From Planctomycetales bacterium (GTDB lineage: Bacteria; Planctomycetota; Phycisphaerae; SM23-33): a stretch of DNA of 27,876 nucleotides. Below the pieces are notes generated by a model. It was not told the origin of the DNA. It saw nothing but the letters and a program-made list of their open reading frames with translations, and searched no databases. Location: NCBI GenBank assembly GCA_030673005.1, contig DAOVFI010000001.1, forward strand, positions 1 through 27,876. The letters run 5' to 3'. Made by a program: the position numbers and the translations under genes. Shown in pieces: positions 1 through 27,876 of the stretch. Positions within the stretch are counted from its first letter, which is position 1. Each line of letters starts with the position of its first letter.

Positions 1-1110
1 TTCACCAAAATCACCGTGTCTATGGGCAGGCTGATAAAACTGAACTGGAAAGACAGGACACTGCAACTTGACCGCGGGAACTGGACGAAAGACTTCGAGG
101 GCAAGACCGAGGCCGAGGCCATTGAGATACTCACGCCGGAAATTATGAAGACGTATCCCCACGGGGGAAACCATGTTACCGGAGTGGCTGTGCATATATA
201 TCGTTCCCTTCCGTTCGAGAGTGCTTTCATAAGGCTGCGGATAGCGTCCGGGCGATGTGCCGGCGGCATAGCGAACAAAAGGCGCGACTACTTCAGAACA
301 ACACAGTTGAGAGGGAGTTTGGAATATACCAGGGCAGGTGCAATCAGGGTGATGTTGGAGGAAATCCACGCACCACGCAGGACGATAGTTTTCGGCGACG
401 AGGGTAATGGAACTCTTGCGATCGTTCTTTCCGGCGATGACGGTAAGTTTTCACTGGAGGTAAAGCAGGGCAAGGAAGGGCGCTTCAGCGTCAAACACGT
501 CTCCGGCGGCAAGGTTTTTACAGCCGATGAGAAATCCTTCAAAACCTTCTACGCCAGGCATCGCAGTTACGTCGAAGACAGGCTGTTTCCGCTCTTGAAG
601 CACTGGGGGATAGGCGTCCCGCTGACCCCTGACCGCGCCGAGGTGAAAAAGGCGACGCTGGCGAGGCTTCGTCGCAACAGGCCGACGGGCGAACAGACCG
701 CTCGCGGGGAAAAACTCATAAAGCAACTGAACGACAACTCGTACAAGAAGCGGCAGGAAGCCAGCAAGGCCCTGACTGCGGATTTCGAGAGTTATCGCGA
801 TCTTATCGCCCGGACGATACGGAATCCTTCCACGCCGGCGGAAACGGCCTCGCGGCTGAAGACAATCATCAAGGCGAAACCTAAACATAACCCGGTCGAG
901 AAATTTGTAATCGCTCAGGGGCTTGTTACGAATATCGATTATCTGATCCACCTGCTTTCCGAAGCGTCCGCTGCCAATCGTGTCGTTGTCGCCGGGGAAT
1001 TACAGCGCCTGACGAAGCAGAAATTCGGCTCCGACCCAGCCGAATGGAAAAAATGGCGGTCGAAAAAGCAGCCAGGTAAATCGACTACCAAAACTGGAAA
1101 ACTTAAATGA
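1..1110 (+). CDS. Hypothetical protein, 5'-truncated by the window edge, with C-terminal HEAT-like motifs; paralog of 1107-2396
   Basis: Frame is open from base 1 (FTKITVSMGRLIKLNWKD aligns with YFQKISDRIGGLLGLTWKG of the next gene). Contains LIKQLNDNSYKKRQEASKAL and LQRLTKQKFGSDPAEWKKW, which resemble planctomycete HEAT-like motifs. Confidence 0.8.
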   Translation, partial: FTKITVSMGRLIKLNWKDRTLQLDRGNWTKDFEGKTEAEAIEILTPEIMKTYPHGGNHVTGVAVHIYRSLPFESAFIRLRIASGRCAGGIANKRRDYFRTTQLRGSLEYTRAGAIRVMLEEIHAPRRTIVFGDEGNGTLAIVLSGDDGKFSLEVKQGKEGRFSVKHVSGGKVFTADEKSFKTFYARHRSYVEDRLFPLLKHWGIGVPLTPDRAEVKKATLARLRRNRPTGEQTARGEKLIKQLNDNSYKKRQEASKALTADFESYRDLIARTIRNPSTPAETASRLKTIIKAKPKHNPVEKFVIAQGLVTNIDYLIHLLSEASAANRVVVAGELQRLTKQKFGSDPAEWKKWRSKKQPGKSTTKTGKLK

Positions 1111-2396
1111 ACGGAATGTGGGTGAAAGATAAACGTTTCTTCACGTTGCCGGCTTTTGCGGCGATGGTTCTTTCGATATGTCTCGCAGCGGATGCCGATG
1201 CGGAGAAAAAACCGGCCACCGCGCCCACGACAGGGCAGGCGGAAATAAAACCTGTCGAGCCGGGGTTTGAGACGGGTTACTTCCAGAAGATTTCCGACCG
1301 CATCGGCGGGCTGCTGGGGCTTACATGGAAAGGCAAGACCCTCCGCCTGGACCGCGATAATTGGGGAAGGGACCTGAAAAGGAAAAGCCAGGCCGAAGTC
1401 CTTAAAATCCTGGAAGCCGATTTCAGAAGAAATAACCCGATGAAAGGGCGATGGGCGGTCCAAATGGCACAATCTATTCTCCGTCATCGAACGTCTCCGT
1501 CCTATATGGCCTTCCATAGGCTCCGAGCGGTGACAGGTCGGATGGAATCCGGCCGGACCGGCGGTATCTTGAACAGGAGATTCAACACGTTCAAGTCAGT
1601 AGAAATGACAGGGAGACTGGATATCTCCACTGAAGGCGAGTTCCGCGTTGTGCTTGGAGAACGCAAGGGGCCCGGCAGAAAGATAGAACTGCTCGACGAC
1701 GACAACAACGAAATAGAGGGTACTTTCGTGCTGATTCTTTCCGGCGGGAAGGGTAAGTTTTCTCTGGAGATCGGACAAAGCCACGATGGCAGTATTCACA
1801 TTAAGCATGTTTCCGGAAAGGACGTTTTCGATGCCAAAGCGTCCTGTTTCAAGGTATTTTACGCCCGGAACCGGCAATACGTGGATGATCGTCTGTGCCC
1901 GCTGCTGAAACATTGGGGAATATTACCGCCCATCACATCGTTCAGCCCTGAAGCCAAAAAAGAAGTCCTCAACAGGCTCCACAAGCCGCCGGGTGCCGGG
2001 AAGATCGCTCGCGGAAAAGAACTCATCGAACAACTGGACGACAATTTATTCAAAAAGCGGCAGGAAGCCACACGACTGTTGTCGAAAAACTTCGCCGACT
2101 ATCGAAAACTGATTCTCCAGGCGATGAAACAGGCCACAATTTCGCCCGAAGCGCGCTCCCGGCTGAAGATAATCATCAAGGAAAATGCCGATTACCAGCC
2201 CAACCCGATCGATGACTTCGTAACCGACCAAGGCCTTGTATCGGACGTCGATTATCTGGTAGGTTTAATCGGCAAAGTCCCTGTCGCCGACCGCGCAGTC
2301 GTCGCCAGGGCGCTACAGCGCCTGACGAAACAGAAATTCGGACCCGACCCGGATGCCTGGCGTAAATGGTGGTCGCAGAAGCAGGCTACCAAATAA
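1107..2396 (+). CDS. Hypothetical exported protein with C-terminal HEAT-like motifs
   Basis: 429-aa ORF with an ATGA overlap with the upstream paralog. N-terminus looks like a Sec signal peptide (KDKR-FFTLPAFAAMVLSICLA-ADA). Contains LIEQLDDNLFKKRQEATRLL and ALQRLTKQKFGPDPDAWRKWW. Confidence 0.85.
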   Translation: MNGMWVKDKRFFTLPAFAAMVLSICLAADADAEKKPATAPTTGQAEIKPVEPGFETGYFQKISDRIGGLLGLTWKGKTLRLDRDNWGRDLKRKSQAEVLKILEADFRRNNPMKGRWAVQMAQSILRHRTSPSYMAFHRLRAVTGRMESGRTGGILNRRFNTFKSVEMTGRLDISTEGEFRVVLGERKGPGRKIELLDDDNNEIEGTFVLILSGGKGKFSLEIGQSHDGSIHIKHVSGKDVFDAKASCFKVFYARNRQYVDDRLCPLLKHWGILPPITSFSPEAKKEVLNRLHKPPGAGKIARGKELIEQLDDNLFKKRQEATRLLSKNFADYRKLILQAMKQATISPEARSRLKIIIKENADYQPNPIDDFVTDQGLVSDVDYLVGLIGKVPVADRAVVARALQRLTKQKFGPDPDAWRKWWSQKQATK

Positions 2397-2457
2397 TCCA
2401 CTACAAAACCGAGGTAAGTTCACCAAAGGAATAATAGACTGTAACAGCATAATCCCC

Positions 2458-2568
2458 GGGTGGCACGGTCAAGCCGGAGCGAAGCGCAGGCTTGGCCGTG
2501 ATGACGCCGGACCACGGCCAAGCGAGATTGAGGCCTAACAGCCTCAACCTCACTTGACCGTGCCACCC
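2458..2568. repeat. Multi-hairpin REP/MITE-like element with a perfect 16-bp terminal inverted repeat
   Basis: GGGTGGCACGGTCAAG (2458-2473) pairs with CTTGACCGTGCCACCC (2553-2568). Inner stems: 2490-2500/2513-2523 (11 bp) and 2528-2534/2541-2547 (7 bp). Confidence 0.8.
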
Positions 2569-2627
2569 ACCCATCAAATTGTGTATTATAGAGCATCAAA
2601 ACATTTCGGAATATCAGGAGTATTTAC

Positions 2628-4490
2628 ATGCGAAGCGACATTGTCAAAAAAGGCGCTGAGCGCAGCCCGCACCGGTCGCTGATGAAGGCAGCCGGTCTGA
2701 CCGACGCCGACATCCGCAGGCCGTTTATCGCTGTCTGCAACTCCTACACGGACGTTGTCCCCGGCCACACGCACCTCGACGCGGTGGCCCGTTTCGTCAA
2801 GGAACGTATCCGCGCCGCCGGCGCTACGCCGCTGATATTCAACACAATCGGCATCTGCGACGGCATCGCGATGGGCCATACCGGCATGAAATACTCGCTC
2901 GCCAGCAGGGAGCTCATCGCCGACTGCGTCGAGAGCATGTGCCGGGCGCACTGCTTCGACGCGATGATCTGCATCACCAACTGCGATAAGATCGTCCCGG
3001 GCATGTTCATGGGCGCGCTGCGAGTGAACATCCCGACGATCTTCGTGAGCGGCGGACCGATGGAGGCCGGACGAATCGACGGGCGAGACGTGGACCTGAT
3101 AGACCAGTTCTACGCCGTCGCGCAGCGGCAGATCGGAAAGATGACGCCCTGGAAGGTCAAACAGTACGAAAACAGCACCTGCCCGACCTGCGGCTCGTGC
3201 AGCGGGATGTTCACCGCAAACAGTATGAACTGCCTGTCCGAGGCCGTCGGGATGGCGCTGCCGGGAAACGGTACCATCCTGGCGACCAGCCCGGCGAGAA
3301 TCCCGCTTTACGCTATGGCCGCCGAGCGGATCGTCAAGATGGCCAAAAGTTGGATCCGCCACGGCTGCGAAGAATCGCATCCCATGCTGCCGAAGAATAT
3401 TATGACAAAGGACGCCTTCGCAAACGCGATGACGCTGGACATGGCGATGGGCGGCTCGACCAATACGGTTCTGCACATCCTCGCGATGGCGAACGAGGCC
3501 GGCGTAAAATTCACGCTGGACGACATCGCCCGGATATCGAAGCGCACGCCCAATATCTGCCGCGTGGCGCCCTCGTCCACGCCGGAAGGCAAAATCTATC
3601 ACATGCAGGACGTCCATCGCGCCGGCGGGATCCACACCATCCTCGGACAGATCGCCGTCGATAAACCCGCACTGCTGAAGGCCGATTGCATGACCGTTAC
3701 CGGCGGGACGATCGGGCGGAATATCGCAAACTGGTCGCTTCGAAGCAAGAGGCCTTACCCCGAAGCGAGAAAGATGTACCGTGAAGGCTGGAAGGCGACC
3801 GGAAGGAGCGTCCGGGCAGTCAAGGCCATGCTCGGCGGCGAAAAACCGGAAAAACTGCCCGTCATCAATGACGGTCCCTTCGACGCAGCCGACATGATTC
3901 GCCCGGTTGAGCGGGCGTTCACGAAAAAAGGCGGGCTGGTCGTGCTTTACGGCAACATCGCCACGGGCGGCGGCATAGTCAAACTCGCCGGCGTCGATCC
4001 GAAGATGTACCGACACAGCGGACCGGCGAGGATATTCGAGAGCCAGGAAGACGCCTGCGAAGGGATTCTCGGCGGTAAGGTTAAGCCCGGCGACGTAGTC
4101 GTCATCCGCAACGAGGGTCCCCGCGGCGGCCCGGGAATGCAGGAGATGCTCGCGCCGACCAGTTACATCAAAGGCATGGGGCTTGGCGATGTCTGCGCGC
4201 TGATTACCGACGGGCGTTTCAGCGGCGGCACTGCCGGTGCGTGCATCGGGCACGTCAGTCCCGAGGCCGCCGGCGGCGGCGAGATCGGACTGCTGAAAAA
4301 CGGCGACATAATCGAAATCGACATCCCCGCCGGCAAACTGAACGCCAAGGTAGCCAAGGCCGAGTTCGCCCGGCGACGAAAACGCTATAAACCCCGCCGG
4401 CCGAAAATCACCTCCGGCGCCCTGGGCCGATACGCCGCACACGCAACCTCCGCCGATACCGGAGCAGTACTCGACTGGCCGGGAAAATAA
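2628..4490 (+). CDS. ilvD: Dihydroxy-acid dehydratase
   Basis: 620 aa with motifs CDGIAMGH, NCDKIVPG, CPTCGSCSGMFTANSMNCL, GGSTNTVLH, EGPRGGPGMQEM and TDGRFSGGT. AGGAG ribosome-binding site at 2616-2620. Confidence 0.97.
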   Translation: MRSDIVKKGAERSPHRSLMKAAGLTDADIRRPFIAVCNSYTDVVPGHTHLDAVARFVKERIRAAGATPLIFNTIGICDGIAMGHTGMKYSLASRELIADCVESMCRAHCFDAMICITNCDKIVPGMFMGALRVNIPTIFVSGGPMEAGRIDGRDVDLIDQFYAVAQRQIGKMTPWKVKQYENSTCPTCGSCSGMFTANSMNCLSEAVGMALPGNGTILATSPARIPLYAMAAERIVKMAKSWIRHGCEESHPMLPKNIMTKDAFANAMTLDMAMGGSTNTVLHILAMANEAGVKFTLDDIARISKRTPNICRVAPSSTPEGKIYHMQDVHRAGGIHTILGQIAVDKPALLKADCMTVTGGTIGRNIANWSLRSKRPYPEARKMYREGWKATGRSVRAVKAMLGGEKPEKLPVINDGPFDAADMIRPVERAFTKKGGLVVLYGNIATGGGIVKLAGVDPKMYRHSGPARIFESQEDACEGILGGKVKPGDVVVIRNEGPRGGPGMQEMLAPTSYIKGMGLGDVCALITDGRFSGGTAGACIGHVSPEAAGGGEIGLLKNGDIIEIDIPAGKLNAKVAKAEFARRRKRYKPRRPKITSGALGRYAAHATSADTGAVLDWPGK

Positions 4491-4578
4491 GCCGCAGAGG
4501 CCTCCGTTTTCGCTCCCTGTGGCCGGGCGAAATCCCACGATCTCGCCGACGATGAAGCAACAGCAAAGAGGTGATAAT

Positions 4579-5058
4579 ATGAACGACATCCTTATTATCT
4601 ACTACTCCCGGACGGGCAAGACGCGGATGGTGGCCGAAAAACTCGCCGGACTGCTGGGGGCGGACATCGAGGAGATCCGGGAGGAAAAATCCCGCGCCGG
4701 CCGGCTTGCCTGGTTCGTCGGCATCAAGGACAGCCTGCTCGACAAACCCGCCGAGATAACCAGCGAACACTCCGTCGGGTCGAGAAAGGTGTTGGTTATC
4801 GGTATGCCGGTATGGGCGTCATCGCCCCCGCCGGCAGTCAGGACGTTCATACAAACCTGCGACCTTGCCGGCAAAACCGTCTATGCGTTCTGCACACACG
4901 ACGGCGGCGGGGGCAAGGGCGCCTTCGCAAAAACGGCCGAACTGGTCGGCGGCGAACTGGCCTCGACACTTGCGCTGAAAAAGCCCAAACCCGACGACCC
5001 GGAACTGGACGAAAAACTCCGGCAGTGGGCCGACGAAATCAAGACCGCTTGCGAGTAA
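4579..5058 (+). CDS. Flavodoxin-like protein
   Basis: YYSRTGKT FMN phosphate-binding loop, GMPVWAS and AFCTHDGGG motifs. GAGGTG RBS at 4568-4573 supports ATG 4579 over the ORF-track start. Confidence 0.88.
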   Translation: MNDILIIYYSRTGKTRMVAEKLAGLLGADIEEIREEKSRAGRLAWFVGIKDSLLDKPAEITSEHSVGSRKVLVIGMPVWASSPPPAVRTFIQTCDLAGKTVYAFCTHDGGGGKGAFAKTAELVGGELASTLALKKPKPDDPELDEKLRQWADEIKTACE

Positions 5059-5061
5059 TAT

Positions 5062-5174
5062 CTCAGACTGACCGGTTTCGTAGCACGGGCGTCTCGCCCG
5101 TGCCACGTCCTGACGTAACATCTTCTTGTAACAGGACTTACTGGAATTTGACCGGCAGAATCGGTCAGTTTGAG
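5062..5174. repeat. Inverted-repeat element enclosing a GTAG-type REP; possible bidirectional terminator between convergent genes
   Basis: CTCAGACTGACCG (5062-5074) pairs with CGGTCAGTTTGAG (5162-5174) with one G:T. Internal GTAG-CACGGGCG-TCT-CGCCCGTG at 5080-5102. Confidence 0.7.
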
Positions 5175-5193
5175 TAAATAATAGCAACGACTG

Positions 5194-5613
5194 CTACAAG
5201 AGTTCTTTTCGGATGGCTTCTGCGAGTTGTTCGATCCGGCCTTGCGGGTATGTCCCCGCCGGCCAGTTGAAGTGAAACTTATCGCCGCTGTTTCGCGGGA
5301 TGACGTGGAAATGCACGTGCGGGACGACCTGGTGTGCGACGGAACCGTTGTTCTGGAGGATATTGTAACCCTCGCATCCGAGTGCGGACCGGACGGCCCG
5401 TCCCAGCGCCGGCAGATGCCGCAGGACGGCTGCGGCTACGTCGGCGGGCATCTCATCGACGGTAACGTAATGCCCCTTCGGTATCAGCAGCGTATGTCCG
5501 TCGGCCAGTGGACCTGTGTCAAGAAAGGCAATGGATGAATCGTCTTCGAGAATTTTTACGCAGGGGATTTCGCCGGCGGCAATCTTGCAGAAAATGCAGT
5601 CGGAATCCTTCAT
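5194..5613 (-). CDS. HIT (histidine triad) family nucleotide-binding hydrolase
   Basis: DCIFCKI N-terminus, GHTLLIPK, and the HVHFHVIP triad. GGAG RBS at 5621-5624 supports ATG 5613. Confidence 0.93.
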   Translation of the reverse strand: MKDSDCIFCKIAAGEIPCVKILEDDSSIAFLDTGPLADGHTLLIPKGHYVTVDEMPADVAAAVLRHLPALGRAVRSALGCEGYNILQNNGSVAHQVVPHVHFHVIPRNSGDKFHFNWPAGTYPQGRIEQLAEAIRKELL

Positions 5614-5637
5614 GTCGGGTCTCCGGAATTGCCTAAT

Positions 5638-5719
5638 GGGCGCCGTGGCCACTGTGTTTGCGGCCACGTTTGCGTCAAGTTGCTTTATCGTGGTCGCAAA
5701 CACAGCGACCACGGCACCC
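5638..5719. repeat. Inverted REP doublet (REPIN-like)
   Basis: Two 31-bp palindromic units (5638-5668 and 5689-5719) in inverted orientation, 27/31 identical, with a 20-nt spacer. Confidence 0.8.
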
Positions 5720-5736
5720 GGCGCACGGGTGGAGGT

Positions 5737-6204
5737 TTATTTTTTCTTCTTTTTCTTCTTCTTTCCGGCGGCCTTTTCGTCGTGTTCGCCGGGTGACTGC
5801 TCGACCAATTGCAGCAGGACCTGCTTTCCGGCGTCGCCGATTCGACGCTCGGGCAGGTGGATGATGCGCGTGTATCCGCCTGGCCGGTCGGCGTAGCGCG
5901 GGGCGATCTCGTCGAAAAGTTTGCCCACGACGGTATTCTCTTCCGGCTGGTACTTCCTGGTTGTCGAATCGTATGTGTACATGTCGCGGTTCTGCAACAT
6001 GCTGATTACCCGGCGGCGCGCATGGAGAGTGCCTGTCCGGGCGATGGTAATCAAGCGCTCGACGAACGGACGCACTTCCTTTGCCTTGGCGACGGTGGTT
6101 CTGACGGCGCCGTGCTGAATGAGCGAAGCGGCGAGATTCCGCCGCATCGCCTTGCGATGCGCAGTCGTACGAGACAGTTGTTTTCCAGCAACGCGGTGAC
6201 GCAT
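5737..6204 (-). CDS. rplQ: 50S ribosomal protein L17
   Basis: MRHRVAGKQLSRTTAHRKAM, TTVAKAKE and RPGGYTRII motifs; follows rpoA. Start reassigned to ATG 6204. Confidence 0.97.
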   Translation of the reverse strand: MRHRVAGKQLSRTTAHRKAMRRNLAASLIQHGAVRTTVAKAKEVRPFVERLITIARTGTLHARRRVISMLQNRDMYTYDSTTRKYQPEENTVVGKLFDEIAPRYADRPGGYTRIIHLPERRIGDAGKQVLLQLVEQSPGEHDEKAAGKKKKKKKK

Positions 6205-6270
6205 GATTGTCCTTTTAGCGCCGGCCCTTTTCGTTGACACCCGCCCCACCACACCGGCGGGGCAAAAAAG

Positions 6271-7290
6271 TTATTCGGCGGCTACTTCCTCCTGTTCCTG
6301 TTCGGCTGACGATTCGACTTCCATACCGAGGCTCATACCCATGTCCGTCAGTTTTCGCTTGACCTCGCGGAGCGACGTCTTTCCGAATGAGTGGATTTTC
6401 AGCAGGTCGGCTTCGGTCTTGATTACCAGATCTCTGACGGTGCGGATCTTGGCGGCGTCCAGGCAGTTGTTGGACCTGACCGACAGTTCCAGTTCGTGAA
6501 TACTCATATTGAGTTTTTTCTGGAGTTCCACGTCCACTTCCGTCTCGGCGGCTGTTGTGCTGTCGATGACCGTCTCGCCCACTTCGAAGTACTGCACGAA
6601 CGGGTTGAGGTGCTTTCGCGTGATCTTGGCGGCCTCGACCATCGCCATCTCCGGCGTGACGGTCCCGTTGGTCCAGATTTCCAAAATCAGCCGGTCGTAG
6701 TTTGTTCGCTGCCCGACGCGGGTGTCTTCGGTTGTGTAGCGGACTCTGGTAACCGGCGAGAAGGCCGCGTCAACGTGAATCCGCCCGATCTCCTGGTCTT
6801 CTTCGGGATCGATCATTTCCTCAGCCGGGACGAACCCGCGCCCCGTCTGGATGACCATCTCCATATCGAATTCGACGTTGTCGGTCAGCGTCGCCAGCAC
6901 CAGATCGCGATTGACGATCTCCACTGCCGGATCCGCCTCGATCATGTCGGCGGTAACAGGTCCGGCGACGGCGCCGTGAACCTTCAGGACCTTCGGCTTC
7001 GACGAGTGCGACTTGACGATCAGGCTCTTGACGTTCAGTATGATGTCGGTAACGTCTTCCAGCACGCCCTTAATCGAGGCGAATTCATGCTCGACGCCGG
7101 CGATCATCACGCTCGTAACGGCCGCTCCTTCAAGTGAAGACAGCAGGATCCTCCGGAGAGAATTTCCCACAGTCGTACCGAAGCCCCTTTCAAACGGTTC
7201 GATAACGAACCGCCCGTAAGTGGGTGTAGAGACTTCCTGATCAGAGACAACCCGTGTTGGTAATTCCAGGCCTCGCCATCGTGCTCGCAT
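6271..7290 (-). CDS. rpoA: RNA polymerase alpha subunit
   Basis: EPFERGFGTTVGNSLRRILLSS, RVGQRTNYDRL, LELSVRSNNCL and FGKTSLRE motifs. GGAGG RBS 9 nt upstream of ATG 7290; MRARWRGLELP resembles planctomycete RpoA starts. Confidence 0.97.
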   Translation of the reverse strand: MRARWRGLELPTRVVSDQEVSTPTYGRFVIEPFERGFGTTVGNSLRRILLSSLEGAAVTSVMIAGVEHEFASIKGVLEDVTDIILNVKSLIVKSHSSKPKVLKVHGAVAGPVTADMIEADPAVEIVNRDLVLATLTDNVEFDMEMVIQTGRGFVPAEEMIDPEEDQEIGRIHVDAAFSPVTRVRYTTEDTRVGQRTNYDRLILEIWTNGTVTPEMAMVEAAKITRKHLNPFVQYFEVGETVIDSTTAAETEVDVELQKKLNMSIHELELSVRSNNCLDAAKIRTVRDLVIKTEADLLKIHSFGKTSLREVKRKLTDMGMSLGMEVESSAEQEQEEVAAE

Positions 7291-7344
7291 CGACTTTGGC
7301 CTCCGCAATTATGTTTAATTAACGCGCCGGTCCGTACCGGCAGT

Positions 7345-7977
7345 TTATCTGCTGCACAACTCGACTATCAGGTTTTCTTCCACTGGGATCAACACGTCGT
7401 CGCGGCTGGGCATTGCAAGGATGACCCCTTCCATTTTTGCCGCGTCCAGGCTCAACCAGTTCTGCACGTGCGGCTCGCCGAGTTCCTCTAGTTGCTGTTT
7501 GATTAACTTTTTAGACTTATCGGACGGCTTGACGGTAATTTTATTTCCGGCCTTCATCAGCGCCGACGCCACGCTCACCTTCCTGCCGTTGACGTACACA
7601 TGCCCGTGTGTAACGGCCTGCCTCGCCGACGCTCGCGACGGCGCAAAGCCCAGTTTGAAAACTACGTTGTCCAGGCGGCGCTCCAGCAGGCTCAACAGGG
7701 CTGCGCCGGTGTTGGCCTTCTGCCTTTCGGCCATCTTGAAATACCGCATGAACTGCTTCTCATAGACGCCGTAGTACCGCTTGACTTTCTGCTTTTCACG
7801 CAGGCGGATGCCGTATTCGCTGCTGCGCCTTCTGCGCCAACTGTGCGCACCGGGCGGGAAATTCCGCCACTGGCGCTCCAGCGGGCACTTGGCTGTCTCG
7901 CACCGCGCGCCCTTGAGCATCAGTTTAATGCCTTCGCGCCGGCAAAGCCTGCAGGATGGTCCTGTATTACGACCCAT
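7345..7977 (-). CDS. rpsD: 30S ribosomal protein S4 (cysteine-containing, Zn-binding form)
   Basis: CRLCRREG...RCETAKC, SEYGIRLREKQK and LERRLDNVV motifs. Confidence 0.97.
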   Translation of the reverse strand: MGRNTGPSCRLCRREGIKLMLKGARCETAKCPLERQWRNFPPGAHSWRRRRSSEYGIRLREKQKVKRYYGVYEKQFMRYFKMAERQKANTGAALLSLLERRLDNVVFKLGFAPSRASARQAVTHGHVYVNGRKVSVASALMKAGNKITVKPSDKSKKLIKQQLEELGEPHVQNWLSLDAAKMEGVILAMPSRDDVLIPVEENLIVELCSR

Positions 7978-8014
7978 CTTCGCCGCTCAACTCCTTCCTG
8001 GTAAAAACACTTAT

Positions 8015-8050
8015 TAATCGGTAATCAGTAATCGGTATTCCGGTATCCGG
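8015..8050. repeat. Degenerate heptamer tandem repeat (TAATCGG-like, 5 units)
   Basis: taatcgg taatcag taatcgg tattccgg tatccgg in the rpsK-rpsD gap. Confidence 0.7.
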
Positions 8051-8055
8051 TATTT

Positions 8056-8433
8056 TTACACTCTTCGTTTCTTTCTCGGTCGGCAGCCGTTGTGCGGGAC
8101 GGGTGTAACGTCCTCGATTGTCGAAATTCGCAATCCTGCACTTTGCAGCGCGGTTACGGCGCCTTCCCTGCCCGATCCCGGTCCGTTGACACGCACTTCG
8201 ACTTCCGTAACGCCCATTTTCTTTGCCCGGTATGCAGCGTTTTCCGACGCCCGCTGCGCGGCGAACGGCGTGCTCTTTCGAGCGCCCTTGAATCCGACGT
8301 TACCGGCCGACGACGAGCAAAGCACGTTGCCGTTCGAGTCGGTAATCGTTATCAGTGTATTGTTGAACGTCGCCTTGACGTGCACAATCGCCTTGGCGCC
8401 GGTCCGTTTGGCTTTTTTCCGCGGAGCGGCCAT
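8056..8433 (-). CDS. rpsK: 30S ribosomal protein S11
   Basis: [27 protein letters not shown] and [12 protein letters not shown] motifs. Confidence 0.98.
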
Positions 8434-8434
8434 A

Positions 8435-8818
8435 TTATCTCATCTCCTTGACGGACTTCTTTCCTGCAACGGTTTTGCGCGGACCTTTGCGGGTTCTCGC
8501 GTTCGTCTTGGTCCGCTGCCCTCGCACCGGCAGGCCGCGACGGTGACGCAGCCCGCGATAACACTTTATATCACGCAGGCGGGCGATGTGCTGCTGAGTC
8601 TGCCGGCGCAACTGACCCTCGATGACAAAGTCAGCCTCAAGGATCGTAGCGATCTTGCTGAGTTGATCTTCGGTCAGGTCGCCGGCCTTGGTCTGCGGGT
8701 CAAACTCCGCCTTCCGGCAGATGTCCATCGCCAGTTTAGGCCCAATACCGTATATATACCGCAGCGCAATAAATGACGGCTTGTCGTTGGGTACGTCGAT
8801 ACCAACAATTCGCGGCAT
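8435..8818 (-). CDS. rpsM: 30S ribosomal protein S13
   Basis: [16 protein letters not shown] and [26 protein letters not shown] motifs. Confidence 0.98.
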
Positions 8819-8851
8819 CTTTTTCTCCCTGTGGCCGAGACGCCTCGACCT

Positions 8852-8965
8852 TTATCCCTGTCGCTGTTTATGTTTGGGGTTCGTGCAGATCACACGCACC
8901 ACGCCCTTCCGCCGGACTATCCGGCAGTTTTCACAGCGCCGTTTTACCGAAGTTCTCACCTTCAT
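8852..8965 (-). CDS. rpmJ: 50S ribosomal protein L36 (Zn-ribbon form); absent from the supplied ORF track
   Basis: Manual translation gives [45 protein letters not shown] upstream. Confidence 0.97.
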
Positions 8966-9006
8966 GATTACACCTGACTGTAAGCGGATTTCCGCCACAG
9001 AGACTT

Positions 9007-9020
9007 ACCTGCCGGCAGGT
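9007..9020. repeat. Perfect 14-bp palindrome ACCTGCCGGCAGGT, related to the CCTGCC repeats at 12477-12528
   Basis: Reads identically on both strands; lies in the map-rpmJ gap. Confidence 0.6.
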
Positions 9021-9039
9021 CTCCGCCGCCCATTCTGTT

Positions 9040-9813
9040 TTAGCTTCCGTTTGTCAGCACGCTGATCCCGTCGGCGGTTACCGCCATTGTGTGCTCAAAG
9101 TGTGCCGACGGCTTTCCGTCTTTAGTTACGACGGTCCATCCGTCCTCTTCCACAAGCACTTCGTGCGAGCCCATAGTCACCATCGGCTCGACGGCCAGGA
9201 CCAATCCTTCTTCCAGCAGTATGTCGCGCTTCAGCAGGTCCCGACTGACGAAGTTGGGAACCTTCGGGTCTTCGTGCATCTGGCGACCGATTCCGTGCCC
9301 GACGAACTCCCGGACGACGGAAAAACCCTGGTTTTCAACGTATTTCTGCATTTGTCGTACTACCGCCGACCACATCATGCCCGCCGCCGATTCTTCAATG
9401 GCAATTTCCAGCATTCGCCGCGTTGCCGAGACAAGTCGCCTGACTTGCGGGTCTGTCCGTCCGGCAATGAACGTCGCAGCCGCATCGCCGCAGTACCCTT
9501 CCAGCCGGCAGCCGTAGTCGATACTCACCAGGTCGCCGTCTCGGATAATGCGATCCGACGGTATCCCGTGGACTACCTGCTCGTTTATCGAGGCGCAGAT
9601 GGTTCCGGGAAACGGTCCGCCTCTGCCCGGAACGCCCTTGAAAAGGGCCTCGGCGCCCAACTGCTGCGTCAGTCTCTCGGCCTCTGCGTCCAGATCACCT
9701 GTCGTGACACCCGGAGCAACCATCTCACCCAGACGCGAGAGAACCCGACTGACGACCCTGCCTGCCTGCCGGATCAATTCTATCTCGCGAGGGGATTTCA
9801 ACTTTATCGCCAC
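9040..9813 (-). CDS. map: Methionine aminopeptidase type I
   Basis: VVHGIP, D-x-G...YCGD, GHGIGRQMHEDP, AVEPM and SAHFEHT metal-binding motifs; GTG start. Confidence 0.97.
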   Translation of the reverse strand: MAIKLKSPREIELIRQAGRVVSRVLSRLGEMVAPGVTTGDLDAEAERLTQQLGAEALFKGVPGRGGPFPGTICASINEQVVHGIPSDRIIRDGDLVSIDYGCRLEGYCGDAAATFIAGRTDPQVRRLVSATRRMLEIAIEESAAGMMWSAVVRQMQKYVENQGFSVVREFVGHGIGRQMHEDPKVPNFVSRDLLKRDILLEEGLVLAVEPMVTMGSHEVLVEEDGWTVVTKDGKPSAHFEHTMAVTADGISVLTNGS

Positions 9814-9861
9814 GCTAATCTCTATCCTTTATCCTAATCGTCAGAACCGGCTCTGCGCGAC

Positions 9862-10554
9862 CTAACTACCCGCCCGCAGCGCTTCGGCGGCCTGTTGAGC
9901 CACCTCTTCCAACGGCGAGCCGCCGTCGAGAGTGATTATCTTCCGCCCATCGGCGGTATAATAGTCGATCACCGGCTCTGTCTGTTTGCGATAGGCGTCC
10001 AGTCTCTGCCGGACCACTTCTTCGGTATCGTCTGCCCGCTGGGCAAGTTCGCTCCCGCAGGCGTCGCAGACGCCTTCTTTCGCCGGCGGTATGTTTTTTA
10101 CGTGATAGACCGCGCCGCATTTCGGGCACGATCGCCTGCCCGTTATACGATCCACCAGCAGCGATTCGTCCGCTGCGATGATCAACACCGCTCCGAGCGG
10201 AAGGCCCATCTTTTCCAGCTGCTCGTCCAGCGCCCGCGCCTGGGCGACCGTCCTGGGAAATCCGTCCAGAAGCAGCCCTTTCTCGGTATCCTGTTTCGCT
10301 ATAGCGCCGGCCATGATATCCACGACGATCTCGTCGGGCACCAGTTCGCCGGCGTCCATGTATTTTTTCAGTTTCTCGCCCAGTTCGCTGCCGCCGGTGC
10401 GTTCGGCGCGGAGGATATCGCCGCTGGACAGATGAATCATGCCGAATTTCTCGACCAGGCGTTTTGCCTGTGTTCCCTTTCCTGCGCCCGGCGGACCCAT
10501 TAGAACCACTCTTTTGATTGCGGATTGCGGATTGTGGATTGCGGATTTCATCAT
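9862..10554 (-). CDS. adk: Adenylate kinase (four-Cys Zn-lid type) with a repeat-derived N-terminal insert
   Basis: GPPGAGKGTQA P-loop, HLSSGDILR, LLDGFPRT, lid CPKC...CDAC. Start is ATG 10554 or 10551. Confidence 0.96.
   Translation of the reverse strand: MMKSAIHNPQSAIKRVVLMGPPGAGKGTQAKRLVEKFGMIHLSSGDILRAERTGGSELGEKLKKYMDAGELVPDEIVVDIMAGAIAKQDTEKGLLLDGFPRTVAQARALDEQLEKMGLPLGAVLIIAADESLLVDRITGRRSCPKCGAVYHVKNIPPAKEGVCDACGSELAQRADDTEEVVRQRLDAYRKQTEPVIDYYTADGRKIITLDGGSPLEEVAQQAAEALRAGS
10516..10548. repeat. Heptamer tandem repeat (GATTGCG)n / (CGCAATC)n inside the 5' end of adk
   Basis: gattgcg gattgcg gattgtg gattgcg gattt. Confidence 0.85.
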
Positions 10555-10586
10555 TATCTTGCTCGATACGGATATATCACATTATA

Positions 10587-10613
10587 AATTCGTGTAATTC
10601 GTGTAATCTGTGG
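10587..10613. repeat. Nonamer tandem repeat, 3 units
   Basis: aattcgtgt aattcgtgt aatctgtgg in the secY-adk gap. Confidence 0.7.
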
Positions 10614-10623
10614 ACTCGTTTTA

Positions 10624-12396
10624 TTATCCTCGTGCTCCCTTTATCCGCCCGCCGCCGCTGAGGAAGCCGCCGTAATTCCGCATGATAAGTTCGGCCTCGA
10701 TCCTCTGAACCACGTCCAGCGCCACCGAGACCATGATCAGCAGTCCCGTCCCGCCGAGGTAGGCGGCAATGTTAAAGGGGATTCCCATATTGGCCGCCAC
10801 TACCTGCGGAATGACGGCGATAAGCGCAAGAAACGCCGCTCCGCAGTAGGTAATACGCTCCATTACCCGTTCGAGATAATCGGCGGTGCGTTTTCCGGGC
10901 CTCAGTCCCGGAATAAACGAGCCGTTGTCGCGCAACTGGTCGGACATATCCTTGGGGCGGAACTGCACCGTCGTCCAGAAATATGCGAAGAAGAAAATCA
11001 TTCCCACATAGACCAGTTGATAAACCAGGTCGTTCATGTTGAACGCCTTGCCCAGGAAGGCGGCGAACCAGTTGTTCGGCCAGGCGCCGGCGATCCAGTT
11101 GGCCGGGGCATTGAAGAACATCATCAGCGAAGAGGCGAAGATGATCGGCATGACTCCGCCGTGATTAACACGCAGGGGCAGGTACTGCCTCTGCCCGCCG
11201 TACACCCGCCGACCCCGGGTGTGCTTTGCCTGCTGGACGGGTATTCGCCGCTGGGCCTGGGTGATGAGAATGGAACCGGCCACAACGAACACGAACGCGG
11301 CGATCAGGAAAATTATCTTGATCATCCCGATGTCGTCGCCGCCTGCGCCGGTAACCTTCAGCGACGCCCGCGAAATAAGTTCACGGATCGCCCACGGCAT
11401 CCGGGCGACAATGCCGGCCATGATTATCAGACTGATGCCGTTACCGACGCCGTATTCGTCTATCTGCTCGCCCAGCCACATAAGGAACATTGTTCCCGCC
11501 GTCAGGCCGAAGATCGCCATCAGAAAAACGCCTATAGAATCGGCGTACTGCGGGTACAGGTTCGTGTACTTCGGATTCATCACGAACTTGTATATCCCTA
11601 TCGCCTGTACTATGCACAAAACCACGGTCGCGTAGCGGGTGTATTCCTGTATCTTCTTGTAACCGGCCTGTCCTTCCTTCTGGAGTTTCTCCAGCGCCGG
11701 GACGACGGTAACGAGTAACTGGAAGATAATCGAAGCGGAGATATAGGGCATTATGCCCAGTCCGAACAGGGTGCACTTCTGGAGGTTGCCGCCGGTGAAC
11801 ATGGCGAAATATTCCATCGCCTGCCCCAGCGGACCGCCCGACTGTCTCTGCATGAAGCCGCTGAGGGCCTCCTGGTTCAGCCCGGGCAGGGGGATGTGGA
11901 AACCGATCCGGTAAATGCACAGCAGCGCCAGCGTAAAGGCGACCTTCTTGAGCAGGTCGGGCACCGAGAAGATGTTTTCCAGGACGCGCCTGATGGAGGT
12001 CCTTGCCGCGACCAGGAAGCCAAACACCGCCACGACCGCTACGGCCAGGACAAGATTGACAATCGGTTCACCTATTCCGGCGGCCCCGAAGGTTCCAGCC
12101 TTCAGCGATTCATAAAGCCCTACCGCGCCGGTCGCCAGGAAATAGTACACGATCATGCCGGCCAGAACGCCCAGGATGACCCGGAAGCCGTTGAAAGGAT
12201 TGTCCTGCCTGAAGAAAGCGTAGTAATACGCCGCCAGTGTCGCCAGCGAGCCGAGGATCATACCCACAGGCAGGATAAGTCCACGCAGGTCGCCGGCAGC
12301 AGCCGATAACATGGGAACGGCCCAGACTACTACCAGTATCGCCGCAACGACCACCAACGCGAGACCGAAGATCAATCTGATTGCTCTGAAAACCAT
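10624..12396 (-). CDS. secY: Preprotein translocase SecY with a ~133-aa N-terminal membrane extension
   Basis: LGIMPYISASIIFQLL, WLGEQIDEYGVGNGISLII, YLPLRVN, FIPGLRPG and GGTGLLIMVSVALD motifs. The canonical start region (IFSVPDLLKKVAFTL) lies near residue 140 of a continuous 590-aa ORF. Confidence 0.95.
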   Translation of the reverse strand: MVFRAIRLIFGLALVVVAAILVVVWAVPMLSAAAGDLRGLILPVGMILGSLATLAAYYYAFFRQDNPFNGFRVILGVLAGMIVYYFLATGAVGLYESLKAGTFGAAGIGEPIVNLVLAVAVVAVFGFLVAARTSIRRVLENIFSVPDLLKKVAFTLALLCIYRIGFHIPLPGLNQEALSGFMQRQSGGPLGQAMEYFAMFTGGNLQKCTLFGLGIMPYISASIIFQLLVTVVPALEKLQKEGQAGYKKIQEYTRYATVVLCIVQAIGIYKFVMNPKYTNLYPQYADSIGVFLMAIFGLTAGTMFLMWLGEQIDEYGVGNGISLIIMAGIVARMPWAIRELISRASLKVTGAGGDDIGMIKIIFLIAAFVFVVAGSILITQAQRRIPVQQAKHTRGRRVYGGQRQYLPLRVNHGGVMPIIFASSLMMFFNAPANWIAGAWPNNWFAAFLGKAFNMNDLVYQLVYVGMIFFFAYFWTTVQFRPKDMSDQLRDNGSFIPGLRPGKRTADYLERVMERITYCGAAFLALIAVIPQVVAANMGIPFNIAAYLGGTGLLIMVSVALDVVQRIEAELIMRNYGGFLSGGGRIKGARG

Positions 12397-12410
12397 TATT
12401 ATTTCGTTTC

Positions 12411-12430
12411 AAGCCCGGAAAGGGCTTTTT
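12411..12430 (+). terminator. Short hairpin plus T-tract in the antisense orientation, just upstream of secY
   Basis: AAGCCC-GGAAA-GGGCTT-TTT. The U-tract is on the plus strand, so it would only terminate antisense transcripts. Confidence 0.35.
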
Positions 12431-12470
12431 CACATACGTCTCTTGTAAAACCGCGCCACTTGCCGCGTGT

Positions 12471-12538
12471 GGTGTGCCTGCCTATCGGCAGACAGGCAGG
12501 AAAAAGAACCTGCCTACCGGCAGGCAGGCCTGCACACC
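12471..12538. repeat. Pair of CCTGCCTAYCGGCAGRCAGG palindromic repeats inside a GGTGTGC/GCACACC inverted repeat
   Basis: Copies at 12477-12496 and 12509-12528; flanking 7-bp IR at 12471-12477 and 12532-12538. Confidence 0.75.
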
Positions 12539-12545
12539 CTACCTG

Positions 12546-12992
12546 CTATTTATCTTGAATTATCTCGACGCTTCCGTCAGCCTGGAGGATTTTTTGTTCA
12601 GCCGAGGCCGAAAAAGCGTGCGCAACGACAGTAATTTTCTTTTTCAGTTCGCCCCGGCCAAGGATTTTCACAGGTCCGCCGCCGGAACGGATCATCCGCC
12701 TGCCTGCAAGCGTTTCCGGGTCGGCGCGTTCGCCGTCGTCGAATACATCCAGTTCGGCGACGTTGACAATCTGGAACTGCACGCGGAAGTTGGCATTGTT
12801 GAATCCACGTTTGGGTATCCTCGCCAGGACGGGCGTCTGACCGCCTTCGTACCCGAACATTGACCTTCTTCCTGCTCGCTGACCGGCCCCTTTATGCCCT
12901 CGCCCGCTGGTTTTGCCTCTTCGACAACCCCGCCCCAGGCGTCTTGACGTCTTGTTCCGACCGGCTCTGCTTGTTATTTCATCAAGTTTCAT
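12546..12992 (-). CDS. rplO: 50S ribosomal protein L15
   Basis: GKTSGRGHKGAGQRAG, YEGGQTP, IPKRGF and VKILGRGEL motifs. Confidence 0.97.
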   Translation of the reverse strand: MKLDEITSRAGRNKTSRRLGRGCRRGKTSGRGHKGAGQRAGRRSMFGYEGGQTPVLARIPKRGFNNANFRVQFQIVNVAELDVFDDGERADPETLAGRRMIRSGGGPVKILGRGELKKKITVVAHAFSASAEQKILQADGSVEIIQDK

Positions 12993-13078
12993 TACAATTT
13001 CACATCCATCGAATCTGTCGGGACGGGTTTTCCAGGCCGGGGATTATCATTCAACGGTCCGGACACCCGCGGCGCCGA

Positions 13079-13606
13079 TTACGATAACGTCACACCTCTC
13101 AACTCGGCGACTTTCTCGGCGCTTCGGAGGCTCTTCAGCGCCCTCATGCCCGCCCGGACCAGGTTTTTCGGGTTGGTCGAACCGTAGCTCTTGGTCAGCA
13201 CGTCTTTTATGCCGGCCAGTTCCAGCAGGCCTCGGAGTCGGACGCCTGCGATAACGCCCGTTCCCTCACTGGCGGGAACCAGCACGATCTTCGCAGCGCC
13301 GTATCTTGCCTTTACGCGGTGCGGTATCGTTTTGTCCTTGAGCGTAACGGTAACGATGTTTCTCCTGGCGTTCTTTATGCCCTTTTCCACTGCGACGGGC
13401 ACCTCGTTGGCCTTTCCGTACCCGATACCGACCTGCCCGTTGCGGTTGCCCACGATTACCAGGGCGGCGAACCGGAAACGCCGACCGCCCTTGACAACCT
13501 TCGCGCAGCGGTAAATCTTCACTACCTGGTCTTCCATTGGGGCTTCTTCGTCGAAGCCGTCCGTTTCGCGTCTTGAAGGTTCGGATTTACGCCGCATCTG
13601 CGTCAA
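13079..13606 (-). CDS. rpsE: 30S ribosomal protein S5
   Basis: [25 protein letters not shown] and [11 protein letters not shown] motifs. TTG start with GGAG 8 nt upstream (alternative ATG 13597). Confidence 0.97.
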
Positions 13607-13645
13607 AATATCTGCTCCATGAGTCTATGCTATGTGTTTGTGCGC

Positions 13646-13668
13646 CACAGGTTACAAACCTGCGCCAC
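13646..13668 (-). repeat. Single REP of the GTRG-CACAGGTT-TGT-AACCTGTG family
   Basis: Minus strand reads GTGG-CGCAGGTT-TGT-AACCTGTG, 4 nt after the rplR stop. Confidence 0.85.
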
Positions 13669-13672
13669 CGTA

Positions 13673-14041
13673 TCAGAAATCCAAGCCGACCTTCCTGGCG
13701 GCTTCGGCGAGTTCCTTTACCCGCCCGTGGAAAGCGTAACCGCTGCGGTCGAATACTACCTTTTTAATACCCGCGCCGACAGCCGATTCGGCCAGTTTTA
13801 CACCGACGGCCGCGGCGGCGGAGATGTTTCCGCCGTATCCGATTTTGCCCCGCAGGTCCTTGTCCATGCTGGAGGCGGAGACTAACGTCTTTCCGGCGCT
13901 GTCGTCGATGATCTGCGCGTAGATATTCTTGTTGCTCCGGAAGACCGCAAGCCTCGGGCGGTCCGGGCTGCCCGATACACGGCGTCTGACCCGCAACTTC
14001 CGCCGACGATGTCGGACCTTATTTTCAATCGAACGCTTCAT
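13673..14041 (-). CDS. rplR: 50S ribosomal protein L18
   Basis: [35 protein letters not shown] motifs. Confidence 0.98.
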
Positions 14042-14136
14042 TATACTTACTCATCCAGCCACGACGAATGGAACGGACTCCTGAGATTATGTTCGGTCCG
14101 CTTTCGGAGCAACACAGTCCCCAAGGGACTGCACCA

Positions 14137-14233
14137 CCCATCGTTACACAGGTTACAAACCTGTGCTACCCATCGTTACACAGGTTACAAACCTGTGCTA
14201 CCCGTCGTTACACAGGTTACAAACCTGTGCCAC
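14137..14233 (-). repeat. Three tandem 32-bp units, each containing a GTAG/GTGG-tagged REP
   Basis: CCCRTCGTTA-CACAGGTT-ACA-AACCTGTG-CYA at 14137, 14169 and 14201; no spacers between units. Confidence 0.92.
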
Positions 14234-14236
14234 TTT

Positions 14237-14815
14237 TTATTCTCCGGTACCGGCAAAGGCCTTACCGGCCTTGCGACGTACATGCTCGTTTGCGTACCGG
14301 ATGCCTTTGCCCTTGTACGGTTCGGGCGGGCGAGCCTTTCTCAACCGTGCGGAAAACTCGCCGACGGCCTGTTTGTCCGAGCCGGAAACTGAAAACCGGG
14401 CCGGTTCCAAATCGCCCCGCGCCTGGGGGGTCTGGACCGTTATCGTCAAACCTTCGGGAATATCAAAGACCACTTCCCGGGCGTATCCGACGGAAAGCGA
14501 CACCTTCCCGCCCTGCACCTGGAGACCGTATCCGACGCCGTATATCTCCAACGCCTTTTCGTAACCGGTCCGGCAGCCGTTAATCATATTGGCGATGATA
14601 CTCCGTGTCGTTCCGTGCAGGCAACGCGAGATGCGGTCGTTTCCGACCCGCTCGACTACAATCGTCCCGCCGCCGGAGTCGCTGGTAACGCTTACCTCCT
14701 GCCGGTAGGTCCAGGAAAGTTTGCCCTTTGGGCCTTCGACATTCACGGTCCTGCCGTCAATGGAGACCTTTACGCCGTCCGGGACGATAATCGGTATTTT
14801 TCCTATTCGCGACAT
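14237..14815 (-). CDS. rplF: 50S ribosomal protein L6
   Basis: MSRIGKIPI, HGTTRSIIANM and RPPEPYKGKGIRY motifs. Confidence 0.98.
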   Translation of the reverse strand: MSRIGKIPIIVPDGVKVSIDGRTVNVEGPKGKLSWTYRQEVSVTSDSGGGTIVVERVGNDRISRCLHGTTRSIIANMINGCRTGYEKALEIYGVGYGLQVQGGKVSLSVGYAREVVFDIPEGLTITVQTPQARGDLEPARFSVSGSDKQAVGEFSARLRKARPPEPYKGKGIRYANEHVRRKAGKAFAGTGE

Positions 14816-14886
14816 TTTGAATCACATTCCAACGTGCTCGATATCCCGACTCGCCTGCCGGAGAGTCGTATCGGGACCGGATAAAA

Positions 14887-15300
14887 TCAACATACTGTGC
14901 AGAGCACCTCTCCGCCGACGTTCTCGGCCCGGCAGCGGCGGTCGGACAACACGCCCCGGCTGGTTGAGACGATTGCTACTCCCAGCCCGTCCATGGGTCT
15001 TGGCAGGTCGGAGGCGCCGCTATAGACCCGCTTTCCGGGCTTCGATGTTCGTATCAGTTCCGTTATCACCTGTTCGCCGCCCGGTCCGTAACGCAGATAC
15101 ACCCGCAGCAAACCTGCGCCCTTGGGGCCGCCGGTTCCTTCGTCAATCCGAATGTAGTCGTCGATGTATCCCTCTTCCTTGAGAACGCCGGCGACGCCCT
15201 CGCAAATCCTGCTTGCGCGGACGTTGACCGTCTTGTGTCCGACGCGCACGGCGTTGCGGATTCGCGTAATCATGTCGGCAATTGGGTCTGAAAGACTCAT
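14887..15300 (-). CDS. rpsH: 30S ribosomal protein S8
   Basis: SDPIADMITRIRNA, SKPGKRVY and STSRGVLSD motifs. Confidence 0.98.
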   Translation of the reverse strand: MSLSDPIADMITRIRNAVRVGHKTVNVRASRICEGVAGVLKEEGYIDDYIRIDEGTGGPKGAGLLRVYLRYGPGGEQVITELIRTSKPGKRVYSGASDLPRPMDGLGVAIVSTSRGVLSDRRCRAENVGGEVLCTVC

Positions 15301-15313
15301 ATTCGTCTGCGCC

Positions 15314-15499
15314 TCACCAACTCGCCTTCCTCATGCCCGGCACCTTGCCCTCGTTGGCAAGTTTGCGCAGGCAGATGCGGCATATCCTGAATTTCTGGTA
15401 CACGGCCCGGGGGCGCCCGCACATCTGGCAGCGCCTCTGGATGCGTGTGCTGAACTTGGGTTTCTTTTTGCTTTTCGCTATTTGCGCGCTGGTCGCCAT
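15314..15499 (-). CDS. rpsN: 30S ribosomal protein S14 type Z (Zn-binding, 61 aa)
   Basis: [23 protein letters not shown]...PGMRKASW; start reassigned to ATG 15499. Confidence 0.96.
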
Positions 15500-15600
15500 T
15501 ATTCCGTCCTGTTTCACGCCTTATTCATCGCTACGGTATTTCCGGCTGAATTCCACCGGAGGCCGCCTCGCCGGGACTGCGCCGGCGGATCCGTGGCGGC

Positions 15601-16164
15601 TTATGTCCTTCCGGGCTGTTCGGTTGACCGGAACGGCATTCCCAGCAGCACCAGCAGTCTGCGCGCCTGCTCGTCCGTCCCGGCAGTGGTTATTATCGCA
15701 ATGTTCATGCCCTGTGTAATTTTCACCTTGTCCGGATTGATTTCCGGAAAAACGGTCTGCTCGGTCAGGCCCATGTTGTAGTTTCCCCACCCGTCGAACC
15801 CGCCGGGCGCCAGGCCGCGGAAGTCCTTTACGCGTGGTATCGCCAAAGAGATAAGGCGTTCGAGGAATTCGTACATTCGCCCGCCACGCAATGTTACCTT
15901 CATCCCTATATTCATGCCACGTCGAAGTTTGAAATTGGATACGCTCTTGCGAGCGCGTGTAATTACGGGTTTCTGCCCGGTTATCAGCGCCAGTTCCGCC
16001 GCCGCCGGCTCCAGGCAGGCCTGGTCATCGACGGCCCTGCCCAGCCCCATCGACACGACGATCTTCTCCAGTCGCGGCGCCGACAGTCGGTTGGCGCATC
16101 CGAACTCCTCTGTCAGAGCCGGTAATACTTCAGTCTTGTATTTTTCCTGAAGACGAATAATCAT
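15601..16164 (-). CDS. rplE: 50S ribosomal protein L5
   Basis: PRLEKIVVSMG, ITGQKP, NFKLR and AIPRVKDFRG motifs. Confidence 0.98.
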   Translation of the reverse strand: MIIRLQEKYKTEVLPALTEEFGCANRLSAPRLEKIVVSMGLGRAVDDQACLEPAAAELALITGQKPVITRARKSVSNFKLRRGMNIGMKVTLRGGRMYEFLERLISLAIPRVKDFRGLAPGGFDGWGNYNMGLTEQTVFPEINPDKVKITQGMNIAIITTAGTDEQARRLLVLLGMPFRSTEQPGRT

Positions 16165-16170
16165 AATAAA

Positions 16171-16509
16171 TCAGGCCTTCTTCTTTCCGACCAGTCCCAG
16201 TACCTGACCGGACTTTTTTGCGTACCGTTCCTTCAGCCCGTCGTCGTTGATACGATACCCGACCCTCGTTGCCTGTCCTGTCTGCGGGTCCACCGGCAGG
16301 ACGTTGGAGATGTTAATCGGCATCTCTTTTCTGATCCTGCCGCCCTGCGGGTGCTGTCGCGACGGCCTGAGGTGTCGATAAGTCTGATTGACGCCCTGGA
16401 CGAGGACCTTCCCTCTGCCGGGATAGACGGTCAGGACTTCGCCGGTCCTTCCCTTGTCGTCGCCGGTGATTATCATCACCGTATCACCTTTTCGTATGTG
16501 TCGCGCCAT
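16171..16509 (-). CDS. rplX: 50S ribosomal protein L24
   Basis: IRKGDTVMIITGDDKG (KOW motif), VQGVN and EMPINISNV. Confidence 0.97.
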   Translation of the reverse strand: MARHIRKGDTVMIITGDDKGRTGEVLTVYPGRGKVLVQGVNQTYRHLRPSRQHPQGGRIRKEMPINISNVLPVDPQTGQATRVGYRINDDGLKERYAKKSGQVLGLVGKKKA

Positions 16510-16582
16510 TATCTTATCCTGCGCCCCGGTGGCAACACTGCTCGCAATCGGGCTTCTGCCACCAGCTGCCGCTCACCCGTCG

Positions 16583-16969
16583 TCAGACGACTTCGGCGGC
16601 CAGTGAAACTATTTTCATGAAGTTCTTTTCTCTCAATTCCCTCGCGACGGCGCCGAAGATTCTCGTGCCCCGCGGGTTCCTGTTCTCGTCGATAACGACG
16701 GCGGCGTTCCGGTCGAATCGTACGTAACTTCCGTCCCGCCGACGGATGGGAAACGCCGTCCGGACTATGACGCAGCGGATGATTTCGCTGGTCTTGATCA
16801 TCCCGCCGGGCGAAGCCTTCTTTACGGTGCAGACTATCACGTCCCCGACGCCCGCCGTCCTGCGGGTGTACTGTCCGCGCGCCGTCGAACCGCCCAATAC
16901 CCTGATGCAGAGTACGCGCTTCGCGCCTGTGTTGTCTGCTATGTCGAGTTTTGTTTCCTGTTGAATCAC
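16583..16969 (-). CDS. rplN: 50S ribosomal protein L14
   Basis: [25 protein letters not shown] and [13 protein letters not shown] motifs; GTG start. Confidence 0.98.
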
Positions 16970-16993
16970 TTAATCACTTCTAATCCGTCTTTT

Positions 16994-17335
16994 TTACGAT
17001 TCGACTGTCGCGCCGGCGGCGGTCCTGACCACGCGGACAAGGCGCCACGACTTTCTTTTGCTGATCGGGCGACACTGTGTCACCTCGACCGTGTCGCCGA
17101 GACCGGCCTTTGTATTCTCATCATGCGCCAACAGTTTCGACCGGCGGCGCACGTATTTTCCGTACAGCGGATGCTTCGTAAGATTTTCGACCACCACCCG
17201 CACGGTTTTGTTCCCGGAGATCGAATCGACCACGCCGATCCGCAAGACCTTTTTCGTTCCGGTCTTCTTGGGAACCTGCCCGTCCTTTTCGAGGGGCGCT
17301 TTCTTCATCCGGGTTGTGTCGGCGTTCATTTCCAT
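16994..17335 (-). CDS. rpsQ: 30S ribosomal protein S17 with an N-terminal extension
   Basis: GVVDS, KHPLYGKYV, AHDE and CRPISKRKSWRL motifs. Exact start uncertain (17335 or 17329). Confidence 0.95.
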   Translation of the reverse strand: MEMNADTTRMKKAPLEKDGQVPKKTGTKKVLRIGVVDSISGNKTVRVVVENLTKHPLYGKYVRRRSKLLAHDENTKAGLGDTVEVTQCRPISKRKSWRLVRVVRTAAGATVES

Positions 17336-17371
17336 CAGTTTAATGCCTTATCTGTCTGTCAGTACGGCCCG

Positions 17372-17593
17372 TTACGTCTGTGCCTGTTCCGTCGTCTCCG
17401 CTTCAGCCAATTCGCGTTCGTGCCGGATAGTCAGGACGCGAGCGATGTCGCGCTTTGCCTTGGCGAGCATCGTGGGGTCTTCCAGTTTCTCGGTAACCGC
17501 CTGCGCCCGCAGGTCGAACAGGTGCCTGTGCAGGCGTTCGAGTTCGGCCTGGATTTCATCATCCGAAAGTTGTCTTATCTCGTCGATTTTCAT
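17372..17593 (-). CDS. rpmC: 50S ribosomal protein L29
   Basis: [10 protein letters not shown]...LFDLR...[10 protein letters not shown]; ATGA overlap with the rplP stop. Confidence 0.95.
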
Positions 17594-18009
17594 CGTGCCT
17601 GAAGCCTTTTGACCAGTCGGCACCGCACCGGCATCTTGCAGGCGATCCGTCGAAGGGCGGACTTGGCGGTGTCGGCCTCTGTGCCGGAAATCTCAAAGAG
17701 CATCGTTCCGGGCTTGACCGGCGCGACCCACATCTCCGGTTCACCCTTGCCCTTGCCCATCCGCGTCTCCAGCGGCTTGGAGGTAACGGGCTTGTCCGGG
17801 AATATCCGGATATAGACCCTTCCTTCGCGGTGCAGGAAGTGCGTCGCCGCCACCCTGCCTGCCTCTATCTGGCGCGCGGTGATCCAACCGGCCTCGAGGG
17901 TCTGGAGACCGAAGTCGCCGAACGAGACCTTGTTGCCCCGGGTGGCGTTGCCGCGTACCCGACCTCGCTGCATCTTGCGATGCTTGACTCTTTTGGGCAT
18001 CAGCGCCAT
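17590..18009 (-). CDS. rplP: 50S ribosomal protein L16
   Basis: [19 protein letters not shown] and RMGKGKG motifs. Confidence 0.98.
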
Positions 18010-18012
18010 TTA

Positions 18013-19044
18013 TTAGTCCTTCTTTTCCTCGGTTCCGGAGGTTTCAGGAGACTGAACCGCACTGCCGGTTTCCTGCCGTCCCGTGTCAACCTCGCCCTGT
18101 TGCTGCTTAGTCGTCGAATCCGCCGGTTTTTCCTGTTTTTCCGCGACCGGTCCGGCGCCCTTCCGGTCGGCGGTATCCGCCGGAGCGGATTTTGTTGAAG
18201 CGGTTTTTACCGGAGCAGATTTACCGCGCCTTGCGCCGCCGCGCGCCGGCGCGCCGCCGCCTTTTTGCTGCCTTGGGCCGCCGCGGCTTTGCTGCCTTGC
18301 GCCGCCGCCTCTTTGCTGCCTTTGGCCGCCTCCGCCTCGTCGGGCGTGTCCGCCCGGACCGCCCCGTCCGGTCGGCGCCGAAGAGCGACTTTCGACCTGC
18401 TCAACTTCGCCGAACAGGCCGCGATATATCCAGACCTTCACGCCCAGCGCGCCGTAGGTCGCGAAACATTCGGCGAAGCCGTAATCCACGTCGGCGTCCA
18501 GCGTATGCAGCGGGATCGAGCCCATGATCTGCTTGACCTTCCGGCTCATCTCCGCACCACCCAGCCGGCCTGAAACCTCAATCTTCACGCCCTTGGCACC
18601 GGCCTGCATTATCATCTCGCACCGCTGCTTGATAGAACGCCGGAAACTCGCCCGCCGCTTCAGTTGTTCAGCCACCGACCCTGCCGCCAGCTGCGCGTCC
18701 AGGTCCGGCTTGGAAATCTCCATGACGTTGACGTTCACGCGCCTGTCGGAGAGGTCTTCCAGTGCGTCCTTGAGTTTCTCTACTTCTGCGCCCCTGGGTC
18801 CGATGACCAGTCCCGGCCTGGCGGTCCGCAGCGTTACCTTGACCTCCTCGCGGGTCCGCTCGATCTCTATTCTGCTTATGCCTGCATAAGGCGGCTGGCG
18901 GTTCAGGCGGTTCTCGATGAACTCCCTGATCTTCCAGTCCTCTACCAGGAACTCGCCGTAGTTGCTCTTGGGCGCAAACCACCGGCTCGCCCACCCGCGG
19001 GTGATGCCCGTCCTGAAACCAATTGGCGAAACTTTCTGACCCAT
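18013..19044 (-). CDS. rpsC: 30S ribosomal protein S3 with a ~130-aa low-complexity C-terminal tail
   Basis: MGQKVSPIGFR, ARPGLVIG, SGRLGGAEM and GVKVWIY motifs. Confidence 0.97.
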   Translation of the reverse strand: MGQKVSPIGFRTGITRGWASRWFAPKSNYGEFLVEDWKIREFIENRLNRQPPYAGISRIEIERTREEVKVTLRTARPGLVIGPRGAEVEKLKDALEDLSDRRVNVNVMEISKPDLDAQLAAGSVAEQLKRRASFRRSIKQRCEMIMQAGAKGVKIEVSGRLGGAEMSRKVKQIMGSIPLHTLDADVDYGFAECFATYGALGVKVWIYRGLFGEVEQVESRSSAPTGRGGPGGHARRGGGGQRQQRGGGARQQSRGGPRQQKGGGAPARGGARRGKSAPVKTASTKSAPADTADRKGAGPVAEKQEKPADSTTKQQQGEVDTGRQETGSAVQSPETSGTEEKKD

Positions 19045-19091
19045 AATCCTTTTCCGATTTCTCCGGTTGCGCCGGAGTTTTTTAAAAACCC

Positions 19092-19433
19092 TTATTCGCC
19101 CGCGCCTCTCTGTTCGACTATCACTGTTATATGGCTGTTACGTTTGCGTATCGGGAAGGCCCGTCCGCGGTCCTTGGGGCGCCAGCGATTCATTGTCGGC
19201 GCCTCATCCACAAACGCCGTCTGGACGTAGAGCAAATCCGTATCGGCCTCGGCCTCATCGGCGTTGGCGACGGCGCTGGTGAGTATCTTCCGGACCATCG
19301 ACGCGGCGCGCTGCGGCGTGAACTTCAGCAGGTTCAGCGCTTCGTCAACGTCGCGCCCGCGAATCAGATCGACCACCAGCCGAACCTTTCGCGGACTTAT
19401 CCGGGCGAATCTGTGCTTTGCCTTCCAGGCCAT
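19092..19433 (-). CDS. rplV: 50S ribosomal protein L22
   Basis: ISPRKVRLVVDLIRG, SAVANA and RGRAFPIRKRNSHITV motifs. Confidence 0.98.
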   Translation of the reverse strand: MAWKAKHRFARISPRKVRLVVDLIRGRDVDEALNLLKFTPQRAASMVRKILTSAVANADEAEADTDLLYVQTAFVDEAPTMNRWRPKDRGRAFPIRKRNSHITVIVEQRGAGE

Positions 19434-19512
19434 CAGTGTCTATTGCTCCACAATCAAATCACGTCTGCGGCGGGTGGCGCGGTCTCCCTGCCGCCCGTCG
19501 TCGTCTTTCAAT

Positions 19513-19782
19513 CTATTTCCGCCTGGCGAGTGTGTGGCTTCGGAACGTCCGCGTCGGGCTGAACTCGCCCAGTTTATGTCCCACCATATCCTCGGTAACG
19601 AAGACGGAGTTGAATATCTTACCGTTGTGGACGCTGAAAGTATGCCCGACGAATTCCGGGACGACCGTACAGGTCCTCGCCCAGGTCTTGATCGGCTCGC
19701 GCGAGCCGGACTGTTTCTGTTGCTGGACCTTGCGAAAGAGTTTTTCATCCACGTACGGGCCTTTTTTCAGGCTTCTTGCCAT
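19513..19782 (-). CDS. rpsS: 30S ribosomal protein S19
   Basis: [17 protein letters not shown] and [13 protein letters not shown] motifs; start reassigned to ATG 19782. Confidence 0.97.
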
Positions 19783-19845
19783 TTCTCGCTCTCTTGTCAT
19801 GCCACGTCGGGCAGGACCGTCATTAACCTTCTGCTATCGTTCAGG

Positions 19846-20697
19846 TTACAGTTTTACCTGACCGTATCGTCTGCTTTTTCTGCGGCGGATGATCAGTTTA
19901 TTCGAGGCTTTACGTTTTTTTCTGGTCCTTCCGCCTTTGGCCGGTTTTCCGGTCGGGCTGCACGGGTGCCGCCCGCCTCCGCTTCGACCCTCGCCGCCGC
20001 CCATCGGGTGAGCCACGGGGTTCTGTGCGACGCCGCGGACGTGCGGGCGCCGTCCCATGTGTCTCTTGCGACCGGCCTTGCCCAGGCGAACGTTTTGGTG
20101 ATCGAGGTTGCCCAGTTGCCCTATCGTCGCCCTGCACGCTGACGAGACGATCCGCATCTCGCCGCTGGGCAGGAGCAGGTGGACCGTTTTCTCTTCCTTC
20201 GCCATCAGCTTGGCCGAGCCGCCTGCCGTTCGGACCATTTTGCCGCCGCCGCCGGGAATCAGTTCGATGTTATGAATGCTCATACCGGACGGGATACGCG
20301 ACAAGGGCAGGCAGTTTCCCAGCCTTGGCTCGGCGTCGTCGCCGGAATATACCTTCTGTCCGGCCTTCAGGCCAACCGGGGCGAGGATGTAACGCTTCTC
20401 ACCGTCGGCGTATTTTATCAACGCGATGTTGCAGGTGCGGTTCGGGTCGTATTCGATCGTCGCTACGGTGCCTTCGGAGCCGTCCTTATTGCGCTTGAAG
20501 TCAATCAGGCGATACAAACGCATGGCCCCGCCGCCCCGGAACCCGCTGGTGATGACGCCATGATGGTTCCTGCCGCCGGTCTTGCGGAGCGGACGCAGAA
20601 GCGATTTGGTCGGCGCATCACCGGTCAACTCCTCGCGGAGATTGACGCTCGCGTTCCGCCTGCCCGCCGATGTCGGTTTGTAAATCCTGATTGCCAT
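19846..20697 (-). CDS. rplB: 50S ribosomal protein L2
   Basis: [19 protein letters not shown] and [12 protein letters not shown] motifs. Confidence 0.98.
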
Positions 20698-20789
20698 TGG
20701 TTACTCGCCCGTTTTCTGCCGGGACGTCCGTTTTTACCCAATACTATTCTATCTTTACTTCAATCGTAACTATTCACGCAATTGCAATA

Positions 20790-20964
20790 AATGCAGAAGA
20801 AAAGAGCAAGTCAGGCACACGAAATGAAAAAATAATTCATCTTCTGGAATTGTTTTTTCATTTCTCCGTCGCCTCTTACGTCCGCGCAGGGGTAGTATTT
20901 ATCACTCCAAACAGACGGAGTGATAAATACTATGTGTGCCTGACTTGCTCTTTTCTTCTGCATT
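20790..20964. mobile_element. 175-bp MITE-like element with 31-bp perfect terminal inverted repeats and two internal hairpins
   Basis: TIRs at 20790-20820 and 20934-20964. Internal stems: 20821-20838/20847-20864 (17/18 plus one G:T) and 20893-20908/20917-20932 (16/16). No coding capacity. Mobility is inferred only. Confidence 0.65.
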
Positions 20965-20984
20965 ATGCTGAACTCTTACCTTTT

Positions 20985-21269
20985 CTAAAACAGGTCAATA
21001 TGATAGTCCGGGTGCAGTACTACGACCGCCTTTTTCCAGTGACTGGTCGTGCCCATCTTGTATCCTACCCTTCGCGGCTTGCCCCGGCGATTGGCCGAGC
21101 GAACCTTCAGGACCTTGACGCTGTAGATCTTCTCAACGGCCTGCTTGATCTGCGCCTTGTTCGCTTCCGGGTGAACCTGGAAGGCATAAGCATTCCGCGT
21201 CTGCGACTGATGCGTGCCCTTCTCGGTCACCAGTGGTCGGACTATCGTGTTGTAAATATCGTTTTTCAT
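20985..21269 (-). CDS. rplW: 50S ribosomal protein L23
   Basis: RPLVTEK, ANKAQIKQAVEKIYSVKV and WKKAVV motifs. Confidence 0.97.
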   Translation of the reverse strand: MKNDIYNTIVRPLVTEKGTHQSQTRNAYAFQVHPEANKAQIKQAVEKIYSVKVLKVRSANRRGKPRRVGYKMGTTSHWKKAVVVLHPDYHIDLF

Positions 21270-21271
21270 AT

Positions 21272-21946
21272 CTATGCCGGCGCCTCAGCGTCCGACTTTG
21301 CATCCGCTTCTGCGACCGCCTTTTCGTCTGTCCGGTCCAGCAGCCTTTCCATCGCCTCGCGGGTCAGGAGCATTTTCTGCCGGGTGGCGACCTCAAATGC
21401 GTTCAGATCGTCCACCGGACGGACGGTAATATCCGGTATATTTCTTGCGCTCCTGTAGAGCGTCTCATCCAGCCCTGCCGGCACCAGCAGGCAGGAACGG
21501 TTTATCTTCAATTTCGCCATGACATCTGCTACGAACTTCGTCTTCGGCTCCTCAAGGCTCATCCCATCGACTACAAGCAGGTTCTGCCCGAGGATCTTGG
21601 CGAGGATTGCCGAATTCAGCGCCCCTCGTCGCATTTTTTTCGGAAGGGTTTTTCGGAAACTGTGCGGTGTTTTTGCGAAGGTCATTCCACCGCCGCGCAC
21701 CTTACCGGTCCGTATCGGACCCCGCCGGGCGTTTCCGGTTCCCTTCTGCTTGAAGATTTTCCGTGTAGAGCCTGCGACCTGTCCGCGTCCCTTTGTGGCG
21801 GCGCTTCCCTGCCGGCGGTTGGCGTGATAGGCGACGATCGCCTGCTTCAGCAGTGCGACGTTGACGGTCTTGCCGAAACGCTCATCGTCGATCTTCAGCG
21901 TCTCGACCTGCTCGCCGGCCGTGTTGTAAACGTTAACTTCCAGCAT
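21272..21946 (-). CDS. rplD: 50S ribosomal protein L4
   Basis: RQGSAATKGR, KQKGTGNARRG, RGGG and LPKKMRR motifs. Confidence 0.97.
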   Translation of the reverse strand: MLEVNVYNTAGEQVETLKIDDERFGKTVNVALLKQAIVAYHANRRQGSAATKGRGQVAGSTRKIFKQKGTGNARRGPIRTGKVRGGGMTFAKTPHSFRKTLPKKMRRGALNSAILAKILGQNLLVVDGMSLEEPKTKFVADVMAKLKINRSCLLVPAGLDETLYRSARNIPDITVRPVDDLNAFEVATRQKMLLTREAMERLLDRTDEKAVAEADAKSDAEAPA

Positions 21947-21955
21947 CTCTTATCG

Positions 21956-22024
21956 GTGGCACGGGTCTTCAACCTGTGCCCTCTCAACATTCCTGTAACA
22001 GCACAGGTTACAAACCTGTGCCAC
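21956..22024. repeat. Inverted REP doublet of the CACAGGTT family at the rplC-rplD junction
   Basis: Plus-strand GTGG-CACGGGTC-TTC-AACCTGTG (21956-21978) and minus-strand GTGG-CACAGGTT-TGT-AACCTGTG (22024-22002), with a 23-nt spacer. Confidence 0.8.
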
Positions 22025-22691
22025 CCGAACTTATTTTACTTTTTGCAGTGCGGGACTTCCTGACGAACAGATACCCGCCGTTGGGTCCGGGCAGCGATCC
22101 TTTTATCAGCAGCAGGTTGTTTTCTGCGTCGATGCCCACCAGTCGATGATTTCTGCTGGTAGAGCGTTCCGAGCCCATGTGCCCCGCCATTTTTTTGCCT
22201 TTTTTGATGTTTCCGCCGTGCCCCAGGTCGGTTCCGTGCCCGCCGATGGAACCCGGGCTGCGGTGCTTTCGCTCGACGCCGTGGCTTGCCGGCTGACCCT
22301 TGAAGCCGTGGCGCTTGACGCCACCGGCGAAACCCTTGCCTTTGGTGGTTCCGATGACGTCCACGAATTTAATGTCCTGGAACAACTCGACTGTCATGGT
22401 TGAACCGACTTCAACGTCGGCGTTCTGATCATCAAGGCGGATTTCCCGGACGATCTTTTTCGGTTCGGTCTTCGCCCGCTCGGCATGTCCGATCGCCGGT
22501 TTTGCGGCTCGTGCGATTTTTACATCCTCGAAGCCGATCTGGACGGCGTCGTAACCGTCCTTTCCGTCGATATTCTTGACCTGAAGAACCACGCACGGTC
22601 CGGCGCGCACGACGGTTACCGGGCAGACGGCGCCTTCTTCGGCGAATATCTGCGTCATCCCGATCTTTTTTCCAATCAACGCCGGATACAT
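22008..22691 (-). CDS. rplC: 50S ribosomal protein L3
   Basis: [38 protein letters not shown] and [10 protein letters not shown] motifs. The stop codon lies inside a REP. Confidence 0.97.
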
Positions 22692-22788
22692 CCGTACACT
22701 TTCACTCTATTCAAGGTTGCCGGCCGGTGCAGACTTGACCATAATCAAAAAGGCACGAGCCTGAAAATCCGCGCCGCCATTACCTGCT

Positions 22789-23097
22789 CTACGCCTTTAT
22801 CTTCACGAACACACCCGCCGGGACAACCAGCCGGTTCAATGCCTCGATCGTACGGACCGTCGGTTCGTAGATGTCGATGATCCGCTTGTGCGTTCGCATC
22901 TCAAACTGCTCGCGTGATTTCTTGTCCACGTGCGGGCTTCGCAACACCGTGTAGCGCTCGATCCGCGTCGGAAGTGGAATAGGCCCGCTAACACGGGCGC
23001 CCGTCCTGCGGGCATGTTCAACGATCTCACCGGCCGAGCTGTCAAGCGCCCGGTGGTCGTAGGCTTCCATTCGTATTCGAATCTTTTCCTGCAACAT
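22789..23097 (-). CDS. rpsJ: 30S ribosomal protein S10
   Basis: [22 protein letters not shown] and [20 protein letters not shown] motifs. GGAGAG RBS 8 nt upstream of ATG 23097. Confidence 0.98.
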
Positions 23098-23159
23098 GTG
23101 CGTTACTCTCCGACCTGCAATCCTGGGATTTTCAGGCAGACAAGTTACAAAGCCTTTCC

Positions 23160-23187
23160 AGTATATAAGATCATTTATATCTGTCAA
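23160..23187 (-). promoter_or_regulatory. Sigma70-type promoter for the S10/spc cluster
   Basis: TTGACA (23187-23182), 16-nt spacer, TATACT (23165-23160), in an AT-rich gap upstream of rpsJ. Confidence 0.75.
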
Positions 23188-23291
23188 TTATTGAAACAGA
23201 TATTTTCAAGATTTTTTTCTCGCAGGCATAGACACCCGAAGGCTTCGGGCATAAACGCACAACCGGTCCGGCTGTCGGGCTGTACGTTCTG

Positions 23292-25397
23292 TCAGGTCAG
23301 TTTCCCCGCCACATCGGCCGGAACGACCTTGTAGGTCATCGGTTCCATCACGTACGTGCCCCGCCCCTGTGTCAGCGACCGCAGGATGGTGGCGTATCCG
23401 AACATTTCCGCCAGCGGCGCTTCGGCAATGAGTTTACAGTAATTTTTGCGGTGTTCCATAGTGGTGATTTCCGTCCTGCGCGAGTTCAGGTCGCCGGTAA
23501 CGGCGCCGAGGTTGTTCTCCGGTACGCTTACCTCCAGGCGCATAATCGGTTCGAGAAAGACCGGCGTGGCGTTTTTGACCGCCGCGGCGAACGCCATCGC
23601 CCCGGCGCGGGAAAAGGCCAGTTCCGAGGAATCCACCGGATGATGCTTTCCGTCCAACAGCGTAACCGTAATTCCGGTCATGGAATACCCGCCCAGCGGA
23701 CCGCTGGTGGCCTCGTCTGTTACTCCCTGCTTGACGGCGGAGATGTACTCCTTCGGGATCGCCCCGCCGATTATTTTATTGATGAAGATTACGGGCGATT
23801 CGTCGTCGCCGGTTTCCGCGCGGGTCGCCGCCGATGTCGGCTCGATCTTCAGCACGACCACGCCGTACTGCCCGCGCCCGCCGGTCTGGCGAATGAATCG
23901 GCCTTCGGCTTCGGTAACGGCGGTGATCGTTTCCCTGTAGGCTACACGCGGCGTCCCGACCCGGACCGAAACGCCCATGTCGCGCATCAGTTTGTTCTTG
24001 ATAATCTCCAGGTGCAGTTCTCCCATCCCCGAAATCAGCAGCTGCCCGGTCTCGCGGTCCATTTCGGTCCGGAAGGTCGGGTCTTCCCGACGGAGCGTCG
24101 CAAGGGCGTCGGCGAGGCGGTCTTTCTCGGCGGCGGACGCCGGCTCGATCGACATGGAAATCACCGGCTTGGCGAACTTTATTTTCTCCAGGATTATCGG
24201 ATGGTGTGAATCGCACAGCGTGTCGCCGGTGAGACTCGCCTTAGGCCCTACGACGGCGACAATATCGCCTGCATCGGCCCGGTCGCGACGGATACGCTGC
24301 TTGGCGTGCATCTCCCAAATACGAGAGACAATCTCCTTCTTCTGCCGGATGGGGTTGAAGACGCGCGTGCCGGCCTTTACCGAGCCGCTGTAAATGCGGA
24401 GATAATAAAGGTCTCCGTGCAGGTCGGCGGCGATCTTGAACACCAGGGCCGAGAACGACTCGTCGGGATCTGCCGTTCGCTCGACAAGGCGTTCCGGCTG
24501 CCCGTCATGGGTGTGCGATCCTGACCCTTCGATCCCCCTGACGGCCGGGACGTCCAGCGGGGAAGGCAGATAGTCGCATATCGCGTCCAGAAGGACCCGG
24601 ACGCCCATGTTTTTCAGCGCCGAGCCGCACAGGACAGGATGAATCCGGTCGGCGACGACCGCCCGGCGAATCGCCGATTTGATGTCCGCCGCTGAAATCG
24701 GTTCCTCGTGAACGTATTTATCCATCAACTCATCGTCTGCTTCTGCGACGGACTCGATCATGTCGTGACGGGCGATCTCGACGGCGTCGGCGTATTCGGG
24801 CGGAATATCGCCGACCTTCAGTTCCATCGCTATCTCCGCCGATTCGTAGAACATCGCCCGCTGCTCGATAAGGTCGATCTGCCCGCGGTAGTCGCCGCCG
24901 GCGCCCATCGGCAACTGGATCGCCACCGGCGTTGCCCCCAGGCGGTCGCGAATCTCGCCCAGAACCATCTCGAAATCCGCGCCGAGACGGTCCATCTTGT
25001 TGATGAAGCACAGTCGCGGTACGTTGTATCGGCTGGCCTGGTTCCAGACGGTTTCACTCTGGGCCTCAACCCCGCCGACGGCGCAGAAGACCGCCACAGC
25101 GCCGTCAAGGACTCGCAGCGACCGCTCCACCTCGATTGTGAAATCGACGTGCCCGGGAGTGTCGATAAGGTTGACGGTGTAATCTTTCCATGACAGTGTC
25201 GTAGCAGCCGAGGTGATGGTGATTCCCCGCGCCTGTTCCTCAACCAGGTAGTCCATTACCGCAGTACCGTCGTGAACCTCGCCTATCTTGTAACTCTTTC
25301 CGGAAAAGTACAGAATCCGCTCGGTTACGGTGGTCTTTCCCGCGTCGATGTGGGCGGCGATGCCTATGTTCCGAATTAGTTGTAGTTTTTTTGCCAT
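23292..25397 (-). CDS. fusA: Elongation factor G
   Basis: [47 protein letters not shown] and VDSSELAF motifs; 701 aa. Confidence 0.98.
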
Positions 25398-25481
25398 GCC
25401 TGAAACACTCAGTCGTCAGTGACTGTACATCCGTACTGAATCCGCCAGAAGGCTCGCAGTCGGCCGATTTACATAAGCGAA

Positions 25482-25509
25482 GAGACCGCAGCGGTTTCTC
25501 TGCGGTCTC
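25482..25509 (-). terminator. 10-bp perfect hairpin after rpsG (weak terminator or processing/stability element)
   Basis: GAGACCGCAG (25482-25491) pairs with CTGCGGTCTC (25500-25509) around an 8-nt loop. Only a weak U-run (TTCGCTT) follows on the minus strand. Confidence 0.4.
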
Positions 25510-25528
25510 CGGTGGGTCGTATCGTTGT

Positions 25529-26005
25529 TTATCGAGCGAAGTGAGCGAAGGCCTTGTTCGCGTCGGCCATTCGGTGAATGTTTTCGCGCGTTGTCATCGC
25601 GGCGCCTTCCTTTCGGTAGGCGTTCATCAATTCCGACGCCAGTCGCTGCGAGGTCGGCGAACCGCTGCCGGCGCGGACCGCCTGGAGAAGCCATCGTATC
25701 GCCAGCGACAGGCGGCGCTTCTGGTTGACCTGCATGGGGACCTGGTAATTAGCCCCGCCGACGCGCTTGGAGCGAACCTCAACCATGGGTTTGAGGTTGT
25801 CTATCGCCTGTTCGAAGACTTCCAGAGGTTGGGCGTCTTTGATCTTTTCGGCGACGACGTCCATCGCGTCGTAGAATATCCGTCGGGCGGTGCTTTTCTT
25901 TCCGTCCCACATCAGGCAGTTGACGAACTTGCTGACCAGTTTGCTTTTGTATCGCGGGTCGGGCGCAAGTTGCTTGGCCGATGCTGTCCACTTCTTATAC
26001 GCCAT
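25529..26005 (-). CDS. rpsG: 30S ribosomal protein S7
   Basis: [28 protein letters not shown] and [13 protein letters not shown] motifs. Start reassigned to ATG 26005, just after the rpsL stop. Confidence 0.97.
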
Positions 26006-26006
26006 C

Positions 26007-26378
26007 TTATTTGCCCTTCTTTGCGCCGTAGAGGCTGCGTCCCTGTCGGCGTCCTTCCACACCGGCCGTATCCAGTGCGCCGCGGATGACGTGATACCTC
26101 ACGCCGGGTAAGTCCCGCACACGCCCGCCGCGAACCAGGACGATGCTGTGCTCCTGGAGGTTGTGATCGACGCCCGGAATATAGGCCGTTACTTCCTTAC
26201 CGTTGCTAAGCCGCACGCGCGCGACCTTTCGCAGGGCGGAGTTCGGCTTTTTGGGCGTCATCGTCTTTACAAGCACGCAGACGCCGCGCTTCTGCGGACA
26301 CCGCTCCAGCGCCACATTCTTCCTCTTGGCCACCTGCTTGCGCCGCGGCTTTCGGACCAGTTGATTAATTGTCGGCAT
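26007..26378 (-). CDS. rpsL: 30S ribosomal protein S12
   Basis: [34 protein letters not shown] and DLPGVRYH motifs. Confidence 0.98.
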
Positions 26379-26429
26379 ACCTTGTTTTTCCTCTCTGGAT
26401 AACTCTACCAGATACTGTCCTTTAATCCA

Positions 26430-26458
26430 ATTATAATCTTTAATGTCTAATATTACAA
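26430..26458 (-). promoter_or_regulatory. Sigma70-type promoter for the str operon
   Basis: TTGTAA (26458-26453), 17-nt spacer, TATAAT (26435-26430), about 50 nt upstream of the rpsL ATG. Confidence 0.72.
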
Positions 26459-26523
26459 CGCCACTTTGTATTGGCCGGCATATATGATGCCTTATGAGAA
26501 CATCTCCTATGCTACCGGCAAAG

Positions 26524-26608
26524 GCTGTCAGCCGTCAGCATTCAGCAGTCAGCAACCAACTTCGACAATCTGCCTTTGGCTGATTGCTGACCGCTGAATG
26601 CTGACAGC
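26524..26608. repeat. Inverted heptamer arrays (NNTCAGC)4 / (GCTGANN)4
   Basis: gc-tgtcagc-cgtcagc-attcagc-agtcagc (26524-26553) and gctgatt-gctgacc-gctgaat-gctgaca-gc (26579-26608). Confidence 0.85.
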
Positions 26609-26682
26609 GACGCATTATGTTGCAGCATCTGTGTCCATAATCGCTTATAGATATTCACGCAATATCAAGTGGCGTAGTAGTA

Positions 26683-26805
26683 CTAATGACTAATGTCTAA
26701 TAACCGACCGGACGCTCTTCGGAATCATCAACTTGATACCCATTATTTTCAGTCATTGGACATTAGACATTACTTAGACATTGGTAATTAGACATTAGTC
26801 ATTTA
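26683..26805. repeat. Inverted heptamer arrays (CTAATGW)n / (WCATTRG)n
   Basis: Three units at 26683-26703 and about seven degenerate units at 26753-26805. Perfect 17-bp IR at 26685-26701/26787-26803. Confidence 0.85.
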
Positions 26806-26810
26806 TTTTT

Positions 26811-27876
26811 TTACACCTGTCCTGTCAGTGCTCTCTGGACGGCCTGCTGTATCTGTGCCTCGGTCATTTCGGCTTCCGTTTTGGGGACGGCCAGTTCGGG
26901 TATTTCCACCATGCGTTTTATTTTCATGTTTAAATACGGCTTGAAAGAAGTGCCCGCCGGGAGCAGGTGCCCGAGAATTACGTTCTCTTTCAGACCGATA
27001 AGGGTGTCCACCTTGCCGGCCAGTGTCGCTTCGGTGAAGACCTTGGTGGACTCCTGGAAACTGGCGGCGGAGAGAAAACTGTCGGACTGAAGGGAAGCCT
27101 TGGTTATCCCCAGCAGGAGTGTCTTTGCCATTGCCGGTTTTGCCTTTCGCGTCTTTGCGATCGTGCCGCCGGTGGCCTTGGCTTCGGCGTTGACCTGTTC
27201 GACCTTCTGTCGCGAGACAACCTCGCCATCAACGAATTCCGTATCGCCGGCGGAGACTATCTTGACCGATTTGGCGATCCTTTCGTTTTCGGCGCGGAAC
27301 TTGAACTTATCTATCACTTCGCCCGGAAGCAGTTGGCTGTCGCCGATGTTCTCGACGTTGACCTTCCGCAGCATCTGCGAGATGATGACTTCTATGTGCT
27401 TGTCGTTGATAGTCTGTTTCTGTCCGCGATAGACGTTCTGGACCTCGGTCAGCAGGTACTTCTGGAGGGCGTCCTCGCCGCGAATGTCGAGGATGTCGTG
27501 CGGCACGAGCGGCCCTTCGGTCAGCTGGCCGCCGGCCTCTATGTAGTCGCCGGTGTGCACCAGCAGGTGCCGGTCGTGCGGGACGTGGTGTTCCCGCTCC
27601 ATTTCCGACTTCGAGCGGACGATAATAGTCATTTTTCCGCGGCGCTTGTCGGTTCGCAGTTCGACTGTACCGGAGATTTCCGCCATTGCCGCCGGTTCCT
27701 TCGGCTTGCGGGCCTCGAACAGTTCTGTAACCCTCGGCAGCCCGCCGGTGATGTCCTGCGTACCGGTCATTTCCCTCGGTTGGCGCGCCAGCAGGTCGCC
27801 GGGTCGGACGGCCTGACCTTCCTCGACCTCGATGCGGGCCTTGGACGGCAGGTAGTGGAAGTCCAGAATCTTGCCG
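26811..27876 (-). CDS. rpoC: RNA polymerase beta' subunit, C-terminal part (5'-truncated by the window edge)
   Basis: DITGGLPRVTELFEAR, INDKHIEVI, LLGITKASL, SAASFQE and GLKENVILGHLLPAGT motifs; frame open to the window end. Confidence 0.98.
   Translation of the reverse strand, partial: GKILDFHYLPSKARIEVEEGQAVRPGDLLARQPREMTGTQDITGGLPRVTELFEARKPKEPAAMAEISGTVELRTDKRRGKMTIIVRSKSEMEREHHVPHDRHLLVHTGDYIEAGGQLTEGPLVPHDILDIRGEDALQKYLLTEVQNVYRGQKQTINDKHIEVIISQMLRKVNVENIGDSQLLPGEVIDKFKFRAENERIAKSVKIVSAGDTEFVDGEVVSRQKVEQVNAEAKATGGTIAKTRKAKPAMAKTLLLGITKASLQSDSFLSAASFQESTKVFTEATLAGKVDTLIGLKENVILGHLLPAGTSFKPYLNMKIKRMVEIPELAVPKTEAEMTEAQIQQAVQRALTGQV

Follow-up and report, generated by a model that had tools for sequence, protein, structure and literature searches.

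REPs occur in many phyla, and their placement bias towards gene 3′ ends, on the stop-codon side of intergenic gaps, has already been published (Di Nocera, De Gregorio & Rocco, 2013, PMC3733652; PMC12306157). REPs of the GTAG super-family lie mainly between unidirectional or convergent ORFs, next to the upstream ORF's 3′ end and with variable spacing to the downstream ORF, and their tag sometimes provides a TAG stop codon (PMC3733652). The REPIN concept was introduced by Bertels & Rainey (2011, cited in PMC3733652). For E. coli, REPs ≤15 nt from a stop codon are described as stalling terminating ribosomes (Liang, Rudd & Deutscher, 2015, as summarized in PMC12306157), and REPs located <16 nt past a stop are reported to lower translation (PMC12306157).

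The repeats described here resemble the GTAG super-family (PMC3733652) as short, G+C-rich stem-loops with a one-sided GT[A/G]G tag, present in hundreds of mostly extragenic copies, frequently as inverted doublets, with several families in one genome that also carries RAYT genes. They share its bias towards unidirectional and convergent gaps, its 3′-end placement and the occasional use of the tag as a TAG stop. They differ from it (PMC3733652) in that most families (B, G, A and O) carry GTGG, in their host, an uncultured Phycisphaerae-like planctomycete, and in a depletion of divergent gaps that is only about 2-fold. Unlike in E. coli K-12, whose S10, spc, alpha and str junctions are mostly 3–33 nt long and hold no annotated repeat features, repeats have here entered the ribosomal protein (r-protein) superoperon.

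Repeat families and their common tag

We analyzed a window of 27,876 nt (contig DAOVFI010000001.1) and, for genome-wide statistics, the 3.3-Mb Phycisphaerae-like MAG, whose assembly is 87% complete and fragmented. The gene set comprises 2864 genes of our own calling; because starts were taken from a simple gene finder, start-side distances carry error, and a conservative start definition was applied to limit it. Gene identities in the window were confirmed with Pfam; rpmJ is at 8852–8965, and rpsS is at 19513–19800 and not, as first annotated, at 19440–19748.

Clustering of repeat intervals by shared 16-mers was abandoned since families nest and adjoin, so that a single giant cluster resulted, and a 13-mer repeat map was dropped because coding DNA was too noisy. 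Iterative consensus building instead yielded at least 40 consensus sequences, with 4291 HSPs in 2187 blocks. As only 386 HSPs (9%) lay mostly within predicted genes, the repeats are high-copy and mainly extragenic. They comprise GT[A/G]G-tagged REP/REPINs, a TIR-bounded MITE and heptamer arrays; Rfam at gathering thresholds reported no family in the window. Genome-wide, repeats occupy 35% of co-directional, 50% of convergent and 39% of divergent gaps. Scaled to free DNA, the density of occupied gaps is half as high in the divergent class (1.15 per kb) as in the other two (2.5–2.6 per kb). Different families nest in the same gaps, and 192 of the 556 occupied co-directional gaps are mixed.

The earlier note had called these families unrelated, which our results do not support. 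Consensus units are short imperfect palindromes (about 20–40 bp) that fold into stem-loops in RNA folding. In six families (A, B, D, E, G and O), one flank of the stem, and never both, bears a GT[A/G]G tag. The tag is GTAG in 119/119 E units and at about 69/68 D loci. It is GTGG in 54/57 G units, in 359/388 A arms, in 163 of 180 B units (GTAG in another 10) and in 24 of 30 O units (GTAG in 5). GTGG differs from the canonical GTAG tag by one base. Doublets with the tags outward are common (B, 91/173; E, 38/119; D, 24/69), G and O units being mostly single, and we found no tags-inward arrangement among the doublets examined. Two ORFs scored above the NCBIfam NF047646 cut-off for REP-associated tyrosine transposases (162 and 101 bits). 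One (C449:1529–2158) has L-family palindromes on both flanks, and the other (C142:2556–3212) is followed on the 3′ side by a GTAG-tagged hairpin; in this fragmented, 87% complete assembly, the flanks linked no RAYT to family B, D or E. The common tag, the tags-outward doublets and the two RAYT genes together place families A, B, D, E, G and O among the GTAG-type REP/REPINs. The tagged families thus form one REP super-family, which likely has one mobilization mechanism.

Of the units lying ≤30 nt from a stop, about 94% have the tag first. We rejected a reading of this as mRNA polarity, because the tag equally faces the start when the start is nearest (33 vs 3). Since the tag faces the nearest gene end, stop or start, and doublets have their tags outward, the tag-first bias reflects the geometry of the element; genome-wide, elements showed no orientation bias relative to transcription. 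In nine E units, the TAG of GTAG is the stop codon of the gene. That insertion targets the stop codon precisely was also rejected, as stop-to-tag spacers range from 0 to 14 nt and share no sequence.

Elements behind stop codons in the window

Table 1. Repeats and hairpins of the window. Distances (nt) run from the stop codon to the element; values after a slash are those of the earlier note.
Element	Position	Strand	Distance from stop	Features
A-family REPIN-like element	2455–2572	+	orfB 58	GGTGGCACGGTCAAG arms, about 420 arms in genome; mid-gap, 55 nt from ilvD start
Flavodoxin/HIT composite	5062–5178	.	flavodoxin 3/3; HIT 15/19	Convergent gap between flavodoxin stop 5056–5058 (+) and HIT stop 5194–5196 (−); low-copy outer inverted arms 5062–5074 and 5166–5178 around G-family GTAG-tagged REP 5079–5105
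N-family REPIN-like doublet	5638–5722	−	rplQ 14–17/17	Two 31-nt arms; dG about −69 kcal/mol; about 24 nt ahead of likely HIT start (5613)
Heptamer-like tandem array	8016–8052	−	rpsK 3–5/5	Low-copy, 3–4 genome matches
Hairpin with CCTGCCGGCAGG core	8994–9029	−	map 10–16/19	Upstream of rpmJ; dG −22; low-copy
H-family ACGAATT heptamer array	10587–10616	−	secY 8–10/10	
Nested D and C palindromes	12471–12542	−	rplO 3 to GTAG tag, 7 to stem/7	D, GTAG-tagged GGTGTGCAGG; C, CCTGCCGGTAGGCAGG; dG about −56
Single B-family REP	13646–13669	−	rplR 3/4	GTGG tag first on mRNA
Three head-to-tail B-family REPs	14144–14234	−	rplF 2/3 (first REP)	32-nt period
MITE-like element	20766–20980	−	rplW 20 to TIR/20; 4 to end of family homology	Perfect 31-bp TIRs 20790–20820 and 20934–20964; dG about −109
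B-like variant REP	21956–21981	−		26 genome copies; ends 8 nt ahead of rplD start, tag towards rplD
B-family REP	21999–22027	−	rplC, overlaps stop (22008–22010)	Supplies last 8 residues of L3 (ISSGGTGL)
Unique strong hairpin	25482–25510	−	rpsG 18/19	0 other genome matches
Two long inverted repeats	26531–26803	−	rpoC 7/7 (outer repeat)	26531–26558/26581–26608 and 26685–26705/26783–26803; 432-nt rpoC>rpsL gap; low-copy, heptamer-like

The claim that elements sit close behind a set of stop codons was borne out: they start 0–20 nt after them, and most of the distances given before were closely reproduced, as was the overlap with the rplC stop (Table 1). The HIT and map distances came out shorter than first given, and at rplW the earlier value holds for the TIR but not for the end of family homology. 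Some of the listed elements are not widespread repeats in the genome search: the rpsG hairpin is single-copy, and the rpsK, map and rpoC elements are low-copy. The next RBS is generally left free, as had been stated, except by the REP-like unit ahead of rplD. The A-family element does not hug a stop.

In all ten co-directional window junctions, the element is nearer the stop than the start (p = 0.002). Compared with uniform placement, the window gave a Fisher p of 0.003, which rose to 0.045 after exclusion of the 20 nt before each start. Predicted stable RNA hairpins (−15 to −110 kcal/mol) start 0–12 nt past the stop in nearly every window gap of at least 30 nt, and at eight junctions (rplF, rplR, rpsK, rplO, rplW, rplC, secY and rpoC) a hairpin lies <16 nt past the stop.

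Bacterial MITEs include Correia/NEMIS, ERIC and RUP. The element behind rplW is like them in its perfect TIRs, its internal hairpins, its about 50–100 copies (90–110 HSPs for TIR and core pieces) and its co-transcription within an operon. In relatives, the gap in which it sits measures 8–32 nt.

Distances genome-wide and under placement models

The positional rule also holds genome-wide. In the 556 occupied co-directional gaps, the median distance is 21.5 nt to the stop and 41–54 nt to the start; the stop is nearer in 362 gaps and the start in 187 (sign test, p = 7e-14), and in 215 gaps (39%) an element lies <16 nt from the stop. The earlier note had cautioned that short gaps make part of the pattern trivial, and most of the signal was indeed lost once gap length and start exclusion were modeled. 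With 20–60 nt before starts excluded, a 1.25–1.5-fold excess within 10–20 nt of stops stayed (z 2.8–3.8); genome-wide, the start side showed no matching excess, and the distribution was flat except for the first quintile. The stop-side result was robust to score thresholds for the flanking genes, and the excess was also present in gaps with >150 nt of residual space. Most of the stop-side pattern is the product of short gaps and avoidance of the 20–40 nt before starts; the comparison with a placement null suggested earlier thus explains most of the pattern but leaves the small stop-side excess.

In divergent gaps, the median distance from element to start is 76 nt, and in convergent gaps the median distance to a stop is 10 nt. 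Elements in convergent gaps lean to one of the two stops (mean min-fraction 0.217 vs 0.25, p = 0.017), which cannot result from start avoidance because such gaps contain no starts. More diverged copies are more stop-proximal (fractions within 15 nt of 0.30, 0.37 and 0.43; Spearman p = 0.006), and consensus-identical copies, presumably the youngest, are least so. The rule is not universal across families. The main stop-hugging families are B, D and E; genome-wide, no significant stop-hugging was detected for the MITE with 31-bp TIRs (5 vs 4 gaps), family A, C alone, G, J or K.

Origin of the stop-side bias

At the same junctions in five relatives, the insertions are missing and the gaps measure 2–40 nt. 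Family A has 423 matches here and family B 169, against ≤21 in the two nearest genera; in 22 others they were absent or at chance level (0–3, like the control pattern). Since gaps in relatives are this tight and copies there rare or absent, this is a recent lineage-specific invasion and not a conserved regulatory layer. A single metagenome scan for strain-level presence or absence of the insertions recovered nothing but relatives at ≤53% identity. With 6–10/32 junctions occupied, against 35% genome-wide, the superoperon carries repeats about as often as the genome as a whole or less often.

We think it probable that a recent lineage-specific burst of REP/REPINs, MITEs and heptamer arrays underlies the pattern, with copies surviving on the stop side through a tolerance filter and short gaps. 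The REP families would presumably be mobilized by the RAYT-type Y1 transposases of the genome and land in intergenic DNA, junctions of the rpoC-str-S10-spc-alpha superoperon included. Selection would remove insertions in the 20–40 nt before starts (SD/standby site) or in promoter/5′UTR DNA, whereas DNA directly behind a stop would carry no signal and tolerate them. Surviving copies would be found mainly in the part of the gap near the stop, and this filter combined with short gap lengths would create most of the "rule". The leftover 1.25–1.5-fold enrichment may reflect better retention behind stops. Co-transcribed copies would fold into stable RNA hairpins 0–20 nt past stops, and by analogy with E. 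coli these may affect mRNA decay or terminating ribosomes. The suggestion that the region is simply the only tolerated landing zone thus fits best, and the small residual excess could represent retention for a benefit at the RNA level. Three observations call for caution with respect to tolerance: the residual excess, the lean in convergent gaps and the trend of diverged copies. They could mean that copies are positively retained for some function in RNA, or that insertion itself favors these sites.

It is unlikely that the stop-side hairpins are kept for acting on the polycistronic mRNA, setting the levels of superoperon segments by blocking 3′ exonucleases, providing processing sites or stalling terminating ribosomes. 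The hairpins predicted in nearly every window gap of at least 30 nt, the excess left after modeling and the proximity of older copies to stops would fit such a role, and the 39% of occupied co-directional gaps with an element <16 nt from the stop lie in the range of E. coli REPs reported to lower translation (PMC12306157). The match to the stalling REPs described there is one of geometry only, a stable predicted hairpin <16 nt past a stop; here, unlike in E. coli, the hairpins stand behind highly expressed r-protein genes, where strong stalling would be costly. Relatives manage with short gaps and no insertions, the families are a recent burst, the superoperon is not preferentially occupied, and several families do not hug stops. 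We also dropped intrinsic termination as a reading: terminator-like sites were not enriched (31 vs 24.2 ± 5.1 in shuffles), and the sole match to the hairpin and U-tract criterion on the transcribed strand was the inner loop within the rplO element. The earlier proposal of a regulatory layer that tunes r-protein stoichiometry therefore found no support, given junctions empty in five relatives, a lineage-specific A/B burst, no orientation bias relative to transcription and no terminator features.

Quite improbable, too, is a preference of the transposition machinery for sites beside gene 3′ ends, such as existing hairpins or exposed single-stranded DNA, so that the bias would precede selection. 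The co-occurrence and nesting of families, seen in the mixed gaps and the giant k-mer cluster, speaks for it, as do the convergent-gap lean, which start avoidance does not explain, and the nine E units whose tag is the stop codon, as also described for GTAG REPs (PMC3733652). Against it stand the variable spacers without common sequence, the weaker stop proximity of consensus-identical copies and the unbiased MITE and A families. It is very doubtful that this planctomycete lineage has co-opted REP hairpins 0–15 nt past stops for a layer of post-transcriptional control; if it had, the hairpins would stabilize mRNA segments or brake terminating ribosomes and in this way reset expression levels relative to one another along the superoperon, and the signature would be that extra copies are retained on the stop side and that older ones drift to stops. 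Short gaps alone can hardly make the pattern: the window is marginal with a 20-nt start exclusion and several of its gaps leave <25 nt of free choice, but at genome level chance is rejected by the sign test and by an excess kept in gaps with >150 nt of residual space and when as much as 60 nt before starts is excluded (z about 3).

The stop-side placement is real, and because repeats of this type show the same, already described bias in other bacteria, it is a known kind of phenomenon in a new host. It adds a quantified REP/REPIN case from a poorly studied phylum and cautions that seemingly unrelated sequence families can have one tag and one mobilization system in common. REP/REPIN bursts can occupy about a third of gene junctions, those of the most highly expressed operon included, with no obvious exclusion, and stop-hugging is mainly a by-product of intergenic tolerance with a small unexplained surplus.

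Repeats along the ribosomal superoperon

Contig C428, the window itself, comes from a fragmented MAG (3.32 Mb, 789 contigs, 58% GC), whose repeat load may itself underlie the fragmentation; the relatives of its RpoA all belong to Planctomycetota/Phycisphaerae MAGs. Thirty gene identities in the window were verified against Pfam, that of rpmJ comes from reading its translation, and the remaining nine were assigned from gene order and from homologous tblastn matches that keep the same order in relatives. The rpsS coordinates (Table) correct a naive ORF list, as does the start of the HIT gene, which lies well inside the longest ORF, with the domain from residue 47.

The stop-to-element distances of the earlier note were correct to within 1-4 nt. 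When the transcribed strand was folded, a hairpin domain started 0-12 nt past the stop in nearly all gaps of at least 25 nt (MFE folds of short segments, whose outer pairs are unreliable to the base), and hairpins were also found after stops left out of that note (rpsD, rpmJ, rpsE, rpsH, rplE, rplN, rpsS, rpsJ and fusA). Only part of these elements are genome-wide repeats. In gap-by-gap BLAST against the genome, the elements after secY, rplO, rplR, rplF, rplW and rplC, the G-family REP of the flavodoxin/HIT gap and the element upstream of ilvD had 26 to ~200 copies. For the elements following rpsK, map and rpoC, as for the outer arms of the flavodoxin/HIT composite, there were a handful of matches, and the rpsG hairpin had no other copy. 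The rplQ doublet fell below the BLAST threshold used; its family consensus gives 88 HSPs. Five further spacers of 71-86 nt (rows marked hairpin spacer), which in most relatives measure -4 to 17 nt, fold into hairpins, match no high-copy family and are probably decayed or unique REP-like insertions; rplE>rpsN holds a partial E-family half (GCGCAGTCCCGGC) and rplN>rplX has GGTGGCA...TGCCACC ends.

Coordinates and junction lengths of features in the window and of one transposase ORF elsewhere in the genome.
Feature	Position	Strand	Relatives (nt)	Window (nt)	Content
Superoperon	27875 down to 5194	minus			rpoC, rpsL, rpsG, fusA, rpsJ, rplC, rplD, rplW, rplB, rpsS, rplV, rpsC, rplP, rpmC, rpsQ, rplN, rplX, rplE, rpsN, rpsH, rplF, rplR, rpsE, rplO, secY, adk, map, rpmJ, rpsM, rpsK, rpsD, rpoA, rplQ, HIT
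rpoC>rpsL			10-84	432	
End of L3	22008-22033				last eight residues and stop encoded by a B-family REP
REP-like unit	21956-21981				ends 8 nt before rplD start
rplW>rplB			8-32	287	31-bp-TIR MITE
rpsS	19513-19800				
rpsS>rplV	19434-19512				hairpin spacer
Stretch in rpsC	18013-18400				whole protein 343 aa
Tandem repeats in rpsC	18251-18338				24-nt units
rplN>rplX	16510-16582				hairpin spacer
rplE>rpsN	15518-15600				hairpin spacer
rpsH>rplF	14816-14886				hairpin spacer
rplF>rplR			17-76	195	
rpsE>rplO	12993-13078		-4	86	hairpin spacer
rplO>secY			15-37	149	
Stretch in SecY	11998-12396				whole protein 590 aa, extended N-terminus
secY>adk			overlapping	69	
Heptamer array in adk	10514-10554				GCAATCC-type; I family, ~83 HSPs genome-wide
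Paralogous ORFs	1-2396				369+ and 429 aa, neighbouring, no Pfam match
LexA-like/Y1 fusion ORF	G000:C305:3849-4529 = L003:1441-2121	minus			226 aa

All ten co-directional junctions of the window had the element closer to the upstream stop than to the next start. The claim that the next RBS stays free has an exception, the unit before rplD. Stop proximity had a Fisher p of 0.003 against uniform placement and of 0.045 once 20 nt before each start were excluded, so the window evidence alone is only marginal, as the earlier note had suspected.

Gene order, including HIT, is the same in five relatives (same family, other genera). Family A arms have 423 matches here and 21 in the nearest relative, against 0-3 elsewhere, the level of the control pattern; family B has 169 here, 18 and 7 in two genera and 0 in 22 others. 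Given the tight junctions in the relatives and the few or no A and B copies there, the invasion is recent and lineage-specific. Between 6 (strict) and ~10 (lenient) of the 32 superoperon junctions are occupied vs 35% genome-wide, which is roughly equal or lower. Two relatives have expanded junctions of their own (G014 and G016, loci L008/L013; e.g. rpsG>fusA, 383-471 nt, and rpsQ>rplN in G016, 102 nt), which may hold other repeat families.

Several coding sequences also differ from those of relatives. L3 ends otherwise in all five, 0-6 residues past a conserved KS(K/R)TA(K/R) motif. The heptamer array lies in the first 12-14 codons of adk, and alignments with 5/5 relatives begin at residue 13-15; these codons were therefore added, or else translation truly starts further downstream. 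SecY alignments start at residue 1-4 in G014 and G001 and at residue 68-111 in G015, G006 and G016, so the extension is common to only some relatives. In rpsC the relatives align to residues 1-213/235 only, and its extra C-terminal ~110-130 aa hold the tandem repeats. The paralogous ORFs have DNA stretches of 74-82% identity in common, offset throughout by 1307-1313 nt.

Placement across the genome

Genes were called with a purpose-built Markov model (4th-order, three-periodic) for which long ORFs served as the training set; starts were chosen by coding score, start codon and SD. This gave 2864 genes (83% coding density) and recovered all window genes except the 37-aa rpmJ. Iterative k-mer seeding and consensus extension yielded 40 consensus sequences, which blastn-short mapped to 4291 HSPs in 2187 blocks (~71 kb). 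Repeats occupied 556/1613 co-directional (35%), 111/221 convergent (50%) and 95/243 divergent gaps (39%); relative to free intergenic DNA, occupancy in divergent gaps was half that of the others (1.15 vs 2.5-2.6 per kb). Co-directional gaps with <20 nt of non-repeat sequence were occupied in 8/382 cases, those with at least 40 nt in 43-50%.

Stop-hugging extends beyond the window. Where co-directional gaps were occupied (n=556), the first repeat base lay a median of 21.5 nt past the stop. From the last repeat base, the start was a median of 54 nt away, falling to 41 nt if the start was set as far upstream as possible, a definition biased against stop-hugging. The stop was nearer in 362 gaps and the start in 187 (p=7e-14), and in 39% an element overlapped the stop or lay <15 nt from it.

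The earlier note had allowed that short gaps make part of this trivial. Against uniform placement within gap length, barring the 20, 40 or 60 nt ahead of the start, the distances did not fully match the null: elements starting <10-20 nt past the stop were 1.23-1.52x as frequent as expected (z 2.8-3.8), and the mirror statistic at the start-side boundary had no excess genome-wide under the same null. The surplus was stable when restricted to gaps between high-scoring genes, and the histogram of relative positions was flat apart from the first quintile. Convergent gaps contain no starts; there, elements lay a median of 10 nt from the nearer stop and leaned to one side (mean min-fraction 0.217 vs 0.25, p=0.017). 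In divergent gaps the median distance to the nearer start was 76 nt. Two effects therefore exist: the pre-start region is strongly avoided, and stops modestly attract or retain elements.

Kinship of the repeat families

The families had been described as unrelated, a description that does not hold for families B (CACAGGTT..AACCTGTG), D (GGTGTGCAGG..CCTGCACACC), E (GCCGGGAC..GTCCCGGC), G, O and the A arms (CACGGTCAAG), which carry a GT[A/G]G tetranucleotide on exactly one stem side in 83-100% of loci. Doublets are inverted with tags outward in every case and never inward. Five Y1-transposase matches were found in the genome, two of them above the NCBIfam cut-off for REP-associated tyrosine transposase (RAYT); one of these two ORFs lies between L-family palindromes on both flanks, and the second is followed on its 3' side by a GTAG-tagged hairpin. 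One-sided tags, tags-outward doublets and RAYT genes are the defining traits of GTAG-type REP/REPINs. An ORF on contig C305 combines, at its N-terminus, a LexA-like DNA-binding domain (residues 17-86) with a Y1 transposase domain of the IS200/IS605 type (residues 109-218), and has A-family, C-family and F20 repeats in its flanks.

A single positional rule for all families stood only in part. In single-family gaps the median stop distance was 0-14 nt for E, B, D, C+D, H, N, I and F32, and A, C alone, G, J, K and the MITE family had no significant stop preference. No family had an orientation bias relative to transcription. Tagged units at most 30 nt from a stop are ~94% tag-first, which is the tags-outward geometry: the tag faces the nearest flanking gene with equal strength if a start codon forms that end (33 vs 3; 7 vs 1), ruling out an mRNA-polarity rule. 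For 9 E-family units, the gene stops at the TAG within the tag itself.

Origin of the stop-proximal surplus and known REPs

The best-supported account is the tolerated landing zone that the earlier note had offered as its alternative. Repeats would insert into intergenic DNA, copies disturbing SD, standby or promoter regions would be lost, and the zone past the stop would be where copies are tolerated. Pre-start avoidance is strong, and the share within 15 nt of a stop rises from consensus-identical to the most diverged copies (0.30, 0.37, 0.43; Spearman p=0.006), which favours differential retention over insertion preference, in a comparison confounded by family composition. By analogy with E. 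coli, where ribosome stalling is reported at REPs <16 nt from stops (PMC12306157), the residual surplus may reflect an RNA-level benefit (such stalling, or a barrier against exonucleases). The elements are not intrinsic terminators, and that reading was rejected.

GTAG- and CGTC-tagged REPs follow the same placement rule in >80 species from 8 phyla, among them Planctomycetes (Di Nocera et al, 2013, PMC3733652). They lie mainly between unidirectional and convergent ORFs, the former near the 3' end of the upstream ORF at variable distance from the downstream one and the latter <20 bp from both ORFs, and GTAG termini often supply the stop codon (PMC3733652). In REP-rich E. coli K-12, most junctions of the S10, spc, alpha and str operons span 3-33 nt; a few longer ones are promoter or inter-operon spacers. 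No repeat features are annotated at these junctions, in contrast to the repeat-invaded superoperon here. Stop-hugging REPs in this genome are thus not a new principle, the placement rule being already published; what stands out is the density of the burst and its reach into the ribosomal superoperon.

Follow-up and report, generated by a model that had tools for sequence, protein, structure and literature searches.

The housekeeping SecY of an uncultured Phycisphaerae order carries a lineage-specific N-terminal extension of predicted membrane hairpins

SecY/Sec61 is among the most conserved of membrane proteins and, to our knowledge, its plan of ten transmembrane (TM) helices is treated as universal. 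In the structures of SecYEG and SecYE-beta, the cytoplasmic end of TM1 lies at the periphery of the N-terminal half of the channel, near SecG/Sec-beta and SecE and off the lateral gate between TM2b and TM7. The first two TMs of E. coli SecE are dispensable. Here we analyze the secY gene of a 27,876-nucleotide stretch of DNA (the window) from a Planctomycetales bacterium (assembly GCA_030673005.1, contig DAOVFI010000001.1; Table 1). When the encoded protein is set beside a bacterial SecY such as that of Thermus thermophilus SecYEG (5AWW), its residues 134–590 look like an ordinary housekeeping SecY, but they are preceded by 133 additional residues with four predicted membrane helices. SecG/Sec-beta resembles this module as a small peripheral membrane element, which the module is likewise expected to be, near the N-terminal half of SecY; it differs in its opposite topology, in being a separate polypeptide with its own gene in this genome, and in lacking homology to the module. 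The first two TMs of E. coli-type SecE also form an N-in/C-in hairpin that was added to a core subunit in some lineages only and lies peripheral to the channel. The module, however, is on SecY and has no sequence similarity to them, and the genome already has a three-TM SecE.

Table 1. Features of the secY locus (positions are those of the window)
Feature	Position	Strand	Basis
secY, complete ORF of 590 aa, stop codon within the coordinates	10624..12396	-	ORF list and profile matches
In-frame TGA bounding the secY ORF, four codons 5' of the ATG	12411-12409	-	Sequence reading
rplO (L15), 5' neighbour of secY, usual spc operon order	12546..12992	-	ORF list; order repeated in one relative
adk, 3' of secY	9862-10554		ORF list
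Hairpin 1, residues 1-66, helices 2-32 and 37-63, begins M-V-F-R	12199..12396	-	AF2; profile match to 2-TM hairpin
Hairpin 2, residues 67-136, helices 67-100 and 105-130, begins F-N-G-F-R	11989..12198	-	AF2; profile match to 2-TM hairpin; sister genus
Canonical 10-TM SecY core, residues 134-590	10627..11997	-	Profile and Foldseek matches
Short amphipathic helix, residues 134-144	11965..11997	-	AF2 and outgroup comparison
SecY TM1, residues 146-165	11902..11961	-	AF2; Foldseek to 5aww_Y

The gene is the sole SecY match in its own genome, which is 86.6% complete. TIGR00967 matched residues 150–575 with 416.3 bits (cut-off 253.6), and Pfam SecY (PF00344) matched residues 209–563 with 373 bits (cut-off 32.2). 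In Foldseek, the AF2 model showed the 10-TM clamshell fold and matched 5aww_Y, 5nco_g, and others with E values of 1e-19 to 1e-20 and TM by target of 0.83–0.86; no solved or Atlas SecY model aligned before residue 135. Residues 134–144 correspond to the canonical SecY N-terminus (M-F-K-T-L-I-N-I-F in outgroups). Both the rplO-secY-adk context and the single copy are those of a housekeeping secY. We rejected an identity as accessory SecY2, which is likewise a divergent member of the SecY family: the window protein stayed under the equivalog cut-offs of both SecY2 models (NF009082, 190.6 versus 353; TIGR02920, 175.1 versus 249.6), and it is the only SecY of the genome and lies in the ribosomal operon. 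Profile, fold, and gene context together indicate that residues 134–590 are an ordinary housekeeping SecY.

The gap between rplO and secY is unusual, 149 nt in the window versus 28 nt in one relative. It contains two tandem palindromes (12477–12530) of the form CCTGCCT...AGGCAGG, a pattern with no other occurrence in the window. On the coding (-) strand the rplO-proximal palindrome scores as an intrinsic terminator-like element, with a 10-bp stem followed by a T-rich tail. These palindromes may derive from a REP-like insertion or, as an attenuator, may separate the expression of secY from that of the ribosomal genes. In another genome of our set (G022, L051/L002), rplO and secY share one uninterrupted open frame of 901 codons, and the C-terminus of its L15 is unlike those of relatives. 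The probable cause is a frameshift or misassembly where rplO ends, not a true fusion.

The original prediction read the locus as an in-frame fusion of SecY to a four-helix N-terminal module of ~133 aa, with helices at approximately residues 8–29, 40–61, 73–93, and 112–131. The 590-aa ORF, its core starting at about residue 134, and the confident helices of the AF2 model all bear this out, and the helix positions agree with those modelled (Table 1). The full-length model, built on an alignment of 81 sequences, had a mean pLDDT of 87.5 and a pTM of 0.83, with pLDDT values of 81–96 for the extra helices. When residues 1–135 were modelled alone, the helices were unchanged (pLDDT 89.6, pTM 0.76), and extra helices 1–4 are thus predicted to form a self-contained bundle. 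The N-terminus and the stretches that follow helices 2 and 4 carry Lys and Arg residues, and the a-b loop is net acidic. This charge distribution fits an N-in extension with an even number of spans, in line with the argument that an even number of added helices would keep TM1 N-in. Only three residues link helix 4 to the 11-residue amphipathic helix that precedes TM1. F-R is found at the cytoplasmic start of every hairpin, and F71 and R72 are invariant across all 4-TM forms. On the periplasmic side, helix b usually begins with a Pro, and close to its other end is an aromatic Y-Y belt; beyond F-R, Pro, and Y-Y, we found no conserved motif in the hairpin.

How widespread is the extension? We recovered SecY from 99 species genomes of the same order, 95 of which had a match. 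A hydrophobic, homologous N-terminal extension was present in 82 of the 82 secY genes with an intact 5' end (three further genes, cut by contig ends, are outside this count). It comprised two helices in 58 genes (~515–532 aa) and four in the other 24 (~569–597 aa). A six-frame search with residues 1–133 also detected similar sequence joined to SecY in further genera of this family and order. The start motif M-x-F-R (M-A-F-R-x-F-R-L-x-x-G) was conserved and frequently stood 0–4 codons past a stop codon, which fixes the start of the extension; an independent gene call in one relative chose the identical start, 28 nt past rplO. In 20 close pairs, dN/dS was 0.15–0.78 for the extension versus 0.03–0.25 for the core, and the extension was below 1 in every pair. 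Conservation in all intact genes and these ratios agree with the view, first taken from codon usage, that the extension is real coding sequence. They indicate that it is translated and under purifying selection, 3–4 times more relaxed than that on the core. Some ATG, GTG, or TTG occurs near the old start in 65 of the 82 genes, so a short isoform is possible, and some species of the order may make one.

Outside the order, SecY starts canonically (M-F-K-T-L-I-N-I-F-R-I-P-E-L in the class) and lacks the extension, both in ~130 genomes from 19 further families of the class and in ~113 genomes from other Planctomycetota classes. Occasional long open frames 5' of outgroup SecY were rejected as extensions, being non-hydrophobic, Arg-rich read-through of GC-rich DNA. 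We then compared a hairpin profile of 70 positions (alignment A2) with 1.84 billion representative proteins and obtained 27 matches. We inspected 23 of them; the other four are 487–530 aa or 43–46 aa long. All 23 open with the hairpin, and those that are long enough continue into E-N-I-F-S-I-P-E-L, the start of SecY. The shortest stop within the hairpin, and the two weakest (P0026 and P0028) have helix a only and no continuation into SecY. Several of the 23 have frameshifted or adapter-derived tails. No plausible stand-alone hairpin protein was found among these 23 of the 27 matches. Many database 'proteins' with the hairpin (P0003, P0004, P0007, P0008, P0011, P0012, and P0023) are pieces of SecY cut short, whose tails are out of frame or resemble sequencing adapters; they are short-contig assembly artefacts and not stand-alone hairpin proteins.

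All carriers of the extension are MAGs. The named records are labelled Phycisphaerae, Phycisphaerales, Planctomycetales, Planctomycetaceae, or Planctomycetota bacterium (SM23_33, for example), whereas records from Sedimentisphaerales, Anaerohalosphaeraceae, and Pirellulales matched in the canonical SecY part only. A GTDB order named after SM23-33 exists, and it may be the order that bears the extension. The module had not been recognised at the outset, and our searches likewise returned no family or fold for it. Residues 1–133 matched no Pfam or NCBIfam family, and the hairpin gave scattered single-member Pfam matches only, no PDB sequence match, and none in the Atlas. Foldseek with residues 1–135 against PDB and AFDB returned generic four-helix matches only (GPCR fragments and the V-ATPase c subunit, E >=0.17), which we rejected as a fold identity. 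A word-based search with the extension found the window's own protein only. No donor family for the hairpin was detected in the 1.84 billion proteins, Pfam, NCBIfam, PDB sequences, or the Atlas, and a literature search found no description of N-terminal membrane extensions of SecY. Among everything searched, these comparisons place the extension in one uncultured Phycisphaerae order and nowhere else.

Profile comparisons pointed to a repeat within the extension. Using hhalign, unit 1 aligned with the 2-TM hairpin at a probability of 98.4% (P 4e-15), unit 2 aligned with it at 99.1% (P 8e-19), and the two units aligned with each other at 84% (P 7e-6). The control, hairpin against SecY core, gave 0.1% (P 0.5), and on this result we rejected the hairpin as a duplicate of SecY's own helices. 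Direct alignment of units 1 and 2 was not significant within the window protein (z 1.1), but relatives reached z values of up to 7.7. The alignments thus indicate that a ~68-aa hairpin was duplicated in tandem to give the four-helix form.

We placed the helix counts on a maximum-likelihood (ML) tree of the SecY core. The order formed one clade (SH-aLRT 99), its smaller family was all 2-TM, and the 2-TM state was basal. On this tree, 12 TM helices, not 14, are the ancestral and commonest SecY state in the lineage. The 4-TM state implied ~6 changes, at least three of them forced by well-supported branches. Its carriers were the window's clade, a 12-member clade with GTG starts, genus g44, a single species that nests within g2 (a genus otherwise 2-TM), and one other species. 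The window's sister genus (85–87% core identity) has a single hairpin, which matches only window residues 67–133, the second hairpin; it follows that this genus lost hairpin 1. The tree and the alignments indicate that the duplication had several separate origins and a single loss, that in the sister genus of the window. One 4-TM gene (L068, genome G001) shares the upstream context G-F-A-N-M with its three 2-TM congeners (L057, L059, and L073): its extra hairpin may be a recent gain whose new copy diverged very fast, or the siblings may have lost theirs. This gene and its congeners make a good pair for dating the duplication.

The genome encodes SecG and a three-TM SecE separately from secY, so the extension replaces neither. 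Replacement of SecG was also rejected at the level of the order, where SecG (TIGR00810) was found in 98 of 99 genomes; in the class it was found in 149 of 151. The own-genome SecG, on contig C716 (L132:18-611 +) outside the window, is 198 aa long. Its SecG domain (residues 5–71) is followed by a C-terminal Fn3_assoc / CHB_HEX_C_1 beta-sandwich (~92–162), both above Pfam cut-offs, and from SecG topology the Fn3_assoc domain should be periplasmic. By eye, the tail motif Y-T-L-D-G-x-x-P-T was seen in five f1 relatives (L120, L121, L123-L125) and not in one f2 genome (L122) or five outgroups (L126-L130). SecE lies on contig C170 of the same genome (G000; L133 1111..1674 (+)), with a TIGR00964 match at 1501–1629. 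By eye, two N-terminal hydrophobic helices stand ahead of its conserved C-terminal segment, and it appears to be of the three-TM type. The SecYEG total here would come to ~19 TM helices.

How might these parts fit together? We propose that a ~68-aa N-in/C-in hairpin joined SecY at the base of the order and was duplicated in tandem within the window's clade, where the pair would form the predicted four-helix bundle. Since the three-residue linker and the 11-residue surface helix lead directly into TM1, the proximal hairpin should lie no further than about two helix diameters from the cytoplasmic end of TM1. From this linker length and the known SecYEG structures, we infer that the bundle would flank the N-terminal half of the channel on its outside, close to the sites of SecG/Sec-beta and SecE, and would stay clear of the TM2b/TM7 lateral gate. 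Most likely it would be a non-catalytic accessory part of SecY itself, which would stabilise or shield the N-terminal half or serve as a docking surface, and would be kin to SecG or to the dispensable SecE TMs in kind, not in ancestry. Overall, we think it probable that the protein is the sole housekeeping SecY of this bacterium, translated from the ATG at 12396–12394, with a lineage-specific membrane domain as a built-in peripheral accessory element. More tentatively, the hairpin may be a novel translocon subunit, built into SecY, that changes the working of the channel or its binding partners, its copy number tuned by selection, within a wider remodelling of SecYEG in the order (SecY with 12–14 TMs, SecE with three TMs, and SecG with a periplasmic Fn3-associated domain).

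The extension could also be a near-neutral passenger, a hairpin fixed once by chance and tolerated since, which would bring no function, with selection only keeping it hydrophobic and so sparing SecY biogenesis. Its divergence, 3–4 times faster than that of the core, and its repeated duplication and loss (about six changes in copy number, with one loss in the sister genus) fit weak constraint. The core also lacks an interface signature: clade-specific substitutions affect five scattered positions only, with no clustering to mark an interface. The conserved motifs, too, are limited to F-R, Pro, and Y-Y, but the conserved hairpin starts, with F71 and R72 invariant, suggest a specific contact. 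Moreover, complete loss was seen in 0 of the 82 intact genes across two families, and dN/dS stayed below 1 in every pair. We therefore regard a passenger as rather unlikely, but as a serious competitor of the accessory reading.

A still less likely reading, which we doubt strongly, makes the extension an active modulator of the channel: the hairpins would extend to the lateral gate, bring about SecYEG oligomerisation, or recruit a partner (YidC, SecDF, or the domain-bearing SecG of this family), and so alter substrate insertion. With so short a tether to TM1, the proximal hairpin, at any rate, would be unlikely to get to the gate. The translocon of this family is remodelled at a second site, the SecG with its periplasmic Fn3_assoc domain, which favors the idea; however, this SecG domain is not co-distributed with the hairpin and is absent in the one f2 genome examined.

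We also considered an annotation or assembly artefact, in which SecY would really begin around residue 134 and the frame ahead of it would be open by chance, owing to a lost stop codon or a frameshift. Two features of the locus would suit this view, the unusual 149-nt gap past rplO and an ATG with no Shine-Dalgarno sequence ahead of it. However, the same extension recurs in 82 independent assemblies, its amino acids are conserved with dN/dS below 1, and a stop lies directly 5' of the conserved start. The original prediction had found no nearby ATG with an RBS at the usual start, and we saw no ATG in the region near residue 134 and no start codon of any kind at the canonical position in the window: the nearest alternative starts are two GTG codons at residues 121 and 123, within extra helix 4. 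Given the 82 intact genes and the dN/dS values, read mapping is not needed to rule out a lost stop or a misassembly, and a separate module ORF, which would have pointed to two split genes, was not found in 1.84e9 proteins. An artefact is thus very improbable. Finally, a subunit fusion, with SecG or SecE as the extension, has next to no plausibility: SecG likewise has two TMs and E. coli SecE an N-in hairpin, but the SecG (TIGR00810 / PF03840) and SecE (TIGR00964) profiles have no match in residues 1–133, in line with the reported lack of a SecE signature, both genes are present elsewhere in the genome, which refutes a fusion, and an N-in hairpin is opposite in topology to SecG, whose loop is cytosolic (PMC8082313).

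The tethered accessory subunit and the targeting module that the original prediction suggested are candidate roles. Its proposed link of the module to the general planctomycete cell plan is unsupported because the trait is confined to one uncultured order. Across Phycisphaerae, where SecY lengths were thought worth comparing, the extension was on all 82 intact genes of that order and on none from the 19 other families. An entire order would have a 12- or 14-TM SecY that arose from a duplicating hairpin with no detectable relative elsewhere. The order serves as a natural experiment on what the periphery of the channel will accept, and it is one of the few cases in which the origin of a membrane module on an essential protein can be dated. 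A module with a role would point to lineage-specific control of protein export in these uncultured Phycisphaerae; a module with none would be a clean example of the neutral elaboration of a core machine.

Follow-up and report, generated by a model that had tools for sequence, protein, structure and literature searches.

IRs of IS66-family ISs begin with GTAAGCG and are accompanied by 8-bp repeats (PMC11946415). Classical members of the family encode tnpA-tnpB-tnpC (PMC11946415), and members of the ISBst12 group have a single ORF. One of the latter, ISDge4 of Deinococcus geothermalis, has the ends GTGACTACTCAGCA and GTAACTGCTCAGCA and an 8-bp repeat, and its transposition has been observed (PMC12898284). 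A 2024 review of prokaryotic MITEs leaves IS66 unmentioned (PMC10969869), and our literature search found no paper combining ISBst12 and MITE. The Correia elements (CREE) of Neisseria are short, multi-copy intergenic foldbacks that form long dsRNA, and RNase III cleaves them when they are co-transcribed (PMC10969869). Another class of abundant palindromic intergenic repeats near gene ends is formed by the REP/REPIN sequences, which are mobilised by RAYTs. REPs measure about 20-40 nt and are not known to have DDE-type terminal repeats or target duplications.

Here we describe an element in the rplW-rplB spacer of the S10 operon of a marine-sediment planctomycete that is very probably a non-autonomous IS66-family MITE of the single-ORF, ISBst12-like group. 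Like ISs of the ISBst12 group (e.g. ISDge4; PMC12898284), it has ends of the form GTAAC..(T/C)TCA(G/C)C, imperfect terminal inverted repeats (TIRs) and 8-bp duplications. It differs from them in having no transposase gene, in its length (214 bp versus approximately 1.5-1.6 kb) and in its interior, a 31-nt repeat with two hairpins, which is unrelated to any IS that we found; the MITE is therefore not a simple internal deletion of those ISs. The GTAA tip and the 8-bp duplication are also common to the MITE and classical IS66 (PMC11946415), but the tip of the latter reads GTAAGCG as opposed to GTAAC or GTAAGAG here, and the ISs associated with the MITE have one ORF and neither tnpA nor tnpB. The likeness to Correia elements lies in the short, multi-copy intergenic foldback with long dsRNA, which in the MITE would likewise be co-transcribed, whereas Correia elements have a TA duplication and another origin, and cleavage, promoter and IHF functions have been demonstrated for them (PMC10969869). 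Compared with REP/REPIN sequences, which are equally palindromic, abundant, intergenic and close to gene ends, the MITE stands apart by its terminal repeats and target duplications.

Extent and parts of the element in the rplW-rplB spacer

The window, i.e. the whole stretch of 27,876 nt analysed here, is contig C428 of the MAG G000 (3.32 Mb in 789 contigs, 86.6% complete), and the locus was found in marine-sediment metagenome runs. On the minus strand of the window, rplW (ribosomal protein L23; 20985..21269; Pfam PF00276, E = 1.3e-30) is preceded upstream by rplD and rplC of the same operon and followed by rplB (ribosomal protein L2; 19846..20697; Pfam PF00181 and PF03947). The gap between rplW and rplB is 287 nt, as the first-pass annotation of the window had stated. 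A complete copy of the MITE occupies positions 20766..20979 (214 bp, 39.7% GC) of this gap, its ends being derived from a comparison of about 40 copies. The stop codon of rplW is 5 nt and the start codon of rplB 68 nt away from it.

The first-pass annotation had delimited a 175-bp element by a perfect 31-nt inverted repeat (20790..20820 and 20934..20964), whose arms it took for TIRs. The repeat itself was confirmed: none of 100 shuffles gave such a match, and the 31-mer occurs at a single site within the window. Likewise, the GC content of the 175-bp core is 40.6%, close to the 41% estimated before, versus 57.9% for the genome. The proposed ends were not upheld. When about 40 copies were aligned with their flanks, conservation between copies ran 24 nt further to the left and 15 nt further to the right and then stopped abruptly. 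In public contigs from two runs, the sequences of other copies cease to follow the window at precisely 20766 and 20979, an independent confirmation of the borders of the element. Judged by these alignments, the 31-nt repeat is internal, and the true terminal repeats, which begin with GTAA, sit outside it.

The left TIR (20766..20789, plus strand) reads GTAACTATTCACGC AATTGCAATA and is conserved in the family. Read on the minus strand, the right TIR (20956..20979) begins with GTAAGAGTTCAGC; further inwards, it runs into the 31-nt internal repeat and overlaps with its right arm. The outer ends of the MITE, GTAACTATTCACCC and GTAAGAGTTCAGCC, are imperfect terminal inverted repeats, and the family consensus of the ends is GTAACTATTCACCCAATTGCAATG on the left and, read inwards, GTAAGAGTTCAGCC(C/G)T on the right. 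Between the arms of the internal repeat lie hairpin A (20821..20864; 18-nt arms at 20821-20838 and 20847-20864, 17 of 18 positions paired, with a hypervariable 8-nt loop), a variable central spacer (20865..20892) and hairpin B (20893..20932; 16-nt arms at 20893-20908 and 20917-20932, all 16 positions paired, with an 8-nt loop). Both hairpins agree with the earlier description, and the weak third stem that it had suggested was present in the fold of the central spacer. The sole mismatch of hairpin A is a T at 20833. Every public contig covering the site (runs X1 and X3) and the other copies have a C there, and the T may be private to the window copy or assembly noise.

The octamers that adjoin the two ends, at the places expected for a target duplication, are CTTCAATC (20758..20765) and CTTTTCTA (20980..20987). 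The last three bases of the latter form the stop codon of rplW (TAG, minus strand), and the former is also part of a 62-nt module (20704..20765) between the MITE and rplB. This module is a second repeat, unrelated to the MITE, and has another copy at C637:15773-15834 (82% identity) that does not adjoin any MITE. The C637 copy adjoins a run of GGATTAC-like heptamers.

A family of short elements with IS66-type tips

The family comprises 68 loci on 64 contigs according to a BLAST inventory of the 3.3-Mb MAG, amounting to 0.41% of the assembly. Its copies are 75-97% identical and 212-441 bp long. Thirteen of the 68 loci touch contig ends, and the family thereby explains part of the fragmentation of the MAG. 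Nearly all copies are situated outside long ORFs, often 1-30 nt from an ORF end; this context was judged for the other copies only by their place relative to ORF ends, gene strand being left out because simple ORF calling assigns wrong strands in this GC-rich genome, as it did for the window copy. Of 37 copies, 11 had identical 8-bp flanks outside the GTAAC...GTTAC ends and 10 more had flanks that agreed at seven of eight positions (21/37 at 7/8 or better), whereas control flanks taken 16 nt further out peaked at 1-2 matches of eight. The target octamers are AT-rich (34% GC versus 58% GC in the genome). The large number of loci, their TIRs and 8-bp duplications, together with a near-identical population that lacks the element at the S10 site (see below), bear out the earlier suggestion of a new MITE family.

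Variants of the family are modular, with hypervariable loops and conserved stems. Those of 234-238 bp have a 20-bp GC palindrome (CCTGCCTGCCGGCAGGCAGG) inserted in the loop of hairpin A (e.g. C167:2477-2710), those of 292-305 bp have an insert of about 90 nt (e.g. C645:2047-2350), and longer classes have further inserts. A subfamily (C344, C393, C188, and C721) has the ends GTAACyGTTCAG. At C322:4092-4129, a minimal element of 38 bp apparently consists of a left and a right terminal repeat only, head to head. At C526:10477-10503, another IS66-type element ends (GTAACACTTCAGCCGTTTGCAACGAG) and a MITE copy begins 26 nt further on, the two being nested or abutting. The starts of two contigs (C161:20-264 and C740:62-256) are perfectly palindromic about a central MITE copy, the flanks being each other's reverse complement; both arose by fold-back during assembly and do not represent real LL or RR elements.

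Across the genome, 96 occurrences of the strict tip motif compare with about 2.7 expected, and they belong to the MITE family or to one of at least four additional families of short repeats with the same IS66-type tip. The ends of the latter begin with GTAACCGTTCAGGCT, GTAACAGTTCAGCCGTTTGCAAAGG, GTAACACTTCACCCGTATGCAATAAAATC, and GTAACACTTCAGCCGTTTGCAATAGAAG, and their loci include C131:1188-1288, C39:3626, C174:165, C369:6613/6737, C570:6729-7031, C183:488, C657:450, and others. One element among these families is only about 100 bp long. Given this excess in several short families, the spread of an entire set of MITEs in G000 appears to be the work of IS66-type transposases.

Outside this genome, a BLAST search over 99 genomes of the order gave weak partial matches only (in G086 and G079). 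The exact 21-mer core had no match in other GTDB species representatives and a single one, a chance match with unrelated flanks, in JGI metagenomes; plasmids and phages gave no match. The first-pass annotation had also offered a structured ncRNA as a reading, with Rfam as its check. The Rfam search returned nothing above threshold, and its two matches to plant miRNA precursors (24 bits versus cut-offs of 94-119) are typical of any long hairpin; a known RNA family was rejected. Going by the Rfam, plasmid, phage, GTDB and JGI searches, this is a new MITE family of a known kind, with IS66/ISBst12-type ends.

Relation to IS66-family transposases

The assembly has a single IS66-family transposase, according to tblastn searches with that of C387 and those of six relatives. 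It is encoded in a 1557-bp IS on C387 with the ends GTAACCGTTCA(C/T)GG and one intact ORF of 512 aa (DUF6444 and DDE_Tnp_IS66), whose scores were 125 bits for Pfam DDE_Tnp_IS66 (PF03050) and 248 bits for NCBIfam NF033517, where the cut-off is 180. Of 91 other genomes in this bacterial family, 19 have homologues of this transposase, and the ISs of six of those relatives have recognisable 24-nt ends, GTAACnnTTCA(C/G)CCGT(C/A)TGCAAC. The left TIR of the MITE matches these ends of single-ORF IS66-family ISs as well as the GTAACCGTTCA ends of the C387 IS, and the ends of the C344, C393, C188 and C721 subfamily are almost equal to the latter. One relative's IS has mixed CAGCC/CACCC ends, the same asymmetry as in the MITE, whose right end agrees with it at 19 of 21 positions, the best match to that end. 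The family consensus of the right end (GTAAGAGTTCAGCCGTATGCA) agrees with the end of the L078 IS at 19 of 21 positions.

The common sequence of the C387 IS and the MITE is limited to the outer 11-13 nt, and their subterminal sequences differ. A genome-wide search for an autonomous parent found no pair of ends more than 441 bp apart in the 86.6% complete assembly, and no IS in the assembly shares the subterminal sequence of the MITE, the feature sought as a sign of origin by internal deletion. Because the resemblance of the C387 IS stops at the tip and the MAG is incomplete to this extent, the true parent may have died out or be missing from the assembly. The MITE is consequently assigned to the IS66 type by its ends and duplications, not by a demonstrated deletion from a known IS. 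The four IS66-family IS copies with sequence on both flanks (L031, which is that of C387, L072, L077, and L080) had no clean 8-bp duplication, unlike the MITEs, and the flanks of the C387 IS have a 7-nt inverted match (ACCAAGT) in common. In a genome of the sister genus, an end at locus 1501-1549 of L063 (G086:C359) shares 84% identity with the MITE over the latter's first 50 nt, which span the tip and the start of the inner repeat, and is followed by an unrelated interior. This end type thus seems to be older than the genus.

The family may be explained by the following mechanism. An IS66-family DDE transposase, acting in trans, would bind the TIRs of about 24 nt (consensus GTAAC..TTCA(C/G)CC..TGCAA) and insert the element at AT-rich octamers with an 8-bp staggered cut, whose repair would leave the 8-bp target duplication. 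On this view, the 31-nt repeat and the two hairpins are internal cargo that makes a long foldback, not the ends recognised by the transposase. The S10-operon copy is a recent and tolerated insertion, 5 nt after the stop codon of rplW; as it has no terminator-like feature, rplB and the later genes would still be transcribed. The identity of the mobilising transposase, any continuing activity of the MITE and any effect of the insertion on the mRNA are inferred.

Filled and empty alleles and the fate of the insertion

The rplW-rplB gap is 8-73 nt long in 29 relatives of the same family, order and class, and 8 nt in the closest of them (L2 86% identical). In runs X5 and X6, which belong to a different sediment study, a contig of 211 nt corresponds to 20547-20703 joined to 20985-21026, with one mismatch in each part. 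Here, 12 nt replace 20704-20984, leaving an 18-nt spacer without the MITE, and the population is about 99% identical to the window in both flanking genes. The junctions of the filled allele are bridged by contigs of two other runs (X1, 20509-20809 and 20937-21267; X3, 20434-20818 and 20936-21400), of which no single one covers the whole element, and the interior of this copy may thus blend several copies. The bridged junctions, the empty allele and the short gaps of the relatives show, at the level of assembled sequence, that the insertion is real, recent and polymorphic among close populations.

The comparison with an empty site, as proposed by the first-pass annotation, showed the absence of the element, but the difference between the alleles is not a clean single event. 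The flanking octamers of the window copy match at only 4 of 8 positions, and the 62-nt module at 20704-20765 is likewise missing from the empty allele of X5/X6. Since the alleles do not differ by the MITE and 8 bp alone, at least two events separate them. In mRNA sense, the spacer left in the empty allele (18 nt, GAAGTAACGGTATAACCA) includes GTAACGGTA, which is similar to an IS66-type tip and could be a coincidence or a footprint. In run X1, one low-depth contig has 27 other letters in place of 78 nt at the end of rplD and start of rplW (window 21269-21348), and this variant is probably the rplD-rplW junction of a related organism.

In mRNA sense, the element folds with -110.6 kcal/mol (z = -13.9) and a helix of more than 30 bp. 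In a fold of 351 nt, it formed its own closed domain, apart from the start region of rplB. No terminator-like site was found in the element, and the one weak promoter-like match at a junction (9/12) is within the expectation from shuffles. The genes rplB and those of the ribosomal proteins downstream are essential. Transcription must therefore read through the element, which we infer to be co-transcribed with the S10 operon and to put its foldback in the operon mRNA. The genome encodes RNase III (rnc) and, with the cleavage of Correia elements in Neisseria (PMC10969869) as a precedent, processing of the co-transcribed hairpin by this enzyme is plausible. If cleavage does take place, it would be incidental to the insertion and no sign of selection. 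Coupling by termination-reinitiation ceases once the spacer reaches about 20 nt (PMC10666635). Because relatives already have spacers of 8-73 nt, loss of coupling is unlikely to have been a strong barrier to the insertion. As for a coding function, an ORF that starts from an ATG in the inner repeat is open in many copies (50-90 aa). Its variable sites are distributed 5/8/5 over the codon positions, and its ratio of synonymous to non-synonymous changes (8:17) is no better than that of shifted frames; a small element-encoded protein was rejected.

Other origins of the element have to be weighed against the IS66-type MITE. An IS630/Tc1-mariner-type MITE with 31-bp terminal repeats and a TA target, which the first-pass annotation had called loosely compatible with the TA dinucleotides that adjoin 20790 and 20963, is refuted, because conserved sequence reaches 24 and 15 nt beyond those points, so that both TAs are internal to the true ends at 20766 and 20979, and because the duplications are of 8 bp and the ends GTAA, as in IS66-family ISs. 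A duplication of 8 bp is not unique to IS66. The element could thus be a MITE of another IS family that duplicates 8 bp (e.g. IS256, ISL3, IS6, and IS1595), its GTAA ends being coincidental, and the lack of any parent with a matching subterminal sequence among the ends searched would fit this; the likeness of up to 19 of 21 nt to the ends of IS66-family ISs of the same bacterial family and the 11-nt tip shared with the genome's sole IS66-family IS make this very improbable. A repeat misplaced in the operon by the metagenome assembler would be conceivable in a MAG of 789 contigs with 13 family loci at contig ends and palindromic contig-end artefacts on C161 and C740, but it is hardly credible at this site, where, at each of the two junctions, independent contigs from two runs (X1 and X3) join unique flanking sequence to the element.

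A functional alternative is that the S10 operon has co-opted the element as a cis-acting RNA, which would be under selection as a stability element or as a processing site for RNase III that uncouples rplW from rplB and the later genes. The strong fold and its helix of more than 30 bp, which suits RNase III, the presence of this enzyme in the genome, the documented cleavage of Correia elements (PMC10969869), and the lower variability of paired than of unpaired alignment columns across the family (0.18 versus 0.51 bits) all speak for such a role. Yet the site is empty in the 29 relatives and in the population of about 99% identity, and 67 further loci, in varied contexts, have the same structure, which also disposes of the conserved cis-regulatory RNA of the first-pass annotation by the very test that it had named. 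In addition, covariation amounted to 9 compensatory cells in 5 pairs as opposed to 50 broken ones, so that the case for selection on RNA structure is too weak. We therefore regard co-option as quite improbable, and the best-supported reading of the S10-operon copy is that of a tolerated passenger. A bolder proposal, to which we give slightly more room while still thinking it unlikely, is that IS66/ISBst12-type MITEs are aimed at the first few nucleotides past stop codons in tight operon spacers and that the S10 copy now functions as an RNase III or stability element, altering the rplW:rplB expression ratio. If this were true, a transposon-born processing site would exist in one of the most conserved operons of bacteria, in a naturally polymorphic state in which filled and empty strains could be compared.

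With the element read as an IS66-type MITE, the odd gap of 287 nt in a normally tight ribosomal operon is explained by a recent transposon insertion, and a large foldback (-110 kcal/mol) is tolerated in the S10 operon. The filled and empty alleles in marine sediments constitute a natural pair for testing the effects of such an insertion on the operon mRNA.
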